A stretch of DNA of 64,000 bases, from positions 45,029 through 109,028 of IMG/VR virus record IMGVR_UViG_3300021963_007714. One strand, 5' to 3'. Within the stretch, counting starts at the first letter, position 1. The number at the start of each line of letters is the position of its first letter. Below, one piece after another: positions 1-64,000 of the stretch. The notes below the pieces were generated by a model. It was given only the letters and a program-made list of their open reading frames with translations. It was not told where the DNA came from and ran no database searches. The stretch comes from a virus. The translations under genes were made by a program, and so were the position numbers.

Positions 1-3000
1 AACTCACTTAGATATAGTGACTAATTTGAATGAAAACAATGTGATTAGGTTAAGCAACGGAACTAACGAATGGCAAGCTATTCTTACTCCTACAAATGTG
101 TCAACGACTGCAATCACTTTTACTTACGTTAATTTTCCAGTGATTAGTGAACCTCAGGTATCGTTCCAAAGAACCAGTAGTATTGCTACAGCAACTTATA
201 CAATGTCAAGAAGTGGCATCTATGTGGAATCTTTGTCCAAACAGACTGTACAGGTTAAAGCAGTAGAGCGTCGTCCAGAATATGCTGTTACTCGTCAAGG
301 CATAAAATTAATTGGAGAAATAAGTTATCCAGTTAGAACTCTAAGCACTGTAACATCTACCGCCACAATAAGTTATCCTGGACCTGGCATTGAAATCATA
401 GCTAGAAACAATTTTGATGTCTATAACATTGTATCAGAATATACGTTTGATAGTAATATAATAAGGTCTACATCTGTATTAGACACAGTTCAATATAATA
501 CTGTTAATCTTTATACCTTCGACAGAGATATATGGATTAGATCGGTCATACGAGAAAACATTACATTATTTTATACATTAAACGGACCAAATCCTAGCAA
601 CATAATCAAACTATACAAGACTAATACAGGTTATGAAGCAACACCTACTGTACTAGCATTTACTAATTACGAAGATGGGAAAAAATCAGTTACCATAGCC
701 TATGAACCTAACTTCCCATCAATAAGCAATATGTTTATTCAGTTTGGGTTCAACAGTATTTCTAGCACACCAATTTACTTAGATAATAATAGAATACCGT
801 TGGTTACTGGTCCTAGATTCTTAACCAAGAACTATAGGATTCTAAGTTTTGTTCCTGAAGTTAAAGAAGTATATAACCAAAAACAAACACTGACTACTGT
901 AACAACTACTGCTACACAGGTTTTTCCAAATTATGGAATACATACAAGTCATATACCTGCTACCTACACCAGTGACTATGTAACTTACTATACATATGAT
1001 AATGATCTGTTCCCACTGACTACAATTAGTCAACCTGGTAATATTACTCTATTCTTTACACCAACTGATTATATTAACAATACCAATCAAATAAGATTAG
1101 GTAATAAAGAATATACCTATCCTAGTGTAATAAATTTAACCAGTGCTACTAATACCAGTGTTAGCTTTAACATTGTGGGATCATTCCCTATTATATCAGA
1201 CCCCACAATATTTTTTGCCGAAAACTCGTATATCGACACGGCTATCTATACAGTCTCATCTAGACCTATCACCTATGATATTATTAAGCCACAAGGTATA
1301 AAATTACAGGATCCATCCAGACCGATTATCACTAAATCAACACTAACAACATTTGTAACTCCTGTAACACAGAGATCCAGCATTCCAATAACAGGAATAA
1401 TTCAGTCTCGAAATAATTTTATTCCTAGTATATATGTACGTGACAATGAAATCTTAAGTTTTACAACTAGCACAGCTAATATCAGTGACTTTGTATCGGT
1501 GTATACTTTTGATAGAGATATAATAACGGTAAGCAGCTTCAATGCTATAACGCTACAATTTACCTATCCAGGATTTAGACAAATTACCGATAAAATCGCA
1601 GTGACTAATGTTAACAGCGGATACAGAACAATTCATACTGTATTAACCAGTAGTGAACGCACAGTGACATTTGCTTCAACCAGTAATTTCCCAAGTGTTT
1701 CTGAACTGTATATTGACTTTAATTGGATTAGTTCAACAGCTACAATTTCATACAATGACAGCATCAGCAGTATTGCTCTATATCAGCCTAGTCTAATGAG
1801 CGAAGGGCAAGTTAGACCAAATGTTATCAACGGAGCCAATGTAAGAGAAGCCTACTTTAAGAGCCTGTTACAACCATCAAGAGCTGGTCGCAGATCATTT
1901 GTTTATACTACAGAGATCACACCTATAACATATAATCCAAGAATCGAATCTCTACGTACTGTGAATCAACTTAGAGCCGATAATAGTTATGCCACTAGAC
2001 AATTAACAGGGCTGTCAACTTCTACAAATATTACCTATCCAAACGCCTCTGTTCCAGTAACTGCTAGAAGTGGTTTGTTTAATTATAATATTGTGAGAGA
2101 TTACATCTTTGACAATAATATTTTACCTAGAGAGTCTAGAACAATCAGTGCCATAACATTGTTCTTTGATAAGAACACTCAATTAGTTACTAACTTGGTA
2201 AAAATACAAAGTCCAAGTTTAGGTTATAGTTTTGAAATTACAGCTCTAAGCACAAGTCAAAATAGCATTACAATACCAGCTATTCCTTTGCCAGATATAT
2301 TAGATCTAGTTGTTTATTTTGGAGTTAGTGTGAGCACTAATACACCGATTTACCTAGATTATAATAGGGTACCTAATGTAGGTAATCCTAGAGCATTGAC
2401 CAATAAAAATCAAATACTGAGCCCTGTAGTTTCTAATATAGCGGATATCTCAAACCAGTTTAAAAATTTAAACACTGTCACTACAACAAGTACATTGGTA
2501 TTTCCTAACATAGGTATTCCTATCACTAACCAGGCAGCACAGTATACCAGTGATGTAGTCTCTTACTATATCTATGATAATGATCTATTACCTATTACGC
2601 AGTTAGCATCTACTTCAACAGTTACTCTGTTCTTTAACACCACCACCTACATTAATACTGACAATAAGATTAAGATTGTTAATCCAAACTGGGAATCATC
2701 GGTATACAACCTAACATCTGCCACAAGTTCGTATATAACTTTTGAAGCTGCGAATTTTGGTATTGTAAGTGAGGGAAGAATATTATTTGCCCAGACTTCT
2801 ACAATAGACACTGCTGTATACTCTGAGATTAAGATAGCTACTCCTGTGGCTAAACTTTGGACCGGCATTGTTGTTAAGGATCCTAGCACTCCTAGAATTA
2901 CTGTAAGACAAACCAGTCAAACTGTGTTTACACCAATAAGGATAAGTGGTGCTATTCCTGTTACCGGAATAAGATCTAGATCAAATAATTTCGTCAATAC

Positions 3001-6000
3001 CTATATCTATGATACTGAATTCTTAACGTTTACAACATCAAATAATATCACCATAACCTTCGATGCTGTCAGTGCTGCTCAAGTCGGAAACAGTGTAATT
3101 ATACATAATGGTCTAGGTTATGTCTCATCGTTCAGTCTCACATCTGCTACCACAAGATTAGCCACTTTTGTTAATCCAGGTAATTTCCCAGAAATCACCG
3201 GAATGTATTTTTATTACTATACCACACAATCTTCTGCTGTGACAATAGGCAATTACGATATAGTTAATAACATTACAACAACCACAAGTCAATTAAGTTA
3301 CTCAAATCAAAGTCCATTCTTTTATCATAGACTTGGTGTAAAGGGAATACCATTCCAGCGTAATCAACTGGCTACCCAAAATACTCCTGTGGCAAATTAT
3401 GTCAAGCAGGGGCTAAAGGTTGTTGCGGACAGTTCATATCCTGCTAGATCATTGATTTCAGTTACAACTTCTTCGGACATAGTTTACATTGGTAATCCAA
3501 TTTATATCACAGCTAGAAGCACAGAATATACTAATAATGTAGTGAGCCAATATATATTCGAAACAGATAGATTTATAGGTAATAGAATTGTTACTGCTAC
3601 TATTACACTCAGCTTCTACCCGACTGTTTATATAAATCCATTGAACAAGATTAGGCTGGTAAATCCTAATAACGGGTATAGCCAAGATATCAACATCAGT
3701 AGTTCTACAAATAGAACGATTACCTTTACTCCGCCTTTGGGTGATTTTCCTGCGATCAGTGATTTATACTTCTTATTTGGACAGACATCAATTTCTTCCA
3801 CACCGATATATACTGACAACAACAAGGTTACATTAATAGCAGCAATGGCCGCTGTAAGACCAAAATCTGTTAGAGCATTAATGACTTTACCTGAAGTTGT
3901 TGATATTGATAGAGTTTTTCAAACACTGACAACAGTTACTTCGACTAGTTCTTTGGTATTCCCAGGCAGTGGCACGCCGATATTAAATCAATATCCCACA
4001 AATACAACCACAGCAGTGACATGGTACTATAATGATGAGGATATCTTATATGTAACTCAAAATACCAGCAGCACTATACGTTTGGCTTTCGAGTCTTCGA
4101 CTTACATTAATCCTGTCAATAAGATTAAGATCGCACATGATGGATATGAATATCAAAGCATTATTTCTTTGACTAGCGCCACTGATACCTACATTGAATT
4201 CGCTGACCCAGGTAATTTCCCAGTAGTAATTAATTCTAGAATTTACTTTGCTCAAAGCACCACACAAGATATTGCTGTGTATGGACAGGGACGAAGTCCT
4301 GTGCGTATTGAAAAATATAGAGATATTAGTATTCTAAAAGAAATTAGATCGACTATAACTTTTAGAACTACAAGTACAGTTTATCAAACGCCTACAGGTG
4401 CAGTATATCCATTAGCCCTAACTGGTCAGACTGATCTAGTTAATGATAATGTGGTCAATTGGTACATCTATGATTACGATACTATAACATTTACTCCAAT
4501 CACTACAAGCACCATTACCTATAGCTTTGCTACAGGTACTAATTTAATACCGTTAATAAAAAATTCTACTATCTACATTTTTAACGAAAATACAAAAATT
4601 GGGCAAACTGCGGCAATCGTTGGATTTACTACCAGTACCTTAACTGTAACAAGACCTGGATTACTACCTGAAATAAGCGGTACTACTATATATCTAAACT
4701 TTACAAGTACTACAGCAGTCAGCACATATTCAGATGATGTACAGAAGATTGCAGGTATTGAAACAAGTGACAGCTATAAGACTATTTTTGAACCGAGAAA
4801 TCAAAAGGAAGCTCTATATTGGTCCCTGTTAGCACCTGGAAAGTATGGTCAAACTTTTCCAGCACAGGGTAAGTCATTAACCGAATTAATCGATAGAAAT
4901 AAAACTGCGGCATTTTTTAACAAGCTGGTATATAGACCTATAGAAGTTAAAATAACAGACATTAATAATAGTCTGTCTAGTCCAATTACTGTAACGTCAA
5001 CTGCCCTTACTTTCTTAAATCCGGGCTATGAAATTGTTGCGCAACTTCCAACGAGCCAATCGATGGACATAGTAAATTGGTACATAAACGAAAATACTTT
5101 ATTGCCTATAACAGCCATTACTACCACAAGTTATCAATTAAACTTCTATGGCAACGTTTATCAAAATCCTCTAAACAAAGTTAGGATTGTAAAAGGAAAT
5201 TATACAAGTGCTGTATTGACTGTGACCAATTCTATACCAAATCAAATTACAGTTAATGCACCTCTAGGACTTCCACCAGTTTCTGGAGGGTTCATCTACT
5301 TCGCAGACAACATCAGTATTGACACTGCTAGCTACACTGATGTAAAACGTGTGCCTGTCACCGGTAACTTACTTACCCAATCAAGTATCGTAACTAATTT
5401 AGCACCTATAACACCTCAGCAACATTTATTTTGGAGCCTATTAAGTCCTAGTAGTTATGGTAGAAGTGAAATCATAATTGGCAAGCAGACTGCTCCTATT
5501 GTTGGCGCTAGAGATATTAATCCTACTGTACAATCTGCTGTATATGGTACAAGCACGGTTATCTATATCACTAATCCAGTATCAGTTAATGGCAGATCAA
5601 ATGAATTTACCAATAATGTTGTGAACGATTATATCTATGATAATGATATCAGTATCTTCGTTCCGATAACTACCAGCACAGTGACATTATTCTACGATAA
5701 TGATCAGGCCATAACTAGTAATTACATTAGGTTGGTGAAAAATTTCACAGGATATACACAAGATTTTAATGCTATAACAGTCACTAATTCACAAACTACC
5801 TTCGTAACAACAAGTAGTTTGCCTGCTATAAGTGAAATGCAAATTTACTTTGGCTATCCAACAATTACCGATGTTATTACTTACAATGATACCGGAAGAG
5901 TGGAGAATATAGCCGCTATTTCTAGTATACCAAAACTTCAGCTCATTACATTGGGTATAAAAGGTTATAACGGTATTACACTAAATCCGTTAGATAAGGT

Positions 6001-8644
6001 GTTAAGAGAAAGTGATCCTTTCTATAAAATTAAAACTTTAACCTCTGTTTCATCTACTTCCACTATTGTATATCCTAATCAAGGTTATGAACCTATCGCT
6101 GTAACAGATTCTATCAGTGATAATTTTGTAACTGTATATACCTACGATCAAGAAGTATTGTTACAGACCTATACCACAAGTTCGTTTATTACCTATGACT
6201 TTTATGCCACAGGATACTATATAAATCCAAATAACACTGTAAGAATAGTCAATAGCAATAATGGATTTGACAGAATTTACAGTATTGTATCTGCTACTAA
6301 TTATTCTATCACAGTTTCTAATACCGGTGATCTTCCAGATGTTTCAGGAACAAGATTGTTCTTTGGCATTAATACAACTATTGATACAGATAATTATTCA
6401 TATAGTGTACAGAACTTCGATAATCTAATTGGTAATTTAACTCAAGCGTCACAAAGACTTGGAGAGGCTGTTTCTGGAATAAAATTATCTAGCTTTAGTT
6501 TACAAAATTATGATAACCCGGGATTCATATTAGATCCTTATTATGGAATTGTATCAGACTCAACCTATCAAAATAATTCTTTAGAATATATTACCTATGA
6601 TAAAGATGTTTTTGTTACAGGGATATTAAGTCGTGGAGTAACAACTACACTCTATATCAATAATCCATATAATAAGATCTATGATCCAAAATTATTGTTT
6701 TATCCAACAAACTATGCCAAGTTAACCTTAGGTACCTTTACTAGTGTGGTTTACCTGTTGGCAACTGATTATTATACAGTGACATTTAATACTGTAGCAG
6801 GTATGCCAGTAGAAGTTAATGGTATGACAATTGTAAATGTCAGCTATGCTTACTATCCACAAAGTGAAGCTAATAAGATTGTATTGACCAATGGTATTTT
6901 ATTCCAGCCTACTACTCCTAAGCAGGCACTAGCCAGCAGTTTGTACAATCCATTAAGGGGTATTGATTATAACATTGATCGGGTTCTTCATCAACCTACT
7001 ACAATACTGAAATACGATCCTAAACTCAGTACTTTCTATAGTAGTAGAATACCTGGAGATTTCAGTCATGTATTGCTAGATCAAACATCAAATACTAGGG
7101 AAATATATGACATTCCTACCTGGTATGAATATGATCGTGACCTACTAACATATTCTACAGGTTCTGTATCTACTAAGAAGCTAAGTTTCAATACTATTGT
7201 AGGTGTACCATTTCCTGCTGGTAGATCTATAAGAATTCGTAATGACAGCATTAATCTAAATTACATTACTACAGTTACAGAAGCTGCAGTTGGATATGTT
7301 ATTATAAATCAACCTACTGTGACCTTCCCAACAGCTGGTACTTTTGTAGAATTGGTTGAATCTGTGCTTTATCCACAGAGTATGGTTGTAACCACTGTGT
7401 CTCCCCAATCCGCCAAAGAAAATCTGTATTACTTTGACAGAAGTCCAGGTTTAAGGGCTACTAAAGGACCACCAGTTGCTAGTCTACAGACTTTATTAGA
7501 TAGCGGCTCTGGAATAAGAAAAGACAGTACCATCATAAAGGGTGACGTTTTACGTTTTGATGTAGGAAAAATCCTACAACCTATCAAAATCATCGCAGTA
7601 GATAATAGAGTTTCGGTGGCAAGTACTAAGATTAAATTGACTGCACGTAGTGTTCAAGATGATCGTAGAATAGTTGGCAAGCTAAGAAGTGCTATCACAG
7701 TAAGAGCTGATAGTTCAACCATTGTCTATGGTAAGTTGGCCGAAAGACGTATAGTACCTAACCTAGTGTCTGTGAGAGATAACCTGTCAGTGTCTAAACT
7801 TACCAACTATGAAAACATAGGTGAAGTTACTGGACCATATATCACTATAACTTCACATACAGATCTAGGAAGAACAGTTACAGGATATAGTCAAGAGTGG
7901 GCAGATAACTTTACCACAGTATATGCCTTTGACCAAGACATAATTACTCAAACCTATGTTAGAACTGACACTGTTCAAATATTTTATAATGCTGGTAATG
8001 ATATAACACCCCTATTCCCTACAGGGTCAGAGTTTTACCTACAAGACCTTAACACCGGATATCAACGACAATTTATAGCTTTAGAAGGCAATATTGGAAA
8101 CGTAGTGATTAATAATCCAGGGTTCTTACCTGGTATCAGCAACATGCAGATAGTTTCAACTGCCTCTAGTTATCCAATAACATTGACATTTGGTCAACAG
8201 GTACTACAGCCTTATTATGTGGGTAGTTATATCAGTGTAATTAATAGCATTGGCCAAAGTGTGAAAGTGGTTTTAACCGCAGCGACTAGAAGTAGTGTAA
8301 CCTATGTTAAAAATTATTCTTACAGAGACTTTAGGTTTGCGCCAGGCAGTGTTAGTCTAGCCAGCTTGAGCGTACCAGTATACCCAAGTGCTACAGTTAG
8401 ACCGACAAGCAAACCTACAAATATCAGAGAAAACTTATTCTTTGTAAGCCTGGCACCAAATTACGAGCACAGAGCAGAATTAGAATTTACCTACAGCAAT
8501 TTGGTTGATGATGTCAGCGTGCTGTCCTATGATAGTGCTACCGGAATCATTAATAAATATATGGTTGGTGATACTGCTAAGGGCCAAACTGGAGTTACAG
8601 ATCCTAGCGCCAGAAGAGTAGAACCCATACAGTTCTGGAGCTAA
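1..8644 (+). CDS. Giant Thr/Ser-rich repetitive virion structural protein (tail fibre/baseplate-like), 5'-truncated by the window
   Basis: The frame is open from base 2 through the GTG at 17, giving >=2875 aa. About 16 degenerate 150-190 aa repeats marked by Y-x-(Y/F)-D-x-D and (F/L)P-x-IS motifs. Beta-rich composition, lying among structural genes. Confidence 0.6.
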   Translation, partial: THLDIVTNLNENNVIRLSNGTNEWQAILTPTNVSTTAITFTYVNFPVISEPQVSFQRTSSIATATYTMSRSGIYVESLSKQTVQVKAVERRPEYAVTRQGIKLIGEISYPVRTLSTVTSTATISYPGPGIEIIARNNFDVYNIVSEYTFDSNIIRSTSVLDTVQYNTVNLYTFDRDIWIRSVIRENITLFYTLNGPNPSNIIKLYKTNTGYEATPTVLAFTNYEDGKKSVTIAYEPNFPSISNMFIQFGFNSISSTPIYLDNNRIPLVTGPRFLTKNYRILSFVPEVKEVYNQKQTLTTVTTTATQVFPNYGIHTSHIPATYTSDYVTYYTYDNDLFPLTTISQPGNITLFFTPTDYINNTNQIRLGNKEYTYPSVINLTSATNTSVSFNIVGSFPIISDPTIFFAENSYIDTAIYTVSSRPITYDIIKPQGIKLQDPSRPIITKSTLTTFVTPVTQRSSIPITGIIQSRNNFIPSIYVRDNEILSFTTSTANISDFVSVYTFDRDIITVSSFNAITLQFTYPGFRQITDKIAVTNVNSGYRTIHTVLTSSERTVTFASTSNFPSVSELYIDFNWISSTATISYNDSISSIALYQPSLMSEGQVRPNVINGANVREAYFKSLLQPSRAGRRSFVYTTEITPITYNPRIESLRTVNQLRADNSYATRQLTGLSTSTNITYPNASVPVTARSGLFNYNIVRDYIFDNNILPRESRTISAITLFFDKNTQLVTNLVKIQSPSLGYSFEITALSTSQNSITIPAIPLPDILDLVVYFGVSVSTNTPIYLDYNRVPNVGNPRALTNKNQILSPVVSNIADISNQFKNLNTVTTTSTLVFPNIGIPITNQAAQYTSDVVSYYIYDNDLLPITQLASTSTVTLFFNTTTYINTDNKIKIVNPNWESSVYNLTSATSSYITFEAANFGIVSEGRILFAQTSTIDTAVYSEIKIATPVAKLWTGIVVKDPSTPRITVRQTSQTVFTPIRISGAIPVTGIRSRSNNFVNTYIYDTEFLTFTTSNNITITFDAVSAAQVGNSVIIHNGLGYVSSFSLTSATTRLATFVNPGNFPEITGMYFYYYTTQSSAVTIGNYDIVNNITTTTSQLSYSNQSPFFYHRLGVKGIPFQRNQLATQNTPVANYVKQGLKVVADSSYPARSLISVTTSSDIVYIGNPIYITARSTEYTNNVVSQYIFETDRFIGNRIVTATITLSFYPTVYINPLNKIRLVNPNNGYSQDINISSSTNRTITFTPPLGDFPAISDLYFLFGQTSISSTPIYTDNNKVTLIAAMAAVRPKSVRALMTLPEVVDIDRVFQTLTTVTSTSSLVFPGSGTPILNQYPTNTTTAVTWYYNDEDILYVTQNTSSTIRLAFESSTYINPVNKIKIAHDGYEYQSIISLTSATDTYIEFADPGNFPVVINSRIYFAQSTTQDIAVYGQGRSPVRIEKYRDISILKEIRSTITFRTTSTVYQTPTGAVYPLALTGQTDLVNDNVVNWYIYDYDTITFTPITTSTITYSFATGTNLIPLIKNSTIYIFNENTKIGQTAAIVGFTTSTLTVTRPGLLPEISGTTIYLNFTSTTAVSTYSDDVQKIAGIETSDSYKTIFEPRNQKEALYWSLLAPGKYGQTFPAQGKSLTELIDRNKTAAFFNKLVYRPIEVKITDINNSLSSPITVTSTALTFLNPGYEIVAQLPTSQSMDIVNWYINENTLLPITAITTTSYQLNFYGNVYQNPLNKVRIVKGNYTSAVLTVTNSIPNQITVNAPLGLPPVSGGFIYFADNISIDTASYTDVKRVPVTGNLLTQSSIVTNLAPITPQQHLFWSLLSPSSYGRSEIIIGKQTAPIVGARDINPTVQSAVYGTSTVIYITNPVSVNGRSNEFTNNVVNDYIYDNDISIFVPITTSTVTLFYDNDQAITSNYIRLVKNFTGYTQDFNAITVTNSQTTFVTTSSLPAISEMQIYFGYPTITDVITYNDTGRVENIAAISSIPKLQLITLGIKGYNGITLNPLDKVLRESDPFYKIKTLTSVSSTSTIVYPNQGYEPIAVTDSISDNFVTVYTYDQEVLLQTYTTSSFITYDFYATGYYINPNNTVRIVNSNNGFDRIYSIVSATNYSITVSNTGDLPDVSGTRLFFGINTTIDTDNYSYSVQNFDNLIGNLTQASQRLGEAVSGIKLSSFSLQNYDNPGFILDPYYGIVSDSTYQNNSLEYITYDKDVFVTGILSRGVTTTLYINNPYNKIYDPKLLFYPTNYAKLTLGTFTSVVYLLATDYYTVTFNTVAGMPVEVNGMTIVNVSYAYYPQSEANKIVLTNGILFQPTTPKQALASSLYNPLRGIDYNIDRVLHQPTTILKYDPKLSTFYSSRIPGDFSHVLLDQTSNTREIYDIPTWYEYDRDLLTYSTGSVSTKKLSFNTIVGVPFPAGRSIRIRNDSINLNYITTVTEAAVGYVIINQPTVTFPTAGTFVELVESVLYPQSMVVTTVSPQSAKENLYYFDRSPGLRATKGPPVASLQTLLDSGSGIRKDSTIIKGDVLRFDVGKILQPIKIIAVDNRVSVASTKIKLTARSVQDDRRIVGKLRSAITVRADSSTIVYGKLAERRIVPNLVSVRDNLSVSKLTNYENIGEVTGPYITITSHTDLGRTVTGYSQEWADNFTTVYAFDQDIITQTYVRTDTVQIFYNAGNDITPLFPTGSEFYLQDLNTGYQRQFIALEGNIGNVVINNPGFLPGISNMQIVSTASSYPITLTFGQQVLQPYYVGSYISVINSIGQSVKVVLTAATRSSVTYVKNYSYRDFRFAPGSVSLASLSVPVYPSATVRPTSKPTNIRENLFFVSLAPNYEHRAELEFTYSNLVDDVSVLSYDSATGIINKYMVGDTAKGQTGVTDPSARRVEPIQFWS

Positions 8645-8681
8645 ATAGACAGAAATGCTAAATAAATGAAAGGATCTAAGC

Positions 8682-8930
8682 ATGTTTGAAGAATTAGACA
8701 AAATGTTTCCTGGACATGGACATTTTTATGAAGTAGCAGGATTTACCGTAAATGAGGCACTAGAAAGATGTGCTAGACTTACTGTAGACGGCGACGATTA
8801 TGTTACTCAGGTGAACGGAAAAATTATTTTTGTGAGTAAAACAAAATTAGATGTTAATGGAATTCCATGGCTTAATCCTGTAGCAGGGACTCCTGTAGAT
8901 GTTGACGCAAGCCCAGTCAACCCAGAATAA
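8682..8930 (+). CDS. Hypothetical protein (82 aa)
   Basis: ORF with AAGGA SD, between two structural genes and preceded by TAAATA. Confidence 0.6.
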   Translation: MFEELDKMFPGHGHFYEVAGFTVNEALERCARLTVDGDDYVTQVNGKIIFVSKTKLDVNGIPWLNPVAGTPVDVDASPVNPE

Positions 8931-8947
8931 TGAGGAATAATTAAAAA

Positions 8948-11900
8948 ATGGCCAAGCATATAATTCAAGAAAGTTATACATTTACACCAGGATCAAATAC
9001 AATTGTATTACAAAATAGATTCCTGCGTCGTGAACAACTGGTTTTGATTACTAATGTTACAACTAACACGGTAATCTATAACTTCGCAGATTCGGCACTA
9101 AGAGCAACAACATTTACAACTAGTATTGTTGCCAACGTCGAAACAACTACAATCGTTCTCAACTATAACACAAGCTCAATGAGCAGCACAGACAAGCTGG
9201 CCATTTTGGTAGAAGAAACCAATGAAACATTTATGCCAGCTGAAGTGTACATTGATCCTGTTCAGAAATTACGTGTTTCAACACCACAGAGTTTGATTGA
9301 TACTGACTTCGAATATGGAGTGCAGCCAACCAAGTGGGAAACATTGAATCTAATGAATAATAGACCAAGTGGTTTTTATGACCCTACAGCACCTGTTACT
9401 ATCACTTCTGTTTCAGGTAACGGTACAAGAGTAGTTACAGTGCTACTAGCAAACACTACTGGTATTATCGCGGGTAACCCAATTTATATTCAAGATACAA
9501 TTGATCCTAATGCTAATGGTTACTTTATCATTGCGTCAGTTAGTACTAACGTTAACTTTACATATAACGCAGGAGCAAACGTAACCAACGGTATTATTTT
9601 CGATCAAACTAAAACATATGTATTCAATGCGATTCCATATACTGGCGCAGGGGTGGCTGTAACAACCACAGGTGGTGGTTCCTTTGTCAGATCAGCATTG
9701 AACGAAGTTACTGTAACAACTAAAGATAATCATGGATTGTCTGTAGGTGATGCGATCTTTGTCTGTAACACAACAGCTTCTAGTAATCCACCAAATGGTG
9801 CTTGGTTTGTTCGTCGTACACCTACAACTAACACATTTATCTATGACACTATTGCAGATCCAACAGGTACTATTACAGCCCAAGCCTCTGGTAGTGGTTT
9901 GACTGTTAATACCACAGTAGATGCTTCAGGTCGTATTATTGCTGTGGCAGTGAACGCTGCTGGTACACTATATGCAGTGGGTGACATTGCTACAATTTCC
10001 GGTGGTGGCGGTAATGCTCGTGTTAAAGTTACAGCTATTATTCCATCAGCTACTGGTTCTTTAGTTGGTGCGGTGAACGGTGTACAGGTTAACCAACCTG
10101 GTACAGGTTATTCAGGTGCTTCAGGTGTAGCTACTACACTAAACTTCAGTGGTGGTACACTCTATGTTCGTCCATGGGGTAGTGCTATTCATAGACCATT
10201 TGACGGTGGTGTGTATTTTACTGCTGGTGTTCCTTATCACGGCAATCAGTTAATTCGTCAAACACGTCGTTATTTCCGTTATCAATCTGGTAAAGGCATT
10301 CAGTTCTCAACTGGATCTAATATGACTTCACCGTTTATTGTTGATAACGTAACATCGTCAGGTTCTACTGTTACTGTAACAACCAAGTTTCCACATAATT
10401 TATTTACAGGTGCTAACATTCGTGTTAGTGGCTGTAATGAATCAGCATATAACGGAACATTCAATGTTACATTTTTAACTGCTACAACATTTAGCTACAC
10501 TGCCTTATCAACACCAAGTGCTAGTCCTGCCACAGGTAGTCCGACTGTACAGCCTAATACATGGTTTGGATCATTCATTCGTCTAGGTATGTTTGATAAC
10601 CAGAATGGATTTTTCTTTGAATACGATGGTCAAGCACTATTTGCCTGCCGCCGTTCAAGTACAAATCAACTTTCTGGTTATGTAAGTGCTTTAGGTACAG
10701 GTGAACAGTCAGTAACTGGTGTTAACAGTAAATGGTCAAGTCAGTTGAGTCCTGGTGATTTTATTGTAGTACGTGGTATGAGCTATACTGTAGTCAGTAT
10801 TGAAAGTGATACAGCGATGACAATTTACCCAGATTACCGTGGTACTGCTATTGTTCCTCCGACGCAGTTAATTATCAGTAGAACTGATACTCTACGTATG
10901 CAACAAAACACATGGAATATTGATAAGATGGATGGAACTGGAGAATCTGGTTTCAATATTGATATCAATAAGATGCAGATGTGGTATATTGACTATACAT
11001 GGTACGGTGCTGGTGCTATTCGTTGGGGATTTAGAACACAACGCGGTACAGTAGCATACGCACATAGGCTAGCACACGGTAATAACATGACAGAGGCTTA
11101 CATGCGTACTGGTAACTTACCAGCTCGTTATGAAGTTTCAACAATTGCGCCCGTAACAAAATTAGCAGCCACGTTAAGTAACTCAGAAACAGGCACAATC
11201 ACAGTAGCAAGCACAACAGGTTTCCCAAATAGTGGAACATTGATCATCAACGCCAGTGGTAATACAGGCGCTGCTATCGAATATATTAGTTATACTGGAA
11301 AAACAGCTACAACATTTACTACATTGACCAGAGCATTAACAAACCTTACAGGTCCTCAAGGCCTAGCAAGTGGAGGTGGTGCTACTACAGCACAGACATT
11401 TACATTTAGTGCTACAGCACCTCACTCAGTGAGTTATTTTAGTCCACAATGTAGTAATACAATCAGTCACTGGGGTAGTTCTGTGATGATGGATGGTAGG
11501 TTTGATGATGATAAATCTATCGTGTTTATCGCAGGTATGACCACAGCCTACTCAAACATTGGCGCAAGTGTACTCGTTCCATTATTGAGCATACGTATTA
11601 GCCCAAGTGTAGACAGTGGTTTAACTGGTGTTATTGGTGCTAGAGAACTTGTCAATAGGATGCAATTGGTTTTACGTTCAGCTGGTATCCAAACTTCTGG
11701 TACAAACTTTCTAATTACAGGACGTTTAAATGCTAGGATTACTGGTGGTACTGCTACTAGTTTTACTAGCGCTGGTGGTTCAAGCCTAGCTCAAGTGAAT
11801 TACCACGCAAGTAACAATTCCGTGTCAGGTGGTGAGATTTGCTTTGGTGCTTTCACAGCACCTGGTGTTAACGTACTAGACCTGTCTGTTGTACGTGACC

Positions 11901-12067
11901 TAGGTAATAGTATATTAGGTGGTGGTGCTGCTCTAAGTCATCCAGCTAGTGATTTAAACAAGTACCCAGATGGTCCGGACATTCTAACACTATGTGCTCA
12001 AAATACTGGTGGTGTTACAACTAACAGTATTATTGCTCGTATTGGTTGGACAGAAGCTCAAGCTTAA
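8948..12067 (+). CDS. Virion structural protein (tail/baseplate-associated, beta-rich)
   Basis: 1039 aa, G/T/S-rich. Repeated 'VTVTT..HGL..GD.I.V' and 'VTVTTKFPHNL' modules typical of phage tail proteins. GAGGA SD and a downstream terminator. Confidence 0.65.
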   Translation: MAKHIIQESYTFTPGSNTIVLQNRFLRREQLVLITNVTTNTVIYNFADSALRATTFTTSIVANVETTTIVLNYNTSSMSSTDKLAILVEETNETFMPAEVYIDPVQKLRVSTPQSLIDTDFEYGVQPTKWETLNLMNNRPSGFYDPTAPVTITSVSGNGTRVVTVLLANTTGIIAGNPIYIQDTIDPNANGYFIIASVSTNVNFTYNAGANVTNGIIFDQTKTYVFNAIPYTGAGVAVTTTGGGSFVRSALNEVTVTTKDNHGLSVGDAIFVCNTTASSNPPNGAWFVRRTPTTNTFIYDTIADPTGTITAQASGSGLTVNTTVDASGRIIAVAVNAAGTLYAVGDIATISGGGGNARVKVTAIIPSATGSLVGAVNGVQVNQPGTGYSGASGVATTLNFSGGTLYVRPWGSAIHRPFDGGVYFTAGVPYHGNQLIRQTRRYFRYQSGKGIQFSTGSNMTSPFIVDNVTSSGSTVTVTTKFPHNLFTGANIRVSGCNESAYNGTFNVTFLTATTFSYTALSTPSASPATGSPTVQPNTWFGSFIRLGMFDNQNGFFFEYDGQALFACRRSSTNQLSGYVSALGTGEQSVTGVNSKWSSQLSPGDFIVVRGMSYTVVSIESDTAMTIYPDYRGTAIVPPTQLIISRTDTLRMQQNTWNIDKMDGTGESGFNIDINKMQMWYIDYTWYGAGAIRWGFRTQRGTVAYAHRLAHGNNMTEAYMRTGNLPARYEVSTIAPVTKLAATLSNSETGTITVASTTGFPNSGTLIINASGNTGAAIEYISYTGKTATTFTTLTRALTNLTGPQGLASGGGATTAQTFTFSATAPHSVSYFSPQCSNTISHWGSSVMMDGRFDDDKSIVFIAGMTTAYSNIGASVLVPLLSIRISPSVDSGLTGVIGARELVNRMQLVLRSAGIQTSGTNFLITGRLNARITGGTATSFTSAGGSSLAQVNYHASNNSVSGGEICFGAFTAPGVNVLDLSVVRDLGNSILGGGAALSHPASDLNKYPDGPDILTLCAQNTGGVTTNSIIARIGWTEAQA

Positions 12068-12086
12068 AAGCATAAGCATAGAAAAG

Positions 12087-12114
12087 AAGGCTGCTATACG
12101 CAGCCTTTCTTTTT
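12087..12114 (+). terminator. Rho-independent terminator
   Basis: AAGGCTGC-tatac-GCAGCCTT stem followed by a T-tract. Confidence 0.85.
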
Positions 12115-12129
12115 AATAAATATAAGATC

Positions 12130-15100
12130 ATGCGATTAGAAGACATCAAAGAAGGCAGCAGAGTTGATCATCAACATCAATTCAAAGAGATGTTTGCTAG
12201 ATTCCTACCTATTGCTATAGAAATTCTCAATCTAAAATCTCTGCCTGAATTTCACTTTGAAGCATTTTTAGATCATCCTCAACAACCTACCTTCGGTATG
12301 TATGTCAACGGTGAAAATAAATTGTATGTAGGCCTAAGTGGTCGTCATCCTAATGACATCTTTAGAACCATAGCACATGAATTAACTCACTACAAACAAG
12401 ACACTGAACACATGCTGGATGATCGCAGCGGCGAGACTGGTAGTCCTATTGAAAACCAAGCCAATGCCATGGCTGGTATCATCATGCGTCATTTTAACAA
12501 AACCTATCCTGACTATCTTCGCAGTAAACCTGTTATGGAAGATATTGATGTCACTGATGAAAGTCTCAAAGGTTTGGCTGCTGCTGGACTAATAGGTCTA
12601 GGCATGTTAGGTGGTCCCAAAGATGTAGCCAGTGGTAACCTACCACAAGACCTACAAAAGGCACAGCAGCAACACCGTGTTCAAATGGCTAAGAAACCTA
12701 TGGCCAAACCCGCAGCGACAAAACCAGCAGCAGCTAAACCTTTACCAGCTAAAGCGACCCCTTTGTTAAAAGTAGCCAAGGCTAATGGTATTAAAGGCGT
12801 AGAACTAGCACAGTTTTTGGCACAAATGGAACATGAAAGTCTTGACTTTAAGAAGATGAAGGAGTTAGGTAAATCGACCTACTTCAACAAATATGATCCA
12901 AAACATAACCCTAAATTAGCTAATAAATTAGGAAACAAATTCAAGGGTGACGGACTACAATTTAGAGGTCGTGGCTTTATACAATTAACAGGCAGAGAAA
13001 ACTATACACAGGCCAGTCGTGACATATTTGGTGATGATAGGTTAGTTAAGAAACCAGACCTAGCAGCACAGCCAGATATAGCAGCACGTATAGCAGTATG
13101 GTATTGGACTGATCGTGTGAAACCTTTGGTCAAAGACTTTTCAGATACTACTCGTGTTACAAAGATTATCAATGGTGGACTAAACGGACTTGAAGATAGA
13201 GAAAATAATTTCAGAGACTATATGGCCAGTCTTGGCCTAATGGAAAAATGGTCAATGAAGTATAAAAAGAGTATCAATTGCGCCAATCCCAAAGGGTTCA
13301 GTCAGCGTGCTCACTGTCAAGGTCGTAAGAAAACAGAAGATGTAGAACAAGATCCAGGAGATCCTATACCTTTTCCAGCAGGCACTACTTCGGTAGATGT
13401 TAGTGATCCCTATGATTGGTATAAACTAGGCATGGTAATAAGTGATCTAGATGATGCCAATCCTCAAGCATTTGGACGAGGTGGTCCCAGCACTGTGATT
13501 GCCTTTGGCAGTGAAGATGAAGAACATAGACTGCTGCCATACCTTAAAAGACTTGGACTTAAACTAAAAGACATTGACAAACCCAGTGACACTAGAAAAA
13601 TTGTGCCCGCCAAGGCTGTGTTAGACAAATTGGAAGAAGGTTTTAAACTAGACGAACTTAATATTAATCAAACGCTGGCCTTTATCAAACAGGCACATGG
13701 TGATCAACTCTATGGCAAACTGCCCTATTGGACCCATCCTCGTGCTGTAGCCATGACAGGCAAAAAGATCTTTGGCAACAAGTTTAATAGTGATGCTGTA
13801 AAGGTTGCCTTCTTACATGATGTGGTAGAAGATACTAATATAAGTATAGATGAATTAGGCAAGTTAGACTTTTCACCACAGGTCATTGAAGCAGTGAGCC
13901 TGCTGACAAAGAACAAGACATTGACCTATCGTCAAAATATAGAAAACATTATCAACAGCGGCAACCCTTTGGCCATGATGGTCAAATATGCTGACAACTA
14001 TGAAAACTATTCAGGTGATAAGAGCGACTGGGATTCTGCTCGAGCAGCCAGCAGTCAAAAGAAATACTTGATGAGCCTTAATATGTTAGGGAGTAAGTTA
14101 GGTGTAAAACATCACGAGCAAAATTTAAAAGAACTAGGAACTACACAATATAAAGTAACAGAACCTAGAGACATGGTCAACGTTGATTTTAGATCCAAGC
14201 AAATTACCTACAAAGTTTTTAAATTCAAAGTAGATAAGCAGGTATTTCTAATTGTGCTCACTGTAAAAGACCAGGCAATGCCGGGCTCTAAGAAAAAGGT
14301 TCCAACCCTAAATGTAGCGTTTGGTAGGCAAGATAAAAACGGTTGGGACGTTGACGATATTGACACTAACCTAACTGGTGATAATCAAAATCAATTTCAA
14401 ATCTATTCCACTGTGATCAAGGCCATACAAAAGTTTATTACTCAATTGAATCCTAATGTAGCACAAATTATAATAAAAGGAGACAATGAGAGACAACAGG
14501 TAATGTATGATAGATTTTTTAATTCACGCTACTTGGAGAAATTTTTTCCAGGTTGGCAATTAAACCCAACAACTAAAACTCTAATAAAAAATCAAAGTCA
14601 AAATTTAAAGGAACTTTTGGACCCTAAATTAGCCATAGATCTTGATTGGGCAGAGGGTAGTGATTATATTGCTGCCAGAGGTTATGTCACAGTGACTGAT
14701 CAATATGGCAACAAAGAAGATGTAGAATTAGAAGTAGAATTCGGGGAATTTCCACAAAGAAATCGTAAAGAATACGAAGTTCAATTTAAAGTAGGCGATA
14801 GTTATGATATAACAGGTGGTGGCAACGCTAATGTGATTTTTGCCACGGTTATACAGGCCTGTAAAGATTTCGTGGAAATGTATAAACCAGATCGATTATT
14901 CTTCACAGCAAAAGAGCAGTCTAGAGCAAGAATGTATGATACACTGACTAAACGTGTGGCCAAGCAGGTAGGATGGCACGTTATACCATTTGATGAAATA
15001 CAAAAGGATCCATTGTATAGAAATAACAGTGATAATGGGTTCGTGTTTGTCATAGGGAAAGGTGCTGCACCTGAAAAATGGTCCAGTGCTCAACAGCCAC

Positions 15101-15519
15101 AACACGGTAGTTTTATGCCTATTTTCTATGTATATAATGTAGATAAAGATACACCTACTGTGGCAGTTAAGGTTAGGGCCCCAAATAGGGAGACTGCTGT
15201 TCAGCACGCTATGAAAATAGAACCCAGTTTTAAAGATTTGGATTTAATGCAGATACACGCCTTGAACAGCCTACCCAAGCGTGAAGTCACTGATGTAATA
15301 GATGGTGGCACAGCAGAAGATCCTAGAAAGGTAGGAGAAAACTTTGCTGATGGTAAGAATCCACAGGATAAAGGTGATAGTGGTAGACACGGCATAAAAA
15401 AAGGTATTACAATAGCACAACTAAAAAAGATTAGATCCAGTGACTCAGCCAGTCCAAGAAAAAAGCAGTTGGCACACTGGCAGATCAATATGAGACAGGG
15501 GCGTAGTAAAAAAGGATAA
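12130..15519 (+). CDS. Multidomain polyprotein: HExxH metallopeptidase-like + GH19 lysozyme/chitinase + HD (RelA/SpoT-type hydrolase) + two related alpha/beta modules + basic C-terminal peptide
   Basis: AHELTH; GH19 motifs AQFLAQMEHES, RGRGFIQLTGRENY and INGGLNGLEDR; HD motifs PYWTHP, AFLHDVVEDT and VKYADNYEN. Modules are bounded by hydrophobic-x-Glu sites. Confidence 0.8.
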   Translation: MRLEDIKEGSRVDHQHQFKEMFARFLPIAIEILNLKSLPEFHFEAFLDHPQQPTFGMYVNGENKLYVGLSGRHPNDIFRTIAHELTHYKQDTEHMLDDRSGETGSPIENQANAMAGIIMRHFNKTYPDYLRSKPVMEDIDVTDESLKGLAAAGLIGLGMLGGPKDVASGNLPQDLQKAQQQHRVQMAKKPMAKPAATKPAAAKPLPAKATPLLKVAKANGIKGVELAQFLAQMEHESLDFKKMKELGKSTYFNKYDPKHNPKLANKLGNKFKGDGLQFRGRGFIQLTGRENYTQASRDIFGDDRLVKKPDLAAQPDIAARIAVWYWTDRVKPLVKDFSDTTRVTKIINGGLNGLEDRENNFRDYMASLGLMEKWSMKYKKSINCANPKGFSQRAHCQGRKKTEDVEQDPGDPIPFPAGTTSVDVSDPYDWYKLGMVISDLDDANPQAFGRGGPSTVIAFGSEDEEHRLLPYLKRLGLKLKDIDKPSDTRKIVPAKAVLDKLEEGFKLDELNINQTLAFIKQAHGDQLYGKLPYWTHPRAVAMTGKKIFGNKFNSDAVKVAFLHDVVEDTNISIDELGKLDFSPQVIEAVSLLTKNKTLTYRQNIENIINSGNPLAMMVKYADNYENYSGDKSDWDSARAASSQKKYLMSLNMLGSKLGVKHHEQNLKELGTTQYKVTEPRDMVNVDFRSKQITYKVFKFKVDKQVFLIVLTVKDQAMPGSKKKVPTLNVAFGRQDKNGWDVDDIDTNLTGDNQNQFQIYSTVIKAIQKFITQLNPNVAQIIIKGDNERQQVMYDRFFNSRYLEKFFPGWQLNPTTKTLIKNQSQNLKELLDPKLAIDLDWAEGSDYIAARGYVTVTDQYGNKEDVELEVEFGEFPQRNRKEYEVQFKVGDSYDITGGGNANVIFATVIQACKDFVEMYKPDRLFFTAKEQSRARMYDTLTKRVAKQVGWHVIPFDEIQKDPLYRNNSDNGFVFVIGKGAAPEKWSSAQQPQHGSFMPIFYVYNVDKDTPTVAVKVRAPNRETAVQHAMKIEPSFKDLDLMQIHALNSLPKREVTDVIDGGTAEDPRKVGENFADGKNPQDKGDSGRHGIKKGITIAQLKKIRSSDSASPRKKQLAHWQINMRQGRSKKG

Positions 15520-15521
15520 CG

Positions 15522-15734
15522 ATGTTTCTAAATACCATAGCAGTAATTTTTATTACGTATGCCATTTTAATTTTATTTTCAACCAAAGACGGAATTAGCA
15601 AGCAGGTAAGACAAGCCCTGGGCCCAGAAGATTTGGAAAGACTTCAAACTGAGCTCGACTATCGCGAATATTGGGCTGTTTTATTATTCCTATTTGGTTT
15701 ATTAATCTTACTACCTAAATTAATAATGTGGTAA
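15522..15734 (+). CDS. Small two-TM membrane protein
   Basis: 70 aa with two hydrophobic segments and an AAGGA SD. Confidence 0.55.
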   Translation: MFLNTIAVIFITYAILILFSTKDGISKQVRQALGPEDLERLQTELDYREYWAVLLFLFGLLILLPKLIMW

Positions 15735-15756
15735 AAAAAGGGCCTTATGGCCCTTT
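15733..15756. terminator. Bidirectional terminator between convergent genes
   Basis: A7-GGGCC-ttat-GGCCC-TTT. Confidence 0.8.
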
Positions 15757-15775
15757 AAATCTCTATGAGATAGGT

Positions 15776-16063
15776 TTATCTTCTGCCGCCTGCAGCATTA
15801 ACAAATTGATACATTTTTTCAGCAGTCTCTAGAACTTTGTCTAGTCCCGGGAACTCAGGCATACCAACTGATGTTACAATCTGACCTGTCTTTTCGTCAC
15901 GTTTGACAGAGCTTTCCCAACCTTGCCATTTGTAGGTATATTCAGCTTGGACAAGATCTTTTGCCATGGCTAGGATGTCGGTGCGGATTTCATATCCGTT
16001 CTTATTGAACTTTACTTCGGGCATTTTTAATTCTGGTAAAATACGATCTGAATTAGACATCAT
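15776..16063 (-). CDS. Hypothetical phage protein (KNGYEIRTDIL motif)
   Basis: Start reassigned to the ATG at 16063, which has an AAGGAGA SD. Confidence 0.7.
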   Translation of the reverse strand: MMSNSDRILPELKMPEVKFNKNGYEIRTDILAMAKDLVQAEYTYKWQGWESSVKRDEKTGQIVTSVGMPEFPGLDKVLETAEKMYQFVNAAGGRR

Positions 16064-16092
16064 TTTCTCCTTATGTGTGTATGTCTTTATTG

Positions 16093-16383
16093 TTAGGATT
16101 TTTGTGCTGCACGACTTTGCGCAGACCAGGCATCCCAACCTGCCTTGAACCAGTCAATGCTAAAAGGATTGACCAATTTTTCTACTTTGGTATGTAAAAT
16201 TTCTCTGCCACATGTTGATATAATATTGCTTGTGGCTTCTATAGCAGAGTGCAAAAATTTAGTTTGTGCATCTATATAGATAATCATGTCTGCTTTGATA
16301 TCTTGATGACGCACATATTTTTCTACAAATTGTCGCTTGGCATTCTGCATGCTGTCGATAAACAGTAAAGGTTGATTAAACAT
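16093..16383 (-). CDS. Helical hypothetical protein
   Basis: Start reassigned to the ATG at 16383 (GGGAGA SD). An upstream TTGACA...TATACT/TACTAT promoter lies on the minus strand. Confidence 0.65.
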   Translation of the reverse strand: MFNQPLLFIDSMQNAKRQFVEKYVRHQDIKADMIIYIDAQTKFLHSAIEATSNIISTCGREILHTKVEKLVNPFSIDWFKAGWDAWSAQSRAAQKS

Positions 16384-16417
16384 TGTTGTCTCCCTGTGTG
16401 TATAATAGTATACGGTG

Positions 16418-16564
16418 TTATTTATATATGTCAATAGATCTTGGCTTAAAATTTATTCTAGTAAAATCCCATTCCTCACCTAAAACCGGTTTACGTTCTA
16501 ACATTTCGTCAATAGCCACTACCATTAATAAAAAAGCAAATATCATTATTGAAGTTATAATCAT
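16418..16564 (-). CDS. Small membrane protein (48 aa, below the ORF-track cutoff)
   Basis: MIITSIMIFAFLLMVVAIDEML..., with an ATGA overlap on the upstream ORF. Confidence 0.5.
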   Translation of the reverse strand: MIITSIMIFAFLLMVVAIDEMLERKPVLGEEWDFTRINFKPRSIDIYK

Positions 16565-16668
16565 TTGTTCATTAACCTCACAGCACTTTGCCACTTACCA
16601 CGGCGAGTTAGGTGACTGGCCAATAGTCCAGAGCACCATACATCATAAATCAACTTTAATATTTTCAT
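16561..16668 (-). CDS. Small protein (35 aa)
   Basis: MKILKLIYDVWCSGLLASHLTRRGKWQSAVRLMNK; AAGGAG SD and ATGA coupling on both sides. Confidence 0.6.
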   Translation of the reverse strand: MKILKLIYDVWCSGLLASHLTRRGKWQSAVRLMNK

Positions 16669-16778
16669 TGCCATGCTCCTTTATTATGGGTGGTCATATA
16701 TCTACGGGCACGAGCTCGGCCGCTGGCTTCTAGGACTAGAAATATTTTGTGAAATACTGCTAAGATATAGGTAATCAT
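16665..16778 (-). CDS. Small Arg-rich protein (37 aa)
   Basis: MITYILAVFHKIFLVLEASGRARARRYMTTHNKGAWQ; AAGGA SD. Confidence 0.6.
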   Translation of the reverse strand: MITYILAVFHKIFLVLEASGRARARRYMTTHNKGAWQ

Positions 16779-16782
16779 TTTA

Positions 16783-16953
16783 TTATTCCTTATGGGATTT
16801 GTATTCATACTCTTTCATATAATTTTCAAGAGTGGCTGCATCTGTAATGCTTTTTGTGCTTAAATATTGATCCAGTCTGCTCTGGTAAGAATCAGATGGA
16901 AACATCTCAGCAAGGCGCTCAAGGATATTGAGCATTATAGTTGATATAGACAT
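16783..16953 (-). CDS. Small protein (56 aa), DUF3563-like
   Basis: MSISTIMLNILERLAEMFPSDSYQSRLDQYLSTKSITDAATLENYMKEYEY...; TAGGAGA SD. The LD.YL...S..D...LE pattern recalls DUF3563 (family call tentative). Confidence 0.6.
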   Translation of the reverse strand: MSISTIMLNILERLAEMFPSDSYQSRLDQYLSTKSITDAATLENYMKEYEYKSHKE

Positions 16954-17078
16954 TTGTTATATTTCTCCTATATGTATATGTGTATATGATTATATTTAGC
17001 GCAGTTTTTGTTGCGATGCCACATTATAAATGTTTTTTTAATCAGTGTCTAGCGATAAATAGTTTTGGAGAACTAAAA

Positions 17079-17336
17079 TTGAAAAAAGTTACTAAAAGCT
17101 TATTAGAAGAACTTAATAGTATATCTTCAAAGCGTGATAAAGAAGCTATAATAGAAAGTCGTGCTACCCATGTCATCAATAGTGCCATCAATCTGTTGCA
17201 GTTGATAAAAGAAAATTATAATGAAACTGACGCAGGTGAATTAGAAAGAAGATTATTAAACAGCATAAAAGGGTCGGATCCTAATAAGTTTTCTAGAGGT
17301 ATTAGAAAGTTGAAAGAAACAAAAGCTAGGCAATGA
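17079..17336 (+). CDS. Hypothetical phage protein
   Basis: Likely TTG start at 17079 after a GGAG SD and a GATAAATA promoter; helical (KSLLEEL...LERRLLNSIK). Confidence 0.6.
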   Translation: MKKVTKSLLEELNSISSKRDKEAIIESRATHVINSAINLLQLIKENYNETDAGELERRLLNSIKGSDPNKFSRGIRKLKETKARQ

Positions 17337-17410
17337 GTTATTTTTATTACAACTGGAATAAATAAACATATTAGCATCACGGAATGCTTGCCAATTAAGG
17401 AGAAATTAAA

Positions 17411-17818
17411 ATGGCTGAGTTAGTTAAAAAGAATGAATCTGTAGCACTTCCTTTGTTCAAGAATGGTGTTAGCCTACAGTTTTTCAAAGTTACATTTGCA
17501 TCAGACGTTAGCGCAAAGCTTGCTGCTACTACTGCTGGTGTTAAGAGCCCAGTAGTACAGGCTTTAGAAGCAATTCAAGCTCGTGTAAGCGTTGAAGTTA
17601 TGGCCCCATTACAAACAGGTGGTACAGTATTACCTATCGCCGTAGCTGCGATTGGTGGTGATTACCCAAGTGATAACTATGATGGTACAAGTGGTAACGA
17701 AACACTAGCTGCTTATCTACAGACATTAGTTCAGGCTGCTGGTACAACTACAGGTTCTTTACAAAGCGTAGCAAATACAGCAACAACTGTTCTAGCAGGT
17801 TGGCCAGCACTGGCTTAA
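17411..17818 (+). CDS. Probable abundant virion structural protein (135 aa)
   Basis: Own TAAATA promoter, strong AAGGAGA SD and own terminator; Ala/Thr/Val-rich. Confidence 0.55.
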   Translation: MAELVKKNESVALPLFKNGVSLQFFKVTFASDVSAKLAATTAGVKSPVVQALEAIQARVSVEVMAPLQTGGTVLPIAVAAIGGDYPSDNYDGTSGNETLAAYLQTLVQAAGTTTGSLQSVANTATTVLAGWPALA

Positions 17819-17837
17819 TTTTGCTCATGAGCAATTC

Positions 17838-17861
17838 AAAAGCGGCTTCGGCCGCTTTTTT
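17838..17861 (+). terminator. Rho-independent terminator (UUCG loop)
   Basis: AAAAGCGGC-ttcg-GCCGCTTTTTT. Confidence 0.9.
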
Positions 17862-17865
17862 GTGC

Positions 17866-17873
17866 TATAAATA
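17866..17873 (+). promoter_or_regulatory. T4-type late promoter TATAAATA
   Basis: Exact consensus immediately after a terminator. The same element recurs at 19438, 30874, 39141, 41791, 43602 and 48909, with variants at 12115, 22155, 36639, 40640 and 59066. Confidence 0.75.
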
Positions 17874-17894
17874 TCGTAAAATAGGTATTTAATT

Positions 17895-18320
17895 ATGCAC
17901 ACAGTAGAAATACAAACTCTAATTGACATAACAGAAACTGGCGTAAATCGTCCTCATAGAGATCGTATGAAGGAATATGACCAGCAGAGAAATTTTATAA
18001 CTTTGAAACAATGCCTAGAACTACGTTCTAATATAAGTTATACAATAGATCCTGTTATGGAAATAAAAGATGTAAAAGGCCTAGAATTTGGATCGAAATA
18101 CAAGGGAAAACAGGCTATATGGACGTTTAGATTTTCAACTGATAGAAGTAATGTGTACACGGACGATTATGATGAATTAGGATTATTAATTAATGATTTA
18201 CATGGAGTTCCTATTATTCAAAATCTTACCGAATCGATAAATATTGAAAAGCCCATATTCGATTTAAAGAATTTGGAATACAAAAATACACTCATTAAGG
18301 CACTTAAAGGCATTTTTTAG
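17895..18320 (+). CDS. Hypothetical phage protein
   Basis: 141-aa ORF downstream of a late promoter. Confidence 0.65.
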   Translation: MHTVEIQTLIDITETGVNRPHRDRMKEYDQQRNFITLKQCLELRSNISYTIDPVMEIKDVKGLEFGSKYKGKQAIWTFRFSTDRSNVYTDDYDELGLLINDLHGVPIIQNLTESINIEKPIFDLKNLEYKNTLIKALKGIF

Positions 18321-18350
18321 GCATCGCAGTATTATATCTAGGAGAGTTAA

Positions 18351-18587
18351 GTGTCTGGACCAACAGATATTGAAAAAGAAAATCTTGAGGCACATGTAGA
18401 ACTTTGTGCTGTCAGATATAAAGAAATAGAAAATAGATTAAGTGCGATTGAGGGCAGTGTTTCTAGCCTCAAAAAAACTGTAGAAGAAAGCCACATGAAT
18501 ACTATTAAAGTTTTAATAGGAACAGCTGGCACAGTAGTTGCCAGTGTGTTAGGTGTTTTAGTTGTCGTTCTACAGAAAATGTCATGA
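18351..18587 (+). CDS. Coiled-coil protein with C-terminal TM (XhlA/holin-like architecture)
   Basis: LEAHVELCAVRYKEIENRL coiled coil followed by a hydrophobic tail; GTG start with GGAG SD. Confidence 0.55.
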   Translation: MSGPTDIEKENLEAHVELCAVRYKEIENRLSAIEGSVSSLKKTVEESHMNTIKVLIGTAGTVVASVLGVLVVVLQKMS

Positions 18588-18970
18588 AAATACAAGAGCT
18601 ATTAGGCGAACAAACCATAGGAACTTCAGGCTCTACTACAGGACCGGTAGGAACTGTATCACAGGTTAGTCAAAAACCCAGTGATAAACCTATGACCGCT
18701 ACTAGCACACAACAAGACTCAACTACAAAAAATCTAGACAATCTATTAAAACAAAATCAAATCAATGTGAAAAATACAGATGATTTTTTAAGAGCTTTTG
18801 ACGCCATACAACAAAAGCAACCTATCAATAATCTTCCACCTGAGCAACAAAAGGCCATAGGTGACTATACCAAAGCTACTATTAATCGTCCTGGTTTACC
18901 TACACAAATGGCTTCTATAATGAAGTCTATAAAAACTGCTAATACAAACAACACAGCTAAACCTGCTTGA
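18584..18970 (+). CDS. Hypothetical protein with putative capsid-targeting leader
   Basis: N-terminus MKIQELLGE; low-complexity Q/T/N body. Confidence 0.55.
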   Translation: MKIQELLGEQTIGTSGSTTGPVGTVSQVSQKPSDKPMTATSTQQDSTTKNLDNLLKQNQINVKNTDDFLRAFDAIQQKQPINNLPPEQQKAIGDYTKATINRPGLPTQMASIMKSIKTANTNNTAKPA

Positions 18971-18971
18971 T

Positions 18972-19442
18972 ATGAAATCTATTCCAACTAATCTAGTTCA
19001 TGAGCTTTCTATTATCAAACAGAATGTCAAGCGTGAACTAAAAAAGAAAGGTATGGTCCCCGCCAGAACTACCAAGGATGGTAATGTTCAGGTAGGAAAT
19101 TATGTAATCGAAAAAGATTCAAATGATCTTTTTCTAATCAAAGATATTGACGGCATATCTTTATATGAAAAAATTAATCTGGCACAATCTGCTATAATAT
19201 TGGCTAATAATCTAGCTCTTGGTATTAAAACAACACATGATATTTTATTCTACGACAATTATTATGGGCATTATCTCTTTAGTGAACAACATTGTAAACA
19301 TCTTTATGATAAATCCAGAGCTAGAAAAGATTATGACCAGGCAGAAATAGTGTTTGAAAAATTAACTACTTCTAGGTTAAAGAAGAAATATTACTACAAT
19401 ATTATTACGTCAGGATTTGATAAACTGATGAAAATAGTATAA
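18972..19442 (+). CDS. Hypothetical phage protein
   Basis: 156-aa ORF in the operon. Confidence 0.6.
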   Translation: MKSIPTNLVHELSIIKQNVKRELKKKGMVPARTTKDGNVQVGNYVIEKDSNDLFLIKDIDGISLYEKINLAQSAIILANNLALGIKTTHDILFYDNYYGHYLFSEQHCKHLYDKSRARKDYDQAEIVFEKLTTSRLKKKYYYNIITSGFDKLMKIV

Positions 19443-19467
19443 ATAAATGAAATAATTTGGAATAATC

Positions 19468-21042
19468 ATGAAAACCGAAGATTTCAACAAAAAAATTGAT
19501 AGTAAAAAGCTGAGAGAATCAATTTCCAAAAAATTTGGCGTTGAGCTTCAGTTTGATCATTATAATAGAGAACAATTAGAAGATTATAGAAATAAACTTC
19601 GTACAAGAATTTTTCAAGCAGAAGGATCTTCAGGTATAAATGATTTACTCAATAACGAATCATATCAGAAAGATAAAGCAATTTTACAATTGCTCAACAC
19701 AAGGATTAAAGAGATGCTAGGCGAAGACCTTAAAAAATTAAGAGATAAAATTGATGCTTTGGAAGAAGCAAAAAAAGGTGTTCGCGCACCTAAATATACA
19801 AAGAAAGCCAAAGGTGCTAACGACGGCAATCTTGCTAATAATTATCCTCCATTTGATAAAGTTACCAGAGGCGATGTAATCGCTGGTGCTACTGGTAAAG
19901 ATCAAAAGGGCGGCAATAAGAAAGATGTAAAAGCTGACGAAGGACGCCGTATTTCAGGCAAAGGCTATGACAATCCTGAGCATGATAGTAAACCGCCAGA
20001 GGGCAAAGTTCCCTTTACCAGTTTCCATCAAGGCAAGCAAGGTGATCAAGCAGCAAGACTACATGCCACACAGGTCAAAGGTAAGTTGGTCAAGGGCAAG
20101 GCACAGAGCGCCAAGCAGGATGAGCCAGGTGTAAAAGAAGAAAAGTTTGATCCGTTAAAGCACGTTAAAAATCCTACACCGGGTGAAAAGAAAGCCGCTA
20201 AAGATGTTAAACGTAGTAGCTATGCTGATCGTGCCGCAATGTTAAGATCAGCAGAAAAAGATGGACGCTTAAAAGAAGCCGATGACAAGTGTAATCACAC
20301 ACCAAAAGGTAAGAAATGTCCAGTCCATGGCCTAAAAGAGTGCGGCACAATGGAAGGCAAGGACGAAGGTAAGCCAGGCAAGAACTTTGCTAAGATCGCC
20401 AAGAAAGCAGGCGAGAAGTATGGCAGCAAGGCAGCAGGCGAGCGTGTAGCAGGCGCTGTCCGTCAAAAATTAAAGAAGGCTGGTAAGTTAGAAGAATCTA
20501 ATCTAATCTTCAAGCGTAATGTTCGCACAGTGAACGAAAGCTTAGCCTATCTACTCAGTGAAAATGAAGAAGAAAAAGCAAAGAGCATCACAGCAGCTGG
20601 TGATATTGTAAATGATTTTACTAGTTGGATGCAGCGTGTAGGCCAATATCAAACCAAATCAATGATTGAACTTGCTGATAAGATTCGCAGTGATTTTGGT
20701 CCAGCAGAAGCTGAAGCATTTAAGCAGGCTGTAGGCCCAGCTCTAAGTGCAACATTAGAACTACTAACTCAACAGCGTGAAATAATCAGTAACGCAGTAG
20801 CAGCACTGGCCGGAGAACAAATGCCTACAGAACCAATGGGCATGGAACCAGGAGCTGATATGTCTGAACCAGGAATGGACGCTGCTGAACCAGACATGAT
20901 GAATGAACCACCTAGCGATGAGTTTGCCGCAGCAGACGCAGCAGCAGGCGGCGCTGAAGCAGCTGGTCGTGAAATGCGTGAAAGCAAGTTTGCTCGCAAA
21001 CTGGCAGAAAGTCATAGCATTATCAGCAAACTAGCAAGATGA
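19468..21042 (+). CDS. Prohead core/scaffold-like protein with an internal array of basic peptides
   Basis: Coiled-coil termini, a Lys-rich centre, an acidic Pro/Met-rich tail and many (L/V/M)-x-E sites; TATAAATA at 19438. Confidence 0.55.
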   Translation: MKTEDFNKKIDSKKLRESISKKFGVELQFDHYNREQLEDYRNKLRTRIFQAEGSSGINDLLNNESYQKDKAILQLLNTRIKEMLGEDLKKLRDKIDALEEAKKGVRAPKYTKKAKGANDGNLANNYPPFDKVTRGDVIAGATGKDQKGGNKKDVKADEGRRISGKGYDNPEHDSKPPEGKVPFTSFHQGKQGDQAARLHATQVKGKLVKGKAQSAKQDEPGVKEEKFDPLKHVKNPTPGEKKAAKDVKRSSYADRAAMLRSAEKDGRLKEADDKCNHTPKGKKCPVHGLKECGTMEGKDEGKPGKNFAKIAKKAGEKYGSKAAGERVAGAVRQKLKKAGKLEESNLIFKRNVRTVNESLAYLLSENEEEKAKSITAAGDIVNDFTSWMQRVGQYQTKSMIELADKIRSDFGPAEAEAFKQAVGPALSATLELLTQQREIISNAVAALAGEQMPTEPMGMEPGADMSEPGMDAAEPDMMNEPPSDEFAAADAAAGGAEAAGREMRESKFARKLAESHSIISKLAR

Positions 21043-21398
21043 AAATTGTAGAGCTCTTTGAAGATCCAACTTATGACGTTGGATCTCTTAGAAGTGCTTT
21101 GGCTGTAAGACAGGGCCAGGCTCGTAAATCAGGCCTGGCCAAAGAATTACCACTCAGTGTAATAAAAGATATAGCTCGTGATCTAGGTATTAGTATCACT
21201 GACTTAGATACACTAAAACAATTCAAAGATAAAATTGATCCAGCTGGTGATGTTTTTGATATCACCGACCAAGGATCTATATTACTCAAAAATCCAGATA
21301 AATTAGCCCACTTAACCAAAGGTGGGGGTCCTAGTGTAGATGCAATGGCCAGCAGTAATGCTAAAACTATTGGATCTGCTCACGGCTCAAAAATTTGA
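21039..21398 (+). CDS. Hypothetical protein with putative capsid-targeting leader
   Basis: N-terminus MKIVELFE; ATGA-coupled to the upstream gene. Confidence 0.6.
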   Translation: MKIVELFEDPTYDVGSLRSALAVRQGQARKSGLAKELPLSVIKDIARDLGISITDLDTLKQFKDKIDPAGDVFDITDQGSILLKNPDKLAHLTKGGGPSVDAMASSNAKTIGSAHGSKI

Positions 21399-21422
21399 CA
21401 TCTTAAAATTAATCTGTATAAT
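21395..21422 (+). promoter_or_regulatory. Sigma70-type (early) promoter
   Basis: TTGACA-16 nt-TATAAT upstream of the exonuclease ATG at 21433. Confidence 0.7.
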
Positions 21423-21432
21423 TATTAGGAAT

Positions 21433-22140
21433 ATGAATAATTATATCCCACCTCCCTTCGTCGAACGATTTCAATATAAAAATTGTAAACAAATAAATGA
21501 TCCTGTAACTCGTAAACGTGTTTATCTAACACCAGACGGTGAAAGATTGCCCAGTGTAACAACCATACTGAGCGCAACCAAAGACATGACTGCACTAAAT
21601 GAATGGCGTGATAGAATAGGACATGAAAAGGCTCAGCAGATTACCACAGAGGCTGCTGGCGTGGGCACAGCCATGCACGGAAACTTGGAAAGATTTATAG
21701 CTGGTCTACAACGCCAACCCGGTAATAATCCAGTTCATGTTCAAGCCAACAAGATGGCTGATATAATTATTGAGAATGGTCTAAAGCATGTAAATGAAGT
21801 CTGGGCTATGGAACAGAGCTTATACTTTCCTGGACTTTATAGTGGAACCACTGACCTTGTTGGTGTGTTTAAAGGTAATCCTGCGGTAATGGATCATAAA
21901 CAGACCAATAAACCTAAAAAAGAAGCCTGGATTGACGACTACAAAATACAACTTGTAGCTTATATCATGGCTCATAATACGGTTTATGGCACAGATATCA
22001 GAGAAGGACATGTATTCATGTGCTCTAGAGATCTTCAATATCAGCAATTCGATCTATGGCCTGACGAATATCTACATTGGCAAAACAAATGGTTAGACAA
22101 GGTTGAAGAGTTCTATAACTTAGAAAAGGCAAGAGCTTAA
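21433..22140 (+). CDS. PD-(D/E)xK exonuclease (Cas4/MGME1/RecB-like)
   Basis: LPSVTTIL, GTAMH, YSGTTDLVG, DHKQ and QLVAY motifs; start reassigned to 21433. Confidence 0.85.
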   Translation: MNNYIPPPFVERFQYKNCKQINDPVTRKRVYLTPDGERLPSVTTILSATKDMTALNEWRDRIGHEKAQQITTEAAGVGTAMHGNLERFIAGLQRQPGNNPVHVQANKMADIIIENGLKHVNEVWAMEQSLYFPGLYSGTTDLVGVFKGNPAVMDHKQTNKPKKEAWIDDYKIQLVAYIMAHNTVYGTDIREGHVFMCSRDLQYQQFDLWPDEYLHWQNKWLDKVEEFYNLEKARA

Positions 22141-22184
22141 ACAACTTCTCTACTGATAAATATCCTATAAGGGGATATAATTCT

Positions 22185-24260
22185 ATGGCTGTGGTAGAGA
22201 TCAGTAAACTTCAAGTCCGTCGCGGACAGGAAAACCAAACTGGTGTTCCAGTTTTAGACAGTGGTGAATTTGGCTGGGCCAGTGACACTGAAAACCTTTA
22301 TATTGGCCTTAGACGAATTGACGGTGGCGCACGAGATGCCAATGTAAGGATTCTTACAGAAAATGACTTAAGAAATTTCTTTTCTTCTTCTAGTAATCTA
22401 ACAGGCCTTAATACCAGCAGTATATATACCTTTAGAGACGGAACTGGTATTGCTACTACTACCACTGTTTTCAATCCTGTCCCTGCTGCAATATTAGAAG
22501 AATGGTCTAGAACAGTACAAAACAAATTAGACGACATCGTTAATGTAAAAGATTTCGGTGCTGCCGGAGATGGTCTAAATGATGATTCTGGTCCTATTCA
22601 AGCTGCTATAACCAGCTTGTTTTTATCAGATCGCTGGAGTGCTGATCTATCACTTTCTACAGGCACAGAAAAAGTTTTATATTTTCCTAAGGGCGATTAT
22701 AGAATAAGTCAAAGGATTTATATACCCGGCAAAACGAAAATTGTTGGGGAGGGTAAGGATAGCACTTTTGTTATTCAAACCAATAACAATGTCAGTTTTT
22801 TTGCTAGTGTAGGTAATGATGCGCAAACAAATCCTGGCACAGCAGATTTTTTCCCTGTGAATACTTTGGCTAGTCCTGATTATATCGGTATAGAGAAAAT
22901 GACCCTTATTCACAAAGGTTCAAGCATCAGTTCCGGACAGCCTTTCATTCAATTAAATTGTTCTAGTCATAGCTATGTTCGTGATGTAAAAATGGTAGGA
23001 CTTTATACAAGCACTACTACAGTGAGTGTTACATCATATGCGGGTATAGAACTGAGAGGATTAAGAGGGGCAGATAAATCACAACATATATCTATTGAGA
23101 ATTGCGAATTTGAAAAACTATATACTGGAATTATAAGCAATTATGATATAGATCATATAGCAATTGATAATAATTATTTTTATGATTTAGATAGGGCAGT
23201 GGTTTTTTGTGATACTCCTGCATATACAGATCCTATAAGTGGAGATACTCGACGATTTACTGATTACGGACCTCGTTTTGCTAAGATAACAAATAATTAT
23301 TTTGATAACATTTTTAGACATGGAATTTATGTAGGCGCAGGTGGGGGTATTACTTCTACAATGACCGGTACATATCATGTCAGTATGAATAATACCTTTG
23401 TAAAAGTTGGTAATATCGTTGATCATCTTATGACTAACGACACAGGAACGTCAGTAATAAAATTTATACCAAATAATAATATCAGCAGGAATGATTATTT
23501 TTACAGATACGATTATGAATTAACCACTGTTGATGCCACGACTTCTACCTTTGTTCAACTAGTAGAAGGTAATACTGCAATAGAAAGTGATGTGGTTAGA
23601 ACTACAAGAGTTGCAGCGAATACTTCTGCTACAGCGATGTTATTGCCAATTACAGGAAATCCACAATATGTTACAGTCAAGTATCATATGTATAATTTTG
23701 CTAGCGGTGGTGATCTAGTAGATCGTAGAGGCAACCTAGATATATATGTTAGTTCTGGAGCTGTACCTACTATAAGTTTTACAGATAATTATAACTATTT
23801 TACCAATGATGCCAGTTCTTATTCAGATTGGATAACAAGCATCAACAGTTCGAAAAGATTTTATCAAATTAAGTTATGGAATAAATCACCTACTGGCACA
23901 GGCGCTACTTTTAATGTGACAAATAATAATGTTTTGAGCACTGGTACTTATAGCACAGTTACATTGGTATCAGGTGGAACTAACTACCAAGTAGGCGATG
24001 TTATAACCTTAGATGGCACATGGTTCGGTACAAGCACAGTATTCACGTACTCTACTACTACCAGCCTAAATTCTGTGTACGTAACGGTAACAGCACTTAC
24101 AGGTTCTGCTGTGGCTTCAGGCGGATTTACATTTACCGGTATTGCTGCTACAATAACTAATACCACTACATTCTTTATCAGCACTTCTACAAACAGTCGT
24201 GCTGGTGGCGCTGGTAGTGCTTTATTTTTAGATCACCAATTGAGTATAATGACTGTTTAA
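22185..24260 (+). CDS. Tail fibre/spike protein with pectate-lyase-like beta-helix
   Basis: N-terminal 'ISKLQVRRG...LDSGEFGWA.D...LYIG' fibre head motif; VNVKDFGAAGDG..DD and LYFPKGDY (Pectate_lyase_3-like). Confidence 0.75.
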   Translation: MAVVEISKLQVRRGQENQTGVPVLDSGEFGWASDTENLYIGLRRIDGGARDANVRILTENDLRNFFSSSSNLTGLNTSSIYTFRDGTGIATTTTVFNPVPAAILEEWSRTVQNKLDDIVNVKDFGAAGDGLNDDSGPIQAAITSLFLSDRWSADLSLSTGTEKVLYFPKGDYRISQRIYIPGKTKIVGEGKDSTFVIQTNNNVSFFASVGNDAQTNPGTADFFPVNTLASPDYIGIEKMTLIHKGSSISSGQPFIQLNCSSHSYVRDVKMVGLYTSTTTVSVTSYAGIELRGLRGADKSQHISIENCEFEKLYTGIISNYDIDHIAIDNNYFYDLDRAVVFCDTPAYTDPISGDTRRFTDYGPRFAKITNNYFDNIFRHGIYVGAGGGITSTMTGTYHVSMNNTFVKVGNIVDHLMTNDTGTSVIKFIPNNNISRNDYFYRYDYELTTVDATTSTFVQLVEGNTAIESDVVRTTRVAANTSATAMLLPITGNPQYVTVKYHMYNFASGGDLVDRRGNLDIYVSSGAVPTISFTDNYNYFTNDASSYSDWITSINSSKRFYQIKLWNKSPTGTGATFNVTNNNVLSTGTYSTVTLVSGGTNYQVGDVITLDGTWFGTSTVFTYSTTTSLNSVYVTVTALTGSAVASGGFTFTGIAATITNTTTFFISTSTNSRAGGAGSALFLDHQLSIMTV

Positions 24261-24694
24261 TGTTTAAGTTGGACCTAGACCAAAGACTAGATTTTTGGTT
24301 GAATTTTAGAAGAACATTTGATAATACTAAAGATCCTCTACAAGAGGTTAGTAATCTTTGGGTTTCCGCCCCTTTTATACCAAAAAATCATAAAATTGAT
24401 CCATTTAATAGCCAAAGCTGGCCTACACCATGGGAAATCGTTTCAGAAAATAGATATGATGATTTCACTAGAGCCTTAATGATAGGCTGGACATTAAAAT
24501 TGAGCAAAAAATATTGTGATTCCAATATAATAATTAAAACTTATATAGACAAAGAGAGACAAAGAGAATATAATATGGTCTGTATAGATGATATCTGGGT
24601 GCTTAATTATAGTGATCATGGTCCTGTAGGCATTGAATCTATTCCTGAATCGTTTAGGCTGGAAAACCTTATAGAACTTCAGGCACCGAGGTAA
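24260..24694 (+). CDS. Hypothetical phage protein
   Basis: 144 aa with a WPTPWEI motif, coupled to the upstream gene. Confidence 0.6.
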   Translation: MFKLDLDQRLDFWLNFRRTFDNTKDPLQEVSNLWVSAPFIPKNHKIDPFNSQSWPTPWEIVSENRYDDFTRALMIGWTLKLSKKYCDSNIIIKTYIDKERQREYNMVCIDDIWVLNYSDHGPVGIESIPESFRLENLIELQAPR

Positions 24695-24726
24695 ATATCT
24701 CATCCAAACAAAAAGAGGTAGGTTCT

Positions 24727-27042
24727 ATGATCACAGTGGTCAAGAGGAACGGGGATCGTGTTCCCCTAGATATTAGTAAGATACAGAGACAGGTAGCAAA
24801 TGCGTGTAAGGGCATAGACGGTGTGAGCCCAAGCATGATAGAAATTAAGGCACAGATTGAATTACATGATGGAATGACCACAAAAACCATAGATGAATTG
24901 CTACTAAAGGCTATGGTCAATCTCATAGATGAATCAGAAAATCCAGAAATAAACAATGTTAACTATCAATATGTAGCAGGTCGCCAGCGTGTCAGTATGC
25001 TGCGAAAAGAAGTTTATGGAAAGTATGAACCAGATAGTCTTTATGAAATCGTCAAAAGAAACGTAGAGTTTGGTATGTATACTGCTGATCTTCTTTCATG
25101 GTACAGCGAAGAGGATTGGAAAACCATTGAGTACTTTATTGATCATGATAAAGACCAAAATTATACCTATGCGGCAATAGCACAACTTTGTGAAAAATAT
25201 CTTGTACAAAATCGTGCCACAGGGCAAATTTTCGAAACCCCTCAGATACGATATGCCATTGCCGCTGCTACTGCTTTTCACAACGAACCAAAAGATCGTA
25301 GATTAAAGTATGTAAAGGACTATTATGAGTGCGCTTCAGATGGTCATTTCACTCTTGCCACCCCTGTGCTTGCTGGGCTTGGCACTACTACTAAACAGTT
25401 CAGCTCTTGCGTTCTTATCAGTAGTGATGATACCCTTGATAGCATATTCGCTGCTGGCGAAATGATGGCCAAGTATGCTAGTAAACGTGCTGGCATTGGT
25501 TTGGAAATTGGTCGTATCCGCCCACTTGGTGCCCCCATTCGTAATGGCGAAATCAAGCACACAGGAATGATCCCATTTCTAAAGAAATGGTTTAGCGATC
25601 TACGCAGTTGTAGCCAAGGTGGAATACGTAATGCAAGTTGTACGGTAACTTTTCCCATCTGGCACTATCAATTTGAAGATCTTATTGTGCTAAAGAATAA
25701 TCAGGGCACAGAAGAAACTCGTGTGCGCCAAATGGATTACTCAGTTGTGGTAAATTCTCTATTTTGGAATCGGTTTAAGAATAAAGAAAATATTACATTA
25801 TTGGATCCACACGAAGTCCCAGATTTATATGAAGCATACTACAGAGACAGCAAAGAATTTGAAAAACTATATCTACGCTATGAGCAAGATAAGACAAAAA
25901 AGAAAAAAGTATTATCAGCGGATGAGATATTCAAAAATGGAATTCTTAAGGAAAGAACTGACACTGGTAGAATATACCTTGTCAATATTGACAACGTCAT
26001 CCAACAAGGGCCCTTTGATACAAGCACTGACCCGATATATCAATCAAATCTATGCCAGGAGATACTACTACCCACGAAACCTTTCCAAAGAATTGAAGAC
26101 GCTAATGGACGAATTGCTCTTTGCACACTTGGGTCGATTAACTGGGGTTCATTCCGTGGTCCGCAGGATATGCGCAAGGCCTGTAGGATCCTGGTAAGAA
26201 GTCTCAGTAATCTACTCAGCTATCAAGACTTTCTATCTGTACAAAGTCAATTGGCTAACGAAGACTTTGAACCATTGGGTGTAGGTATTACTAATTTAGC
26301 CTATTGGCACGCACGTAAAGGACTAAGGTACGGAGAAAAGGACAGTCTTGCAGAGGTTAGGCGTTGGATGGAACATCAGGCATTCTATCTTACAGAGATC
26401 AGTGTAGAGCTAGCAGAAGAAAGAGGTGCCTGTAAACGCAGTCAATATAGCTTTTATGGCAAAGGCGTATTTCCTTGGGAAAGAAGAAATAAAAATGTAG
26501 ATGAACTTACAGATTTTAAGCCTTCTCTAGATTGGGAACCTCTTAGGGTGAAAATGAAGAAACATGGTATTAGGAATGGTACCTTAATGGCTGTAGCCCC
26601 AGTTGAATCTAGTTCTGTTGTACTAAACAGCACTAATGGCATTGAAATGCCTATGGAACTAATTAGTGTAAAAGAAAGTAAGGCAGGCAGTTTCGTACAG
26701 GTAGTACCAGAATATAGAAGATTAAAAAATAGATATGAATTGATGTGGGAACAAAAAGACTGCCTAGGTTATCTAAAAACCGCCGCGGTTTTGGCAGCAT
26801 ATATAGATCAAAGTCTTAGCACAAATACTTTTTATAATCCAGCACACTTTGTTAGCGGCAAGGTGCCAGCTACCCTTGTTGCTAAAAATCTAATGCTGGC
26901 CTATAAGTGGGGAATCAAAACCATATACTATAGTTTAATTAACAAGGTTGGGGCCAAGAGTGATGTAATCACAGCTACAACTATTAAGAGCGTTATTGAA
27001 CTAGACGAATCGGAAGAAAATTGTGAGGCATGTGTACTATGA
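24727..27042 (+). CDS. nrdA: Ribonucleotide reductase class Ia alpha subunit
   Basis: N-terminal ATP cone (VVKRNG), QFSSCVL, SNLCQEI, APVESSS, IYY and C-terminal CEAC. Confidence 0.97.
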   Translation: MITVVKRNGDRVPLDISKIQRQVANACKGIDGVSPSMIEIKAQIELHDGMTTKTIDELLLKAMVNLIDESENPEINNVNYQYVAGRQRVSMLRKEVYGKYEPDSLYEIVKRNVEFGMYTADLLSWYSEEDWKTIEYFIDHDKDQNYTYAAIAQLCEKYLVQNRATGQIFETPQIRYAIAAATAFHNEPKDRRLKYVKDYYECASDGHFTLATPVLAGLGTTTKQFSSCVLISSDDTLDSIFAAGEMMAKYASKRAGIGLEIGRIRPLGAPIRNGEIKHTGMIPFLKKWFSDLRSCSQGGIRNASCTVTFPIWHYQFEDLIVLKNNQGTEETRVRQMDYSVVVNSLFWNRFKNKENITLLDPHEVPDLYEAYYRDSKEFEKLYLRYEQDKTKKKKVLSADEIFKNGILKERTDTGRIYLVNIDNVIQQGPFDTSTDPIYQSNLCQEILLPTKPFQRIEDANGRIALCTLGSINWGSFRGPQDMRKACRILVRSLSNLLSYQDFLSVQSQLANEDFEPLGVGITNLAYWHARKGLRYGEKDSLAEVRRWMEHQAFYLTEISVELAEERGACKRSQYSFYGKGVFPWERRNKNVDELTDFKPSLDWEPLRVKMKKHGIRNGTLMAVAPVESSSVVLNSTNGIEMPMELISVKESKAGSFVQVVPEYRRLKNRYELMWEQKDCLGYLKTAAVLAAYIDQSLSTNTFYNPAHFVSGKVPATLVAKNLMLAYKWGIKTIYYSLINKVGAKSDVITATTIKSVIELDESEENCEACVL

Positions 27043-27275
27043 TAGAAGAACAAATTGAAGACGGTACCCCTAAACGGGACGTAATAACTAAATGGCTTGC
27101 CTATTATGGCATCCATGAATATGTAGAAATAGAAGATGAGGCTCTAGACTTTTTATGTATGGCTCTAATGAAGCCTGATGTCAAGGCCGTTAGGTTAAAC
27201 GGAGAAGGTGGTATCGTAATAGAATATGATGAAGATAACCCATGGGATACAGAATATGTCACACGACCAGTATAA
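27039..27275 (+). CDS. Small acidic hypothetical protein between nrdA and nrdB
   Basis: ATGA overlap with the nrdA stop; 78 aa. Confidence 0.55.
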   Translation: MIEEQIEDGTPKRDVITKWLAYYGIHEYVEIEDEALDFLCMALMKPDVKAVRLNGEGGIVIEYDEDNPWDTEYVTRPV

Positions 27276-28356
27276 TATAAAAAAACAAACGAACTATCTT
27301 AAACGAAAAATGTTTCTGGACCCAGAAGGCCCAGTCACAGTTCAACGATTTGAAGAAGTCAAATACCCAAAGATACAAAAGTTTGAAGAATTAGCCAGAG
27401 GTTTTTTTTGGGTACCTGAAGAGGTCAGTTTAACCAAGGACAAAATTGATTTCAAAGAATCCAGTGATGCTGTACGTCATATCTTTACCAGCAACCTACT
27501 TCGACAAACCGCTCTAGATAGCATTCAGGGCAGAGCGCCTAGTCAGATTTTTTCACCGGTGATTAGCTTGCCTGAACTAGAAGCACTAGTTAGTAATTGG
27601 AGTTTTTTCGAAACCAATATTCACAGCAAGAGCTATAGTCACATTATCAGAAATGTCTACGGTGTACCTAAAGAAGTTTTCAATACTATTCATGACACCA
27701 CTGAAATCGTTGACATGGCGGCTAGTGTAGGAAGGTATTATGACAAGTTACATTTATTAAACTGTAATAAGGAAGCCGGACTCTATGTGAACGAGGTTGA
27801 ACATATTAAAGCAATCTGGTTAGCCCTAAATGCCAGCTATGCCCTAGAGGCACTACGCTTTATGGTGTCATTTGCAACCAGTCTTGCTATGGTAGAAAAC
27901 CGTATTTTTATTGGTAATGGAAACATTATCAGCTTAATCTTACAGGACGAACTATTACACACAGAATGGACAGCTCATTTGATCAATCAAGTGGTTAAAG
28001 ATGATCAAAGATTTTCCAATATTGTTGACGAATGCCGTAGCGAAGTTTATAACATGTATATGGATGTGATTAAGGAAGAAAAAGCATGGGCAGATTATTT
28101 GTTTAGCAAGGGTGTGGTAATCGGATTGAATCCTCAAATTCTCAAGGATTTTGTAGATTATACTGCTTTTGTGAGACTGAAAGATATTGGCATTAAGTAC
28201 AATGAAGAACATCCCAAAACCAGTCCTATTCCATGGTTCAACAAACATGTCAATATTAATAAGAAACAGACAGCACTTCAAGAAAATGAATCAACTAATT
28301 ATGTTATCGGAGTAATGAGCGACGTAATTGAATATGATGCCCTACCCGCACTATAA
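27256..28356 (+). CDS. nrdB: Ribonucleotide reductase class Ia beta subunit
   Basis: FFWVPEEV, LDSIQGR, ETNIHSKSY (radical Tyr), LEALRF, DELLH and QENESTNY; likely start MSHDQY at 27256. Confidence 0.96.
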   Translation: MSHDQYNIKKQTNYLKRKMFLDPEGPVTVQRFEEVKYPKIQKFEELARGFFWVPEEVSLTKDKIDFKESSDAVRHIFTSNLLRQTALDSIQGRAPSQIFSPVISLPELEALVSNWSFFETNIHSKSYSHIIRNVYGVPKEVFNTIHDTTEIVDMAASVGRYYDKLHLLNCNKEAGLYVNEVEHIKAIWLALNASYALEALRFMVSFATSLAMVENRIFIGNGNIISLILQDELLHTEWTAHLINQVVKDDQRFSNIVDECRSEVYNMYMDVIKEEKAWADYLFSKGVVIGLNPQILKDFVDYTAFVRLKDIGIKYNEEHPKTSPIPWFNKHVNINKKQTALQENESTNYVIGVMSDVIEYDALPAL

Positions 28357-28367
28357 GGAGAATAATA

Positions 28368-28604
28368 ATGAAGGCAATTGTATGGAGTAAATATCACTGT
28401 AGCTTTTGTGATCAGGCAATGATGTTATTAAAGCAGCGTGGCATGGAAATCGAAGAACGTAAAATAGGTGATGGTTGGTCAAAAGAAGAATTATTAGAGG
28501 CTGTGCCCACAGCAAGAACAGTACCACAGATCTTTATAGACGATCGACTTATTGGTGGCTATACAGAATTAAAACAATATCTATTAGAGGCAGCTAATGG
28601 ATAA
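28368..28604 (+). CDS. Glutaredoxin
   Basis: CSFC active site, TVPQIFI and IGGY. Confidence 0.92.
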   Translation: MKAIVWSKYHCSFCDQAMMLLKQRGMEIEERKIGDGWSKEELLEAVPTARTVPQIFIDDRLIGGYTELKQYLLEAANG

Positions 28605-29082
28605 TAATGAGGAAAAATTAACGATCTCAGCAAGTGATGATATGTCATCGCCTGTTATATCTGCTCTAGATACAGAACAAATAAAACCATTGGATTTTTC
28701 CGATCTCAACCTTGATACTATCAGCATAGATACATCTCTCAACGCCTATTCAACTGCTATTTCAGGAGCAGGACAGTATGGGGCTGCTGGTAATTATGTC
28801 CTTAGCACGAACGGAACTAATCCTGGTTGGAATCCTCTCAGTTGGCCATCAATCACTAATAGTGGATCCACAATAGACAACTCATTGTCAGTTAAAGGTG
28901 ATGCAGAGTTTGACGGTGATGTAAAAATTAAAGGTCATAGTATATTACATCTACTTAAAAAGATTGAAGATAGGTTAGCAGTTTTACAAGAACCTAATCC
29001 GGAAAAACTTGAAAAATTCGCAGCCTTGAAAAAAGCCTACGATCACTACAAAACTCTAGAAAGGCTTATAGGTGAGGAATAA
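28597..29082 (+). CDS. Hypothetical phage protein
   Basis: Low-complexity N-terminus and helical C-terminus (IEDRLAVL...LKKAYDHY). Confidence 0.6.
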   Translation: MDNNEEKLTISASDDMSSPVISALDTEQIKPLDFSDLNLDTISIDTSLNAYSTAISGAGQYGAAGNYVLSTNGTNPGWNPLSWPSITNSGSTIDNSLSVKGDAEFDGDVKIKGHSILHLLKKIEDRLAVLQEPNPEKLEKFAALKKAYDHYKTLERLIGEE

Positions 29083-29372
29083 TGTTAATTAACAAAGGAT
29101 TTAAAACCGGCGATATCATTACTATAAAATTAATAAATGGTGATGAAATAATAGCCAGATATGAAAATGAAACTATTGATGAAGTTTCTATAAACAGACC
29201 TTTGGCTTTAACATTAGGAGGCGGTGGTGGATTAGGTATGATTCCTTGGGTGTTTTTAAGCGACAAACAAGACTACAATCTAAAAAAAAGCCACATGTTT
29301 GTTATGGTTCCCAGTAAGGCTGATGCTGCTAAACAATATATGCAGGGAACTACAGGAATAGCATTAGGATAA
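29082..29372 (+). CDS. Hypothetical protein, possibly Sm-like fold
   Basis: GDIITIKLINGDEIIARY pattern. Confidence 0.5.
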   Translation: MLINKGFKTGDIITIKLINGDEIIARYENETIDEVSINRPLALTLGGGGGLGMIPWVFLSDKQDYNLKKSHMFVMVPSKADAAKQYMQGTTGIALG

Positions 29373-29376
29373 AATT

Positions 29377-30231
29377 ATGCCGTATATACCCGGTGATGGC
29401 AAAATTAAAGATGTATTCAATAGCAGCGATGTATATGTTAATAACGTCCCTGTAGCATTATGGTTGCAAGCTGGAACCAGCTCTGCCTATGCCAATGTAA
29501 ATGCAGATGGAGCTAGTGCATTAGTAAATTCTAGTGTAGTTACCGTTACTAAGGGAAATACAGATAGTCTATTAGCACAACAACAATCTAATCCCAACGG
29601 ACCTAATAGTTTTTACAATGGTAATGCTGCAGCAGATGGTGTAAAAGGCAACTATAGTCCAGTTGAAGATGGTGTAGATGTGACACCTATAACAGGAACC
29701 ACCGGCACTACGACTAGCACTACAGCAACAACAGGTCTTTTACTACTTCTAAGAAATGTATTAGGAGAAGCTAGTAGAGGATTATGGAGAGAAACTGGAC
29801 AGGGAGGTGCAGCCAGTAACCCAAACATAACAGGTATATGGCCAAAGCTAGGATTCGGATCTGCCAGTCCTTGGAATACAGACCAAACAGCATGGTGTAT
29901 GGGCTTTGTAAATTATTGCCTAATGGCAAGTGGCAACAAATTTGTAAAAACTGCTTCTGCTGCTGCGATTACTCAAAATCCTGCTGCATGGGGTGCTGTA
30001 AGTGTTCCTAAAGATCAAGCTCAACCGGGTGATATTGCTTTTTGGAGTTATAGGCATGTGAATTTTGTCTACACAGCCGCAGGAGGTAGATACACATTTA
30101 TAGGTGGTAACCAAAGTCCTAGGGCTAGTAATAACCCTAACGATGGGGATGTTACGCAAAGTTATCCAAATGGCGCTCCTGCGAGCACACCTACCTGGAT
30201 AGGTTGCTATCGTATAAATGGACTAAAGTAG
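29377..30231 (+). CDS. CHAP/NlpC-P60 peptidoglycan endopeptidase (TIGR02594-like), probably virion-associated
   Basis: TAWCMGFVNYCL (catalytic Cys), PGDIA, HVNFV and GGNQS. Confidence 0.8.
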   Translation: MPYIPGDGKIKDVFNSSDVYVNNVPVALWLQAGTSSAYANVNADGASALVNSSVVTVTKGNTDSLLAQQQSNPNGPNSFYNGNAAADGVKGNYSPVEDGVDVTPITGTTGTTTSTTATTGLLLLLRNVLGEASRGLWRETGQGGAASNPNITGIWPKLGFGSASPWNTDQTAWCMGFVNYCLMASGNKFVKTASAAAITQNPAAWGAVSVPKDQAQPGDIAFWSYRHVNFVYTAAGGRYTFIGGNQSPRASNNPNDGDVTQSYPNGAPASTPTWIGCYRINGLK

Positions 30232-30250
30232 TGGCATAAAAGCCACGCTA

Positions 30251-30279
30251 TTGACAGAAGTCAATCTCTGTCATATACT
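30251..30279 (+). promoter_or_regulatory. Sigma70 promoter with overlapping palindromes
   Basis: TTGACA-17-TATACT, containing TTGAC-N4-GTCAA and TGACAGA-N8-TCTGTCA inverted repeats. Confidence 0.75.
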
Positions 30280-30311
30280 AACAACTTGTAAACAATTTAT
30301 AGGAGATTCAG

Positions 30312-30461
30312 ATGTATAAGTATGCTATTTGGGTTCGTATTAATCAGTTTCAAACCGCTAATACTTTTGTTTTTGCCAATAACGACTATGAGGCCAAAAT
30401 GCTTGCTGAGGCTCAATATGGTCAGGGCAATGTTCTTAACTACTCACGAGTGTCAGAATAA
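30312..30461 (+). CDS. Small protein (49 aa, not in the ORF track)
   Basis: MYKYAIWVRINQFQTANTFVFANNDYEAKMLAEAQYGQGNVLNYSRVSE; AGGAG SD and own promoter. Confidence 0.75.
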   Translation: MYKYAIWVRINQFQTANTFVFANNDYEAKMLAEAQYGQGNVLNYSRVSE

Positions 30462-30464
30462 TCT

Positions 30465-30857
30465 ATGAGCATGCACCTAGAAGGTCCTTGGCTTAGTACT
30501 ACCGGTAAAAGAAAGGGCAAATTCAAATGGGCTTCTGCCGATGCTAAACGTAGGCAGCAATCTTTAGAAAAAGAGTGGCAAGATCTAAAAAGCAAGTATA
30601 ATATAGAGCAAGAAGAAAAGAAAAAGAAACAGGCTTTATCTGCTAAAAAATTAGTTTATAGTCTTAAGCCACCACCTGGTAGAACTACTACAGACAATAT
30701 TAAGAGTCATGACAGCGGTTTAGGTAATGCTGCTAAAAAAGCTACCCCAGTATACACTGGCGATAATGTCATGGGTGTTACAATCCTACATAAGAGCTGT
30801 CTACAGCCGGTATTCAATCAACAACAAGCTATTGACGCTGCTTCGATGCGTAGATAA
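30465..30857 (+). CDS. Basic hypothetical phage protein
   Basis: C-terminal YTG...GVTILHKSCLQPVF motif. Confidence 0.65.
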   Translation: MSMHLEGPWLSTTGKRKGKFKWASADAKRRQQSLEKEWQDLKSKYNIEQEEKKKKQALSAKKLVYSLKPPPGRTTTDNIKSHDSGLGNAAKKATPVYTGDNVMGVTILHKSCLQPVFNQQQAIDAASMRR

Positions 30858-30886
30858 TTAGTAAGAGATGGGCTATAAATATCTCT

Positions 30887-31936
30887 ATGAGTAAATTCAA
30901 TGAGATATTATTAGCCTATCTGGCTTTATTAAGTGGATTAGCCATATCAGGTGTGGCTGTATACTATTCTGTAGTAGGGCTTACTGCTATATTTGCTGCG
31001 GCAGCGATTCCCATCATTATAATGGGGATAGCACTAGAAATTGGTAAAATTGTTGCCACTGTTTGGCTAAAACAGAATTGGTCTATATGTCCAAGACCTG
31101 TTAAAATATACTTAATAACCGCTATTGTTCTCCTAATGGTTATTACCAGTATGGGTATATTTGGATTTCTATCTAAGGCTCATAGCGACCAAAGTCTGGT
31201 AGGTGGAGAAATATTAGGACAGTTAGCAATTTATGATGAAAAGATTAAAACTAGCAAAGAAAGTATTGAAACCAAGCGCCGTGAACTTAAACAAATGGAC
31301 GAGGCAGTGGACCAAGTTATGGCACGATCGCAGGACGAAAAAGGTGCAGATAAGTCCATTGCTCTACGTAAAAGTCAACAAAGGGATCGCTCTCGTATTT
31401 CCTCAGAAATTGAGACCGAACAGAAAAGACTTAGTGAACTTAGTAATGAGGCCGCACCTTTACGTGCGCAAGTTAGGCAGGTTGAAGCTGAGGTAGGCCC
31501 ACTCAAATACATTGCGGCATTTTTCTATGGTGAAACTGATCAAACTGTATTAGAAAAATCAGTTGTCTGGGTCATATTGATTTTAATTGTAGTATTCGAT
31601 CCATTGGCCATAATCCTATTACTGGCTAGTCAAATCAGTTTCCAAAATTTTAGAAATGAAGCCACGACACCAGAGCCTGTAGAATCAATCCAAACCAATT
31701 TACAGCCCACAATCGAGCCATTAGAAGAAATACAATCGGTAAGTAACATAGAGTCAGTTGATCCTTGGTCACAGCCACAACAGTCTAGAACCAAGGTAAA
31801 TTTGCGTAATTTTAAAACGGGCGGATCAGTACTTACTGAATACTATGTTAATATGATTAAAAATGGTAATATGAAGACTGCTGATGTTCCATCCGATCTT
31901 AGGGAAGAGGTTGATGCCAGATTAAATGAAAAATAA
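30887..31936 (+). CDS. Multi-TM membrane protein with long coiled coil
   Basis: Three N-terminal TMs, a coiled coil and a VVFDPLA TM; TATAAATA 5 nt upstream. Confidence 0.7.
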   Translation: MSKFNEILLAYLALLSGLAISGVAVYYSVVGLTAIFAAAAIPIIIMGIALEIGKIVATVWLKQNWSICPRPVKIYLITAIVLLMVITSMGIFGFLSKAHSDQSLVGGEILGQLAIYDEKIKTSKESIETKRRELKQMDEAVDQVMARSQDEKGADKSIALRKSQQRDRSRISSEIETEQKRLSELSNEAAPLRAQVRQVEAEVGPLKYIAAFFYGETDQTVLEKSVVWVILILIVVFDPLAIILLLASQISFQNFRNEATTPEPVESIQTNLQPTIEPLEEIQSVSNIESVDPWSQPQQSRTKVNLRNFKTGGSVLTEYYVNMIKNGNMKTADVPSDLREEVDARLNEK

Positions 31937-32333
31937 GGTTACTTTAATTACACCTCCGGATATCTATGAAAACAGCAGCAATAGCGTCTTGTTTATCAAT
32001 GTTCAGGATAGGGACCAAGAGAAGATTACTAATTGGTTGAGCAATTCCGAATCAGAAGATAATATTAATATATATTTTTATAGCGGCGAGCAGGAAACTG
32101 AATGGTTGCTATATGCTTTATCTAGAGCAGACTTAACATTTTTTGATGTTGATAATCATTGTGGCTTGACTCAACTTCTTGCTGGTTATATCATTTCAAT
32201 GAATAAGGTTTATTACCAAACACAGCAAGCAGATATAGGTCAGGTCTATCAACATATCAATAGTCGTCGTGTACCGGACATGGATTTTTTCTTAAGCGAC
32301 GTTCTACAACCTTTCCATATTCCAAATAAATAA
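31926..32333 (+). CDS. Hypothetical phage protein
   Basis: 135-aa ORF with an LITPPD N-terminus. Confidence 0.6.
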   Translation: MKNKVTLITPPDIYENSSNSVLFINVQDRDQEKITNWLSNSESEDNINIYFYSGEQETEWLLYALSRADLTFFDVDNHCGLTQLLAGYIISMNKVYYQTQQADIGQVYQHINSRRVPDMDFFLSDVLQPFHIPNK

Positions 32334-32354
32334 TTTTTTGACTTAAAGGATGAT

Positions 32355-32591
32355 ATGGCGAAATATAAGACAACAGTGTTAGGCAACAAAGTTATTAGTG
32401 GAGATATGCCCTTTAACACGGTTTTGAAAAAATTCAAACAAAAAGTAGATGACTCGGGTGTTTTAGAAGAAGTTCGTAGTAGGATGTTCTATGAAAAGCC
32501 TACTACAGAAAGAAAAAGAAAAAAAGGTGCTGCCCGTGCTCGTTGGTTGAAAAAGTTGCGTAATCAAGAGCTGCCAAAAAAACTCTATTGA
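32355..32591 (+). CDS. rpsU: Ribosomal protein bS21
   Basis: LKKFKQKV...GVLEEVRSRMFYEKPTTERKRKKGAARARW. Confidence 0.92.
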   Translation: MAKYKTTVLGNKVISGDMPFNTVLKKFKQKVDDSGVLEEVRSRMFYEKPTTERKRKKGAARARWLKKLRNQELPKKLY

Positions 32592-32616
32592 CTTATCTCT
32601 TAGTTCATGTTACACT
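32588..32616 (+). promoter_or_regulatory. Sigma70 promoter (extended -10)
   Basis: TTGACT-17-TACACT with TGn; the ATG lies 5 nt downstream at 32622. Confidence 0.65.
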
Positions 32617-32621
32617 ACAGC

Positions 32622-32873
32622 ATGAACAAGAAACTTAAAATTACCTATATGCCTGGTGCCTTTGACAGTTTTGATGGGACTCAGGAAGAATTAGACGAAC
32701 TAATCAAACAAATTGAAGGCAGTGTAGAATCTGGAGAAATTTTAGAAAATAGCCAGCCTGTAGATTTAGAACGCATGGCTGAAGAAGATCCAGAATTAGC
32801 CCAATTACTAACTGAACTTTTTGAAAAACTAGAGCAAGAAGATATTGAAACTAGAAAGAGGAAATTAAATTAA
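32622..32873 (+). CDS. Acidic hypothetical protein
   Basis: PGAFDSFDGTQEELDELI; start reassigned to 32622. Confidence 0.6.
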   Translation: MNKKLKITYMPGAFDSFDGTQEELDELIKQIEGSVESGEILENSQPVDLERMAEEDPELAQLLTELFEKLEQEDIETRKRKLN

Positions 32874-33400
32874 TGGCTAAGCATTTAATGGTTGATATGG
32901 AAACACTAGGTGTCAGCCCTAGATCTGTTGTACTTTCCCTAGGCGCAGTTCATTTTGATCCAATGGGCGAAGGATATACAGATTCAATCTATTTTAAGAT
33001 TAATCTTGATGATCAAGATACTCTAGGACGTGAAATTGACCCAAATACTATTGAATGGTGGGGCAAGCAAGATCCGCTGATAATGGAGGAAGCTTTTGAT
33101 GAAAACGGAAGAATTGGCTTAAATGATGCTCTAAATCGTTTTCATAAGTTTGCCTGGGGTTGTGATGCTTTTTGGAGTCACGGGGCAACCTTTGACCTTG
33201 TCATACTAGAAGACATCTATAGACAGCTAAACAGACCTTTACCATGGAATTATTGGCAACTTCGCGATACAAGAACACTGTTTGATTTAGGATGGGATCC
33301 AGAAATGCCAAAAGATAATAAACATGATGCTCTACAAGATGCTATTAGGCAAAGTGTGGGTGTTCAAAACATTTATAGAAAACTAAATGAAAATAGGTAA
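32873..33400 (+). CDS. DEDDh 3'-5' exonuclease (DexA/Exo VIII/Rv2179c-like)
   Basis: HLMVDMETLG, GATFD, RDTRT and HDALQDA. Confidence 0.88.
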   Translation: MAKHLMVDMETLGVSPRSVVLSLGAVHFDPMGEGYTDSIYFKINLDDQDTLGREIDPNTIEWWGKQDPLIMEEAFDENGRIGLNDALNRFHKFAWGCDAFWSHGATFDLVILEDIYRQLNRPLPWNYWQLRDTRTLFDLGWDPEMPKDNKHDALQDAIRQSVGVQNIYRKLNENR

Positions 33401-33653
33401 ATTAGATCGCCGTCATAACGGGCATAATCAATTCAAATATTATGCTCGCTTTCTAACCTTCCAAATGGATCAGTTTTGTGAAGTAAGAAATTGGTGTTGG
33501 CAAACCTGGGGGCCTAGCTCAGAATTAGATACGATACGATATTTGGAATATGGCAGGGATTTAAAGTGGGCTTGGATCTGCGATCAATACAATGTTAAAA
33601 TATTTTTAGCCTCTGATAAAGAGTATCAATGGTTTACATTGAAGTGGAAATAG
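33387..33653 (+). CDS. Hypothetical protein
   Basis: WCWQTWG...FTLKW type small phage protein. Confidence 0.6.
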   Translation: MKIGKLDRRHNGHNQFKYYARFLTFQMDQFCEVRNWCWQTWGPSSELDTIRYLEYGRDLKWAWICDQYNVKIFLASDKEYQWFTLKWK

Positions 33654-33654
33654 A

Positions 33655-34509
33655 ATGAAAATTACCTTAGTATCAGATCTACATCTTGAGTTTAGCGACG
33701 TCAACCTTACTAACGAACAAGGTGCTGATGTCCTAATCCTTGGTGGCGATATTATGGTGGCACAGGATCTACACGATCATCCTGAACCTGCTAATGCTAT
33801 AGAGCGATCAATGATTGCTCATGGTCAAGGGTTGGGGCGTAGGCAAGAAAAGGCACAACAGTTTAGAGATTTTCTAAAAAGGGTCAGTTTTCAGTTTCCG
33901 CATGTAATCTACATTGCGGGTAATCACGAATACTATCATGGTAAATGGCCAGACACTATTCAATATCTACGTGATGAAGTCAGTAGATTTCCTAACATTT
34001 ATTTTTTAGAAAATGACGTAAAGGAAATCGATGATGTAATATTTGTGGGTGGTACTTTATGGACTAATATGAACAAGGGTGATAATACTACTATAAACAT
34101 GGTAAAGGCTATGTTAAATGACTATCGTGTGGTAAGAGACAGCAACAAGAATTATAGCAAACTACATCCACTTACCACACTAGGTAGACATCGTGAAACC
34201 TTGTCCTATATCAGTAAAGTTGTAGACAGTGACCCTACTCGTAAGTATGTGGTAGTTGGACATCACGCACCTAGTAAGCGCAGCACCAAACCAAAGTATG
34301 AAAAGGACTTTCATTTGAATGGTGGTTATAGCAGTGACCTAAATGAATTTATTGAGGCACGCCCTCAAATAAAATTATGGACTCATGGGCATACACATGA
34401 TTGCTTTGATTATATGATTGGATCTACCAGAGTGGTTTGTAATCCAAGAGGCTATGAGGGCTACGAACCAGATAGTGGTTGGAATCCAAATTTCACAGTT
34501 GAGGTATGA
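33655..34509 (+). CDS. Calcineurin-like metallophosphoesterase
   Basis: SDLH, GGDI, GNHE, HHAP, HGHTH and NPRGY. Confidence 0.92.
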   Translation: MKITLVSDLHLEFSDVNLTNEQGADVLILGGDIMVAQDLHDHPEPANAIERSMIAHGQGLGRRQEKAQQFRDFLKRVSFQFPHVIYIAGNHEYYHGKWPDTIQYLRDEVSRFPNIYFLENDVKEIDDVIFVGGTLWTNMNKGDNTTINMVKAMLNDYRVVRDSNKNYSKLHPLTTLGRHRETLSYISKVVDSDPTRKYVVVGHHAPSKRSTKPKYEKDFHLNGGYSSDLNEFIEARPQIKLWTHGHTHDCFDYMIGSTRVVCNPRGYEGYEPDSGWNPNFTVEV

Positions 34510-34715
34510 TAGCAATTAGACTTATGGACATAAAACCCAATGAGGTTTTAGAAATAGTATATCAACTTAAGCAACAGGGATATAAACAGGCTATAGATTT
34601 TGATTTTGCTCATTTTCAGGGAAAAATTTCTCTGGAAGGACAAACAAGAAGTTATACTAACTTTATATTTTACAATGAAAAATTAGCCACATATTTTGCT
34701 TTGAGATATAAATGA
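34506..34715 (+). CDS. Hypothetical protein
   Basis: 69 aa, ATGA-coupled. Confidence 0.55.
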   Translation: MIAIRLMDIKPNEVLEIVYQLKQQGYKQAIDFDFAHFQGKISLEGQTRSYTNFIFYNEKLATYFALRYK

Positions 34716-34993
34716 GATCAAATAAAGAAGAATACTATGAAGAATGGTGCGAGCGTGCTCGAATTTATGAATATGAAATAGCAAAAAATAAGACCACCAA
34801 AAACTATGATATAGAGATTATTTTGGAAGAAATGACGTCTCGTCTATTGTCCAAAATGCTACATCCACTCTTTGACATGATTAAAGATGATAACCTTAAA
34901 AATTATGATGGTGATAAGTCTAGAGCAGAATATAAAAAACTATATTTGGATAAAGTGGGTCCTGTGGCAGATCACATACAGCTAGATAGTTAA
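34712..34993 (+). CDS. Hypothetical protein
   Basis: 93-aa ORF. Confidence 0.5.
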   Translation: MRSNKEEYYEEWCERARIYEYEIAKNKTTKNYDIEIILEEMTSRLLSKMLHPLFDMIKDDNLKNYDGDKSRAEYKKLYLDKVGPVADHIQLDS

Positions 34994-35004
34994 TTTGAAA
35001 GTTC

Positions 35005-35033
35005 TTGACCTAATAGCCAATGGCTGTTATACT
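35005..35033 (+). promoter_or_regulatory. Sigma70 promoter (extended -10)
   Basis: TTGACC-17-TATACT with TGn. Confidence 0.7.
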
Positions 35034-35063
35034 AGCTTTTCCTACAACTTTTAGAGATTACCA

Positions 35064-36188
35064 ATGAAACTATTAACTTCAACATCTAATCTTTCTTACG
35101 CAGACAAGATTAACAAACAGTTTTATAAAAGTATTTCACAATATGTTACAATACCTGATAGATTATCCCAAACTATAGGTAGTGATACTTATTATCAGTC
35201 ATTGTTGGCAGATGCCATTGAGGAATTTAAACTTCGTAATCCACAATTGCAAACATGGTCTGATCTTAAATTATGTAGATCTGAATTAGTTACATTGGAT
35301 AAGATAGTTATTGACATTACACTACAGAGAATGTTGATGATTATTCATGCTCTTAACATATTAGATAGATTTAAGGCCATTAAGGTAATGCCCATATCTG
35401 TATATGTAGATCCACTAGCTCCTGGAAAGTATGTGTGTTGGGATGGTCAGCACACTGCTGTGGTTTTATACATCATTTGTAAGATCCTTGGGGCAGATAT
35501 TTCAAAATGTCTTGTACCTGTAAACATTTATCAAAGTTCTCTCAAAAGTGAAATGCGCGAAAACTTTATGGTATTGAATGGTGACGCTAAATTTCCTTTG
35601 GATCAAATTGATAAATTTCACCAAATGGTTTTTGGTGTGAGAACAGACAATTCAACAATCCCTTCATGGGTCATAGCCGAAGAAAAACAACAAGCACTGG
35701 AATCAGTGGGAATGTTTGCTACAAACAATAAGTTTGGGGATACTGATGAGCCAGGTGCCTTATCAAGACTTGACGAACTTATGGATCCTAAGTATAATAT
35801 AGACGTAACAATAAACTTCTGTAAATACTTTTCAGCAATTTGTAAGAGCAGTAGGCCGGTTCAACCAAAAGAGTGCTGGTTATTTTATGATTTCTTTAGA
35901 CAGTGCCAAATTGAAAAAATTACAGTTGATGATCACTATATAAATGATATTGCTAGCTCTTTGAAATTAGCATTTAACGGAGATTTTGATTCAATTGCCA
36001 TGTTAGCTAGAGCTAAAACTGCCTACAGAGATTACTATGAAAGTCTACATGGAAGCCTTTTAGGGATTCGATATCCAGAAAAATCTATGGGGTTAACGTT
36101 CCTTATTAAGCAGATTTCTAAGTATTCCAATAAGCCCTTGCCAAAAGGTCCTCAACACTGGCCTGTCCAATCTGATTTCTTGTTTTAA
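35064..36188 (+). CDS. ParB/Srx-like (DGQH-type) domain protein
   Basis: IDITLQR, PISVY and YVCWDGQHT motifs, plus F..LN. Confidence 0.65.
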   Translation: MKLLTSTSNLSYADKINKQFYKSISQYVTIPDRLSQTIGSDTYYQSLLADAIEEFKLRNPQLQTWSDLKLCRSELVTLDKIVIDITLQRMLMIIHALNILDRFKAIKVMPISVYVDPLAPGKYVCWDGQHTAVVLYIICKILGADISKCLVPVNIYQSSLKSEMRENFMVLNGDAKFPLDQIDKFHQMVFGVRTDNSTIPSWVIAEEKQQALESVGMFATNNKFGDTDEPGALSRLDELMDPKYNIDVTINFCKYFSAICKSSRPVQPKECWLFYDFFRQCQIEKITVDDHYINDIASSLKLAFNGDFDSIAMLARAKTAYRDYYESLHGSLLGIRYPEKSMGLTFLIKQISKYSNKPLPKGPQHWPVQSDFLF

Positions 36189-36190
36189 TC

Positions 36191-36640
36191 ATGTTTAGAC
36201 TACCAGAAGATGACAAAAGGAAGTCACTTACTAAAATTAGAAATCAACAAAGATTAAAACTTCTTTGTTGTATAGATAAGTGTGGTTCCCCGGTTAGTTT
36301 TTGGACAGGGCCGGGGTCTGATAAACTATGCCGTCGTCACCAAATCATGCAAAGGGAATATGGCGGCATGGGCAGATATGATAGGCCTCATACATTTCAT
36401 AGAAGCTGGATTTGTTCGAATTGTAAAACTAATATCTTAGAAGATTCTAGAATTTTAGAAAGTGGATTAGATGAAAAGGATCAACATGCAGTCGCCAGAA
36501 TATTAATGCACGGAGATCATAAGATTCGTCCAGTCGATGGGGGAGATAATTCTGCGGAAAATGTGAATAGTTTGTGTCAGGTATGTCACGCAATTAAAAC
36601 TATAAAATCCAAAGATCATATAAGGAGTCCGTCAATTTGA
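36191..36640 (+). CDS. Zn-binding HNH endonuclease
   Basis: CSNC...DHK...DGGDNSAENVNSLCQVCHAIKT. Confidence 0.85.
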   Translation: MFRLPEDDKRKSLTKIRNQQRLKLLCCIDKCGSPVSFWTGPGSDKLCRRHQIMQREYGGMGRYDRPHTFHRSWICSNCKTNILEDSRILESGLDEKDQHAVARILMHGDHKIRPVDGGDNSAENVNSLCQVCHAIKTIKSKDHIRSPSI

Positions 36641-36717
36641 TAAATAAATTTATAATAGACCTAATGGCTATTATATGGGCATAAGCCAAATTACTCACTT
36701 AATAAGGAGAAAAGATT

Positions 36718-38613
36718 ATGAGTAAAGTCATCGGTATCGATCTTGGTACCACCAATAGCTGCGTGGCAGTCATCGAAAATGGAAATCCCCGTGTAATTGA
36801 AAATTCAGAAGGTGCTAGGACTACACCTAGTATAATTGCCTACGGCGATGAAATCCTTGTAGGAGCTCCTGCTAAACGACAGGCAGTTACTAACCCAAAA
36901 AACACAATCTATGCCAGTAAACGTTTGATTGGTCGAAAATTCAAAGAAGAGGCTGTTCAAAAAGATATTGATCTTATGCCATATAAAATCATTGAGGCAG
37001 ACAATGGCGATGCTTGGGTAGAGGCACATGATCAAAAATTAGCGCCTCCACAGATTTCTGCAGAAGTCCTGCGTAAAATGAAAAAAACAGCAGAAGATCA
37101 TTTAGGCCATGAAGTTACACAAGCAGTGATTACGGTACCTGCTTATTTCAACGACAGTCAACGTCAAGCAACCAAAGATGCTGGTCGTATTGCTGGACTA
37201 GAAGTTCTGCGTATTATCAATGAGCCTACTGCGGCTGCTCTTGCCTATGGTGTGGACAAGACGGACAAAAAAGATCGTAAGGTCGCTGTATACGATCTAG
37301 GTGGTGGTACATTTGATATTTCTATTATTGAAATAGCCAATATAGATAACGACAAACAGATTGAAGTTTTAAGTACCAATGGTGATACATTTTTAGGTGG
37401 TGAGGATTTTGATCAACGTATTATGGACTATCTGGTATCTGAGTTCAAAAAAGAACAAGGTGTAGACCTTACAAAGGATGTTTTGGCACTCCAGCGTTTA
37501 AAGGAAGCAGCTGAAAAAGCTAAGATTGAATTAAGTAATAGCAGTCAAACCACCGTAAATTTACCATATGTTACGGCAGACGCAAGCGGACCTAAACATT
37601 TGAACATTAGTATAACCAGAGCTAAATTAGAAAGTCTGGTAGATGAATTAATCCAACGTAGTATTCAACCTTGTCGTACAGCAATGACTGATGCTGGTGT
37701 TCAACCCAGTGATATTGATGAAGTAATCTTAGTCGGTGGTATGACTCGTATGCCTAAAGTTCAACAAGCAGTTGAAGAGCTGTTTGGAAAGGCACCACGT
37801 AAAGATGTCAATCCAGACGAAGCAGTAGCAGTAGGTGCTGCTATTCAAGGCGCTGTTCTTGTAGGGGATCGTAAGGATGTCCTATTATTAGATGTTACAC
37901 CATTGAGTTTAGGTATTGAAACTCAGGGCGGTGTAATGAGCAAGGTAATTAAGAAAAATACAACTATTCCAACTAAGACAAGTGAAATTTTCAGTACTGC
38001 TCAGGATAATCAACCAGCGGTAACTATTAAGGTATACCAAGGAGAAAGAGAACTAGTTGTTTATAACAAATTGCTAGGTGAATTCAATCTAGGTGATATT
38101 GATCCTCAACCCCGTGGGTTACCTCAAATCGAAGTTACTTTTGATATTGATGCTAATGGTATCTTAAAAGTCAGTGCTAAAGATAAAAAGACCAATAAAG
38201 AAGCAGAAATTACTATTAAATCTAGCAGTGGATTGAGCGAGTCTGAAATTCAACGTATGGTAAAAGATGCTGAAGACAATGCAGAATCTGATAAAAAACA
38301 GCGTGAACTAATTGATGCTAAAAATCAAGCAGAAGGACAACTCTATGCCACTAGAAAAACTCTCAGTGAAGTAGAGGAAAAATTAAGTCAGGAAGATAAA
38401 GATAAAATCACTGCTGCTATTAAAGATCTAGAAACTGCTATGTCTGAGTCAGATATGGAAGCAATTAAGACAAAAACAATGGATCTCACTAATGCCATGT
38501 TGCCGGCAATTAATGCCAAACAGGCTGCTGATAAAGAGAAACAGGAAAAACCAGCTACAGACAACAAAGACAAGGATGTAGTTGACGCAGAATTTACTGA
38601 AGTCAAAAACTGA
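36718..38613 (+). CDS. dnaK: Chaperone DnaK (Hsp70)
   Basis: [33 protein letters not shown] and C-terminal VVDAEFTEV. Confidence 0.98.
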
Positions 38614-38678
38614 TTTTAGTAATACACTAGGGGTACCTTATAGGGCCCCACTTATCTTACTTTTTAAGGAGAAATTTT

Positions 38679-39110
38679 ATGACACAAGTAGTACGTTTTG
38701 ATACAAATGCTTTAAACAGAGCCCTTTTAGGCTTTGACACATTGTTTAATGACTTTGAAAGACGTTTTCAAAATCAAATCAATAATAATTATCCACCATA
38801 TAATGTAATTAAAACACAAGAAAATCATTATGAATTACAGGTCGCTGTAACAGGGTTTGATAAATCTGAAATTACAGTAGAAGTAGATAATGATCAACTG
38901 ATCGTAAAGGGTCAAAGTATGACCACAGAGTATCCACCCGAAGCTTATCTTCACAGGGGACTGGCATCCAGGGACTTTACTAGAGTTTGGCCTTTGGCTG
39001 AACATATTGAAGTTGGTGATGCTAAAATTAAAAACGGTGTTTTGACTATCAATCTGGAAAGAATCGTTCCAGATTCAATGAAACCTCGTGTAGTCACAAT
39101 CAAAGAGTAA
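38679..39110 (+). CDS. Small heat-shock protein (Hsp20/IbpA family)
   Basis: NYPPYNV, AVTGF, YLHRGLASRDF and NGVLTI. Confidence 0.95.
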   Translation: MTQVVRFDTNALNRALLGFDTLFNDFERRFQNQINNNYPPYNVIKTQENHYELQVAVTGFDKSEITVEVDNDQLIVKGQSMTTEYPPEAYLHRGLASRDFTRVWPLAEHIEVGDAKIKNGVLTINLERIVPDSMKPRVVTIKE

Positions 39111-39153
39111 TCAATAGGGGGCTTGTCCCCCTTCATTAACTATAAATATTATT

Positions 39154-39456
39154 ATGTCAATAACTGATGTTATACTAGAAACCACTACCTCTGATAAAAT
39201 CAAAGTCCCAAAAAAATATAAAGTTATATTTTGTAATGACAATGTAACACCTGTTGAATTTGTGGTAGCAGTGTTAATGAGTGTGTTCAAACATGAACAA
39301 AATGCTGCCATGGAAATCACACTAAAGGTCCATAATGAAGGCAGTGCTGTAGCGGGTATCTATAGCTACGAAATAGCAGAACAAAAAAGTATTGATGTAA
39401 TGGCATTAGCTCGATCAAATGGATATCCCCTACAGGTCAAAGTAGAGGCAGAATGA
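39154..39456 (+). CDS. clpS: ClpS N-degron adaptor
   Basis: YKVIFCNDNVTPVEFVV, VHNEGSAV, EIAEQK and YPL. Confidence 0.93.
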   Translation: MSITDVILETTTSDKIKVPKKYKVIFCNDNVTPVEFVVAVLMSVFKHEQNAAMEITLKVHNEGSAVAGIYSYEIAEQKSIDVMALARSNGYPLQVKVEAE

Positions 39457-39998
39457 ATCTCAAAGAACAAACAGCAGACAAACATAGGCAGGCAGAATCT
39501 ACCAAATTTATGAAGGCAGTGTTCGCACAAACATTGCCAATATCTTTATGGGTAGATTGGACCAAACAAAAAAGTTTTTTCTACAACAAAATTGAATACT
39601 ATGCTGGACATTTAGGACTGCTAGAAGATATAGAAGATATAAGACGAAGTTATTATATTTTACAAGATTACAATGTAATGAACAGTGGAAATCCATCTTT
39701 ACATGCCATTAGAAATACTGTATTAGAATACGGAGATTATATAGATCAAATAGGCAGCGATGGCAGTAAAATTCTTGCGCATTTATACACTTGGCACATG
39801 GGTGACATGTTTGGAGGACAAATGATTAAAAAAATTATACCCGGTTCTCATCTTGCTCTTGAATTTGAAAATCCTCAAGCCTTAATGAAAAATTTAAGAT
39901 CTAAATTATCAGATGATCTCGGTAGAGAGGCTAATACTGCTTTTGATTGGGCAATTAAAATGATGAGGGACTATGATGGAGATTTGGAACAAAATTGA
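39453..39998 (+). CDS. Heme oxygenase (biliverdin-producing)
   Basis: LKEQTADKHRQAE (proximal His), AHLYTWHMGDMFGGQMI and EANTAF. Confidence 0.9.
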   Translation: MNLKEQTADKHRQAESTKFMKAVFAQTLPISLWVDWTKQKSFFYNKIEYYAGHLGLLEDIEDIRRSYYILQDYNVMNSGNPSLHAIRNTVLEYGDYIDQIGSDGSKILAHLYTWHMGDMFGGQMIKKIIPGSHLALEFENPQALMKNLRSKLSDDLGREANTAFDWAIKMMRDYDGDLEQN

Positions 39999-40644
39999 AG
40001 AACTAGCAGAATACCTAGAACAGCAATTTAATAACACAGGTGATGCTATAGAAGGAAAACTTAATGAAGACTACGATTGGGAAAATAATCTTTGGTCCAG
40101 TCCAAGATATCGTAGAGCTCACATTGAAATAGTAGACAAGCGTGATTCGCATGGAATCTACATTTTACATTCTACTATATTCCCACATTATAATGATCCT
40201 AGCCCTATTTGGGGCTTTGATGCTATATGCGGACGTAATAAAATTACAGGTGCTTTTCATGATTTTAGCGCAGCCGGGGATAGAAATCATGACATGATGT
40301 TATGGTTTGAACAGCATTCGTCACCTTTACAATGGACTAAACCTAGAACTTTACCCGACTGGGCAAAACAAATCTTCAGTCCTTCTATGATAGCCGCGGG
40401 TAATATAAGCGATGAGCAAGAAATTGAATTACTTTGTAAGATAGCTAGGGAATCCTTAGACTATTATTTGGCTAATGTGGGATTCACCCAGACCTCTGGC
40501 GCAGATTTTCATATGGCACAAAATCGCTATTGTTACTATCAAAAACAAAATCCGCAAGTGATAAAAAGCATGGTAGCAATGGGTGTTCCTGAACCTACTA
40601 TCTTAAAATTTGTAGACGAGATACTATTCCCAGAAGCCGCATAA
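39973..40644 (+). CDS. Ferredoxin-dependent bilin reductase (PcyA/PcyX-like)
   Basis: YRRAHIE, LHSTIFP, PIWGFD, GAFHDFS, RTLPDWAKQIFS and QNRYCYYQKQNP; adjacent to heme oxygenase. Confidence 0.85.
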   Translation: MMEIWNKIEELAEYLEQQFNNTGDAIEGKLNEDYDWENNLWSSPRYRRAHIEIVDKRDSHGIYILHSTIFPHYNDPSPIWGFDAICGRNKITGAFHDFSAAGDRNHDMMLWFEQHSSPLQWTKPRTLPDWAKQIFSPSMIAAGNISDEQEIELLCKIARESLDYYLANVGFTQTSGADFHMAQNRYCYYQKQNPQVIKSMVAMGVPEPTILKFVDEILFPEAA

Positions 40645-40654
40645 ATATTTTATT

Positions 40655-41776
40655 ATGCGATTTAGTGAATTTTCAAAACCTTTAGAGGAAGGTGGCAAAT
40701 CTAGTGGAGTTCGATATAATAGCGAAATTGCTATGTTATGTGCTCTTGCTGGAGCGGACCCTGAATCCTTCAACCCTTCTAAACCTGAGCTTACTTTACC
40801 TGCTCAAATACTTTCCGATCCCAATGGCACATATAATTCAATTAAAAAGTTATTGGCTCCAAATTTTGATCAGGGATTGTTTCTTAGGTGGCATCAAATT
40901 GGCACAGCATATGCTGAACTTATTAATAAAAAATTGGCAGAAAACGGCCAATCAGTTGAACAATTTACATGGGCGGGTGGAAAAAATAAGGCAGATAACG
41001 CTGCCGATGTAGGATTTGAAGGCACAGATGTCGCCGGTATCAGTCTAAAAGCAGAAGGCGGTATTACTCTAGCTAATCTTACTCCTAAAGTATTAGGACT
41101 AACTCCCGAACGAGGCAATGATATTTTTTATCAATACGCCCAAGAAGAATTTAAAAAAATGAAACAAGACATTTTTAATGATGTTCTTGCTCTAGCACAA
41201 AGTAAACCAGGAGAAGTCATTGCTCCTATTTCAGACAAATACACTATAGTTTTTGATCCAAATACACAGAAGTTTACTTGTAAAGGAAAAACAAGTTTAA
41301 CAGCAGATGCTAGCACAATAATAGCATCTTCGGGTAAAAATGCCAAATGGCAACGTGTATTTGGTGATTGGTTTCAGGCTAATTGGCAATCAAAGAAAGC
41401 CTATGCTACACCTCTGTTTTCAAAGATCGCTACAGTGTTTGAATCCATAATTGAAAACACACTGAAACAAAATGCTAGTCTTACTTCTATGCTGAGATTT
41501 TCACAACAACCATATTTTTACGCAAGTGTTAATGGATTGTATTATGTACCAAGCATAACTGAAGTAGAAGATCTACAACTTATGGGATTGAAATACGGAG
41601 CACCAGACGGTACCAGTCAACTTTTTATAGCACAAATCGGACGTCCTGATAGTAATGAATTTGCAGAATTAGATTTATATATAAGATATGCCAACGGTAT
41701 GTTTGAAAGCAATCCCACTGTTAGGGTCCAAACCCTACGTAACCCACAATTCATCAGTTGGGAAAAACTAAATTAA
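40655..41776 (+). CDS. Putative PD-(D/E)xK restriction-like endonuclease with capsid-targeting-like leader
   Basis: MRFSEFSKPLEE leader; E...ADV...GISLK catalytic-like pattern. Confidence 0.5.
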   Translation: MRFSEFSKPLEEGGKSSGVRYNSEIAMLCALAGADPESFNPSKPELTLPAQILSDPNGTYNSIKKLLAPNFDQGLFLRWHQIGTAYAELINKKLAENGQSVEQFTWAGGKNKADNAADVGFEGTDVAGISLKAEGGITLANLTPKVLGLTPERGNDIFYQYAQEEFKKMKQDIFNDVLALAQSKPGEVIAPISDKYTIVFDPNTQKFTCKGKTSLTADASTIIASSGKNAKWQRVFGDWFQANWQSKKAYATPLFSKIATVFESIIENTLKQNASLTSMLRFSQQPYFYASVNGLYYVPSITEVEDLQLMGLKYGAPDGTSQLFIAQIGRPDSNEFAELDLYIRYANGMFESNPTVRVQTLRNPQFISWEKLN

Positions 41777-41803
41777 ACTTTAAGTAAGTATATAAATAGT
41801 GAT

Positions 41804-42172
41804 ATGGAAATATTACTATTAATGTTTCTGCTACAGGCCAAACATTGGTACGCAGACTTTTTTATTCAAACTTACGATCAAACAGTTAAAAAGGGTCTAT
41901 ACGGTGATCCTGTTGGTATAAGCCATAGCCTAGATCATATGTTATGGACACTGATAGCCCTACTGTTATTCAGTTTAATTCACCCTGTTGAACTTGTAAT
42001 GATTTTAACAATTAGTATATTAGAAGGGTTCGCTCACTATCATATTGATTGGTTTAAGGTAAAATATGGTATAAAAGATATGTACAAGCCTAGATTTTGG
42101 AGAGAATTTGGCGCTGATCAAATGGCTCACCATATCTGTTACTTGTTTATTATTTGGTACTTATTACTATGA
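41804..42172 (+). CDS. DUF3307-family membrane protein
   Basis: KHWYADF..Q, HSLDH, HYHIDW and DQMAH. Confidence 0.8.
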   Translation: MEILLLMFLLQAKHWYADFFIQTYDQTVKKGLYGDPVGISHSLDHMLWTLIALLLFSLIHPVELVMILTISILEGFAHYHIDWFKVKYGIKDMYKPRFWREFGADQMAHHICYLFIIWYLLL

Positions 42173-43572
42173 TAATTTCAGGTGGTATGACCCTAGTAGG
42201 TGGTGTTACATACTTTGACAGTGCAGGTTATACAAGTTTTTTATATCCCCCTAGTCCGGATACCTATGTAGCATTTAGACAAGAAATCGCCTATGCGTAT
42301 GGATATTCCGGTAGTACTGCTGGCCATCTGTCTACAGCTACCCAAAATGTAGTTTATGATATAGGGACAGGTAATTTTACAATAGAAGCAAATGTTTATC
42401 TAACAACAACACCTGGCGCCGGTTCAATTCGTGGTATTTTAAACAAAGGTGCTATTGGACCTAGTGGTTGGACATTTGGAGTTAATGATACCTTACGACT
42501 TTACATGTATGGTTCTAGTCCTACATTTGGAGGACCAACTAGCACACAGATTATAGCATTGAATAGTTGGACATATGTTGCCGTGGTGAGAGAAGGAACT
42601 GGTGCTAATCAAACTAAATTTTATATAAATGGATACTTAGCTGGAACTGGAACATGGGCCCACCCTATGACAAATACTGACCCTCTACGAGTGGGTACGT
42701 TCGCTGCTTCAGGTACTTATGTAAATTGGATAGGAGCAATTACAGATCTTAGATGGTCAAATTTTGCTAGAACAATAGAAGTACAGGGATGTACTCCTAA
42801 GCCGTTTGATTCAGGAACTATACTAGTAACAGGTAATACTTCAACCCACGCATACGCACTTAGTGGTAATACATGGACAAATTGGCTCCTACAGAGTTCT
42901 CCTAGTCCCACTGTTAGTAGCAATCCTGTAAGCGTAGATGTTGTCACTAATCAATTAAACATTGGATTTGGTGACTATACTATTGAATGCTGGATATATA
43001 GAACAAGTGGAGGTACTATGGGAATTTACAGCCATGGACTAAATGATTTAAGCCAAGGGTATCATATCTATATTAATGCATCTAATAGGTTAGTAGTTAC
43101 CCATGATGCAATTATTGTGTCATCCGGTAGCATTGACTTAAACAATAATACTTGGTATCACATAGTTGTACAACGTTCGGGACAAACTTCACTGAAGACA
43201 TTTGTGAATGGACAGCAAGATAATTTCCAATCAGTTGGTGCTTTCTCAATAAACTTCGCCTACACATATCAGAATAGAATTGGTTATTATAAATCAGGTG
43301 GTTGGATTTCTAGTCCATTCCGAGGATATATAAGTAATTTTAGAATATCTAAAGGAACTAGATATCCAACTGGTAGCGGACAAGGATTTACTAGGCCCAC
43401 TGAACCATTTAGATGGGACAGCAGTACTTTAATTCTTACTGCCAACAAACAATCATTATCTTATACATTTGATGGGAGCCTCGATCAATATTGGACTTCT
43501 GCTGCAGCAGGTTCGACTACACCGACAACAACTATACGATCTCCGGAAGTATCAAATTTTAATCCATTTTAG
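42169..43572 (+). CDS. Tandem LamG/ConA-like lectin-domain virion protein
   Basis: Two domains with FTIE/YTIECW, WTYVAVVR/WYHIVVQR, YING/FVNG and GYISNFRI; start MIISGG at 42169. Confidence 0.8.
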   Translation: MIISGGMTLVGGVTYFDSAGYTSFLYPPSPDTYVAFRQEIAYAYGYSGSTAGHLSTATQNVVYDIGTGNFTIEANVYLTTTPGAGSIRGILNKGAIGPSGWTFGVNDTLRLYMYGSSPTFGGPTSTQIIALNSWTYVAVVREGTGANQTKFYINGYLAGTGTWAHPMTNTDPLRVGTFAASGTYVNWIGAITDLRWSNFARTIEVQGCTPKPFDSGTILVTGNTSTHAYALSGNTWTNWLLQSSPSPTVSSNPVSVDVVTNQLNIGFGDYTIECWIYRTSGGTMGIYSHGLNDLSQGYHIYINASNRLVVTHDAIIVSSGSIDLNNNTWYHIVVQRSGQTSLKTFVNGQQDNFQSVGAFSINFAYTYQNRIGYYKSGGWISSPFRGYISNFRISKGTRYPTGSGQGFTRPTEPFRWDSSTLILTANKQSLSYTFDGSLDQYWTSAAAGSTTPTTTIRSPEVSNFNPF

Positions 43573-43629
43573 TAGATACACTTATTAAAACGTTCTGTTC
43601 CTATAAATATATGTAACTTAGGAGCGAAT

Positions 43630-44103
43630 ATGAAGAAGATTGCGTTAGCATTGTTTTTACTACCATTGCTGGCTCATGCGGAACTGGTTCAACAATTCAA
43701 AAGTCCAAGTTTTAATGGACAAAATTGGAGCAGCCATGTTCTTACTATAGACAGTATAGAAAAAGCACGTAAAGATAATATAGAAAGTCAAAAGAAATCA
43801 GAAGAGGCTAAATTGTTAGCCGAAGCACAGAATACACCATTGGCTCGCTTTATGAGCCTATTTACCAGCCAAGTATATGCGCAATTAGCCAGCCAACTTA
43901 GCACAAATCTATTCCAAAATAAATGTCAAGGTGCAGACGGATTAGCGATTCCAGGATGTGTAAACCCTTCAAGCGGAGTGTTTAGTTTAGACGGCAATAC
44001 TATTACCTGGGTAAAAACAGACAAAGATGTTACTTTAACAGTGGTTGATAAGGCAGGCACCGTGACTGTTGTTAAAGTTCCTATAGCAAGTTTTGGATTC
44101 TAA
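43630..44103 (+). CDS. csgF: Curli assembly protein CsgF
   Basis: Signal peptide, then ELVQQFKSPSFNG (CsgF N-terminal motif); directly upstream of csgG. Confidence 0.8.
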   Translation: MKKIALALFLLPLLAHAELVQQFKSPSFNGQNWSSHVLTIDSIEKARKDNIESQKKSEEAKLLAEAQNTPLARFMSLFTSQVYAQLASQLSTNLFQNKCQGADGLAIPGCVNPSSGVFSLDGNTITWVKTDKDVTLTVVDKAGTVTVVKVPIASFGF

Positions 44104-44104
44104 T

Positions 44105-45016
44105 ATGAAGAACACGTTAAAATTATCAATATTAGCAGCAAGTATAGCCTTAGGTGGTTGTAATGCCATGCGTCCTGTTTTAGAGGCTAAATTAGATACT
44201 CCTCCCAGAGTTAGCCAAAACATGCTGAAAGACCTAAATACCATTCCAGCACCAATGGGTCCTCCAATCACTGTAGCGGTATACAACTTTAGAGACCTAA
44301 CAGGACAACGTAAGCCAAGTAATACATTGAGCCTTTTCAGTTCAGCGGTAACACAAGGTGCAGAAAGTTATCTAATTAAGACATTGGCAGAAGCAGGCAA
44401 TCGTCAATGGTTTACTGTGGTAGAACGTGTGGGCTTAGATAACCTGCTTAAAGAGCGTCAAATGATCAAGCAGACTCGTGAGATCTATGATGGCGAAAAA
44501 GCCAAAATGCTACCCCCAATGACGCTGGCAGGAGTTATCATTGAGGGCGGTATTATAGATTATAATTCAAACACACTGACAGGTGGTACCGGAGCACGTT
44601 GGTTGGGCATAGGGCCATATACTCAATACACACAAGATTTGGTCGTAATTAGTCTAAGACTGGTCAGTGTTCAAACAGGTGAAGTATTAACCAGCGTCAC
44701 TATTGAAAAGAACTTACTATCTACAGCAGAAGGTGTAACTACATTTAAATTCTTTAACACTGCCACAAGAGCCTTTGAATTAGACTCAAGTCAGACTTTT
44801 AATGAACCAGGCAACTATGCTCTGCGTTCGGCCATAGAAGCGGGTGTAATAGAACTTATTCGTCAAGGAGAAAGCCAAGGACTGTGGAAATACAAGGAGC
44901 AAGTGAAACATGACGTGGTTCCGACACCGCAGCCCAAAACTGCCCCCCAGTCTACTGAATCAGCCCCCAATCAAGGATTGGTCGATTCCAGCGGCCAGCC
45001 AATTAAAACAAACTAA
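44105..45016 (+). CDS. csgG: Curli secretion channel lipoprotein CsgG
   Basis: Lipobox LGGC; VAVYNFRDLTGQRK, SAVTQG, WFTVVERVGLDNLLKERQMI and EGGII.Y. Confidence 0.92.
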   Translation: MKNTLKLSILAASIALGGCNAMRPVLEAKLDTPPRVSQNMLKDLNTIPAPMGPPITVAVYNFRDLTGQRKPSNTLSLFSSAVTQGAESYLIKTLAEAGNRQWFTVVERVGLDNLLKERQMIKQTREIYDGEKAKMLPPMTLAGVIIEGGIIDYNSNTLTGGTGARWLGIGPYTQYTQDLVVISLRLVSVQTGEVLTSVTIEKNLLSTAEGVTTFKFFNTATRAFELDSSQTFNEPGNYALRSAIEAGVIELIRQGESQGLWKYKEQVKHDVVPTPQPKTAPQSTESAPNQGLVDSSGQPIKTN

Positions 45017-45033
45017 ACAAGGACGGAGCGAAT

Positions 45034-45900
45034 ATGAAGAAAACATTACTAACACTGCTGATGATGGCAGCATTTCCGGTAGCAGCACAAACCACAGTGG
45101 CAGCACCAACTCCAACAACTCCCGTTGATCCTACAGTAGGGGTCATGGCAGGCACCGCCACAGCACTGACACAGAGTGCTACCAATCGTGTGTTCATTGA
45201 TCAAGACGGTGAGCGTCCCAATGTCAGCATTACACAGACAGGCAGTGGTAATACTGCTGGCAGTGATTCAACCTATAGCAAAATTATAACAGGTATTGTA
45301 GATAGACTAAACGCAGGCGGTGTGCGTCAATATACAGTAAACAGTGCTATATACCTACGTGGTGATGATCATAACATTATCTTAAACCAAGTGGGCAATA
45401 ATAACACCATTGCTATGAAGGCAATAAGCCCAGATGTAGCAGCACAGGGAGTAGATATTACTATTCAACAATTAGGCAACAGTAACTTTGCTGATGTTCT
45501 ATGTGGATCTGGATCAAGTTCAGCAGGAACAGCATTAACAGGCTGTAAAGATGCTACATTAAATTGGAAGTTTACAGGTAACAGCAATGCCATACAGTTT
45601 CGTGGCACAGGTGACGATCTAAACAGTCAGATCACAGTGACCAGTGGTAATAGCAATGAATTTAATATTGACTCAGTGGGTAATAAGCACAATCAAACTA
45701 TAACCGTGGCAGGTAATTTCAATGTGTTTAATATCAGTCAAACTGGCAATAGTGCTTATGGTAGCAGCATATGGATGGATGTAAACGGAGCCAGCAATAG
45801 ATTCGCTATCAGCCAAGCAGGCACACAAGATAATGTAGTTAAAATTACCACAGTGGGCAGCAGTGGAGTTTGGAATATAATTCAAAGAACAACACCATAA
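45034..45900 (+). CDS. Secreted curlin-repeat protein (CsgA/CsgB-like)
   Basis: Signal peptide and roughly 11 repeats of I-x-Q-x-G-x-x-N type (ITQTGSGN, LNQVGNNN, IQQLGNSN, ISQAGTQDN). Confidence 0.75.
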   Translation: MKKTLLTLLMMAAFPVAAQTTVAAPTPTTPVDPTVGVMAGTATALTQSATNRVFIDQDGERPNVSITQTGSGNTAGSDSTYSKIITGIVDRLNAGGVRQYTVNSAIYLRGDDHNIILNQVGNNNTIAMKAISPDVAAQGVDITIQQLGNSNFADVLCGSGSSSAGTALTGCKDATLNWKFTGNSNAIQFRGTGDDLNSQITVTSGNSNEFNIDSVGNKHNQTITVAGNFNVFNISQTGNSAYGSSIWMDVNGASNRFAISQAGTQDNVVKITTVGSSGVWNIIQRTTP

Positions 45901-45909
45901 GGAGTTGTC

Positions 45910-47064
45910 GTGAGATATTTCTGTTTAAGTTTATTGTTTTGCGCCACCACGGCCTGGGCTGACATAGGGTCAGTTACAGAGGTCACAGGCAGTGGCACAA
46001 TAAAACGTGGTAAAGATTCTGTGACAATAGCCAAGGGAACGGTGATTCAAACCAATGATAAGATTGAAACAAAGAATGGCAAGGTTAAAATTACTTTTAA
46101 AGACAATACTACAGTATCAGTCACGGAACACAGTAGTTTGGTTATTGATGATTTTGTTTATGATCCTAAAAATGCTCAGGGAGGAAAACTTGGTCTAAAG
46201 GCCACTGGTGGTGCTGTGCGCTATGTTAGTGGTGCCATAGCCGGTGCCAACCCTAATGCTGTGAAAATCAATACACCTACTGCGGCAATTGCTGTGCGTG
46301 GCACTGACTTTGTCATGGCAGTAAACGAAGTTGGAGCATCCACTGTGATCCTCATGCCCAGTTGTGAAGATAATGTAGGACCTAATGTTAGAGGTGCCAT
46401 ATGTGGTAGTGGAGCCATTGATGTAGAAAGTGGCCCTAACCTTGTAACAATGAATCGTCCCTTTCAAGCCACTATGGTAGAAACAGCGGGCGCACCTCCT
46501 ACACCCCCCATGACTATTAATATATTTGGCACACCAGTAGGAACTAATTTGTTAGTGAGCCCACCGCCTACTATGAGTGGTGCGCCGTTGGTAGCAGCAG
46601 CAAGAGCCGCAGCGGCAGCAGCAGGTGTTCCAGGAGCGAAAAAAGATGACTCAAAGAAAGAGAGCAAAGAAGAGAGCAAAGATGGTGGTGATAACTCAGA
46701 ACAAGTCGCAAGTAACCAGGCGGCAGACGCTAAAAAGGCTCAAGAAGCCCCTGCTTCAGACACTAAAACCACAGTAGCACAAGCAGAAGTTAAAGAAGAA
46801 ATTCCTGTCACTGCTGCCAAAGAAGAAACAAAGTCAGAAGATCCAGAATGGCTACGTAAGATTTATAAAGATAAATCAGAGACCAAACAGGTAGGTTGGG
46901 CTGTAGAATCAGTTAGCCAAAATGGTCGTAATGTAGCACAGGTTTCATTACAGATGAATACTCAGGTGCAGGTCAGTGTCACACAGGACATGCTGAACGT
47001 GAGCAATAACTTCTCAAGTGGTCGTCCTCAGGGACAGATTATAATTAATCAAACATACAGATGA
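45910..47064 (+). CDS. Secreted FecR-domain protein
   Basis: Signal peptide; IGSVTEVTG, D.IET..G...ITFKDNT...V...S.LVIDDFVYD and TPTAAIAVRGTDF; Pro/Ala/Lys/Glu-rich linker. Confidence 0.85.
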   Translation: MRYFCLSLLFCATTAWADIGSVTEVTGSGTIKRGKDSVTIAKGTVIQTNDKIETKNGKVKITFKDNTTVSVTEHSSLVIDDFVYDPKNAQGGKLGLKATGGAVRYVSGAIAGANPNAVKINTPTAAIAVRGTDFVMAVNEVGASTVILMPSCEDNVGPNVRGAICGSGAIDVESGPNLVTMNRPFQATMVETAGAPPTPPMTINIFGTPVGTNLLVSPPPTMSGAPLVAAARAAAAAAGVPGAKKDDSKKESKEESKDGGDNSEQVASNQAADAKKAQEAPASDTKTTVAQAEVKEEIPVTAAKEETKSEDPEWLRKIYKDKSETKQVGWAVESVSQNGRNVAQVSLQMNTQVQVSVTQDMLNVSNNFSSGRPQGQIIINQTYR

Positions 47065-48902
47065 AATACGGATATCGTTGGACTTCGGGTTTTGGCATTG
47101 TTATACTGGTGCTGTTCCTCTCCTTGGTTTATTTTTGGGCTGAACCTGCTCGTGCTGATGTCACTGATCTACAACTACCGGTAGGTAAAGTATTCGACAG
47201 TCAATGGAATGTAGGAGCCTGCACCCAATCAAGCGGAACCTGCTCAGTAAGCGGCCTTGTATCAAGTCAACTTTACAGTCCATCAGCAGGATGGAAAAGT
47301 TTTACCTCAGGTATGACTGTGCGTTTTAGTTATAATAACGGCAGTGTAGCAGGCAATCCCATACAGTTAGAATTATGGAACAGTAACAATACTCTTAACA
47401 CTGTGATGATTCCTTATGGTAGATTCATTGCTTTTGAAAATGGTGCCAATGAAGGTCGTCAATATATGTTTGTGGATAACACCACTTGGTATGGATATTA
47501 TATTAACCTACAAGCATCTACATCTACCACTAGTTCAACTTGGAATCATGGTGGCACTGCCACTACAGCACAATATCAAGCACTAACACAGGCCATGGTC
47601 ACTGCGCCACCGCCACCTGCTATGCCCACAAACAATGTAGCACAGACCAGTGGGTCAAGCCTATATCCCTATACCAGAGGAACCAGTAATCGTGGATTTA
47701 CAATACAATGGTGGGACTGCTGTGGCAGCGGTGGTTGGAATATGTCAAATGCTACTTGGAGTCAAGGCGGCACAGGCAGCGGCTTTTATGCTTGGGTCAC
47801 AGGATATCTCCGCTGGCCAGGTGCTCAAGACGGTGTAAGTAGAACCATATGGTTTAGAACAGGTTGGGATGACAAGCACAAATTGTTTATCAATGGCACA
47901 CAGATAACCAATGGTGATTGCTGTGCCTATGCCTATGGATCATATACTGCTAAACCTGGTGAATTTGTATATATTCATTTTTATACAGATAACAGTGGCG
48001 GTGGACCTACCAGTTGGGAAATAGCCTGGGATCCACAGGGTGACGGCACCTATGAAGTTATAGGTGGCGAAAGCGTAGGATTAGAATCAGGTGGTGGTTC
48101 AAGTTGGTATTCAAGCACAGAGACTGCCGCACAGATCAATCAAAAAAATTCAGATCGTGCTCGATTAGCAGCATTGGCACAGGGTAACAAATTGTATATC
48201 GCACAAAGCGGTAGTTACGCAGATGTTGATATTATACAAGAAGGTTCAACAAACTATATACAAGGACGTGGTGGAGTAGGCGATGCTCAACTCATAGGCA
48301 ATTATAATACACTGAGAATAAGACAAGGTGATGGATTAGGATCAGGTAAGAACCTAATCGAGTTTGATGTCAATGGAACAAGCAATACTGTGACACTGCT
48401 ACAAGGATGGAACGGAACTTGGCCCTCTGTCAGCAAGGATGGCATTGAAAGTGGCGGACACTACAGTGACCTTAAACTGACAGGCAACAATAACACAGTG
48501 ACATTTCAACAGGCCAACACAGGAGCGGCCAATTCCGGACACTATAACAGATCAGAGATCACAGGTGACACTAATACAGTGTTAGTAAGACAATTATGGG
48601 GCAACGCAGCCTATCACACTTTCTTCAGTAACATAACAGGTAATAGCAACAATGTAGATGTATTACAGGCAGGCGCAGCAGGCAAGTATATGGATCTTAC
48701 CTTGACAGGAAATGGACATACTGTAGTCGCGACCCAGGATGGTGCAGGTAGTCATAGAGCCACTATTAACCTAAGTAGAGTGCTGGGGTCATCCACATTA
48801 AATCTTACGCAGCAAGGGACAGTGGCACAACAATATAACATTACACAGGCCTGCGCTAATCTAAGTGGTTGCTCAGTGACAGTAACACAGGGCACACCAT
48901 AA
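47061..48902 (+). CDS. Secreted protein with PA14-like domain fused to C-terminal curlin repeats
   Basis: N-terminal signal/TM; 'TGYLRWP...FRTGWDDKHKLFING...YTDNSGG' (PA14-like); about 10 Q-x-G-x-x-N/H repeats at the C-terminus. Confidence 0.7.
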   Translation: MKYGYRWTSGFGIVILVLFLSLVYFWAEPARADVTDLQLPVGKVFDSQWNVGACTQSSGTCSVSGLVSSQLYSPSAGWKSFTSGMTVRFSYNNGSVAGNPIQLELWNSNNTLNTVMIPYGRFIAFENGANEGRQYMFVDNTTWYGYYINLQASTSTTSSTWNHGGTATTAQYQALTQAMVTAPPPPAMPTNNVAQTSGSSLYPYTRGTSNRGFTIQWWDCCGSGGWNMSNATWSQGGTGSGFYAWVTGYLRWPGAQDGVSRTIWFRTGWDDKHKLFINGTQITNGDCCAYAYGSYTAKPGEFVYIHFYTDNSGGGPTSWEIAWDPQGDGTYEVIGGESVGLESGGGSSWYSSTETAAQINQKNSDRARLAALAQGNKLYIAQSGSYADVDIIQEGSTNYIQGRGGVGDAQLIGNYNTLRIRQGDGLGSGKNLIEFDVNGTSNTVTLLQGWNGTWPSVSKDGIESGGHYSDLKLTGNNNTVTFQQANTGAANSGHYNRSEITGDTNTVLVRQLWGNAAYHTFFSNITGNSNNVDVLQAGAAGKYMDLTLTGNGHTVVATQDGAGSHRATINLSRVLGSSTLNLTQQGTVAQQYNITQACANLSGCSVTVTQGTP

Positions 48903-48920
48903 ACTATATATAAATAGAAG

Positions 48921-50039
48921 ATGGCTTTATTAATTTCTGGAGGTGTAAGAATTATAGGCAGTACAATAAGTGCGTTACCCGTAACACCACCACCTCTGAA
49001 TATTGGAGAAAGTTTCGGTGGAGGTTATTACGCCGGGTTGTATTCAGCAAGTGGAGACGGAAATCCTACTCACTTTTTAGTTGTATCTCCAGGGTCATCT
49101 GAAACTACTTTATCTTGGAAGTCGTCTCTTACAAATACACCGGGTACAAGTAGTTTATTCGATGGTAGTGCTAACACTGCCGCTATGACAGATGCTTCTC
49201 ATCCTGCGGCAGAATACTGTGGTAATTTAACAACTGGAGGTTATAGTGATTGGTATCTACCTTCTAGATATGAGTTGGCTATAATATATTCAAACACAAG
49301 GGCATGGCCTGGCGATAATGTTACAACGTCCGGTATTAACCCTTACTCGGTATTACCCCGTACTTCTAATTACTCTCTTTATGTACCTGGAGAAGCCACA
49401 TATGCAACTGTATTTAGAAACGTAACAGCACAATTTAATGGAGGTCTTTATTGGACGAGCTCTTCATCTGCCTCACCTACTGCTTGGTTTATCAATACTA
49501 CTGATGGAACTGAAAGCGTTGATTTTAAAGATCAAAATTATACTGTTAGAGCTATAAGAAAAGTACCTTACTATACACAACAAACTGGAGTATCTTACGG
49601 ACCGTATAGATACTGGAGAATGTATATAACCAAGGTAAGGGAAAGTTCAAATCTATCTGATTGTCAAATGGCTGAATTCAAGTTTCAAGTAGATGGTATA
49701 GATAGAGATCTTTACGGAGCTACCTTAACAAATCCTGGAGGTGTGGTAACCGGTCAGGAAGAGGTTTATAGATTAATTGATAATTCAATGTTTTATAAAT
49801 TTTATAATGCAGGCCATTATACTAATGGGACCACTGATATAAGGTTTGATTTTGGGACTCCTGTAAGTTTTACCGGTTATCGATGGGCAACAGCTAATGA
49901 TGTAATATCAAGAGATCCAGAATCCTGGACTATACAGGCAGGTGCTACAACAGCAAGTTATACCACTATTCACACTGTAACAGGATATACAGCAACCACC
50001 GAACGAAACACTTGGCAAAATCCATGGACGTTCACCTAA
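48921..50039 (+). CDS. DUF1566/Lcl (C-type-lectin fold) plus discoidin/F5-8-like virion protein
   Basis: GGYYAG, GGYSDWYLPSRYEL, YWTSS and VRAIR, followed by YRYWRMYIT and RDPESWTIQ. Confidence 0.75.
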   Translation: MALLISGGVRIIGSTISALPVTPPPLNIGESFGGGYYAGLYSASGDGNPTHFLVVSPGSSETTLSWKSSLTNTPGTSSLFDGSANTAAMTDASHPAAEYCGNLTTGGYSDWYLPSRYELAIIYSNTRAWPGDNVTTSGINPYSVLPRTSNYSLYVPGEATYATVFRNVTAQFNGGLYWTSSSSASPTAWFINTTDGTESVDFKDQNYTVRAIRKVPYYTQQTGVSYGPYRYWRMYITKVRESSNLSDCQMAEFKFQVDGIDRDLYGATLTNPGGVVTGQEEVYRLIDNSMFYKFYNAGHYTNGTTDIRFDFGTPVSFTGYRWATANDVISRDPESWTIQAGATTASYTTIHTVTGYTATTERNTWQNPWTFT

Positions 50040-50055
50040 TAGATTAAATACAAAC

Positions 50056-50132
50056 ATAGGATCCTTACAGCAAACTATTTGGCCTTCTTAATCGCTACGT
50101 GTAGCGTGTAGATCTCCCAAAACGGATCCTGT
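50056..50132 (+). ncRNA. Candidate small structured RNA
   Basis: ATTAAATA at 50043; 7-bp closing stem AGGATCC (50058-64)/GGATCCT (50124-30); internal CGCTA-cgtg-TAGCG hairpin. Confidence 0.4.
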
Positions 50133-50158
50133 TATAAATTTTTAGCAATAATAACTCT

Positions 50159-51076
50159 ATGCAAATTACAGGCGGAATATTACTCGGTCAAGGCTTTAAC
50201 ATAAGTCCACCATTTTTTTACACAGTAGATGTGCTTATTTTAGGTGGAGGAGGAGGTGGAGGCGCCGGAAGTAATTGGCAAAACAATGCCAATGGCGGAG
50301 GTGGAGGCGCCGGCGGATACAGGTATATATCCAGTGTAACAGTACAATCTGGAACTGTGTATCCCATGATAGTAGGTCAGGGTGGTATAGGTTCGATTAC
50401 CACAGGAGGGGTAGGTGACATCAATGCCACTTATACTGAAGGAACTAGCGGAACAACAAGTACAGCCTTTGGATATGCTGCTGCAGGTGGTGGCCTTGGT
50501 GGTTCATATACTCCACTAAATGGTATTACCTCAGGTAGGAACGGAGGCTCTGGTGGAGGAGGTGGCGGAGCAGGTGGAGGTCAGCCTACAAGTGGCGGAA
50601 CAGGAAATATACCCGTTACTGTACCAAGCCAAGGAAATAATGGCGGTAGTAATTTTACCAATGATGCTAGCGGAGCCAGCGGTGGAGGAGGTGGTGCTAG
50701 CGCAGCAGGTGCTTCGGGTGCGGCAAATGTAGGAGGTAATGGAGGAGCAGGCAGATATCCGGATATTTGGTATGCTTCAACCTCTGGTGTTTTTGTCTGC
50801 GGTGGAGGAGGTGGTTCTGGATCAACCAATGGCACAGGTGGAGTAGGTGGCGGTGGCAATGCATCTAGAACACCAGGAGCTAACTGTGCCGGCACAGATG
50901 GTCTAGGTGGAGGCGGAGGTGGAACCGGTCTAGGATCAGGCAGAGGAGGTAGTGGAGGCAGAGGTAGAATTTTGGTTAGGTACCCTACTAATATTAGAGC
51001 TAGCGGAGGTACTATTGTTATATATAATGGGTATGTATACCATGACTTTACCTCATCAGATTTTTTTCAAGCTTAA
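50159..51076 (+). CDS. Glycine-rich virion-associated protein
   Basis: GGGGG tracts with VDVLILGGGG...GRILVRYP...YHDFTSS, the architecture of phage Gly-rich domains. Confidence 0.75.
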   Translation: MQITGGILLGQGFNISPPFFYTVDVLILGGGGGGGAGSNWQNNANGGGGGAGGYRYISSVTVQSGTVYPMIVGQGGIGSITTGGVGDINATYTEGTSGTTSTAFGYAAAGGGLGGSYTPLNGITSGRNGGSGGGGGGAGGGQPTSGGTGNIPVTVPSQGNNGGSNFTNDASGASGGGGGASAAGASGAANVGGNGGAGRYPDIWYASTSGVFVCGGGGGSGSTNGTGGVGGGGNASRTPGANCAGTDGLGGGGGGTGLGSGRGGSGGRGRILVRYPTNIRASGGTIVIYNGYVYHDFTSSDFFQA

Positions 51077-51079
51077 AAA

Positions 51080-51376
51080 ATGAACAAAATTATATTAGGA
51101 TTTTTATGTTTTCCAATTACTGTTTGGGCACAACAAACTGCCTATAAAGCCGTGATGTGCGCAGATACTCAATCTGTCATTACTGCTCTTACTGGAAAGG
51201 ATTATAAAGAAAAACCATTCTGGATGGGCGTTGATCAAAAGGAACACACCTACAGCATATTCTATAACAAAGAAACCTCAGGCTGGACCATAATTGAGTT
51301 TAAAGGTAAGACTGCCTGTATATTGGGCGCAGGTGAAGAAAGCCAGTTAAGTCAAGAATTAAGTAGCAAACATTAA
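51080..51376 (+). CDS. Secreted hypothetical protein
   Basis: Signal peptide and two Cys. Confidence 0.6.
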   Translation: MNKIILGFLCFPITVWAQQTAYKAVMCADTQSVITALTGKDYKEKPFWMGVDQKEHTYSIFYNKETSGWTIIEFKGKTACILGAGEESQLSQELSSKH

Positions 51377-51406
51377 AAAAACATAGATTTTATTTTTCAA
51401 ATAGTC

Positions 51407-51435
51407 TTGGCTAATGATATTAAATAGTGTATAAT
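51407..51435 (+). promoter_or_regulatory. Sigma70-type promoter
   Basis: TTGGCT-17-TATAAT. Confidence 0.5.
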
Positions 51436-51467
51436 CGTTGTTTAGGACAAATACACAAGGACACACT

Positions 51468-51626
51468 ATGAAGTATTTAATTGCTACGTTTCTAGCCTTT
51501 GGGCTACCAATTCTAATCGGCATTGGTTTATATTCTATCAAAGATCAGCACCATGCTGTAACCAATGTATGTAATGAACAATTTTACCCAGATCTCTGCG
51601 GTAAAAAGACCGACAAAGAATCTTAA
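51468..51626 (+). CDS. Small membrane protein
   Basis: AAGGA SD before the ATG at 51468; one TM and a Cys pair. Confidence 0.55.
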   Translation: MKYLIATFLAFGLPILIGIGLYSIKDQHHAVTNVCNEQFYPDLCGKKTDKES

Positions 51627-51648
51627 TTTTTAACAGGAGACACAGACC

Positions 51649-52023
51649 ATGTTTGGACTTATTAAATTCCTCATTGCTCTATATCGTGCTTTTGTAGCAC
51701 TACTTGATCCCAATCGTAATGCTCTAAAAGATGCTCCACCACAGATCAAATATATCACCAGTGTGTTACTGGCCAGTTTTTGGGCAGTGGCATTTAGTCT
51801 GTGGGCAGGAGAACTCTATTTCATTGGCTATAATGTAATTGGACATGTAGCGGTAGTAAGTATGGCATTTGCCACTTGGTTGGTATTCCGTCACTTTAGA
51901 AAGACCTATACTAAAAGGTCGGAATACGATCTACTACGTGATCCTAACCGCTTGCCCAAGTGTTACGAACTAACTGATGAAGAGAGACTACAGGCCGCAC
52001 AGAAAGCAAGTTTTCAAAATTAA
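51649..52023 (+). CDS. Membrane hypothetical protein
   Basis: AGGAG SD; two TMs. Confidence 0.65.
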   Translation: MFGLIKFLIALYRAFVALLDPNRNALKDAPPQIKYITSVLLASFWAVAFSLWAGELYFIGYNVIGHVAVVSMAFATWLVFRHFRKTYTKRSEYDLLRDPNRLPKCYELTDEERLQAAQKASFQN

Positions 52024-52083
52024 ACCAAATCCCTGTATCTCGGCATTAAATATTCCATATTATGGCAACTATAAAGGCACAAC

Positions 52084-53748
52084 ATGGAATCAAGATACAG
52101 GGAACTAGAACACCTCATCACTAAATTTACCAGGCAAATACCCGATACTGAAGAATACAACCAAAGACTAGCAGAAGAATTAGAACTAATAGCACAATTA
52201 GGTTTTGCCAAACACTTTCTAAGAGTTAGGGAAATACTGGATCTAACTCGTGACATTCCACATATAACCAGAGGATCAGCAGGCTCAAGCCTGATCTGTT
52301 ATCTAATGGCTATATCAGATGTAGATCCTGTAAAAGAACGCATACCCCTGGCAAGGTTTATGAATCCCAAGCGTGATGACTTACCTGACATTGACTTAGA
52401 CTTCCCTCACTGGCAACAGGAAACTGTTATGAACAGGATCTACAAAAGATGGCCAGGACAATCAGCCCGTGTTAGCAACTATGTAACCTATAAAGAAAAG
52501 TCTGCCATACGTGAGGCAGCTAAGAGATATGGTGCTAAGGGTAGACTACCTCGCAATATTGATCTCGATAAGGTTGTGCCCGAGTTCGCAGATGATGCTA
52601 AAAGATTAGTTAAAAAACTATTAGGTAAGAAACGCTGTATATCCAAGCACTGCGGTGGCATACTGATCTTCGATCGAGCGGTGCCTAAGAGTCTAATCAA
52701 TGCCGAAAATCAAATTCTACTGGACAAGTATGAAATTGAGGACCTAGAACACTTTAAGATAGATATACTTGCCAACAGAGGACTGAGTCAACTATGGGAA
52801 ATAGAACAGCGTTCATTGTCTGACTATCCTGAACATGATGAGGCTACCAGCGAATTATTGTGTCGTGGTGATATACTGGGTGTAACACAGGGTGAATCAC
52901 CTGCTATGAAGCGTCTGTTTCGTGCTATTCGTCCCAAGAGTAAAAGTGACTGCACTTTGGCCACTGCCCTAATTCGTCCAGTAGCTACACAAGGTCGTCG
53001 TAAGGCTTCATTCTTTCAAGACTGGTCTAAAGATGGCTTTCAAGATACCATAGTGTTCGAAGATGATGCCATAGAACTTATATCAGAAATTTTAGGCTGT
53101 GATAGTTATACCGCAGACATGTGGCGTCGTGCCTTTGCTAAAAAGAACGAAGAAAAGATGTTTGAGTTCCTACAACTAGTGGGCGATCATCCACGCAAAG
53201 ACGATGTGTTCATGGCGCTGAAAGAACTCAGTCACTTTGGTCTATGCCGTGCTCATGCTATAAATTTAGGTAGATTGATTTGGGCTTTAGCATACCAAAA
53301 GGCACATAATCCCGAAGCGTTCTGGCGTGCTGCTCTAAAACACTGTCAGGGATCATATGCTCGTTGGGTCTATTGGCAAGAGGCCAAGTTGGCTGGTGCT
53401 GTGCCTGCCATAGGTCAAGGTGGAGAAATTGAGGACCTAATGAAAACAGGTCGTTGGCGTTCAAAGAGTTTTATACCTGTATGCCAAGAAGTACGAAAGC
53501 CTGGGCAGGTAGAGTTCTGCGGCCTGGTAGCAAACTATCGTGTGTTTAAATCAAAGCCCAAAGAGTATATCACATTCGTCACACTGGGCACAGGCAACGG
53601 GCGTTATTTAGATGTGGTCCTACCTCATGCTGTGAGCCTACATGATCATCCTATCATATGGGGAACGGGCAAATTGGGGTATAAAAATAACACAGAGTAT
53701 GTTACAGTATACAAGCATAAAAGAATCAAACTACAAGAATTAGTATGA
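52084..53748 (+). CDS. Minimal family C DNA polymerase (DnaE-like, lacking PHP domain)
   Basis: RGSAGSSLICY, RFMNPKRDDLPDIDLDF, SKHCGGI, KIDIL and AHA; only 554 aa. Confidence 0.85.
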   Translation: MESRYRELEHLITKFTRQIPDTEEYNQRLAEELELIAQLGFAKHFLRVREILDLTRDIPHITRGSAGSSLICYLMAISDVDPVKERIPLARFMNPKRDDLPDIDLDFPHWQQETVMNRIYKRWPGQSARVSNYVTYKEKSAIREAAKRYGAKGRLPRNIDLDKVVPEFADDAKRLVKKLLGKKRCISKHCGGILIFDRAVPKSLINAENQILLDKYEIEDLEHFKIDILANRGLSQLWEIEQRSLSDYPEHDEATSELLCRGDILGVTQGESPAMKRLFRAIRPKSKSDCTLATALIRPVATQGRRKASFFQDWSKDGFQDTIVFEDDAIELISEILGCDSYTADMWRRAFAKKNEEKMFEFLQLVGDHPRKDDVFMALKELSHFGLCRAHAINLGRLIWALAYQKAHNPEAFWRAALKHCQGSYARWVYWQEAKLAGAVPAIGQGGEIEDLMKTGRWRSKSFIPVCQEVRKPGQVEFCGLVANYRVFKSKPKEYITFVTLGTGNGRYLDVVLPHAVSLHDHPIIWGTGKLGYKNNTEYVTVYKHKRIKLQELV

Positions 53749-54032
53749 AATCAAGACTACAGATATACACCAGTAAAGATGTCAAAGACCCCGCCTACAT
53801 AGTGGGAGAACGTGCCGCACTGAAAGAACTAGCACAGGCCTTAATTCAAGCAGCAGACAGCCCCGCAGGTTTTCAAACTGTAAACTTATACAAGGGCAAC
53901 GGGCACGACTATGAAATCTTTGTTACTAAGAATGTCAAAGAAGCAGAATGGCAGGACATGCCCTCTACAGCAGACAAGATGAATTTTATTTCTGAGTATC
54001 TTGATCTTAAAAATTCCTTATTAAACAAATAG
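53745..54032 (+). CDS. Hypothetical protein
   Basis: 95 aa, coupled to the DnaE-like gene. Confidence 0.55.
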   Translation: MKSRLQIYTSKDVKDPAYIVGERAALKELAQALIQAADSPAGFQTVNLYKGNGHDYEIFVTKNVKEAEWQDMPSTADKMNFISEYLDLKNSLLNK

Positions 54033-54066
54033 TTGTAATAATTCTGTAATCATTAAATGCTAATAT
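54033..54066 (+). promoter_or_regulatory. Pho box and -10 element
   Basis: TTGTAAT-AATT-CTGTAAT (11-bp periodic repeat like the PhoB box), 10 nt upstream of TAATAT and in front of phoX-pstS. Confidence 0.75.
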
Positions 54067-54109
54067 AAATGTAAATATTACTAACAATCATTTACATAGG
54101 AGAAAGCAG

Positions 54110-56317
54110 ATGATTACAGAGACTGAGAATACGTCTAATAATCCACACATCAGCGATGTGATTAAAGCGATGTTAGGCAATCCAAATCGCCGAAGTTTCC
54201 TAAAAGGAAGTTCGGCTTTTTTTACGGCTGCTACAGCAGCAACAATAGCAGGTTGTGCCAGTAGTGATGATGATCTACTACCGACACCGAGCACATTGAG
54301 TTTCGAAGCAGTTCCTAAGAACACATTTGACAAGGTCACACTACCCCCAGGTTATCAATTCACAGTGCTACATGGCACAGGAGATAGGCTAGTCAGTAGC
54401 ATTCCTGCCTATTCAAACAAGGGTGTAGAGACAGATGATTGGAGTCAGCGAGTGGGTGACCATCACGATGGCATTGAATTATTTCATATTGATGCCAATG
54501 GTAAGTATACCACACAGATGACTGGTCGTGCTGTGTTGGCAATGAATCACGAAAGTTCAGCAGACGCACATTTTTTCCACCCCAATGGACAGACCAGTAA
54601 CGGTCAAAATGGTAAAAAGTTTGATCAGTTTGGTCAATGGGATTTGGGTGTTCGTCCCGGATTAGAAGTATTAAAAGAAATCAATCACCACGGTGTCAGT
54701 CTCGTGGAGATTAACAAGGGTAGCACAGGTTGGACATACAAGGTAGATAGCGGATTAAATAGAAGGGTTACAGCACAAACTCCCGTGCGAATCAGCGGAC
54801 CGGCCGCAGACATGGCTAACATAAAAGGTTTAATGTCTACCAAGTTTGATCCAACAGGTGCTACCGCTCGCGGCACATTAAACAACTGCGGCACAGGGTC
54901 TACACCTTGGGGAACCATGCTGACCTGTGAAGAAAACTGGGCTGTATATACTCATATGCCCAAAGGCAGCAATCCAGTAGATGCCAGACTGGTTCAAACT
55001 CGCAAGCGTTATGGCGTAGCAGCAGAACCACTTTCCGGTAGTGCCACAGCCAGCACCAGTCAAGGATGGCATACTCCTTCAGACATGCCCGACACAGGTC
55101 TGCGTTTTAGTCGCTGGGATACCAGTGCTCGTGGAGCCACAGCACAGGAAGACTTTCGCAATGAACCACATACTTTTGGTTACAATGTAGAAATTGATCC
55201 TCTTAATCCCAATGCTCAACCAGTGAAGCGTGTGGCCATGGGTCGTTTCGCACACGAAGCCGCTGTATATGGTAAACTGGAAGCAGGTAAGCCTGTGGTG
55301 TTTTACATGGGCTGCGATAGTCGTAATGAGTATATCTATAAGTTTGTCAGTGCTCAACCTTGGAATCCTGCTGATGTGGGCGGCGGTATGGCTGCTGGTG
55401 ACAAATATCTCAACGAAGGTAAATTGTATGTGGCCAAGTTTAACAATGATGGAACAGGCACATGGATTGAATTGAGTATTGCCAATCCTGCTATTGCCAA
55501 CTATGCCACATTCAAATTTAATAATCAAGCAGAAATATTTGTATTCACTCGCATAGCCGCTGATGCTGTAGGTGCTACCAAAATGGATCGTCCAGAGTGG
55601 GGTGCTGTAAATCCTGCCAATGGCGAAATCTATTTTGCCCTGACCAACAACTCAGCCAGCAATCGCACTCCAATGACCACAGATGGTGCCAATCCAAGAA
55701 GTTATGCTGATCCCGATGGCAACAAGCGTACGGGCAACCCCAATGGACATATTATTCGTTGGCGTGAGACTGCTACAGGATTTCAATGGGATATCTTCTT
55801 GTTTGGTTCAGAAGAAGACAATGCTGCCAGCAACATTTCAAAACTCACTGCCAAGAATTCGTTTAGTAGCCCAGACGGATTGTGGTTTAGCAAGGCCACA
55901 GGTCTTTGCTGGATACAGACAGATGATGGTGCGTATACAGATGAAGTACATAATCAACTGTTAGTGGCCATTCCTGGTCGGGTAGGAGATGGTGGAGCTA
56001 AAACCATTACCAATACACTAAGCGGTGCTACTAAAGATCAGGCCACATTTGTGGGTGCTGAATTAGGCGAAACAAAATTGCGTCGATTCCTAACTGGTCC
56101 TGCTGGTTGTGAAATCACCGGTATCGCTGAATCCGCAGATGGACGCACTATATTTGTCAATGTTCAGCATCCAGGCGAGGACACAGAAGCCACTTTCTGG
56201 AAAGGATCTGCTCCACAAAGTCAATGGCCAGCCAATCAAGGCTATGGACCACAAGGGCGTCCTCGTTCAGCCACTTTGGTAATCACCAAGGTTGACGGCG
56301 GCTTAATCGGCCTATAA
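54110..56317 (+). CDS. phoX: PhoX alkaline phosphatase (Tat-exported, probable lipoprotein)
   Basis: NRRSFLK Tat motif, IAGC lipobox, HHDG, NHE, TCEEN, GRFAHE, MDRPE, SPDGL, CEITG and NVQHPGE. Confidence 0.93.
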   Translation: MITETENTSNNPHISDVIKAMLGNPNRRSFLKGSSAFFTAATAATIAGCASSDDDLLPTPSTLSFEAVPKNTFDKVTLPPGYQFTVLHGTGDRLVSSIPAYSNKGVETDDWSQRVGDHHDGIELFHIDANGKYTTQMTGRAVLAMNHESSADAHFFHPNGQTSNGQNGKKFDQFGQWDLGVRPGLEVLKEINHHGVSLVEINKGSTGWTYKVDSGLNRRVTAQTPVRISGPAADMANIKGLMSTKFDPTGATARGTLNNCGTGSTPWGTMLTCEENWAVYTHMPKGSNPVDARLVQTRKRYGVAAEPLSGSATASTSQGWHTPSDMPDTGLRFSRWDTSARGATAQEDFRNEPHTFGYNVEIDPLNPNAQPVKRVAMGRFAHEAAVYGKLEAGKPVVFYMGCDSRNEYIYKFVSAQPWNPADVGGGMAAGDKYLNEGKLYVAKFNNDGTGTWIELSIANPAIANYATFKFNNQAEIFVFTRIAADAVGATKMDRPEWGAVNPANGEIYFALTNNSASNRTPMTTDGANPRSYADPDGNKRTGNPNGHIIRWRETATGFQWDIFLFGSEEDNAASNISKLTAKNSFSSPDGLWFSKATGLCWIQTDDGAYTDEVHNQLLVAIPGRVGDGGAKTITNTLSGATKDQATFVGAELGETKLRRFLTGPAGCEITGIAESADGRTIFVNVQHPGEDTEATFWKGSAPQSQWPANQGYGPQGRPRSATLVITKVDGGLIGL

Positions 56318-56339
56318 ACTAGTAGCAAGGAGATCAATG

Positions 56340-56426
56340 ATGGCAAAACTAAAACAATGTTGGTGTTGGGTATGTGAAAAACTTCGTATGTGTTATTGCG
56401 AATGTAAGACTGCCTGCCGTTGTTGA
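56340..56426 (+). CDS. Cys-rich micropeptide (28-29 aa, 8 Cys)
   Basis: AAGGAG SD at 56327; (M)MAKLKQCWCWVCEKLRMCYCECKTACRC-stop. Confidence 0.6.
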   Translation: MAKLKQCWCWVCEKLRMCYCECKTACRC

Positions 56427-56458
56427 TCTCAATCTAATTAAACTCAAAAGGAAATTAA

Positions 56459-57472
56459 ATGAAACGATTCTTAATGGCCACAGCGGCCGCTTTATTCTCT
56501 GTTGCTGTTCAAGCAGCAGAAATCACAGGGGCTGGTGCTACCTTTCCCTATCCTATCTATGCCAAATGGGCCGAAGCATATAACAAGGCCACTGGCAATA
56601 CCTTGAACTATCAAAGTATTGGTAGTTCAGGTGGTATTCGTCAAATCAACAACAAAACAGTATCATTTGGAGCCAGTGATGCTCCAGTAAAAGGAGAAGA
56701 TCTTGATAAACTTGGACAAGTTCAATTCCCTGCTATCATCGGTGGCACAGTGCCTGTTATCAATCTTGATGGCTTCAAGGCAGGTGAACTTCGCATCACA
56801 GGACCTGTCATGGCAGAAGTTTTTATGGGAAACATTACCAAATGGAATGACCCAAAACTACAAGCATTAAATCCAGGTAAAAAGTTACCAGACATGAACA
56901 TCACTGTGGTTCATCGTGCTGATGGTTCTGGCACTACTTTCAATTGGACCGACTACTTGACTGTGATCAGCCCAGAGTGGGAAAAGCGTGTGGGCCGTGG
57001 AGCAGCAGTAAAATGGCCTGCTACCAGTTCAGTTGGTGGCAAGGGTAACGAAGGTGTTGCTGCCAATGTAAATAGAATTAAAGGCAGTATTGGTTATGTT
57101 GAATATGCCTATGTTAAGAAAAATCTAATGAATTATATGTTGTTACAAAACAAGGCTGGTAACTTTGTTGCCCCTGATGATACAACTTTCGCAGCAGCCG
57201 CAGCGGGAGCAGATTGGTTCTCAGTTCCAGGAATGGGCTTGAGTATTGTAAATCAGGGCGGCAAGGATACTTGGCCTGTGACTACTGCTTCGTTTATAAT
57301 TATGTATAAGGAACCAGCAGACAAGCGAGCCAGCCAAGAAGTTATCAAGTTTTTTGATTGGGCATTCAAGAACGGTGCTAAGTTAAGCGCAGAACTTGAT
57401 TATGTTCACTTACCAGATAAACTACAGGCTGATATTCGCAGTCGTGTTTGGAGTCAAATTAAAAATCAATAG
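56459..57472 (+). CDS. pstS: Phosphate ABC transporter periplasmic binding protein
   Basis: ITGAGATFPYP, YQSIGSSGG, FGASD, HRADGSGTT and GSIGYVEY. Confidence 0.97.
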   Translation: MKRFLMATAAALFSVAVQAAEITGAGATFPYPIYAKWAEAYNKATGNTLNYQSIGSSGGIRQINNKTVSFGASDAPVKGEDLDKLGQVQFPAIIGGTVPVINLDGFKAGELRITGPVMAEVFMGNITKWNDPKLQALNPGKKLPDMNITVVHRADGSGTTFNWTDYLTVISPEWEKRVGRGAAVKWPATSSVGGKGNEGVAANVNRIKGSIGYVEYAYVKKNLMNYMLLQNKAGNFVAPDDTTFAAAAAGADWFSVPGMGLSIVNQGGKDTWPVTTASFIIMYKEPADKRASQEVIKFFDWAFKNGAKLSAELDYVHLPDKLQADIRSRVWSQIKNQ

Positions 57473-57479
57473 GTGACGT

Positions 57480-57695
57480 ATGAGTGACGCAGCGGGTGGA
57501 TTTTTAGCAGTATTTGAACAAAGAGTAGGACAACTTAGAAAACGTCTTCGAGATGAATTAGACAAAGACAAACCCATCCGCTGTCGTAGAACACTTAAAA
57601 AAGTTATAAAAGAAATAAAAGAATGGGAAGATGTTCTACATCAACATCGTAAGGACACTAAACGGTGTCCGCATTGTGGGGAGAAGTTAGAATGA
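57480..57695 (+). CDS. Small coiled-coil protein with CPHCG knuckle
   Basis: RCPHCGEKL C-terminus. Confidence 0.6.
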   Translation: MSDAAGGFLAVFEQRVGQLRKRLRDELDKDKPIRCRRTLKKVIKEIKEWEDVLHQHRKDTKRCPHCGEKLE

Positions 57696-57793
57696 CTACA
57701 GAACTTTGGTTGTTTGTATTAGCAGTATTTGCCATCACCGCCGCCATTGTTATACCTAATTTGATAACATGGCGACGTAGGCGAAAAGATTAA
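57692..57793 (+). CDS. 33-aa single-TM peptide
   Basis: MTTELWLFVLAVFAITAAIVIPNLITWRRRRKD; ATGA overlap and GGAG upstream. Confidence 0.5.
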   Translation: MTTELWLFVLAVFAITAAIVIPNLITWRRRRKD

Positions 57794-57957
57794 CTCATTC
57801 CTAATGCTACGATAACAGACACAACCAATATTAAAAATACAATGAAACCTGACCTGTCCTTGTGACCACCATGGACAGGATCTACATCCCGAAAATCAGG
57901 CTTAGTTGTATTTTTCTTTTGTGCTGCTATCAGGGCTTGAAGTAGAACTGGCTTCAT
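57790..57957 (-). CDS. 55-aa protein with C-terminal TM
   Basis: MKPVLLQALIAAQKK...GFIVFLILVVSVIVALGMS; AAGGA SD within the terC 3' end. Confidence 0.45.
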   Translation of the reverse strand: MKPVLLQALIAAQKKNTTKPDFRDVDPVHGGHKDRSGFIVFLILVVSVIVALGMS

Positions 57958-58630
57958 TTTTTGATTTCCTTATGCGTGTTCTATAATATTGCTTACAGGT
58001 TAAAACAATTGCTAGAACCCAAGGTAGTCCCATTTCGGACCAATCATGCAGGGGATCTATATACTTATCAACAAAGGGTTCTGCTACAATCATCTTAAAG
58101 GCCACAGCATATAATACAAATGCGCCGATAAAGATTGTGTCAGGATGCTTTTCTAATATACGAGCAACAATTGTACTACCAAACAAGATAATAGGAACAC
58201 TGACAAGAAGTCCAAATATAATTAATATCCAGTTTCCATTAGCAGCACCAGCAATAGCTAGGGCATTATCCAAGCCCATAACAGCATCTGCTAACACAAT
58301 AGTTGCCATAGCGCCCCAAAATGTGTCACTGGCCTTAACATCCTTATGATCATCACTGCCTGTGGTTAAACGCCAGGCAATCCATATAAGCATAAGACCA
58401 CCTATAAACCTAAGACCAGGAATCATAAGCAAATAGGTAAGTGCTGCTACACAGGCAAATCGAACAGCTACAGCACCAAATGTTCCCCATATCATGGCTC
58501 GCTTTCTTAAATTTTCGGGCAACTTATTAGCAGCCATGGCAATAACTAAGGCATTCTCACCACCTAAAACTACATCTATTAAAATAATAGCCAATAAGGC
58601 CCATAAAAATTCAAATGATAATATTTCCAT
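57902..58630 (-). CDS. TerC/YjbE family membrane protein
   Basis: IDVVLGGENALVIA, ADAVMGLDNALAIAGAA and FGLLVSVPI. Confidence 0.9.
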   Translation of the reverse strand: MEILSFEFLWALLAIILIDVVLGGENALVIAMAANKLPENLRKRAMIWGTFGAVAVRFACVAALTYLLMIPGLRFIGGLMLIWIAWRLTTGSDDHKDVKASDTFWGAMATIVLADAVMGLDNALAIAGAANGNWILIIFGLLVSVPIILFGSTIVARILEKHPDTIFIGAFVLYAVAFKMIVAEPFVDKYIDPLHDWSEMGLPWVLAIVLTCKQYYRTRIRKSKNEASSTSSPDSSTKEKYN

Positions 58631-58662
58631 AAATTGTCCTGTACAAAATCATTTTATTTAAT

Positions 58663-58687
58663 AAAAAAAGGCCCCTAAGGGCCTTTT
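58663..58687 (-). terminator. Rho-independent terminator
   Basis: A7-GGCCC-ctaa-GGGCC-TTTT downstream of the minus-strand HTH gene. Confidence 0.8.
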
Positions 58688-58705
58688 AGTTTGAACTGGA
58701 TCGAA

Positions 58706-58975
58706 TTACAGACCAAGTTGAAGAGCACGATAACCTGCAGCAATCAAACGACGGCTGGGTTGTCCCATAACGTATTCAGTAACTTGAACACCATTGCCTG
58801 CTTTGCGGCTGTTGGCATAAACAGCAAAACCAGCCTGACGGATACGGCTTGCTTCTGCTGAAATGTTCTTAATGCCAAAACGCTTTTCTGCCTGTGCAGG
58901 AGTAAGTTTCTCACCTGACTTAAGTGCGGTGAAAAGTTTATGGGTCTTAGTGCCTTCATTAATAGAATATAACAT
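58706..58975 (-). CDS. Small winged-HTH DNA-binding protein
   Basis: LKSGEKLTPAQAEKRFGIKNISAEASRIRQAG; GAGGA SD; start reassigned to 58975. Confidence 0.7.
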   Translation of the reverse strand: MLYSINEGTKTHKLFTALKSGEKLTPAQAEKRFGIKNISAEASRIRQAGFAVYANSRKAGNGVQVTEYVMGQPSRRLIAAGYRALQLGL

Positions 58976-59021
58976 ATTATTTCCTCTTAGATGTTTATAC
59001 TGCTTCTTAGCAGTTAGAGCA

Positions 59022-59050
59022 AGTATAGCAGTATAATTATAGTAGGTCAA
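59022..59050 (-). promoter_or_regulatory. Sigma70 promoter (extended -10)
   Basis: TTGACC-17-TATACT with TGn on the minus strand. Confidence 0.7.
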
Positions 59051-59080
59051 GAACTATTTTTGCCAAATAAATAAAGTATC

Positions 59081-61135
59081 ATGAGAAAGATATTATTAAA
59101 TCCATATTGGGCCCTATTAACCCTCGTAGCCGTGTTAGCACTGAGATTTTTTGATCCCAGTTTTGTTGAGTCGGTTAGACTACGCTATTTTGATCAACTT
59201 ATAACCAGTCAACCAAAGGTTGAAGTTCCTGTTCATACTGTTAACATTGATGAACAGACTTTGGAAAAATTAGGTCAATGGCCCTTTCCAAGAGGCGACT
59301 ATGCTAAAATGATCAACGATCTATACCAGCGTAACGCAGGACTTGTTGTATTCAATGTGTTAATGCCCGAATTTGATCGTTTCAAAGAGGACAAAGAATT
59401 AGCACAATATCTGAAGTCTCACCCAGTTGTTCTTCCTATATTAGGGCATACCAAAGACCGTAATGCCACACAGCCACCGCATACACAGGTAGTTGGACAA
59501 GATCCACAGGGCAAGGTGGTTGAATATCCAGGAGTTATAAGTTCAGTGGCAATAATAACAGGTCAGGCCACAGGTTATGGGGTAGTTAATACCTTTCCGG
59601 AAATAGATGGTGTTGTTCGTCGTATGCCCCTGGTAATTGCCAGCCAAGGTAAGTTACATCCAGCATTGGCTTTAGAAACACTGCGAGTAGCAGCACAAGA
59701 TCCTCGTGTTCAAATAAAGATAGGAGACATTGGTGTAGAGGCTTTGCGTGTGCCCAAGATAGGCAAGATACCGACAGATCCATTGAGTCGTATATGGATT
59801 GATTGGTCAGCACAGCCTAAAGAACATAGTTTTATGTCGTTGCCCGATGACTTCAAAGGTGAAATAGTCATTGTGGGTTTATCAGCAGCGGGCTTGGCTA
59901 ATCCTGTGGCCACAGCCAGAGGAGAAGTATGGCCTCACTTTTTACAGGGCACGGTGTTAGGAACACTAACTACACAGAGCCACATACAGAGACCCGACTG
60001 GGCAGATGCCGCCGAATTAGGTGCTATTGCTGTATTTGGCATTTTAATTATATTCTTATCAAGGTGGGTCTATGTCGGTATCGGATTTTATCTTATTCTT
60101 GCTGGTTCATGCGTGGCAGGCAGCATGTACGGGTATAGTAATTATAGGTGGCTTATTGATGCTACTTTGCCTACCCTTAGTATTCTTCTTGTAGCACTAC
60201 ATGCCTATACAGTGAAGTTTATTTCAGAATTCCTACAGAAACAGCAGATACGCAAACAGTTTCAAAGTTATCTATCACCAGATCTTGTGGCCAAACTGAT
60301 AAAAGATCCTAGCCTACTTAAACTGGGCGGTGAAGAAAAAGAACTCTCAATCATGTTTACAGATGTGCGCGGCTTTACATCAATATCAGAACACTATGGC
60401 AAAGATGTTCAAGGTCTTACAAAAATCATGAATCGTTATATGACTGCCATGACACGCAAGATATTAGAAAATCATGGCACATTAGACAAGTATATTGGTG
60501 ATGCTCAAATGGCGTTTTGGAATGCTCCATTAGATGAAACTATTCACTGTAAGGAAAGCGTCAAGGCAGCACTGGAAATGTTAGAAGATCTAAAGGTATT
60601 CAATGATGAAATTACCAAAGAAGGAATCCCTGCGTTTGGCATGGGCATTGGCATTAACACTGGGGTTGTTGTTGTCGGCAATATGGGCAGTGAGCAACGC
60701 TTTGACTATACTTGTTTGGGTGACGCAGTTAATTTGGCCAGCCGCTTAGAAGGTCAGAGCAAGAACTATGGCGTCCTATTGGTCATTGGTCCTGTAACAG
60801 AAAGCAGATTAGAGGGCACAGCATTTAGCCTACCTCTAGATTGTATTGCGGTCAAGGGCAAACACGAAGGTGTAAACATTTTTACAGCGTTTCATAATCC
60901 ACCTGAAAATCTCAAGGCACAATGGCTAGCAGACAAAGAACGTCATGTTGAGATGTTGGGTTATTATCGTGCTCAACAATGGAACAAGGCCTTGAAAGCA
61001 GTAGAAGCACTTAAAGGAAAATTCAATGGACAAATGGATCACTACTATGAACTATGGACCGAACGCATTCATGAAATGGCCAGCGCTGGATTACCCGCAG
61101 ATTGGGATGGCGTCTTTAGAGCAACCAGCAAGTGA
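59081..61135 (+). CDS. CHASE2-domain class III adenylate cyclase
   Basis: CHASE2 (IDE..L...GQWPFPR, DGVVRR.PL), three TMs, and cyclase motifs MFTDVRGFT, DKYIGDAQM and YTCLGDAVNLASRLEG. Confidence 0.93.
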   Translation: MRKILLNPYWALLTLVAVLALRFFDPSFVESVRLRYFDQLITSQPKVEVPVHTVNIDEQTLEKLGQWPFPRGDYAKMINDLYQRNAGLVVFNVLMPEFDRFKEDKELAQYLKSHPVVLPILGHTKDRNATQPPHTQVVGQDPQGKVVEYPGVISSVAIITGQATGYGVVNTFPEIDGVVRRMPLVIASQGKLHPALALETLRVAAQDPRVQIKIGDIGVEALRVPKIGKIPTDPLSRIWIDWSAQPKEHSFMSLPDDFKGEIVIVGLSAAGLANPVATARGEVWPHFLQGTVLGTLTTQSHIQRPDWADAAELGAIAVFGILIIFLSRWVYVGIGFYLILAGSCVAGSMYGYSNYRWLIDATLPTLSILLVALHAYTVKFISEFLQKQQIRKQFQSYLSPDLVAKLIKDPSLLKLGGEEKELSIMFTDVRGFTSISEHYGKDVQGLTKIMNRYMTAMTRKILENHGTLDKYIGDAQMAFWNAPLDETIHCKESVKAALEMLEDLKVFNDEITKEGIPAFGMGIGINTGVVVVGNMGSEQRFDYTCLGDAVNLASRLEGQSKNYGVLLVIGPVTESRLEGTAFSLPLDCIAVKGKHEGVNIFTAFHNPPENLKAQWLADKERHVEMLGYYRAQQWNKALKAVEALKGKFNGQMDHYYELWTERIHEMASAGLPADWDGVFRATSK

Positions 61136-61139
61136 TATC

Positions 61140-61262
61140 ATGGACACACAAATAAAATTCTTTGTCACTGCTTGGTTTTGGCCCTACTTTGTCATGGGCA
61201 ATTTAGACAGTTGGCAAAAACTTGGTATAACACTAAACGGAGCAAGACCAATAAGGTGCTAA
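61140..61262 (+). CDS. Possible 40-aa peptide between the cyclases
   Basis: MDTQIKFFVTAWFWPYFVMG... fills the intergenic gap exactly; no clear SD. Confidence 0.35.
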   Translation: MDTQIKFFVTAWFWPYFVMGNLDSWQKLGITLNGARPIRC

Positions 61263-62492
61263 ATGGACAAAAAATTAACCACCATACTGTGTAGTGATGT
61301 TATAGGATACAGTCGTATGATGGGAGAGAATGAACATCTAACTCTCCAAAAATTAGATCAATGTAGACAGATCATTGATCCCAGTATAGCAAAATATAAT
61401 GGCCGTATTTTTAACACAGCAGGTGATGCTGTGTTGGCAGAGTTTGCCAGTCCCACTGACGCTGTAAAATGTGCTGTAGACATTCAAAACTCAATCAACA
61501 AACTTAATACGGACATGCGTTGGCGTATTGGCCTACATCTAGGCGAAGTCTATGCCTACGGTGATAATCTCATGGGCGACACCGTGAACATTGCTGCTCG
61601 TATAGAAAGCACTGCTGACTTGGGAGGTGTCTGCTTTAGCAGTCAGGTCTTTGATGCTATCAGTGGCAAGGTTACCATGGATATAGAATGGCGAGGACCA
61701 CAGTCATTTAAGAATATTAAAGATCCTATCAAAATCTATGCTGTAAAAATAGCAGGTGCCCAAAAAAACCCCAATGTAGTTCATAAAGAAACTGTGAAAT
61801 ATAGCAAGGAACAATTGATCAAGAGTGTGATAAATGACAAACCTGCCGTAGGTAAAACTCTACAAGATGCTCAAAATCTTAAACGTGATCGTCAGTTTGG
61901 TCCTGCTGTTCGTGTGTTAATGTGGCGTATTACAAAAAAGTGCGGAGCCAGTCTAAATGAACTGTTAGATATGAGCCAAAAAGAATTAGTGCCTGTAGAA
62001 CTAAGGCATGTTGTAGTGGCCATACTCAGTGAATATTGTAAAGGTGTAGACAGTGATCGAGCCATGTTAATTTACAAATTACTACAAGGACCGTTAGGTG
62101 TTCATCGTAGCCTTGGTTTACAGTTTTTAAAACAAGCGGCCAAGACCAATCCCGAAGCGCAGATGGAATATAGTTCTACAATTATGGAAGATCCACACAG
62201 CAGCCAAAATGAAATTACTGATGCTGTAGAACAGTTGGTCACTATGGCTCGAAGAAAGAGTCAACCTGCTATGTTGAAGTTATGTGACTACTATAATAAG
62301 GTGGGTGAAAAACATCAACAGTTTTTATGGTTGTGGGTATTGAGAGGACTGTTTGAACCTTCGGCACAGAACAAACTTCAACTGTTAATGAATACAATTA
62401 GCAAGACTGATTTTACTAATTGGAAAATAGAAGGGGAATCGCTGTTAGATGAAATTAAATTTAAGAACGATCCTGGTAACTATGGTTATTAA
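61263..62492 (+). CDS. Soluble class III nucleotide cyclase with helical-repeat (Sel1/TPR-like) C-terminus
   Basis: ILCSDVIGYSRMM, FNTAGDAVLAEF, RIGLHLGEV, GDTVNIAARIE and FKNI. Confidence 0.85.
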   Translation: MDKKLTTILCSDVIGYSRMMGENEHLTLQKLDQCRQIIDPSIAKYNGRIFNTAGDAVLAEFASPTDAVKCAVDIQNSINKLNTDMRWRIGLHLGEVYAYGDNLMGDTVNIAARIESTADLGGVCFSSQVFDAISGKVTMDIEWRGPQSFKNIKDPIKIYAVKIAGAQKNPNVVHKETVKYSKEQLIKSVINDKPAVGKTLQDAQNLKRDRQFGPAVRVLMWRITKKCGASLNELLDMSQKELVPVELRHVVVAILSEYCKGVDSDRAMLIYKLLQGPLGVHRSLGLQFLKQAAKTNPEAQMEYSSTIMEDPHSSQNEITDAVEQLVTMARRKSQPAMLKLCDYYNKVGEKHQQFLWLWVLRGLFEPSAQNKLQLLMNTISKTDFTNWKIEGESLLDEIKFKNDPGNYGY

Positions 62493-63186
62493 TTTTAGCC
62501 AATCTTAGGAATTCAAATAACTTGAGATAACAATAACCAATATCTATTTCAAACCACCTACGTGATAATTTAATGCTGGCTGGGTTAAGATGGTGGTTGT
62601 TGTGCAACTCCTCTCCACCAATAACAATACCCCAAGGACAAATGTTCCTACTATTATCTTCTGTATGCCCATTTTTATATCCTAACCAGTGTCCTACACC
62701 GTTGATTACACCTGCTGCCCAAAATGGTATCCAGGCCATTTGGATCAGCCATATTATAATGCCCCATAATGAAAAACACAAGATGTTTATAATTAGCAGA
62801 ATAGTTATCCCCAACCAAGGAAGTTCGGAATAAACTCTGCGTTCTATCCAATCAGAGGGCGCATCGGGAGCGTAGGTCTTGGCCAATAACCCTCCCTTAA
62901 TAGCCAAACTATAATATCTAACGCCACGTAGCAGAATATTGAAGTTGCCAAAAACAACAGGACTATGCGGATCGCCAGGCCGATCGCTGTACCTATGATG
63001 CGCACGATGAACAGCCATCCACTCTTTTGTAACCATACCAGTAGTCAGCCACAACCACAACCTCATAAAGTGGCTTAATAGGGGATGAAACACGATACCA
63101 CGGTGTGCCATGCCCCTGTGTAGATATAGCGTCACGCAAATTATTGTTATATGTGTAGCTATCAGAGTCCATATAATCATCCACAT
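62461..63186 (-). CDS. Membrane fatty acid (acyl-CoA delta-9-type) desaturase
   Basis: His boxes HRGMAH, HRAHH and ELHNNHH; DPHSP and WFEID. Confidence 0.92.
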   Translation of the reverse strand: MWMIIWTLIATHITIICVTLYLHRGMAHRGIVFHPLLSHFMRLWLWLTTGMVTKEWMAVHRAHHRYSDRPGDPHSPVVFGNFNILLRGVRYYSLAIKGGLLAKTYAPDAPSDWIERRVYSELPWLGITILLIINILCFSLWGIIIWLIQMAWIPFWAAGVINGVGHWLGYKNGHTEDNSRNICPWGIVIGGEELHNNHHLNPASIKLSRRWFEIDIGYCYLKLFEFLRLAKINNHSYQDRS

Positions 63187-63383
63187 TAAACTACGCTGGC
63201 TGCTATATGAACAGCCTGCACTATGTATCTAAACATTTCTTCATTGCCTGCGCACTCTTGTGCCGCACGAACTTCTTTTATTTCTTGTAGTAAATAATTA
63301 CGTTCTTCGAGACTGAGTTGCCCACCACGATAGGCTGCTTCTATGTTGCTGATTTCTTGTATCAAAGGGTGTCCTACGGTCAT
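63186..63383 (-). CDS. Hypothetical protein
   Basis: ATGA-coupled start at 63383. Confidence 0.55.
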   Translation of the reverse strand: MTVGHPLIQEISNIEAAYRGGQLSLEERNYLLQEIKEVRAAQECAGNEEMFRYIVQAVHIAASVV

Positions 63384-63754
63384 CGCTTTCTCCATGCGTT
63401 AATTGCTACGTCTAATCTCTGTATGGCTGTTCGTTTTCCTAATTCACAAAATATCTTGTTGGTATTAGAACGAAGTTTTATTATATGATTTTCAAGACCT
63501 TTTATATTCTCTGCCTGAGGGTCATTCCTTAATTCTGCGTATCTGCTGAGTCTTATAGCTTTGGGCACTAACTCACTGTAGTCTGGTTGCTCGCAATTGA
63601 GATTTTCTATAGCTATATGTAGTTCTACTACCTTGTCAAACATAACTGGATCGTGATCTCTGGGCCAATATTTTTTCACAGTATCAACACTGGATTGTAT
63701 TGTAGAACAACCTGTGATTAGAAAAAATAAGAATCCTACAAATAGCTTATTCAT
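63380..63754 (-). CDS. Lipoprotein
   Basis: MNKLFVGFLFFLITGC lipobox; start reassigned to 63754. Confidence 0.7.
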   Translation of the reverse strand: MNKLFVGFLFFLITGCSTIQSSVDTVKKYWPRDHDPVMFDKVVELHIAIENLNCEQPDYSELVPKAIRLSRYAELRNDPQAENIKGLENHIIKLRSNTNKIFCELGKRTAIQRLDVAINAWRKR

Positions 63755-64000
63755 CACCAGCAGCATCTTTGATTTCTTGTGCGGTGGCCTTACGACCTTT
63801 TGGTCCACCTATTGGTTTGTTAGCTTCATCTACTGCTTTCTTAGCAGCAGCATCTTCTTCACGTTTTTTCTTAAATGGATCTACATTTATTTCTTGTTCA
63901 GCAATAATACGCTCTTTGTCAATTGTTTTACCACGTAGTTGTAGGACAACTTCAACCTTTTGATTTAACCTAATTAGATCATTATCTAACATACGTATAC
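63747..64000 (-). CDS. C-terminal part of a coiled-coil protein, truncated by the window edge
   Basis: The frame is open to the window end (..IRMLDNDLIRLNQKV..). Confidence 0.55.
   Translation of the reverse strand, partial: IRMLDNDLIRLNQKVEVVLQLRGKTIDKERIIAEQEINVDPFKKKREEDAAAKKAVDEANKPIGGPKGRKATAQEIKDAAGDE

What the first reader, a model, noticed from the sequence alone, without database searches (positions are those of the whole stretch)
12130..15519. Cargo polyprotein: unrelated enzymes joined by head-protease-type Glu sites
Seen: an HExxH module, GH19 muramidase-like domain, short Cys-containing basic peptide, HD hydrolase, two related modules and a basic tail in one 1129-aa ORF. Each boundary has a hydrophobic-x-E site (IKE, VME, LME, LEE, LDE, LKE twice, VGE). 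Established: the T4 prohead protease gp21 cuts after (I/L)-x-E, and T4 internal proteins are packaged and injected. Inference: this is a virion-packaged polyprotein cut into separate effectors at head maturation. Cleavage at TDE|SLK would expose a Lys plus hydrophobic signal/anchor-like segment (SLKGLAAAGLIGLGMLGG) in front of GH19. The HD domain resembles small alarmone hydrolases and could blunt (p)ppGpp/(p)ppApp stress or defence on entry.
Basis: partly seen in the sequence, partly recalled or inferred. Interest (0 to 1): 0.8.

Follow-up and report, generated by a model that had tools for sequence, protein, structure and literature searches.

The report
Protease-jointed phage head cargo polyprotein
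A giant T4-related water phage strings a small metallopeptidase, a cell-wall-cutting enzyme, an alarmone hydrolase and several unknown modules into one 1129-residue protein whose joints carry the cutting motif of the T4-type head protease, so it is probably loaded into the capsid, cut into separate proteins and delivered with the DNA, although no cut or packaging has been measured.

Summary
Homologues never share the whole protein. They share single modules at 55-97% identity in different combinations. Across relatives, the three residues before a module start read hydrophobic-x-Glu: 87 of 91 distinct contexts before the basic tail, 20 of 20 before the Cys peptide, and 11 of 11 before the HD module. 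The nearest relative (93-100% identical elsewhere) lacks exactly the HD cassette between two such sites.

Complete 364-kb relatives encode a T4 gp21-type prohead protease, and their capsid protein has the matching site at the T4 position. N-termini in this family look like the T4 capsid-targeting sequence.

My best reading (confidence 0.6) is a head-targeted polyprotein cut by the prohead protease. This is a new variant of T4 internal proteins and of "polyvalent proteins". Cutting and packaging are inferred, not shown. The embedded HExxH peptidase remains a rival processing enzyme.

The scan's earlier, unchecked notes describe similar protease-jointed polyproteins on other phage DNA. New here are the near-universal basic tail module, the signal-anchor placed directly behind a site, and the HD cassette indel.

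The parts
8948..12067 (+). Upstream neighbour (context): a 1039-aa virion structural or fibre-like protein.
   Evidence: phrog_5838 matches at 1.7e-259. It is 40-44% identical to virion structural proteins of T4-like cyanophages. The close relative G005 has the same gene order.
12086..12114 (+). Terminator-like hairpin (9-bp stem, 5-nt loop, T run) after the upstream gene.
   Evidence: Read directly from the sequence.
12116..12122 (+). ATAAATA, a T4-late-promoter-like motif 7 nt before the ATG.
   Evidence: The motif occurs 17 times on the + strand and once on the - strand. Thirteen copies lie 4-46 nt before an ORF start.
12130..15519 (+). The whole cargo polyprotein ORF, 1129 aa.
12130..12153 (+). 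N-terminal leader MRLEDIKE (residues 1-8), similar to a capsid-targeting sequence. A second candidate site is FKE at residues 18-20.
   Evidence: Residues 1-11 are disordered in the model. The family-wide leaders are M[KR]xx[DE][IVF]..E. T4 ipII and ipIII begin MKTYQEFIAE. IKE-8 is absent from the nearest relative, whereas F-x-E at about residue 15-20 is conserved.
12154..12540 (+). HExxH zincin-type metallopeptidase module (residues 9-137), ending in VME.
12541..13245 (+). GH19 muramidase module (residues 138-372). It has a short acidic spacer, TDE at 142-144, a Gly/Ala-rich hydrophobic segment at residues 148-162 (nt 12571-12615), a Lys/Pro/Ala-rich linker, and the catalytic domain ending in LME.
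13246..13347 (+). Cys-containing basic peptide module (residues 373-406), xWSxKYKxSINCxxPKGFSQxAHCxGRKK.
   Evidence: All 20 distinct upstream contexts read hydrophobic-x-E. The module also occurs in T4-like cyanophages S-SM2, S-CAM9, S-PRM1 and P-TIM68.
13348..13638 (+). 'IPFP' module of unknown function (residues 407-503), ending in LEE. There is no Glu site at its N-terminal boundary.
   Evidence: Present in 108 of the 150 proteins collected, usually just before the tail.
13639..13656 (+). Six-residue spacer GFKLDE between two candidate sites (LEE-503 and LDE-509).
13657..14133 (+). HD hydrolase module of the RelA/SpoT-Mesh1-SAH family (residues 510-668), ending in NLKE. It is a cassette that the nearest relative lacks.
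   Evidence: PDB matches. All 11 upstream contexts read [ILV]xE. Clean 152-residue indel against L005.
14134..14613 (+). DUF6934-type module a (residues 669-828), starting LGTTQY and ending NLKE.
   Evidence: The 31-nt direct repeat at 14105-14135 and 14585-14615 covers the two QNLKEL joints.
14614..15339 (+). DUF6934-type module b plus a poorly modelled stretch (residues 829-1070), ending in VGE.
   Evidence: Pfam PF22028 matches residues 861-946. Profile link to module a. Low pLDDT over 982-1075.
15340..15516 (+). Conserved basic tail module (residues 1071-1129, pI 11.2), NFADGKNPQDKGDS...QLAHWQINMRQGR.
   Evidence: 1202 representative clusters at E <= 1e-3. 258 IMG/VR loci. One copy per genome. 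E1070 is the only invariant column in a 40-protein alignment.
15522..15734 (+). Downstream 70-aa ORF with two hydrophobic segments (context; function unknown).
   Evidence: Conserved only in the closest relatives L005 and L006.

Best explanation
This is a late-expressed, head-targeted cargo polyprotein of a roughly 360-kb T4-related phage.

Proposed mechanism:
1. An N-terminal leader of the T4 capsid-targeting type brings the chain into the prohead core.
2. The gp21-family prohead protease, which in T4 cuts after Glu in (L/I)-x-E, cleaves the exposed hydrophobic-x-Glu joints between modules.
3. The proposed products are a 15-kDa zincin peptidase, a 26-kDa GH19 muramidase that now begins with a Lys plus a Gly/Ala-rich membrane anchor, a Cys-peptide/IPFP piece, an 18-kDa alarmone-type HD hydrolase, two DUF6934 proteins, and a 6.6-kDa very basic tail protein.
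4. These pieces stay in the head with the DNA and enter the next host at infection.

The leader and the (usually C-terminal) tail form a near-constant chassis. The modules between them are swapped among phages as cassettes bounded by the joints.

Shown: the modular anatomy, the shuffling at the joints, the joint motif, the protease family in relatives, and the leader resemblance.

Inferred: packaging, cleavage, ejection, and what each enzyme does in the host.
For: - **Shuffling at the joints.** None of 158 homologues is full-length. Modules recur at 55-97% identity with other partners: NT5C, DUF2608, dCMP deaminase, amidoligase, GNAT, NTase and ART-PolyVal. Breakpoints cluster at residues 138, 367-373, 404-413, 503-510, 662-669, 828 and 1063-1070.
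- **Joint logo over distinct upstream contexts.**
  - Tail: P1 = E in 91/91 and P3 in ILVMF in 87/91, with P2 variable.
  - Cys peptide: 20/20. HD: 11/11. LGTTQY module: 5/5.
  - Background frequencies are 0.236 for ILVMF and 0.06 for E.
  - 39% of 288 module starts have the triplet exactly at the start, against 0.7% per residue inside modules.
  - BLAST breakpoints lie within 3 residues of a site in 30.7% of cases, against 10.0 +/- 0.9% for random positions.
- **HD cassette.** The nearest relative differs by a clean HD-cassette indel between two sites.
- **Protease in the lineage.**
  - Complete relatives G001 and G002 (364 kb) and G003 encode PF03420 at 88-91 bits.
  - G001 keeps the T4 gene order portal-protease-scaffold-capsid, and the catalytic His and Ser motifs are conserved.
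  - The G001 capsid protein has YLSE|S aligned to T4 gp23 FLTE|A.
  - G000 and G001 share 52 ORFs in long synteny.
- **Leaders.** Examples are MKILDIISE, MKIREVTE|NFADG and MKTFAQFRE|NFADG, compared with T4 MKTYQEFIAE (PMC9026906). Other genes in G000 and G001, and the genes next to the polyprotein in relatives, carry the same leader.
- **HExxH module is not universal.** 88 of 129 tail-bearing proteins lack it but keep the joints.
- **T4 precedent for distal cuts.** T4 Alt is cut at ITE-6 and LTE-619 (PMC5694885).
- **Mixed compartments.** The chain joins one periplasm-acting enzyme (GH19 behind a membrane segment) with cytoplasm-acting ones (HD). They cannot all work in an uncut chain that has a single membrane segment. 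This point is an inference.
- **Late-gene signals.** A late-promoter-like motif lies upstream and a virion structural gene is the neighbour.
Against: - There are no proteomic, N-terminal or expression data. Every step after translation is inferred.
- The window's own contig is a 30% fragment without head genes. The protease is known only from relatives at 30-83% amino-acid identity.
- Ten of the 18 hydrophobic-x-E triplets lie inside modules, including VVE in the HD active-site motif. Accessibility must therefore decide cleavage.
- The Cys-peptide/IPFP boundary has no site.
- IKE-8 is not conserved in the nearest relative, and FKE-20 lies in a predicted helix.
- The Glu before NFADG could simply belong to the tail module.
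- The module-start statistic is anchored on modules that I cut at the sites in the query.
- An HExxH peptidase module is present in every near-complete relative, either inside the polyprotein or as a stand-alone gene.
- The full-length AF2 model was too poor (pLDDT 52.8) to test exposure of the sites in the GH19 and HD regions.
Confidence: 0.6

Rival explanations
1. The chain is a self-processing polyvalent protein. The embedded or genome-encoded HExxH zincin peptidase, not the prohead protease, cuts the joints before, during or after delivery. Iyer et al. proposed this for the metallopeptidase domains of polyvalent proteins.
For: - The HExxH module has an intact zincin signature and a confident fold.
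- It occurs in 41 of 129 tail-bearing proteins.
- It is present in every near-complete relative. In G002 it is a stand-alone 135-aa gene with its own leader.
- Precedent: PMC5512222.
Against: - 88 of 129 tail-bearing proteins lack the module but keep the same joints.
- The joint motif equals the known specificity of T4-type prohead proteases, and it matches the capsid-protein maturation site of the same lineage.
- Its nearest structural matches (IrrE, SPRTN/Wss1, minigluzincins) are not peptidases I know to be Glu-specific (from my own knowledge, not tested here).
- The stand-alone copy carries a head-type leader, so it looks like cargo itself.
Confidence: 0.12
2. The protein works uncut as one large multidomain (polyvalent) virion or intracellular protein. 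The hydrophobic-x-Glu triplets are only a conserved linker or domain-capping feature, or a by-product of how cassettes recombine.
For: - Some polyvalent proteins, such as N4 vRNAP and TraC1, are transferred unprocessed (PMC5512222).
- Hydrophobic-x-E is a frequent triplet, about 1.5 per 100 residues.
- A 31-nt direct repeat spans the two QNLKEL joints, which fits recombination at joints.
Against: - P2 is free while P3 and P1 are fixed, in front of at least four unrelated module families. This points to selection on the peptide rather than on DNA.
- The smallest family members are just leader plus Glu site plus tail.
- An uncut chain with one membrane segment would place GH19 and the HD hydrolase in the same compartment, which does not fit their substrates (inference).
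Confidence: 0.15
3. The protein is not head cargo. It is a late intracellular protein whose GH19 part, with its SAR-like segment, serves in host lysis, possibly together with the 70-aa two-segment membrane ORF just downstream.
For: - The Gly/Ala-rich segment resembles signal-arrest-release domains.
- A small membrane-protein ORF starts 3 nt after the stop codon and is conserved in the closest relatives.
- GH19 is a common endolysin fold.
Against: - The hydrophobic segment is internal, at residues 148-162 of 1129.
- Relatives with a GH19-bearing polyprotein also have a separate leaderless 211-aa GH19 gene next door, which is a better endolysin candidate.
- The small membrane ORF is limited to the closest relatives.
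- The leader, the tail, and the leader-bearing neighbours in relatives point to head targeting.
Confidence: 0.08

Closest known systems
Phage T4 internal proteins IPI, IPII and IPIII and the packaged ADP-ribosyltransferase Alt (capsid-targeting sequence plus gp21 processing)
   Same: - A short N-terminal leader ending in hydrophobic-x-Glu.
- A gp21-family protease in the lineage.
- Basic cargo, late expression, and a hypervariable cargo set behind a conserved leader.
- Alt is even cut at both ends, at ITE-6 and LTE-619 (PMC9026906, PMC5694885).
   Different: - T4 cargo proteins carry one functional unit with short propeptides. Here up to eight unrelated modules sit in one chain, with a site at nearly every joint.
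- A conserved basic tail module is present here.
- There is no sequence homology to the T4 IPs or Alt.
- Processing is unproven here.
Polyvalent proteins of phages and conjugative elements (Iyer, Burroughs, Anand, de Souza, Aravind 2017; PMC5512222)
   Same: - Many unrelated enzymatic domains in one polypeptide.
- A late or virion gene context and rampant domain shuffling.
- An embedded zincin peptidase and a muramidase.
- One homologue carries the ART-PolyVal domain PF18760.
   Different: - That work proposes release by embedded peptidases and describes no joint motif.
- Here the joints match the head-maturation protease.
- The chain has a fixed leader and tail chassis.
- Most family members lack any peptidase domain.
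Inner-body and ejection proteins of phiKZ, 201phi2-1 and SPN3US, processed by gp175/gp245 at (S/A/G)-x-Glu
   Same: A gp21-related protease cuts many internal head proteins after Glu, at a motif with few determinants. Multiple cuts per protein occur (PMC9026906, PMC10052503).
   Different: - There the cuts remove or fragment long N-terminal propeptides from a single mature protein. Multi-enzyme polyproteins are not reported.
- The P3 preference differs: small residues there, aliphatic here.
MuF polymorphic toxins of temperate phages
   Same: A conserved head-associated part is fused to interchangeable effector domains, including alarmone-metabolising ones (PMC5512222, PMC12226406).
   Different: - No MuF domain was detected here.
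- MuF toxins carry one variable C-terminal toxin rather than a chain of modules.
- They have no Glu joints.
SAR endolysins and ejected muralytic proteins (for example T7 gp16)
   Same: A muralytic domain is combined with a weakly hydrophobic Gly/Ala-rich membrane segment.
   Different: The segment is internal and would become N-terminal only after a cut. The catalytic fold is GH19, inside a polyprotein.

Membership tests
T4-type capsid-targeted, gp21-processed internal head proteins | The phage encodes a gp21-family (Peptidase_S77, PF03420) prohead protease. | tested here: inconclusive
   Not found on the window's own 109-kb fragment, which is about 30% complete. Found above the cut-off in related records G001, G002 and G003, with the His and Ser motifs conserved. 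G000 and G001 share 52 ORFs in synteny.
T4-type capsid-targeted, gp21-processed internal head proteins | An N-terminal leader of about 10 residues ending in (L/I)-x-Glu. | tested here: met
   The query starts MRLEDIKE. The family consensus is M[KR]xx[DE][IVF]xxE. T4 has MKTYQEFIAE. This is resemblance only. IKE-8 is not conserved in the nearest relative.
T4-type capsid-targeted, gp21-processed internal head proteins | The protein is physically present in the head and is cleaved at the site. | not testable with these tools
   The phage is uncultured and no proteome is available.
T4-type capsid-targeted, gp21-processed internal head proteins | Sequence homology to T4 IPI, IPII, IPIII or Alt. | tested here: not met
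   Pfam and PHROG scans and homologue searches give no such match. Membership would be functional, not by descent.
Polyvalent proteins (Iyer et al. 2017) | Two to 15 unrelated, mostly enzymatic domains in one polypeptide of a phage or mobile element, in a late or transfer gene context, with shuffled architectures. | tested here: met
   At least eight modules are present. The neighbour is a virion structural gene. Homologues recombine the modules, and one carries ART-PolyVal.
Polyvalent proteins (Iyer et al. 2017) | The signature domains defined in that study (for example MPTase-PolyVal). | tested here: inconclusive
   No Pfam metallopeptidase family matched at E <= 0.1. The HExxH module has a zincin fold by model. 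I did not compare it directly with the MPTase-PolyVal profile.
Glycoside hydrolase family 19 (phage endolysin type) | The GH19 catalytic domain with the two catalytic Glu residues. | tested here: met
   PF00182 scores 33.1 bits against a cut-off of 25.5. PDB phage endolysins match at 1.8e-23. HES aligns, and a second Glu lies 9 residues downstream.
SAR endolysins | An N-terminal signal-arrest-release segment on the endolysin. | tested here: not met
   The segment lies at residues 148-162 of 1129. It could be N-terminal only after the proposed cleavage.
RelA/SpoT-homologue hydrolase domain / small alarmone hydrolase (Mesh1, SAH) | An HD-family fold with the H...HD..ED signature and best similarity to RSH hydrolases. 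| tested here: met
   All 20 PDB matches are Rel/SpoT hydrolase, Mesh1, SAH or (p)ppApp hydrolase chains, at 4e-6 to 7e-3. The motif LHDVVEDT is present. The generic Pfam HD family stays below its cut-off. Substrate was not tested.
MuF polymorphic toxins | An N-terminal MuF (Phage_Mu_F) domain. | tested here: not met
   No such Pfam or PHROG match.

The most novel reading that the evidence does not exclude
In T4-related giant phages the head-maturation protease would double as a polyprotein-processing enzyme for a combinatorial cargo system. Any module flanked by hydrophobic-x-Glu could be dropped into a leader-to-tail chassis. Cleavage would also create new N-termini that act as cryptic export signals: a Lys plus Gly/Ala-rich anchor here, and a full lipobox-type signal in two relatives. 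An injected muramidase or lipoprotein would then be re-routed into the envelope of the newly infected cell, while its former neighbours (the alarmone hydrolase and the peptidase) act in the cytoplasm.
Probability: 0.3. Interest if true: 0.85.

Novelty: new variant of a known kind. Interest (0 to 1): 0.72.

Why it matters
If the reading holds, the T4 rule "short leader loads it, Glu site frees it" extends from single proteins to whole enzyme chains. That would give bacteriophages a polyprotein strategy so far associated with RNA viruses.

It would explain how giant phages carry a changeable kit of first-minute enzymes, for cell-wall opening, alarmone or toxSAS counter-defence, and nucleotide metabolism. 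It would also explain why these kits evolve by cassette exchange.

The family is large: 1202 representative clusters carry the tail module alone. The grammar is simple enough to test and to reuse for packaging foreign proteins into T4-type heads.

An injected small alarmone hydrolase would be a new kind of pre-emptive counter to stringent-response or toxSAS-type (CapRel-like) defences (context: PMC7229694, PMC9712102).

Tried and rejected
- Megablast of the gene against GenBank phages found nothing. tblastn of the tail module against the same collection also found nothing, so no cultured phage with this chassis was found.
- The whole-protein tblastn was dominated by GH19 and was uninformative for architecture.
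- PF03420 was not found on the window's own contig, which is a fragment with no head genes in its first 45 kb.
- phmmer of the HExxH module against PDB gave only chance hits. Foldseek E-values for its model were weak (>= 0.03), although every top hit was a zincin.
- The protein-atlas searches gave only a weak IrrE/M78 lead and DUF6934.
- BLASTP between the two DUF6934-type modules was not significant. Only profiles link them.
- The full-length AF2 model on a MAFFT alignment of shuffled homologues was poor (pLDDT 52.8). GH19 and HD did not fold, so it could not be used to test exposure of sites there. It only showed low confidence at residues 1-11, 822-844 and 982-1075.
- The raw BLAST-breakpoint statistic is noisy, at 30.7% against 10%. 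I replaced it with module-start logos.
- I first held that the tail is always C-terminal and then dropped the idea. About 20% of the best 150 representatives have it elsewhere, some directly behind the leader.
- I considered that the HExxH module is absent from genomes whose polyprotein lacks it. This is wrong, because G002 has a stand-alone copy.
- Literature searches found no description of CTS-tagged multi-enzyme polyproteins.

Full report
**1. The object**

Window 12130-15519 (+) is one open frame of 1129 codons. The window is the last 64 kb of a 109-kb IMG/VR virus contig that CheckV rates 30% complete.

The gene follows a 1039-aa virion structural protein of the T4-like cyanophage type (phrog_5838, 1.7e-259; 40-44% identity). 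Between the two genes lie a terminator-like hairpin and then ATAAATA, 7 nt before the ATG. That motif occurs 17 times on the + strand and once on the - strand. Thirteen copies sit just before ORFs, as expected of a T4-type late promoter.

Elsewhere the contig carries a T4 gp9/gp10-like baseplate protein, a DNA ligase, ribonucleotide reductase and a DNA polymerase. It has no head genes.

**2. The modules are as described**

| Module | Residues | Evidence |
|---|---|---|
| HExxH | 9-137 | AF2 model at pLDDT 81.6. Residues 1-11 and 141-145 are disordered. Foldseek hits are weak, but the top ones are all zincin peptidases (SPRTN, abylysin, IrrE, Wss1, selecase). HExxH and G.TGS..EN are invariant in 15 homologues. 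|
| GH19 | 217-372 | Clear by Pfam, PHROG and PDB. The HES...E catalytic motif is present. |
| Cys peptide | 373-406 | A conserved module that also occurs in T4-like cyanophages. In S-SM2 it ends a 142-aa protein that begins MKTLKQFLKE and lies between the terminase genes. |
| HD | 510-668 | Matches only RelA/SpoT hydrolase, Mesh1, SAH and ppApp-hydrolase chains. |
| DUF6934-type (two) | 669-828, 829-1070 | Linked by profiles, not by BLASTP. |
| Tail | 1071-1129 | pI 11.2. |

**3. Shuffling happens at the Glu sites**

None of 158 homologues is collinear with the query. They share one or a few modules at 55-97% identity, next to other enzymes: 5'-nucleotidase, DUF2608, dCMP deaminase, amidoligase, GNAT, nucleotidyltransferase and ART-PolyVal. 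HSP ends cluster at residues 138, 367-373, 404-413, 503-510, 662-669, 828 and 1063-1070.

The query has 18 hydrophobic-x-E triplets. The Cys-peptide/IPFP boundary does not.

I anchored on conserved module starts and counted only distinct upstream contexts:

| Module start | P1 = E | P3 in I/L/V/M/F |
|---|---|---|
| Tail | 91/91 | 87/91 (P2 free) |
| Cys peptide | 20/20 | 20/20 |
| HD | 11/11 | 11/11 |
| LGTTQY module | 5/5 | 5/5 |

Background frequencies are 0.236 for the hydrophobic set and 0.06 for Glu. Over 288 distinct module starts, 39% have the triplet ending exactly at the start, against 0.7% per residue inside modules. This statistic is anchored on my module definitions. It therefore measures conservation of the joint in new contexts, not an unbiased discovery.

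In a 40-protein alignment the only invariant column is E1070.

The nearest relative (L005) is 93-100% identical in every other module and lacks exactly the HD cassette, between ...LEE-DFRLD and NLQE|LGTTQY. A 31-nt direct repeat covers the two QNLKEL joints.

**4. The lineage has the right protease**

The tail module led to 258 IMG/VR loci. Two of the records, at 364 kb, are rated complete. They and a 270-kb record encode PF03420 at 88-91 bits. G001 has the T4 gene order portal, protease, scaffold-like protein, major head protein.

Alignment with the T4 record shows the His (LGEVDHP) and Ser (GVSSRG) motifs conserved. The capsid protein has YLSE|S at the position of T4 gp23 FLTE|A and gp24 LLRE|S.

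G000 and G001 share 52 ORFs in long synteny at 30-83% identity. The missing 70% of this genome therefore very probably holds the same head module.

**5. Leaders**

Family members begin MKILDIISE, MKVIDILTE, MRINEILSE or MKLRELLSE. The smallest are only MKIREVTE followed by the tail. Some begin MKTFAQFRE or MKTFKDFISE followed directly by the tail. T4 ipII and ipIII begin MKTYQEFIAE, gp22 begins MLKEQLIAE and Alt begins MELITELFDE.

The review PMC9026906 states that the 10-residue capsid-targeting sequence suffices for packaging and that residues 8 and 10 govern processing.

Other ORFs in G000 and G001 carry the same leader. In relatives the gene overlapping the polyprotein's stop codon usually does too.

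The query's own leader is weaker. IKE-8 is not conserved in L005. The conserved F-x-E at residues 18-20 lies in the first predicted helix.

**6. The tail**

There is one copy per genome. The tail defines 1202 representative clusters at E <= 1e-3. It is C-terminal in about 80% of the best 150 and otherwise lies behind the leader or inside the chain. I read it as a conserved, very basic internal protein, possibly DNA-binding. The variable cargo rides in the same chain.

**7. The GH19 anchor**

In every homologue that has it, the Gly/Ala-rich hydrophobic segment lies 3-5 residues behind a Glu site (xDE|SLK, ΦEE|GWRD). In P0099 and P0104 a similar segment, with no GH19 detected after it, ends in LSGC, a lipobox.

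TDE-144 itself is not a canonical site. VME-137, seven residues upstream of TDE-144, is canonical.

A single chain with one membrane segment cannot place GH19 (periplasmic substrate) and the HD hydrolase (cytoplasmic substrate) correctly. This argues for separation of the modules (inference).

**8. Rivals**

- **Self-processing by the HExxH module.** This is the published model for polyvalent proteins (PMC5512222). Against it, 88 of 129 tail-bearing proteins lack the module. In its favour, every near-complete relative has one somewhere, including a stand-alone, leader-bearing copy in G002. It cannot be excluded as a trans-acting enzyme.
- **An uncut protein.**
- **A lysis role.** This is less likely. 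Relatives have a separate leaderless GH19 gene next to the polyprotein.

**9. What is known**

T4 internal proteins and Alt supply the leader-plus-protease logic. Alt is cut at ITE-6 and LTE-619 (PMC5694885). In phiKZ-like phages the protease removes or fragments propeptides (PMC10052503). Polyvalent proteins supply the multi-enzyme theme.

I found no paper describing multi-enzyme chains punctuated by prohead-protease sites. The searched library does not cover subscription journals.

The scan's own earlier notes report similar protease-jointed polyproteins in many other phage contigs. Those notes are unchecked AI readings, and I did not use them as evidence.

**10. Verdict**

- It is a new variant of known kinds.
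- Confidence in the full mechanism is 0.6.

Noticed in passing
window 1-8644 (G000:37446-53672): A giant open frame of about 5,390 codons, rich in Ser, Thr, Asn and Ile, with no PHROG match. It lies directly upstream of the structural-protein gene and is probably a huge fibre- or adhesin-like virion protein.
   Followed up: partly
window, + strand: 12116, 30875, 39142, 40641, 41792, 48910, 59067 and others: ATAAATA occurs 17 times on the + strand and once on the - strand. In at least seven cases it ends only 4-7 nt before an ATG. The late transcripts of these genes would then be leaderless or nearly so, with no room for a Shine-Dalgarno sequence.
   Followed up: partly
window 18584-18970, 19468-21042, 39154-39456, 40655-41776: Further ORFs begin with head-type leaders: MKIQELLGE, MKTEDF (phrog_14154, virion structural protein), MSITDVILE and MRFSEFSKPLEE. 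They are candidate additional capsid cargo.
   Followed up: partly
window 15522-15734: A 70-aa ORF with two hydrophobic segments starts 3 nt after the polyprotein stop codon. It is conserved only in the closest relatives (L005, L006). A holin-like or membrane role is possible but untested.
   Followed up: partly
L111 436-2809 (G002:296935-299308, - strand): An overlapping late operon in a complete 364-kb relative: a 275-aa protein, a stand-alone 135-aa HExxH peptidase (MRFQEL..., ending DIFE) and a 381-aa protein starting MRAKEFLFE. This looks like a cluster of leader-bearing cargo enzymes.
   Followed up: no
L028, L033, L036, L038, just after the polyprotein stop codon: A separate, leaderless 211-aa GH19 gene overlaps or directly follows the polyprotein's stop codon in one clade. 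That clade therefore has two GH19 copies side by side, one in the cargo chain and one free, which is the likely endolysin.
   Followed up: no
L107 2758-4857 (Synechococcus phage S-CAM9 gp114) and L108 2680-3108 (S-SM2 SSM2_108): Cultured T4-like cyanophages carry the Cys-peptide module behind hydrophobic-x-E (AKE|GWSAKYKK, FRE|SWSNKYKK). The S-SM2 protein has a T4-like leader MKTLKQFLKE and lies between the terminase genes. The S-CAM9 protein is a 700-aa basic chain with repeated GYEPEGE motifs. These are cultured phages in which cleavage could be tested.
   Followed up: partly
G000:7253-11821 (outside the window): Three adjacent radical-SAM-domain genes lie in the first 12 kb of the contig.
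   Followed up: no

Follow-up and report, generated by a model that had tools for sequence, protein, structure and literature searches.

Introduction

The closest described systems are bacterial curli and a viral type VIII (curli-like) secretion module. In E. coli, the N-terminal peptide of CsgF inserts into the barrel of CsgG, and the CsgG channel is about 1 nm wide. The curli of E. coli and Salmonella (csgBAC-csgDEFG) comprise a CsgG lipoprotein pore, a CsgF with a CsgG-binding N-terminal peptide, and two curlin-repeat subunits with Q-x-G-x-x-N rungs and a beta-solenoid fold. The viral module, which also includes FecR and an adenylate cyclase, was described in marine phages by Wittmers et al. 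in 2022 (PMC9599517). Aggregation and superinfection roles have already been proposed for it, and some viral modules lack the cyclase (PMC9599517).

The window analysed here is a stretch of 64,000 nucleotides from a large T4-like, freshwater/brackish phage, whose record of 109 kb has about 30% completeness and whose relatives reach 383 kb. Among public runs, near-identical DNA occurs mostly in freshwater and lake samples. The window contains an operon that is a further member of the published module. As in the pelagiphages (HTVC008M, Melnitz; PMC9599517, PMC7029224), csgF, csgG, a curlin, FecR, and a second curlin follow in the same order, an adenylate cyclase is also present in the genome, and the second curlin of HTVC008M also has PA14; the proteins are 27–50% identical. 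However, the phage belongs to a different, much larger T4-like lineage and is mostly freshwater, whereas no curli operon was reported in freshwater pelagimyophages (PMC7029224, Zaragoza-Solas et al. 2020). Moreover, its cyclase is shifted 10 kb downstream, with a second cyclase-domain ORF behind it, and its second curlin (Cur2) has an extra N-terminal domain.

The features listed above for enterobacterial curli are shared by the phage operon. In contrast to those curli, the phage genes form a single late operon with FecR and a CHASE2 cyclase attached, the subunits are 2–4 times longer and carry Cys pairs, and one of them bears fused lectin-type domains. An earlier note on this DNA had found csgE and csgC unrecognisable; indeed, neither gave a Pfam match in the 109-kb record (about 30% of the genome), where CsgD was likewise not detected.

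Operon layout and late transcription

Five + strand ORFs occupy positions 43630–48902 of the window, between two late promoters:

43602..43609, + strand, T4-type late promoter TATAAATA, 20 nt before the start of csgF
43630..44103, + strand, csgF, 157 aa, signal peptide (Pfam CsgF, E 8e-9, above cut-off; phrog_35372)
44105..45016, + strand, csgG, 303 aa from ATG, outer-membrane lipoprotein pore (Pfam CsgG, E 1.7e-49)
45034..45900, + strand, Cur1, 288 aa, curlin-repeat subunit with signal peptide (Pfam Curlin_rpt, E 2e-6)
45910..47064, + strand, FecR-domain protein, 384 aa, GTG start, periplasmic (Pfam FecR, E 6e-10)
47061..48902, + strand, Cur2, 613 aa (fold model; no Pfam family on sequence)
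48909..48916, + strand, next TATAAATA late promoter, 5 nt upstream of the ORF starting at 48921

The gene order and tight packing described in the earlier note are borne out. The gaps between csgF, csgG, Cur1, and FecR are 1, 17, and 9 nt, the FecR stop and Cur2 start overlap as ATGA, and a search for + strand terminator-like sites within the operon found none. The TATAAATA copy at 48909..48916 marks the 3' boundary of the operon. The promoter that had been proposed upstream of it also stands, with an AGGAG ribosome-binding site between TATAAATA (43602..43609) and the csgF start. The eight copies of TATAAATA in the window are close to the 8.7 expected by chance, but seven of them are on the + strand, each 4–21 nt upstream of an ORF start. 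Furthermore, 70 of 79 related loci have the core TAAATA ahead of csgF, compared with 14% of background windows. The promoter at 43602 and the conservation of its core point to late-infection transcription of the curli-like module. The public runs containing the stretch included no RNA run among the matches listed.

All five genes are under purifying selection, with dN/dS of 0.03–0.13 across them and across each Cur2 domain; strain differences in the public runs are spaced at 3 nt. Judged by eye from their N-termini, all five proteins have predicted Sec-type export signals, in agreement with the earlier reading. CsgG has the lipobox LGGC, while CsgF, Cur1, the FecR-domain protein, and Cur2 each have a hydrophobic stretch followed by an AxA-type site.

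The CsgF and CsgG pore

The assignment of a csgF/csgG pair to the start of the operon is upheld by both Pfam matches. For a profile of 24 CsgF orthologues, the best PDB match is E. coli CsgF (6l7a_J, E 7.8e-4). The motif QFKSPSFNG at the N-terminus of mature CsgF aligns to E. coli FQFRNPNFGG, and CsgF retains the CsgG-binding N-terminal peptide. Phage CsgG, for which a TTG at 44093 is an alternative start, aligns full-length to E. coli CsgG (6lqh_A, E 3.6e-48) and is, by alignment, a homologue of that outer-membrane lipoprotein pore over its whole length. Its lipobox aligns to E. coli LSGC with the Cys conserved. In the constriction loop, F56 is conserved and the other two of the three E. coli constriction residues are altered (Y51 to S, N55 to L). 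As the CsgG-binding motif of CsgF is conserved, divergence of the CsgF/CsgG pair is not supported.

The curlin subunits and the lectin-type head

Cur1 has about eight Q-x-G-x-x-N rungs, a conserved Cys pair (C157/C171), and dN/dS of 0.03–0.06. Its orthologue profile matches CsgA of Pontibacter (8c50, E 4e-21) and of E. coli (8enq, E 2e-6). Cur1 is homologous to the last 240 residues of Cur2 (hhalign probability 99.5%, E 2e-22), and both are curlin beta-solenoids. Homology, fold, and synteny thus agree with the proposal that both fibre subunits are present. Cur2 is composed of the following parts:

47061..47156, + strand, signal peptide, residues 1–32 (hydrophobic core, then A-R-A, then D)
47172..47591, + strand, domain 1, residues 38–177, beta-rich (AF2 model, pLDDT 60–85)
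47682..48104, + strand, PA14 lectin-type domain, residues 208–348 (fold of model)
48174..48899, + strand, curlin beta-solenoid, residues 372–613 (fold of model)

The consensus of 62 homologues retains an AxA site. Domain 1 has dN/dS of 0.04–0.06 and received no family assignment from fold lists or the Atlas. Pfam, which recognises CsgF, CsgG, FecR, and the curlin repeats of Cur1, finds no family in the Cur2 sequence at E<=0.001, PA14 included. According to the model, Cur2 nevertheless carries a PA14 lectin-type domain with a DD motif ahead of the solenoid. Foldseek matches the domain to MpPA14 (6x8d, E 8e-5), and VIA gives Z 13.3–13.8 to the Marinomonas PA14 (rmsd 2.5–2.8 over about 132 residues), 15.1–15.7 to RsgI PA14, and 10.4–11.6 to Flo/Epa adhesins. 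Against CsgA structures, the solenoid model scores Z 20.2 (Pontibacter, 8c50_A) and 11.6 (E. coli fibril), and its G-x2-N-x5-Q rungs are invariant across homologues. Additionally, the HTVC008M protein at the Cur2 position scores directly with both Pfam PA14 and Curlin_rpt. The suggested PA14-curlin fusion and its solenoid fold are thereby substantiated, as are the DD motif (WDDKH at residue 269) and the two vicinal Cys pairs of the PA14 domain (220/221 and 287/288). A further conserved pair is C598/C604.

In PA14 lectins, the DD of the motif holds the sugar-binding Ca2+ (Flo5 and MpPA14 structures). The PA14 adhesin lectins, Marinomonas MpIBP and yeast Flo/Epa, share with Cur2 the fold (Z 10–14) and the DD of the D-D-x-x-x-L-x-I-x-G motif. 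However, the Cur2 domain is 9–19% identical to them, its ligand binding is predicted, and its support is a curlin solenoid instead of an RTX or GPI-anchored stalk. Among 59 proteins at the Cur2 position, 166 to 803 aa long, Pfam recognises Curlin_rpt in 23, F5/8-type C in 15, PA14 in 3, and GLEYA in 1. The head is therefore swappable among relatives.

The FecR-domain protein and the CHASE2 cyclase

The FecR-domain protein consists of a signal peptide, a FecR fold (residues 47–213), a disordered Lys/Glu/Ala linker (244–309), and a small C-terminal beta domain (313–381). Its model matches the C-terminal signalling domain of PupR (6ovm_R, Z 14.1, rmsd 2.8 over 135 residues). It shares this periplasmic fold with the FecR/PupR anti-sigma regulators of TonB-dependent cell-surface signalling, but it has neither their cytoplasmic anti-sigma N-domain nor a transmembrane helix; its FecR domain comes directly after the signal peptide. 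In genomes, its partners are CHASE2 sensors instead of ECF sigma factors or TonB-dependent transducers. For these reasons, a role as an iron sensor or regulator is probably to be rejected. The window has two cyclase-domain ORFs:

59081..61135, + strand, CHASE2 sensor adenylate/guanylate cyclase, 684 aa (Pfam CHASE2, E 2e-38; Guanylate_cyc, E 8e-19)
61263..62492, + strand, second cyclase-domain ORF, 409 aa, without CHASE2 (Pfam Guanylate_cyc, E 8e-9); module membership uncertain

The former has AATAAATA just upstream and comprises a TM segment, a periplasmic CHASE2 domain, a TM cluster, and a cytoplasmic class III cyclase. It lies 10 kb downstream of the operon, behind other genes; in most related loci, its orthologue follows the operon within 0–6 kb. 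Bacterial relatives of the phage FecR protein adjoin CHASE2 proteins with HD, histidine-kinase, hybrid-kinase, or cyclase outputs. As this neighbourhood persists whatever the output, FecR is probably the periplasmic partner of the phage cyclase. The 150–178-aa stand-alone CHASE2 partners lack the mid domain and the C-terminal part that T8SS-linked FecR proteins additionally carry. In S. meliloti, the genes of the FecR-domain protein SMc02177 and the CHASE2 cyclase CyaD1 are presumably neighbours. The cAMP pathway that CyaD1 drives has SMc02177 as a target, and deletion of CHASE2 in CyaD1 leads to constitutive cAMP synthesis (PMC5498481). A LysM-FecR and CHASE2-kinase operon is known from Burkholderia and Pseudomonas (PMC5192318). 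The FecR protein embedded in the fibre operon and its periplasmic location had been recognised correctly, but its recurrent partner, the CHASE2 sensor, had been missed.

Distribution of the module

In all 80 IMG/VR loci examined, taken from 324 contigs with a FecR relative, the genes follow the order csgF-csgG-Cur1-FecR-Cur2-cyclase as far as the sequence extends; in a few, Cur1 or Cur2 is not recognisable. Two cultured phages, HTVC008M of Pelagibacter and Melnitz of Methylophilales, share this order. The claim that the operon is unusual is not supported, since its subunits and FecR belong to a conserved and published module (PMC9599517). Alphaproteobacterial clusters in Henriciella and Caulobacteraceae MAGs (loci L092–L095) show csgF-csgG-curlin-FecR-CHASE2 cyclase in identical order, with the cyclase directly after FecR, and their FecR is 35–37% identical to phage FecR over residues 1–224. 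Unlike the phage module, these clusters are chromosomal (52–57% GC, metabolic genes on both flanks), and no lectin-headed second curlin was recognised in them; in L093 and L094 there are two plain curlins each, and in L092 a single one of 504 aa. The module papers cited here do not mention these chromosomal clusters, the CHASE2 nature of the cyclase, the FecR-CHASE2 neighbourhood in unrelated bacteria, the swappable Cur2 head, or the module in a phage lineage of about 370 kb that is mostly freshwater.

Interpretation

The operon is best explained, with somewhat more confidence than doubt, as a phage-encoded form of the viral type VIII module that builds a late lectin-headed surface fibre and whose FecR protein is linked to the CHASE2 cyclase. 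The host Sec machinery would export all five proteins, and CsgG with CsgF would form the pore. Cur1 would be secreted unfolded and stack into a fibre on the infected cell, while the Cur2 solenoid would join or seed this fibre and display a predicted Ca-dependent sugar-binding head. The infected cell may thus adhere to particular glycans, such as those carried by neighbouring host cells or particles. Roles in aggregation, anti-grazing, or shielding are guesses. Some observations count against this reading, among them the altered constriction residues of CsgG and the absence of a Pfam PA14 match. CsgE and CsgC/H are undetected in the 109-kb record, which leaves gating and chaperoning of the subunits without an explanation. 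Both curlins have Cys pairs, and Cur2 is large and multidomain; if oxidised or folded in the periplasm, Cur2 should not pass the narrow CsgG channel. Moreover, Buchholz et al. did not observe Melnitz-infected cells to clump (PMC9004378).

The same absence of clumping and of the gate CsgE from the 109-kb record (about 30% of the genome) would suit a pore acting by itself, in which CsgG, with or without CsgF, is a lysis-timing channel (pinholin- or secretin-like) or a nutrient/cofactor uptake channel and the repeat proteins are accessory or vestigial, as proposed for Melnitz and pelagimyophages (PMC9004378, PMC7029224). This is distinctly improbable: both curlin genes occur in essentially all loci and have dN/dS of 0.03–0.14 and invariant rung motifs, and the claimed absence of csgA/B is wrong at the sequence level. 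The conserved CsgF motif gives no support to divergence of the pair, and CsgG is a lipoprotein of the outer membrane, whereas holins sit in the inner one. A curli-like coat that masks receptors, traps virions (superinfection exclusion), or deters grazers, without binding new hosts, has a low probability, too. The operon is among the late genes, and enterobacterial curli matrices limit phage access according to work cited in PMC9599517, but exclusion that is expressed late would hardly have time to bring a benefit, a swappable lectin head is not needed, and FecR and the cyclase are left without a role.

Alternatively, the module may be mainly a sensor, with the lectin-tipped solenoid, CsgG/CsgF pore, FecR-like adaptor, and CHASE2 cyclase as one trans-envelope signalling chain that reports cell or particle contact, or secretion state, as cAMP/cGMP, adhesion being secondary. 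Nearly all loci with a long enough flank have the cyclase as well as the operon, the cyclase directly follows FecR in the bacterial clusters, and late-type promoter cores precede both operon and cyclase. By the PupR precedent, the FecR fold is an adaptor from an outer-membrane protein to the inner membrane, and the additional parts of T8SS-linked FecR proteins fit this picture. Even so, such a chain seems unlikely: FecR contact with CsgG or curlin and the cyclic-nucleotide target are hypothetical, the cyclase is distant from the operon in the window, and modules without it have been reported by Wittmers et al. (PMC9599517). In the lectin-headed fibre favoured here, the likeliest task of the FecR-like protein is binding or controlling the phage cyclase (59081–61135) at its periplasmic CHASE2 domain, which would couple the envelope module to cAMP/cGMP production.

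Operon organization and phage context

Five closely packed ORFs on the + strand (43630-48902) encode CsgF, CsgG, a curlin-repeat subunit (Cur1), a FecR-domain protein and a second curlin protein of 613 aa (Cur2). The intergenic gaps measure 1, 17 and 9 nt, the FecR and Cur2 genes share an ATGA overlap, and no + strand terminator-like sites were found inside the operon. HMM searches, as proposed in the earlier note, returned CsgF (E 8e-9), CsgG (1.7e-49), Curlin_rpt (2e-6) and FecR (6e-10) for the first four ORFs, all above the curated cut-offs, and no Pfam family for the fifth. Together with the fold matches of Cur2 and profile comparison, they confirm the operon as that note had read it, namely csgF-csgG-curlin repeat-FecR-(PA14-like + curlin).

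The motif TATAAATA occurs eight times in the window, against 8.7 copies expected by chance, and seven of the eight lie on the + strand just 5' of ORF starts. Owing to this placement, the copies behave as T4-type late promoters, and the seven + strand sites provide a map of late transcription units.

Positions of TATAAATA on the + strand
43602, +: 20 nt 5' of csgF
48909, +: directly 3' of the operon
17866, 19438, 30874, 39141 and 41791, +: other sites, each immediately 5' of an ORF start

Among related loci, the exact motif precedes csgF in only 4 of 79, and only the core TAAATA is general at this position. The 109-kb IMG/VR record, about 30% complete according to CheckV, encodes RNR, virion proteins, an endolysin domain and a DNA polymerase fragment. 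One structural protein is 40-45% identical to its T4-like cyanomyophage counterparts, and related contigs extend up to 207-383 kb. Contamination by, or mis-binning of, a bacterial operon was ruled out, as phage late promoters bound the operon and phage genes surround it. When compared with the close relatives L006 and L008, all five genes have dN/dS values of 0.03-0.13 and the three Cur2 domains values of 0.04-0.21, and strain differences in public contigs fall at 3-nt spacing. By these measures, none of the operon genes is decaying.

Other features of the window
17-8644: ORF of 2875 aa at the window start; next come a virion structural protein (1039 aa) and a protein of 1129 aa that combines endolysin/chitinase-like and phosphohydrolase parts
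36718-38613: full-length DnaK (Hsp70; phrog_22485 match, E 4e-277), 66-70% identical to DnaK in phage-collection records apparently of bacterial origin
42154-43572, 48921-50039, 50159-51076: LamG/ConA-like, Lcl_C (DUF1566-type) and glycine-rich-domain proteins flanking the operon
54110-57472: PhoX alkaline phosphatase (735 aa, Pfam E 5e-127), then a PstS-like phosphate-binding protein (PBP_like_2)

The PhoX and PstS-like pair looks like phosphate-acquisition auxiliary genes. None of the three kinds of flanking protein carries a signal peptide, and they probably serve as fibre or adhesin proteins of the virion; secreted and virion-borne binding modules would therefore stand side by side.

The CsgG/CsgF pore

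The phage CsgG aligns with E. coli CsgG over its full length (E 3.6e-48), with the lipobox Cys in register. In the constriction loop, F56 is kept, and Y51 and N55 of the E. coli protein are replaced. CsgF is too divergent for a single-sequence phmmer search against the PDB, which gave no relevant match, whereas a profile of 24 viral and bacterial orthologues has E. coli CsgF as its best PDB match (E 7.8e-4). Within the family, conservation is highest at the mature N-terminus (QFksPsFsG), where the motif F-x-x-P-x-F-x-G lines up with E. coli FQFRNPNFGG. This is the peptide seated inside the CsgG barrel in CsgG:CsgF structures. Conservation of such a CsgG-binding peptide argues against the suggestion, made on the basis of the methylophage Melnitz, that CsgF and CsgG of phages no longer cooperate (PMC9004378).

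Of the components of the type VIII secretion (curli) system, the CsgG pore, the CsgF peptide and the curlin-repeat subunits are matched in the window, whereas CsgE and CsgC/CsgH are without a match in the partial record. In agreement with the earlier note, which found csgE and csgC unrecognisable, Pfam CsgE and Tafi-CsgC gave no match at E<=1 in these 109 kb (about 30% of the genome). According to a survey cited in PMC9599517, alphaproteobacterial curli systems do without CsgC, CsgD and CsgE.

Curlin subunits and the exchangeable head

For Cur1, single-sequence phmmer against the PDB gave no relevant match, and a profile was needed. The orthologue profile, with about eight Q-x-G-x-x-N rungs, matches CsgA of Pontibacter (8c50, E 4e-21) and of E. 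coli (8enq, 2e-6). BLASTP between Cur1 and Cur2 is not significant (E 0.71); hhalign comparison of their profiles places the whole of Cur1 on Cur2 residues 367-599 (probability 99.5%, E 2e-22), indicating that the two are homologous. A structure model of Cur2 was built with 62 homologues and has a pLDDT of 75.7.

Parts of the Cur2 model, from the N-terminus (residues)
signal-type helix
38-177: beta domain
disordered Pro-rich linker
208-348: PA14 fold
372-613: beta-solenoid

The C-terminal part models as a beta-solenoid, as the earlier note had expected of the repeat proteins, and of 48,161 chains compared, CsgA 8c50 matches it best in structure (Z 20.2; E. coli CsgA fibril, Z 11.6). For residues 38-177, an Atlas feature search gave no usable match, and the fold lists gave no assignment, the whole-protein lists being taken up by matches to the PA14 and solenoid regions. 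Among the phage's own proteins in the 109-kb record, no paralogue of the Cur2 head was found.

The PA14 region is modelled with a pLDDT of about 90 and resembles MpPA14 of Marinomonas (Foldseek E 8e-5; Z 13.3-13.8, rmsd 2.5-2.8 over 131-134 residues), as well as the PA14 structures of RsgI, Flo, Epa and protective antigen. The Pfam PA14 profile misses it, and matches the counterpart in the Pelagibacter phage HTVC008M (E 2.7e-6) and 3 of 59 proteins at the Cur2 position, down to 8e-14. The PA14-like domain with WDDKH and two CC pairs, noticed earlier from the sequence, is thus borne out by fold. WDDKH stands at residue 269, in WDDKHKLFING, and the CC pairs at 220 and 287. The DD is conserved in the homologue consensus and sits in the D-D-x-x-x-L-x-I-x-G motif of the PA14 family, which holds the sugar-binding calcium in Flo5 and MpPA14.

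The 59 distinct proteins at the Cur2 position range from 166 to 803 aa, and Pfam recognises Curlin_rpt in 23, F5/8-type C in 15, PA14 in 3 and GLEYA in 1. Additionally, Cur2 homologues in a large protein collection carry CBM4_9. The head of the second curlin is exchangeable among relatives, and such a lectin-type head would speak for adhesion to specific glycans more than for a simple shield or a pore alone.

Distribution in phages and bacteria

Blastn of the operon against cultured phages gave no match, and relatives were found by protein searches only. By tblastn, csgG and FecR were located in HTVC008M and in four Melnitz isolates. These records hold the five genes in identical order, followed by an adenylate/guanylate cyclase, and the Melnitz annotation already reads CsgF, CsgG, curlin repeat, FecR domain and curlin repeat. 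An IMG/VR scan yielded 324 contigs with a FecR relative. In the 80 loci fetched, the order csgF-csgG-Cur1-FecR-Cur2 holds wherever the sequence reaches, with a few lacking a recognisable Cur1 or Cur2, and the cyclase lies 0-6 kb beyond the operon in most loci extending far enough. The co-occurrence of FecR and curlin genes with csgFG, on which the earlier interpretation depended, is seen across these loci. In that interpretation, the pore, the curlin subunits and the PA14-type head stand on homology, fold and synteny, but the supposed unusualness of the gene set does not, since the same set had already been published.

In the large protein collection, FecR has more than 2,000 matching protein clusters. 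Henriciella and Caulobacteraceae assemblies also contain the gene cluster, there with the cyclase gene next in line after FecR, at 52-57% GC and between genes for TonB-dependent receptors, acyl-CoA dehydrogenase and the like. Some bacterial curli clusters thus do include FecR and the cyclase. The cluster is rare: among 401 sampled Alphaproteobacteria genomes, 122 have a FecR domain match and the centre genome only has an orthologue of the type found with the type VIII (curli) secretion system, T8SS (E 7e-60). In a quick CsgG tree, the window groups with L006-L008 in a well-supported viral clade, and the bacterial clade stands among viral clades with support of 86-92 and long branches; this tree does not resolve the direction of transfer.

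One IMG/VR contig of 383,411 bases carries the module at both ends (L015 and L022, FecR identity to the query 53% and 54%), which may reflect a terminal repeat, a concatemer or the presence of two copies. In MAGs labelled Bacteroidetes (L086), Rhodobacteraceae (L087/L088) and Luteolibacter (L091), the module lies at 32-41% GC among many small ORFs; these look like phage contigs binned into bacterial MAGs. A histidine kinase upstream of the module is known from podoviruses (PMC9599517). It was sought in the loci L060, L063 and L077 and not found, the upstream genes being GroEL, RNR and unknowns.

Regarding habitat, operon DNA at 98-100% identity was found in one marine-labelled and three freshwater-labelled runs. 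Runs from 12 studies carry part of the stretch, most of them labelled freshwater, lake or aquaculture, and no RNA run is among those listed. The 2020 paper on pelagimyophages reports no curli operon in their freshwater members (PMC7029224).

The FecR-like protein and the CHASE2 cyclase

The phage FecR protein is predicted to be a free periplasmic FecR-fold protein, because its signal peptide runs straight into the FecR domain, it has neither an N-terminal cytoplasmic anti-sigma domain nor a TM-like window, and its model matches the periplasmic domain of PupR (Z 14.1). It shares the periplasmic domain with FecR-type anti-sigma regulators, whereas their anti-sigma domain and membrane anchor are absent, and a role as iron regulator accordingly finds no support.

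Cyclase genes of the window
59081-61135, +: CHASE2 sensor adenylate/guanylate cyclase, 684 aa, behind AATAAATA
61263-62492: second ORF, which has a class III cyclase domain but lacks a sensor domain, directly 3' of the former; its C-terminal 240 residues have no family assignment

The CHASE2 cyclase of the window lies 10 kb downstream of the operon and is not adjacent to it. Its layout of TM, periplasmic CHASE2, TM cluster and class III cyclase is shared with HTVC008M, Melnitz and the bacterial clusters. In a scan of one genome per prokaryotic species, FecR relatives adjoin CHASE2 proteins with cyclase (loci L092, L093, L107, L118), HD (L098), histidine-kinase (L100, L139) or hybrid-kinase (L128) output. 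The common element of these neighbourhoods is CHASE2, whatever the output domain, and the supposed iron regulator is better read as a putative partner of the CHASE2 cyclase. As of 2016, no ligand was known for the CHASE2 sensor domain, and Burkholderia and Pseudomonas have an operon of LysM-FecR and CHASE2-kinase (PMC5192318). The cAMP pathway that the CHASE2 cyclase CyaD1 drives in S. meliloti has the FecR-domain protein SMc02177 among its targets, and removal of CHASE2 leads to constitutive cAMP production (PMC5498481). Stand-alone FecR partners of CHASE2 proteins consist of the FecR domain only (150-178 aa). T8SS-linked FecR proteins are extended by a conserved mid part, which contains a Cys pair, and by a C-terminal part; these additions leave room for a second contact.

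Within the low-complexity FecR linker, AGC trinucleotides form a short run at 46593-46624. Public contigs pile up and break at 46593-46626 with depth spikes and loose ends, and the run is probably an assembly-confusing simple repeat. FecR residues 16-111 (45955-46242), which form the first part of the FecR fold, also resemble a 'cell surface anchoring domain' solved by NMR (5ix9; Z 6.8 and 25% identity, with 73 of 76 residues aligned; Foldseek rmsd 1.0), which we take to be the N-terminal retention domain of a Marinomonas RTX adhesin. The likeness is a possible lead on docking of FecR-like domains at outer-membrane pores.

Proposed function and alternatives

Homologies, folds, export-type N-termini, conserved gene order, selection and the late-type promoter are directly supported. 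On the picture built from them, Sec would export the operon proteins, the CsgG/CsgF pore would form in the host outer membrane, and Cur1 would be secreted and stack into a fibre. Cur2 would be incorporated, or act as a seed, through its solenoid and display a glycan-binding head, and FecR would act on the CHASE2 domain of the cyclase. Taken as a whole, this scheme is somewhat more likely than not. A sticky fibre could serve in host capture, particle attachment, shielding or sensing. The fibre picture has its weak points: CsgE and CsgC were not found in the partial record, the channel takes unfolded chains only, yet Cur2 is a large protein and Cys pairs occur in both curlins, and Melnitz cultures showed no clumping (PMC9004378).

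A rather improbable alternative is a trans-envelope contact sensor set up by the phage. Outside the cell, the CsgG/CsgF pore would hold a curlin fibre or stub with a lectin tip. The FecR-like protein would read it as an adaptor that sets the activity of the CHASE2 cyclase, and the cAMP/cGMP level of the infected cell would report nearby hosts or particles. The adaptor would have two parts, with the FecR domain towards CHASE2 and the extra mid and C-terminal parts towards the pore or its cargo. If true, the phage could time lysis or late gene expression by the proximity of hosts or particles, an envelope-based counterpart of lysis inhibition.

Relation to published modules and significance

The five-gene curli cluster was described in pelagimyophages, with "sibling capture" as the proposed role (PMC7029224). 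The Melnitz paper regarded csgA/B as absent and put forward a pore for the timing of lysis (PMC9004378). According to Wittmers et al. 2022, viral modules contain two CsgA/B proteins, FecR and an adenylate cyclase; these modules are ubiquitous in ocean viromes, expressed in metatranscriptomes and account for about 0.1% of assembled ocean viral proteins; an alphaproteobacterial origin was inferred, and aggregation, superinfection defence and import were discussed (PMC9599517). The order csgF-csgG-curlin-FecR-curlin plus adenylate cyclase of that viral T8SS module also occurs in the window. The core of the finding has therefore been published, and the locus is another member of the viral module, not a new kind of system. 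The full text of PMC9599517 does not mention PA14, CHASE2, lectin, discoidin, signal peptide or jumbo.

The three papers are at odds even over the presence of fibre subunits, and the locus and its relatives add that the subunits are real curlins. Moreover, exchangeable sugar-binding heads would favour adhesion to specific glycans and offer a direct assay. The module is also carried by very large freshwater phages and a few alphaproteobacterial chromosomes. The value of the locus thus lies in sharper testable hypotheses on lectin heads, FecR-CHASE2 pairing, bacterial counterparts and large freshwater phages.

Follow-up and report, generated by a model that had tools for sequence, protein, structure and literature searches.

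Two loci of the DNA analysed here (the window, a 64,000-nucleotide stretch of a viral record), a curli operon with a FecR-domain gene and a gene for a CHASE2-domain cyclase, belong, judging from gene content and order, to a single conserved phage module that mosaic cargo has split in two. The best explanation, which we consider rather probable, is that this split curli-FecR-cyclase module couples the state of the envelope and of fibre export to cAMP. T4-type baseplate genes are present on the record, a 109-kb IMG/VR viral contig. Its carrier is a giant T4-like phage, freshwater or aquatic; kin genomes of the lineage measure 328-383 kb, and the lineage comes mostly from freshwater or aquatic metagenomes.

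Pfam confirmed the csgF, csgG, curlin, FecR and CHASE2 cyclase genes at the places where the initial annotation had put them. csgF, csgG, curlin, the FecR-domain gene and a lectin-like curlin fusion form a single late operon on the + strand. A T4-type late promoter motif, TATAAATA (43602..43609, + strand), stands 20 nt before csgF (43630..44103; Pfam CsgF, 8.2e-9), which encodes a CsgF-like T8SS component with a signal peptide and the N-terminus MKKIALALFLLPLLAHA. The next gene encodes the CsgG outer-membrane pore lipoprotein (44093..45016; Pfam CsgG, 1.7e-49; lipobox LGGC), 45-50% identical to CsgG of the phages Melnitz and HTVC008M, and is followed by that for a 288-aa curlin-repeat subunit with a signal peptide (45034..45900; Pfam Curlin_rpt, 2e-6), in which repeated QxGxxN-type units are visible. 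Downstream of the FecR-domain gene lies curlin 2 (613 aa; 47061..48902, + strand), which runs from a signal/TM anchor through a middle domain to curlin-like repeats at the C-terminus. Melnitz gp103 (curlin associated repeat protein) and HTVC008M AGE60352, both encoded at the same position, match it over the C-terminal half, while residues 1-380 gave no Pfam or PDB sequence match. Pfam found no CsgE, CsgC or CsgD in the phage curli operon, in line with PMC9599517.

A small DUF3307-like membrane protein (122 aa; 41804..42172, + strand), with TATAAATA 5 nt upstream of its gene, is possibly an accessory member of the curli module. The gene lies directly upstream of csgF or no more than a few kb from the cyclase in 45 loci, and a homologue on an Inquilinaceae chromosome (BLASTP 1e-6, profile 2.8e-12) is directly upstream of a FecR-adhesin/CHASE2-cyclase/T1SS cluster. 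That this gene travels with the module is new here.

The exported FecR-fold protein (384 aa; 45910..47064, + strand; Pfam FecR, 6.4e-10) consists of a signal peptide, an N-domain (residues 16-238), a disordered linker (242-309) and a small, six-stranded beta C-domain (311-381). This architecture is repeated in about 75 orthologues, and the family comprises 248 clusters (50% identity) at E <= 1e-30. The AF2 model (pLDDT 77.6) matched the PupR CCSSD with a Z of 15.1 (rmsd 2.7 over 133 residues) and the MpIBP RIN plug 5IX9 with a Z of 10.8. The protein is secreted and, according to the model, has a PupR-type periplasmic fold, that is, the C-terminal cell-surface signalling fold of the FecR/PupR anti-sigma regulators (PDB 6OVK). 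In contrast to these regulators, however, it has neither the cytoplasmic anti-sigma domain nor a transmembrane helix, and no ECF sigma or TonB-dependent transducer gene is found near its gene. It is therefore no FecR-type anti-sigma regulator, and the name 'iron regulator' does not apply to it.

Residues 16-111 superpose on the MpIBP RIN (5IX9, PMC5550230) with an rmsd of 2.1 Å over 73 of 76 residues at 25% identity. As in adhesin retention modules (MpIBP; LapA, bioRxiv 10.1101/198937), the phage protein has a flexible segment of pore-threading length, and bacterial relatives of its N-domain head giant cadherin/Ig-repeat adhesins beside T1SS genes. Unlike type I-secreted adhesins, it carries no RTX repeats and no T1SS signal, LapG and LapD were not among the neighbouring genes scanned, and its pore would be CsgG rather than a TolC-like channel. 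Threading of the protein through CsgG is put forward purely as a hypothesis.

The CHASE2 class IIIb adenylate cyclase (684 aa; 59081..61135, + strand; Pfam CHASE2 2.1e-38, Guanylate_cyc 7.7e-19) has every residue of an adenylate-cyclase active site and the topology of a CHASE2 sensor. Hydropathy and Pfam place TM1, a periplasmic CHASE2 domain, a TM bundle at about 316-381 and the cyclase domain at 420-600, and the C-terminal tail is conserved. The catalytic residues listed earlier (D, K, D, T, N, R) were correct: they are D428, K470, D474, T544, N551 and R555, to which K594 is added. The specificity residues are the class IIIb Lys/Thr set, and the best PDB sequence matches are adenylate cyclases, including CyaB and CyaC. 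Melnitz and L013, however, carry Ser in place of the catalytic Asn, which counts against the coupling explanation.

The range given in the initial annotation ended at 62492 and so took in, undescribed, the gene for a second, soluble class III cyclase (409 aa; 61263..62492, + strand; Pfam 8.4e-9). Its residues are D12, N51, D55, N102, N109 and R113, with Asn/Asn at the base-specifying positions; its C-terminal half is helical, and its best PDB matches are 3MR7 and Rv1900c. This second cyclase with Asn/Asn specificity residues is new here. It lies 127 nt downstream of the CHASE2 cyclase with no predicted terminator between them, an adjacency seen only in the window and in contigs L004 and L005; elsewhere it belongs to a large, widespread stand-alone family.

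The proposed link between the curli/FecR operon and the CHASE2 cyclase held up in the synteny check. The genes csgF-csgG-curlin-FecR-curlin2-cyclase are contiguous in Melnitz and HTVC008M, and the order csgF-csgG-curlin-FecR-(curlin2)-cyclase recurs, usually contiguously, in more than 100 IMG/VR contigs; the window's genes are intact orthologues of those in these cassettes. Anchored on the cyclase, 67 of 80 IMG/VR loci contain both FecR and csgG; where the contig reaches 7 kb or more upstream, the two lie within 10 kb in 60 of 62, and both exceptions are the window phage's nearest kin. Anchored on csgG, FecR is present in 42 of 44 loci, and those with at least 9 kb downstream have FecR in every case (24/24) and the cyclase in 21 of 24. 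The link between FecR, cyclase and csgG is kept through inversion in 10 loci. Some csgG loci (for example, L103) have no cyclase within reach, and podophage versions of the viral T8SS region often lack it (PMC9599517); both points weigh against the coupling explanation. Gene order supports the view that the operon and the cyclase form one evolutionary unit. This part of the initial interpretation stands but is not new, the association having been published in 2022 (PMC9599517). Its further proposals, of CsgG/curlin as the sensor, of signals passing inwards from outside and of an output that would time lysis or rewire CRP, are conjectural.

It is quite unlikely, in our estimate, that the genes merely travel together, with the FecR-fold protein as an accessory of the T8SS, either replacing the missing CsgE/CsgC gate or chaperone or plugging the pore, and an independent cyclase raising host cAMP on an unrelated periplasmic cue. 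Such an arrangement would fit the lack of CsgE, CsgC and CsgD, the likeness of the N-domain to a pore-plugging retention module, and the position of FecR after the curlin gene in nearly all csgG loci, where the cyclase is sometimes missing or distant. However, FecR-domain and CHASE2 genes are also paired in bacteria without a T8SS (PMC5192318, PMC9239204), and in locus L079 FecR, curlin2 and the cyclase stay together while csgFG is inverted.

In the window, the end of FecR (47064) and the start of the cyclase (59081) are 12.0 kb apart, in agreement with the roughly 12 kb first reported. A 10-kb mosaic cargo island (48909..59050, by Pfam) splits the module, and this split is new here. The island holds Lcl_C, Gly_rich_2, small ORFs, a PolIII-alpha fragment, PhoX, a PstS-like gene and, on the minus strand, TerC and wHTH, and its content varies between kin of 88-98% identity. 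In other contigs the equivalent junction holds one cargo gene (PstS, TerC or o98); phages whose cassette is otherwise unbroken have repeatedly taken up cargo between curlin2 and the cyclase. Transcription of the curli operon cannot run on into the cyclase, given the minus-strand genes and a terminator at 58687-58666(-), and the window cyclase, 12 kb away, is a transcription unit of its own. As such it could have become independent, which counts against coupling. The nearest kin have the identical split, with FecR 15.4 kb upstream of the cyclase.

As the initial annotation had it, the cyclase stands behind an (A)ATAAATA promoter: the late-type motif AATAAATA (59066..59073, + strand) lies 7 nt before its ATG, and also precedes the cyclase in L004 and L005, the nearest kin. 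The raw count of late-type octamers is not above chance (8 versus 8.7 expected); the placement of + strand NATAAATA sites is non-random, 12 of 17 lying at most 46 nt upstream of a start codon. Late-type motifs are common to most late genes and say little on specific co-regulation.

The cyclase's own late-type motif, the 12 kb and two minus-strand genes that part it from the operon, and the Asn/Asn cyclase that follows it in the window lineage only could mean that here the two cyclases have become a cyclic-nucleotide unit of their own that serves host takeover or counter-defence. We regard this uncoupling as very improbable: kin with the split keep both FecR (93% identical) and the cyclase (89-90%) intact, the junction receives cargo where the cassette is otherwise kept, and the second cyclase comes from a widespread family of stand-alone proteins.

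According to the coupling explanation, the phage would install the CsgG/CsgF pore late in infection and export curlin-type subunits. In the periplasm the FecR-fold protein would pair with the CHASE2 domain as its ligand or co-sensor, the role supposed for FecR-domain proteins with bacterial CHASE2 kinases and cyclases, and the cyclase would turn an envelope state linked to the export or assembly of fibres into cAMP in the cytoplasm. We infer both the direction of signalling and the function. No cNMP-binding protein was found in the window contig or in five complete or near-complete genomes of module-carrying phages. A cAMP output with no identified receiver in the phages counts against the explanation; as the phages encode no recognisable cAMP receptor, phage-made cAMP would have to act on host targets.

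The nearest bacterial cyclases adjoin FecR-domain proteins and type I secretion genes: ABC(C39)-[cNMP_binding+HlyD]-CHASE2 cyclase-FecR in SAR116, and DUF3307-[2107-aa FecR-domain adhesin]-CHASE2 cyclase-ABC-HlyD in Inquilinaceae. Since the bacterial pair is attached to secretion of giant adhesins, the cyclase/FecR pair looks, by analogy, like a portable module coupling surface-fibre secretion to cAMP. The SAR116 fusion of a cNMP-binding domain to HlyD of the adjoining type I system also suggests that a secretion machine could be a direct target of cAMP. This would suit the published reading, in which AC, HK and FecR are viral T8SS regulators (PMC9599517), so that control runs from inside out, with cAMP as the on/off switch for making or exporting curli. 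We consider this unlikely, because no phage T8SS protein has a cNMP-binding or other recognisable cAMP-binding domain, CsgD, CRP and cNMP_binding genes are absent from the five phage genomes, the curli genes stand behind T4-type late promoters with no need for cAMP-CRP, and the periplasmic sensor domain of the cyclase argues for envelope input.

Among known systems, the closest is the viral T8SS region of pelagiphages (HTVC008M, KC465899 7562-13807; Melnitz, MZ577097 50731-56876), whose FecR and cyclase genes were reported in 2022 and whose components were all detected in metatranscriptomes (PMC9599517; earlier papers on the viral curli region are PMC7029224 and PMC9004378). The window has the identical gene set and order, likewise without csgE/C/D, and its orthologues are 38-50% identical to those of cultured pelagiphages and up to 90% to those of uncultured contigs. 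It differs in that the module is split by cargo with the cyclase in its own transcription unit, the carrier is of a giant T4-like lineage rather than a SAR11 phage, an extra soluble cyclase lies downstream and no histidine kinase gene lies upstream. These three papers mention neither the CHASE2 domain nor the bacterial FecR-domain/CHASE2 pairing.

Both earlier papers (PMC5192318, PMC9239204, PMC5498481) and the closest cellular relatives identified here bear out that pairing, on which the initial annotation had relied. Examples are LysM-FecR with a CHASE2 histidine kinase in Burkholderia BiofilmReg and P. aeruginosa (PMC5192318), a Campylobacterota cluster of CHASE2 cyclase, FecR-domain, TPR and phosphodiesterase genes (PMC9239204), and, in S. 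meliloti, CHASE2 cyclases together with SMc02177, a Clr target that has a FecR domain (PMC5498481). As in the phage, a protein that is exported and has the periplasmic domain of FecR only stands beside a membrane sensor of one TM, CHASE2 and a TM bundle, and the output in Campylobacterota and S. meliloti is a class III cyclase. In contrast, the system joined to the pair in the phage is curli secretion, and neither a cAMP receptor nor a phosphodiesterase is encoded alongside. In S. meliloti, NsrA is unrelated to phage CsgG, and its signal (plant uL2) and receiver (CRP-like Clr) have no phage counterpart. The NsrA -> CyaD1/CyaD2/CyaK -> Clr pathway, in which an external signal requires this outer-membrane beta-barrel partner to increase cAMP synthesis by CHASE2 cyclases, is nevertheless the only experimentally supported trans-envelope route into a CHASE2-type sensor (PMC13001267).

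All the elements that the initial annotation named are real, as judged by gene calls and Pfam. On the plus strand, csgF (43630-44103) and csgG (44093-45016; lipobox LGGC), both recognized by Pfam, are followed by the gene for a 288-residue curlin-repeat protein (45034-45900; Pfam, with visible repeats), by that for an FecR-domain protein of 384 residues (45910-47064; Pfam FecR 6.4e-10), which starts 10 nt past the curlin stop codon, and by that for curlin2, a 613-residue protein with visible curlin-like repeats at its C-terminus (47061-48902). Upstream of csgF, on the same strand, lie the genes for a His-rich, DUF3307-like membrane protein of 122 residues (41804-42172) and, between it and csgF, a LamG-domain protein (42154-43572). 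An island of 10 kb, with Lcl_C, Gly_rich_2, small ORFs, a PolIII-alpha fragment, PhoX, a PstS-like protein and, on the minus strand, TerC and a winged-helix protein, comes before the CHASE2 cyclase gene (59081-61135, plus strand; Pfam CHASE2 and cyclase domains). A second cyclase-domain gene (61263-62492, plus strand) begins 127 nt past it. The predicted late-type gene set is intact: it encodes the CsgG/CsgF pore, the two proteins with curlin repeats, the exported protein of FecR fold and a membrane cyclase that has a periplasmic sensor and a full active site. Judging from sequence comparison, phages of great diversity have kept this set together as one unit.

The proposed link between the curli/FecR operon and the cyclase turned out to be correct, in the form of a neighbourhood conserved across phages. 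In the cultured phages Melnitz (a Methylophilales phage) and HTVC008M (a Pelagibacter phage), the csgF, csgG, curlin, FecR, curlin2 and cyclase genes are contiguous, all six on one strand. We searched IMG/VR with the cyclase and found 595 relatives; among the best 80 of these, FecR and csgG both lie within 10 kb of the cyclase in 67 loci, and in 60/62 of those of the best 80 that have at least 7 kb of upstream sequence. The two exceptions, L004 and L005, are the nearest kin of the window; their FecR, 93% identical, is 15.4 kb upstream of the cyclase, and the split seen in the window is therefore common to them. Centring the comparison on csgG, we found FecR downstream in 42 of 44 loci, while the remaining two run off the contig. 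Where at least 9 kb of downstream sequence is available, FecR is present in 24/24 loci and the cyclase in 21/24, and two of the three csgG loci without a cyclase in reach belong again to the split lineage. By synteny, the cyclase is not distributed independently of csgFG and FecR. The association also survives rearrangement: the cyclase is on the strand opposite to the csgF-FecR block in ten loci, and at L079, where csgFG is inverted, FecR, curlin2 and the cyclase remain together.

In the window, FecR and the cyclase are 12 kb apart and belong to separate units, a looser co-location than usual, and the same split occurs in three independent kin contigs. The curlin2/cyclase junction is a recurrent cargo site, occupied by PstS in L021, by TerC in L025, L028 and L034, and by o98 in L006 and L023; the content of the island varies even between relatives with 88-98% identity. 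At its two edges, the curli operon of the window has acquired extra genes, LamG before csgF (42154-43572) and, each behind its own TATAAATA, Lcl_C and Gly_rich_2 (48921-51076); all three are absent from L088-L090, which are relatives at 88-98% identity. The island also carries, at 52084-53748, a 554-residue fragment of DNA polymerase III alpha with the NTPase and finger domains only, which is 99% identical across kin, the flanking genes being 81-98% identical.

The raw number of the octamers TATAAATA and AATAAATA is not above expectation. Of 17 plus-strand NATAAATA sites, however, 12 are located no more than 46 nt upstream of a start codon, and by this placement the motif behaves as a T4-type late promoter. 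The AATAAATA that the initial annotation had seen before the cyclase is there (59066, plus strand), and TATAAATA precedes csgF (43602, plus strand), both late-type motifs; since such motifs are common to many late genes, they say little about a specific link between curli and the cyclase. The minus-strand TerC and winged-helix genes, together with a strong hairpin terminator at 58687-58666 (minus strand), exclude read-through from the curli operon, and the CHASE2 cyclase of the window is its own transcription unit. The winged-helix (HTH_39) gene (58706-59050, minus strand) diverges from the cyclase across a spacer of 30 bp and adjoins it in the lineage of the window only. With a sigma-70-like promoter (TTGACC-17-TATACT) and a terminator of its own, it could be an early transcript or one made by the host polymerase. 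We also noted that NATAAATA stands only 4-7 nt before the annotated ATG at 12115, 30874, 39141, 40640, 41791, 48909 and 59066, too close for a ribosome-binding site to fit in between; such late mRNAs are either leaderless or translated from true starts further downstream. In one RNA run, the matches over FecR and PstS were just scraps of 30-40 nt.

Adenylate cyclases of solved structure, CyaB and CyaC among them, can be aligned with the cyclase. Pfam places CHASE2 at residues 14-322 and the cyclase domain at 420-596, and hydropathy analysis gives hydrophobic segments at 3-21, 316-334 and 363-381, that is, a topology with one N-terminal transmembrane segment and a transmembrane bundle (~316-381) on either side of CHASE2. 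The catalytic residues listed by the initial annotation (D, K, D, T, N, R) were assigned correctly: they correspond to the metal-binding aspartates D428 and D474, to K470 and T544, the class IIIb pair for adenine specificity, and to the transition-state residues N551 and R555. With the features of the class and a full predicted active site, the protein is a probable CHASE2-type class III adenylate cyclase. Its IMG/VR orthologues are 54-90% identical across the best 80 of 595 loci, and the Melnitz cyclase is 38% identical over 96% of the length. As far as aligned residues tell, the canonical catalytic set is not kept in all orthologues. PADLOC matched PycC to the two cyclases of the window (4.8e-26 and 4.8e-8) through the generic cyclase domain only, and recognized no effector gene.

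Individual orthologues have features of their own. The cyclases of Melnitz (L002:7932-9980) and of L013:4541-6601 have Ser in place of the transition-state Asn and Asp in place of the specificity Thr. In L096:15077-17902, the gene is broken into a CHASE2 ORF and an ORF with the transmembrane and cyclase domains by an ORF of 251 residues that has a NUMOD3 motif of the homing-endonuclease type; similarly split genes occur in other T4-like phages.

The second cyclase is a soluble protein of 409 residues with D12, D55, N109 and R113, in which both base-specifying positions are Asn (N51 and N102). Among solved structures, 3MR7 and Rv1900c are its best matches, and in Rv1900c the Lys position is likewise occupied by Asn. 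Metagenomes hold a large family of such ~409-residue proteins, conserved over the full length; searches of the helical C-terminal half of the second cyclase against Pfam and a protein atlas gave nothing above noise. The gene is next to the CHASE2 cyclase in the lineage of the window only; we treat it as a neighbour and not as part of the module.

The FecR-domain protein begins with a cleavable-looking signal peptide (MRYFCLSLLFCATTAWA), directly followed by a beta domain; neither hydropathy analysis nor an AlphaFold2 model revealed an anti-sigma domain or a transmembrane segment. The model, built on 29 orthologues (pLDDT 77.6), has three parts: a confidently predicted, beta-rich N-domain (residues 16-238), a disordered, charged linker (242-309) and a six-stranded C-domain (311-381). 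The modelled N-domain matches the C-terminal cell-surface signalling domain of PupR (6OVK_R; Z 15.1, rmsd 2.7 Å, 133 residues) and BDI_1681 (4M0N; Z 13.8). Residues 16-111 in turn match PDB 5IX9 (Z 10.8, rmsd 2.1 Å, 73/76 residues, 25% identity), which is RIN, the periplasmic plug that lodges the type I-secreted giant adhesin MpIBP in a TolC-like pore (PMC5550230) and that served as the template for the LapA retention module (bioRxiv 10.1101/198937). Some 75 orthologues all have the signal peptide, IGxVTE, the FecR domain, a variable linker and a C-domain ending in ..GG.T.ITI.Q.., and the family comprises 248 clusters at 50% identity (E <= 1e-30) in a large protein library. The phage N-domain has 35% identity to a marine protein of 1462 residues in which FecR and cadherin domains are combined; two long proteins with an FecR N-domain were found, a low count that means little because the search was word-limited. 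On the model, the ‘FecR’ of the phages is a putative periplasmic plug or co-sensor, akin to the retention modules of adhesins, a reading that suits it better than that of an iron regulator.

We considered whether the C-terminal end of this protein (..N.GG.T.ITI.Q..) is a curlin repeat and rejected this at the sequence level: when 89 curlin-type targets were searched with a profile made from the final 50 residues of 60 orthologues, no curlin protein matched at E <= 0.01. The C-domain alone (AlphaFold2, pLDDT 76.6) matched only generic Ig-like sandwiches (Z <= 4.0) among 48,161 PDB representatives. A lectin- or PA14-like identity of residues 1-380 of curlin2 was likewise dropped, as this impression from motifs found no Pfam domain and no PDB sequence match.

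The source contig is linear, 109 kb long and ~30% complete according to CheckV, the window being its final 64 kb. It encodes T4-type baseplate wedge genes, ribonucleotide reductase, DNA ligase and an ORF of 5392 residues. The related contigs include ones of 328-383 kb that are 92-100% complete; from the baseplate genes and these relatives, the carrier is a giant T4-like phage. Close kin come from at least 14 studies with metagenome labels freshwater, aquatic, lagoon and marine, and a megablast of 20 kb against a phage collection gave no match. At 38679-40644, genes for Hsp20, heme oxygenase and ferredoxin-dependent bilin reductase follow one another, a combination more familiar from cyanophages; beyond them there are PhoX, PstS, TerC and fatty-acid desaturase genes.

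The initial annotation had also stated that FecR and CHASE2 co-occur in bacteria, which agrees with published pairs in Burkholderia and Pseudomonas (PMC5192318) and in Campylobacterota (PMC9239204) and with the cellular relatives that we found. ‘Genome’ matches at 40-65% identity are mostly phage contigs in MAG bins, with the same cassette. In true cellular relatives, at ~31-33% identity, the cyclase adjoins FecR-domain and type I secretion genes. SAR116 has, in order, an ABC transporter with a C39 peptidase, a cNMP-binding-HlyD protein, the CHASE2 cyclase and a 234-residue FecR-domain protein. At L141:3555-6092 (SAR116), the HlyD membrane-fusion protein directly upstream of the cyclase and FecR-domain genes has an N-terminal cNMP-binding domain; the secretion machine of SAR116 may be gated by cAMP. 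An Inquilinaceae chromosome (L149:3107-15273) has a same-strand cluster of DUF3307, a 2107-residue adhesin, CHASE2 cyclase, ABC and HlyD genes, and in the adhesin He_PIG, cadherin, Big_9 and LamG domains come after an FecR domain at the N-terminus. The DUF3307-like gene of the window matches the Inquilinaceae gene (BLASTP 1e-6, profile 2.8e-12), and its homologues stand beside the module in 45 loci. In other bacteria, the FecR-domain protein SMc02177 is a Clr target in S. meliloti (PMC5498481), and the outer-membrane barrel NsrA was found experimentally to feed a signal to CHASE2 cyclases (PMC13001267). By analogy, these arrangements suggest that the cyclase/FecR pair may be a portable unit coupling secretion of surface fibres or adhesins to cAMP, which phages would have attached to a T8SS.

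In the mechanism that we consider most likely, the FecR-fold protein would be the periplasmic partner of CHASE2, and the cyclase would report an envelope state tied to the export or assembly of the fibre. The phage might benefit through the timing of lysis, through the sensing of superinfection, both of which the initial annotation had suggested, or through aggregation. The cNMP-binding domain (PF00027) is absent from the contig, as well as from the five genomes of Melnitz, HTVC008M and three 328-383 kb kin, and because these five phage genomes encode none, the cAMP would act on host targets. We also considered, as a long shot, that the FecR-fold protein is a trans-envelope tether reporting events at its outer end directly to the cyclase. 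Its N-terminal plug domain would then be held in the periplasm against CHASE2, the 70-residue disordered linker would thread the CsgG/CsgF channel, and the small C-terminal beta domain would fold outside or dock on the curli fibre. When a particle, another cell or a superinfecting phage makes contact, the outer end would be pulled, bound or lost, and the cyclase would receive the signal. If true, such a tether would represent a general, previously unrecognized family of secretion-coupled surface mechanosensors with cAMP output. If the sensor reading in its plainer form, with a periplasmic partner of CHASE2, is true, the virus would install its own signalling line from envelope to cytoplasm late in infection.

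The module is abundant in aquatic phages, and it is predicted to equip infected cells with a pore for secretion, with fibres and with a cyclic-nucleotide enzyme absent from several hosts. The window adds little to the discovery of the module itself. It presents the split form in a giant freshwater/aquatic phage, adds giant T4-like phages from freshwater and brackish habitats to the carriers of the module, and shows that the link between cyclase and FecR is kept despite 12 kb of cargo between them. The plug/co-sensor reading of FecR, the DUF3307 companion gene and the second cyclase are modest additions.

Compared with the csg-type T8SS of E. coli, the window has the CsgG lipoprotein pore and CsgF, but no CsgE, CsgC or CsgD Pfam families among the neighbouring genes, an absence also seen in the viral systems of PMC9599517. 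The phage protein shares the periplasmic FecR/PupR fold with the FecIRA and PupIRB regulators but lacks their cytoplasmic anti-sigma domain and single transmembrane helix, and neither an ECF sigma factor nor a TonB-dependent transducer is present among the genes at 38.6-63.8 kb of the window. With the LapA/MpIBP retention module it shares the N-terminal periplasmic beta-sandwich plug, seen in the 5IX9 match, whereas a T1SS signal, RTX repeats and LapG/LapD are missing from the protein and the scanned neighbours; on this analogy, only that it ‘works like’ a retention module might be argued. The closest known system is viral, and the module is already published, so that the link itself is not new. 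A 2020 paper on pelagimyophages (PMC7029224) and a 2022 paper on Melnitz (PMC9004378) both report curli genes, and neither mentions the cyclase or FecR. Also in 2022, a viral T8SS region was described that consists of csgF, csgG, curlin, FecR, a second curlin and adenylate cyclase, with a histidine kinase added in podophages; its genes co-vary across oceans and are detected in metatranscriptomes, viral curli proteins occur at all 65 GOV2.0 stations, and FecR and the cyclase are proposed as regulators, with no mention of CHASE2 (PMC9599517). The podophage histidine kinase gene before the operon, not reported as universal for the myophage form (PMC9599517), does not precede the operon here, where the DUF3307-like and LamG genes stand instead. 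The window shares with this published module csgF, csgG and at least one curlin-repeat gene in one operon, the FecR-domain gene directly after curlin, the same position as in 42/44 csgG loci, and the orthologous cyclase, although in looser co-location.
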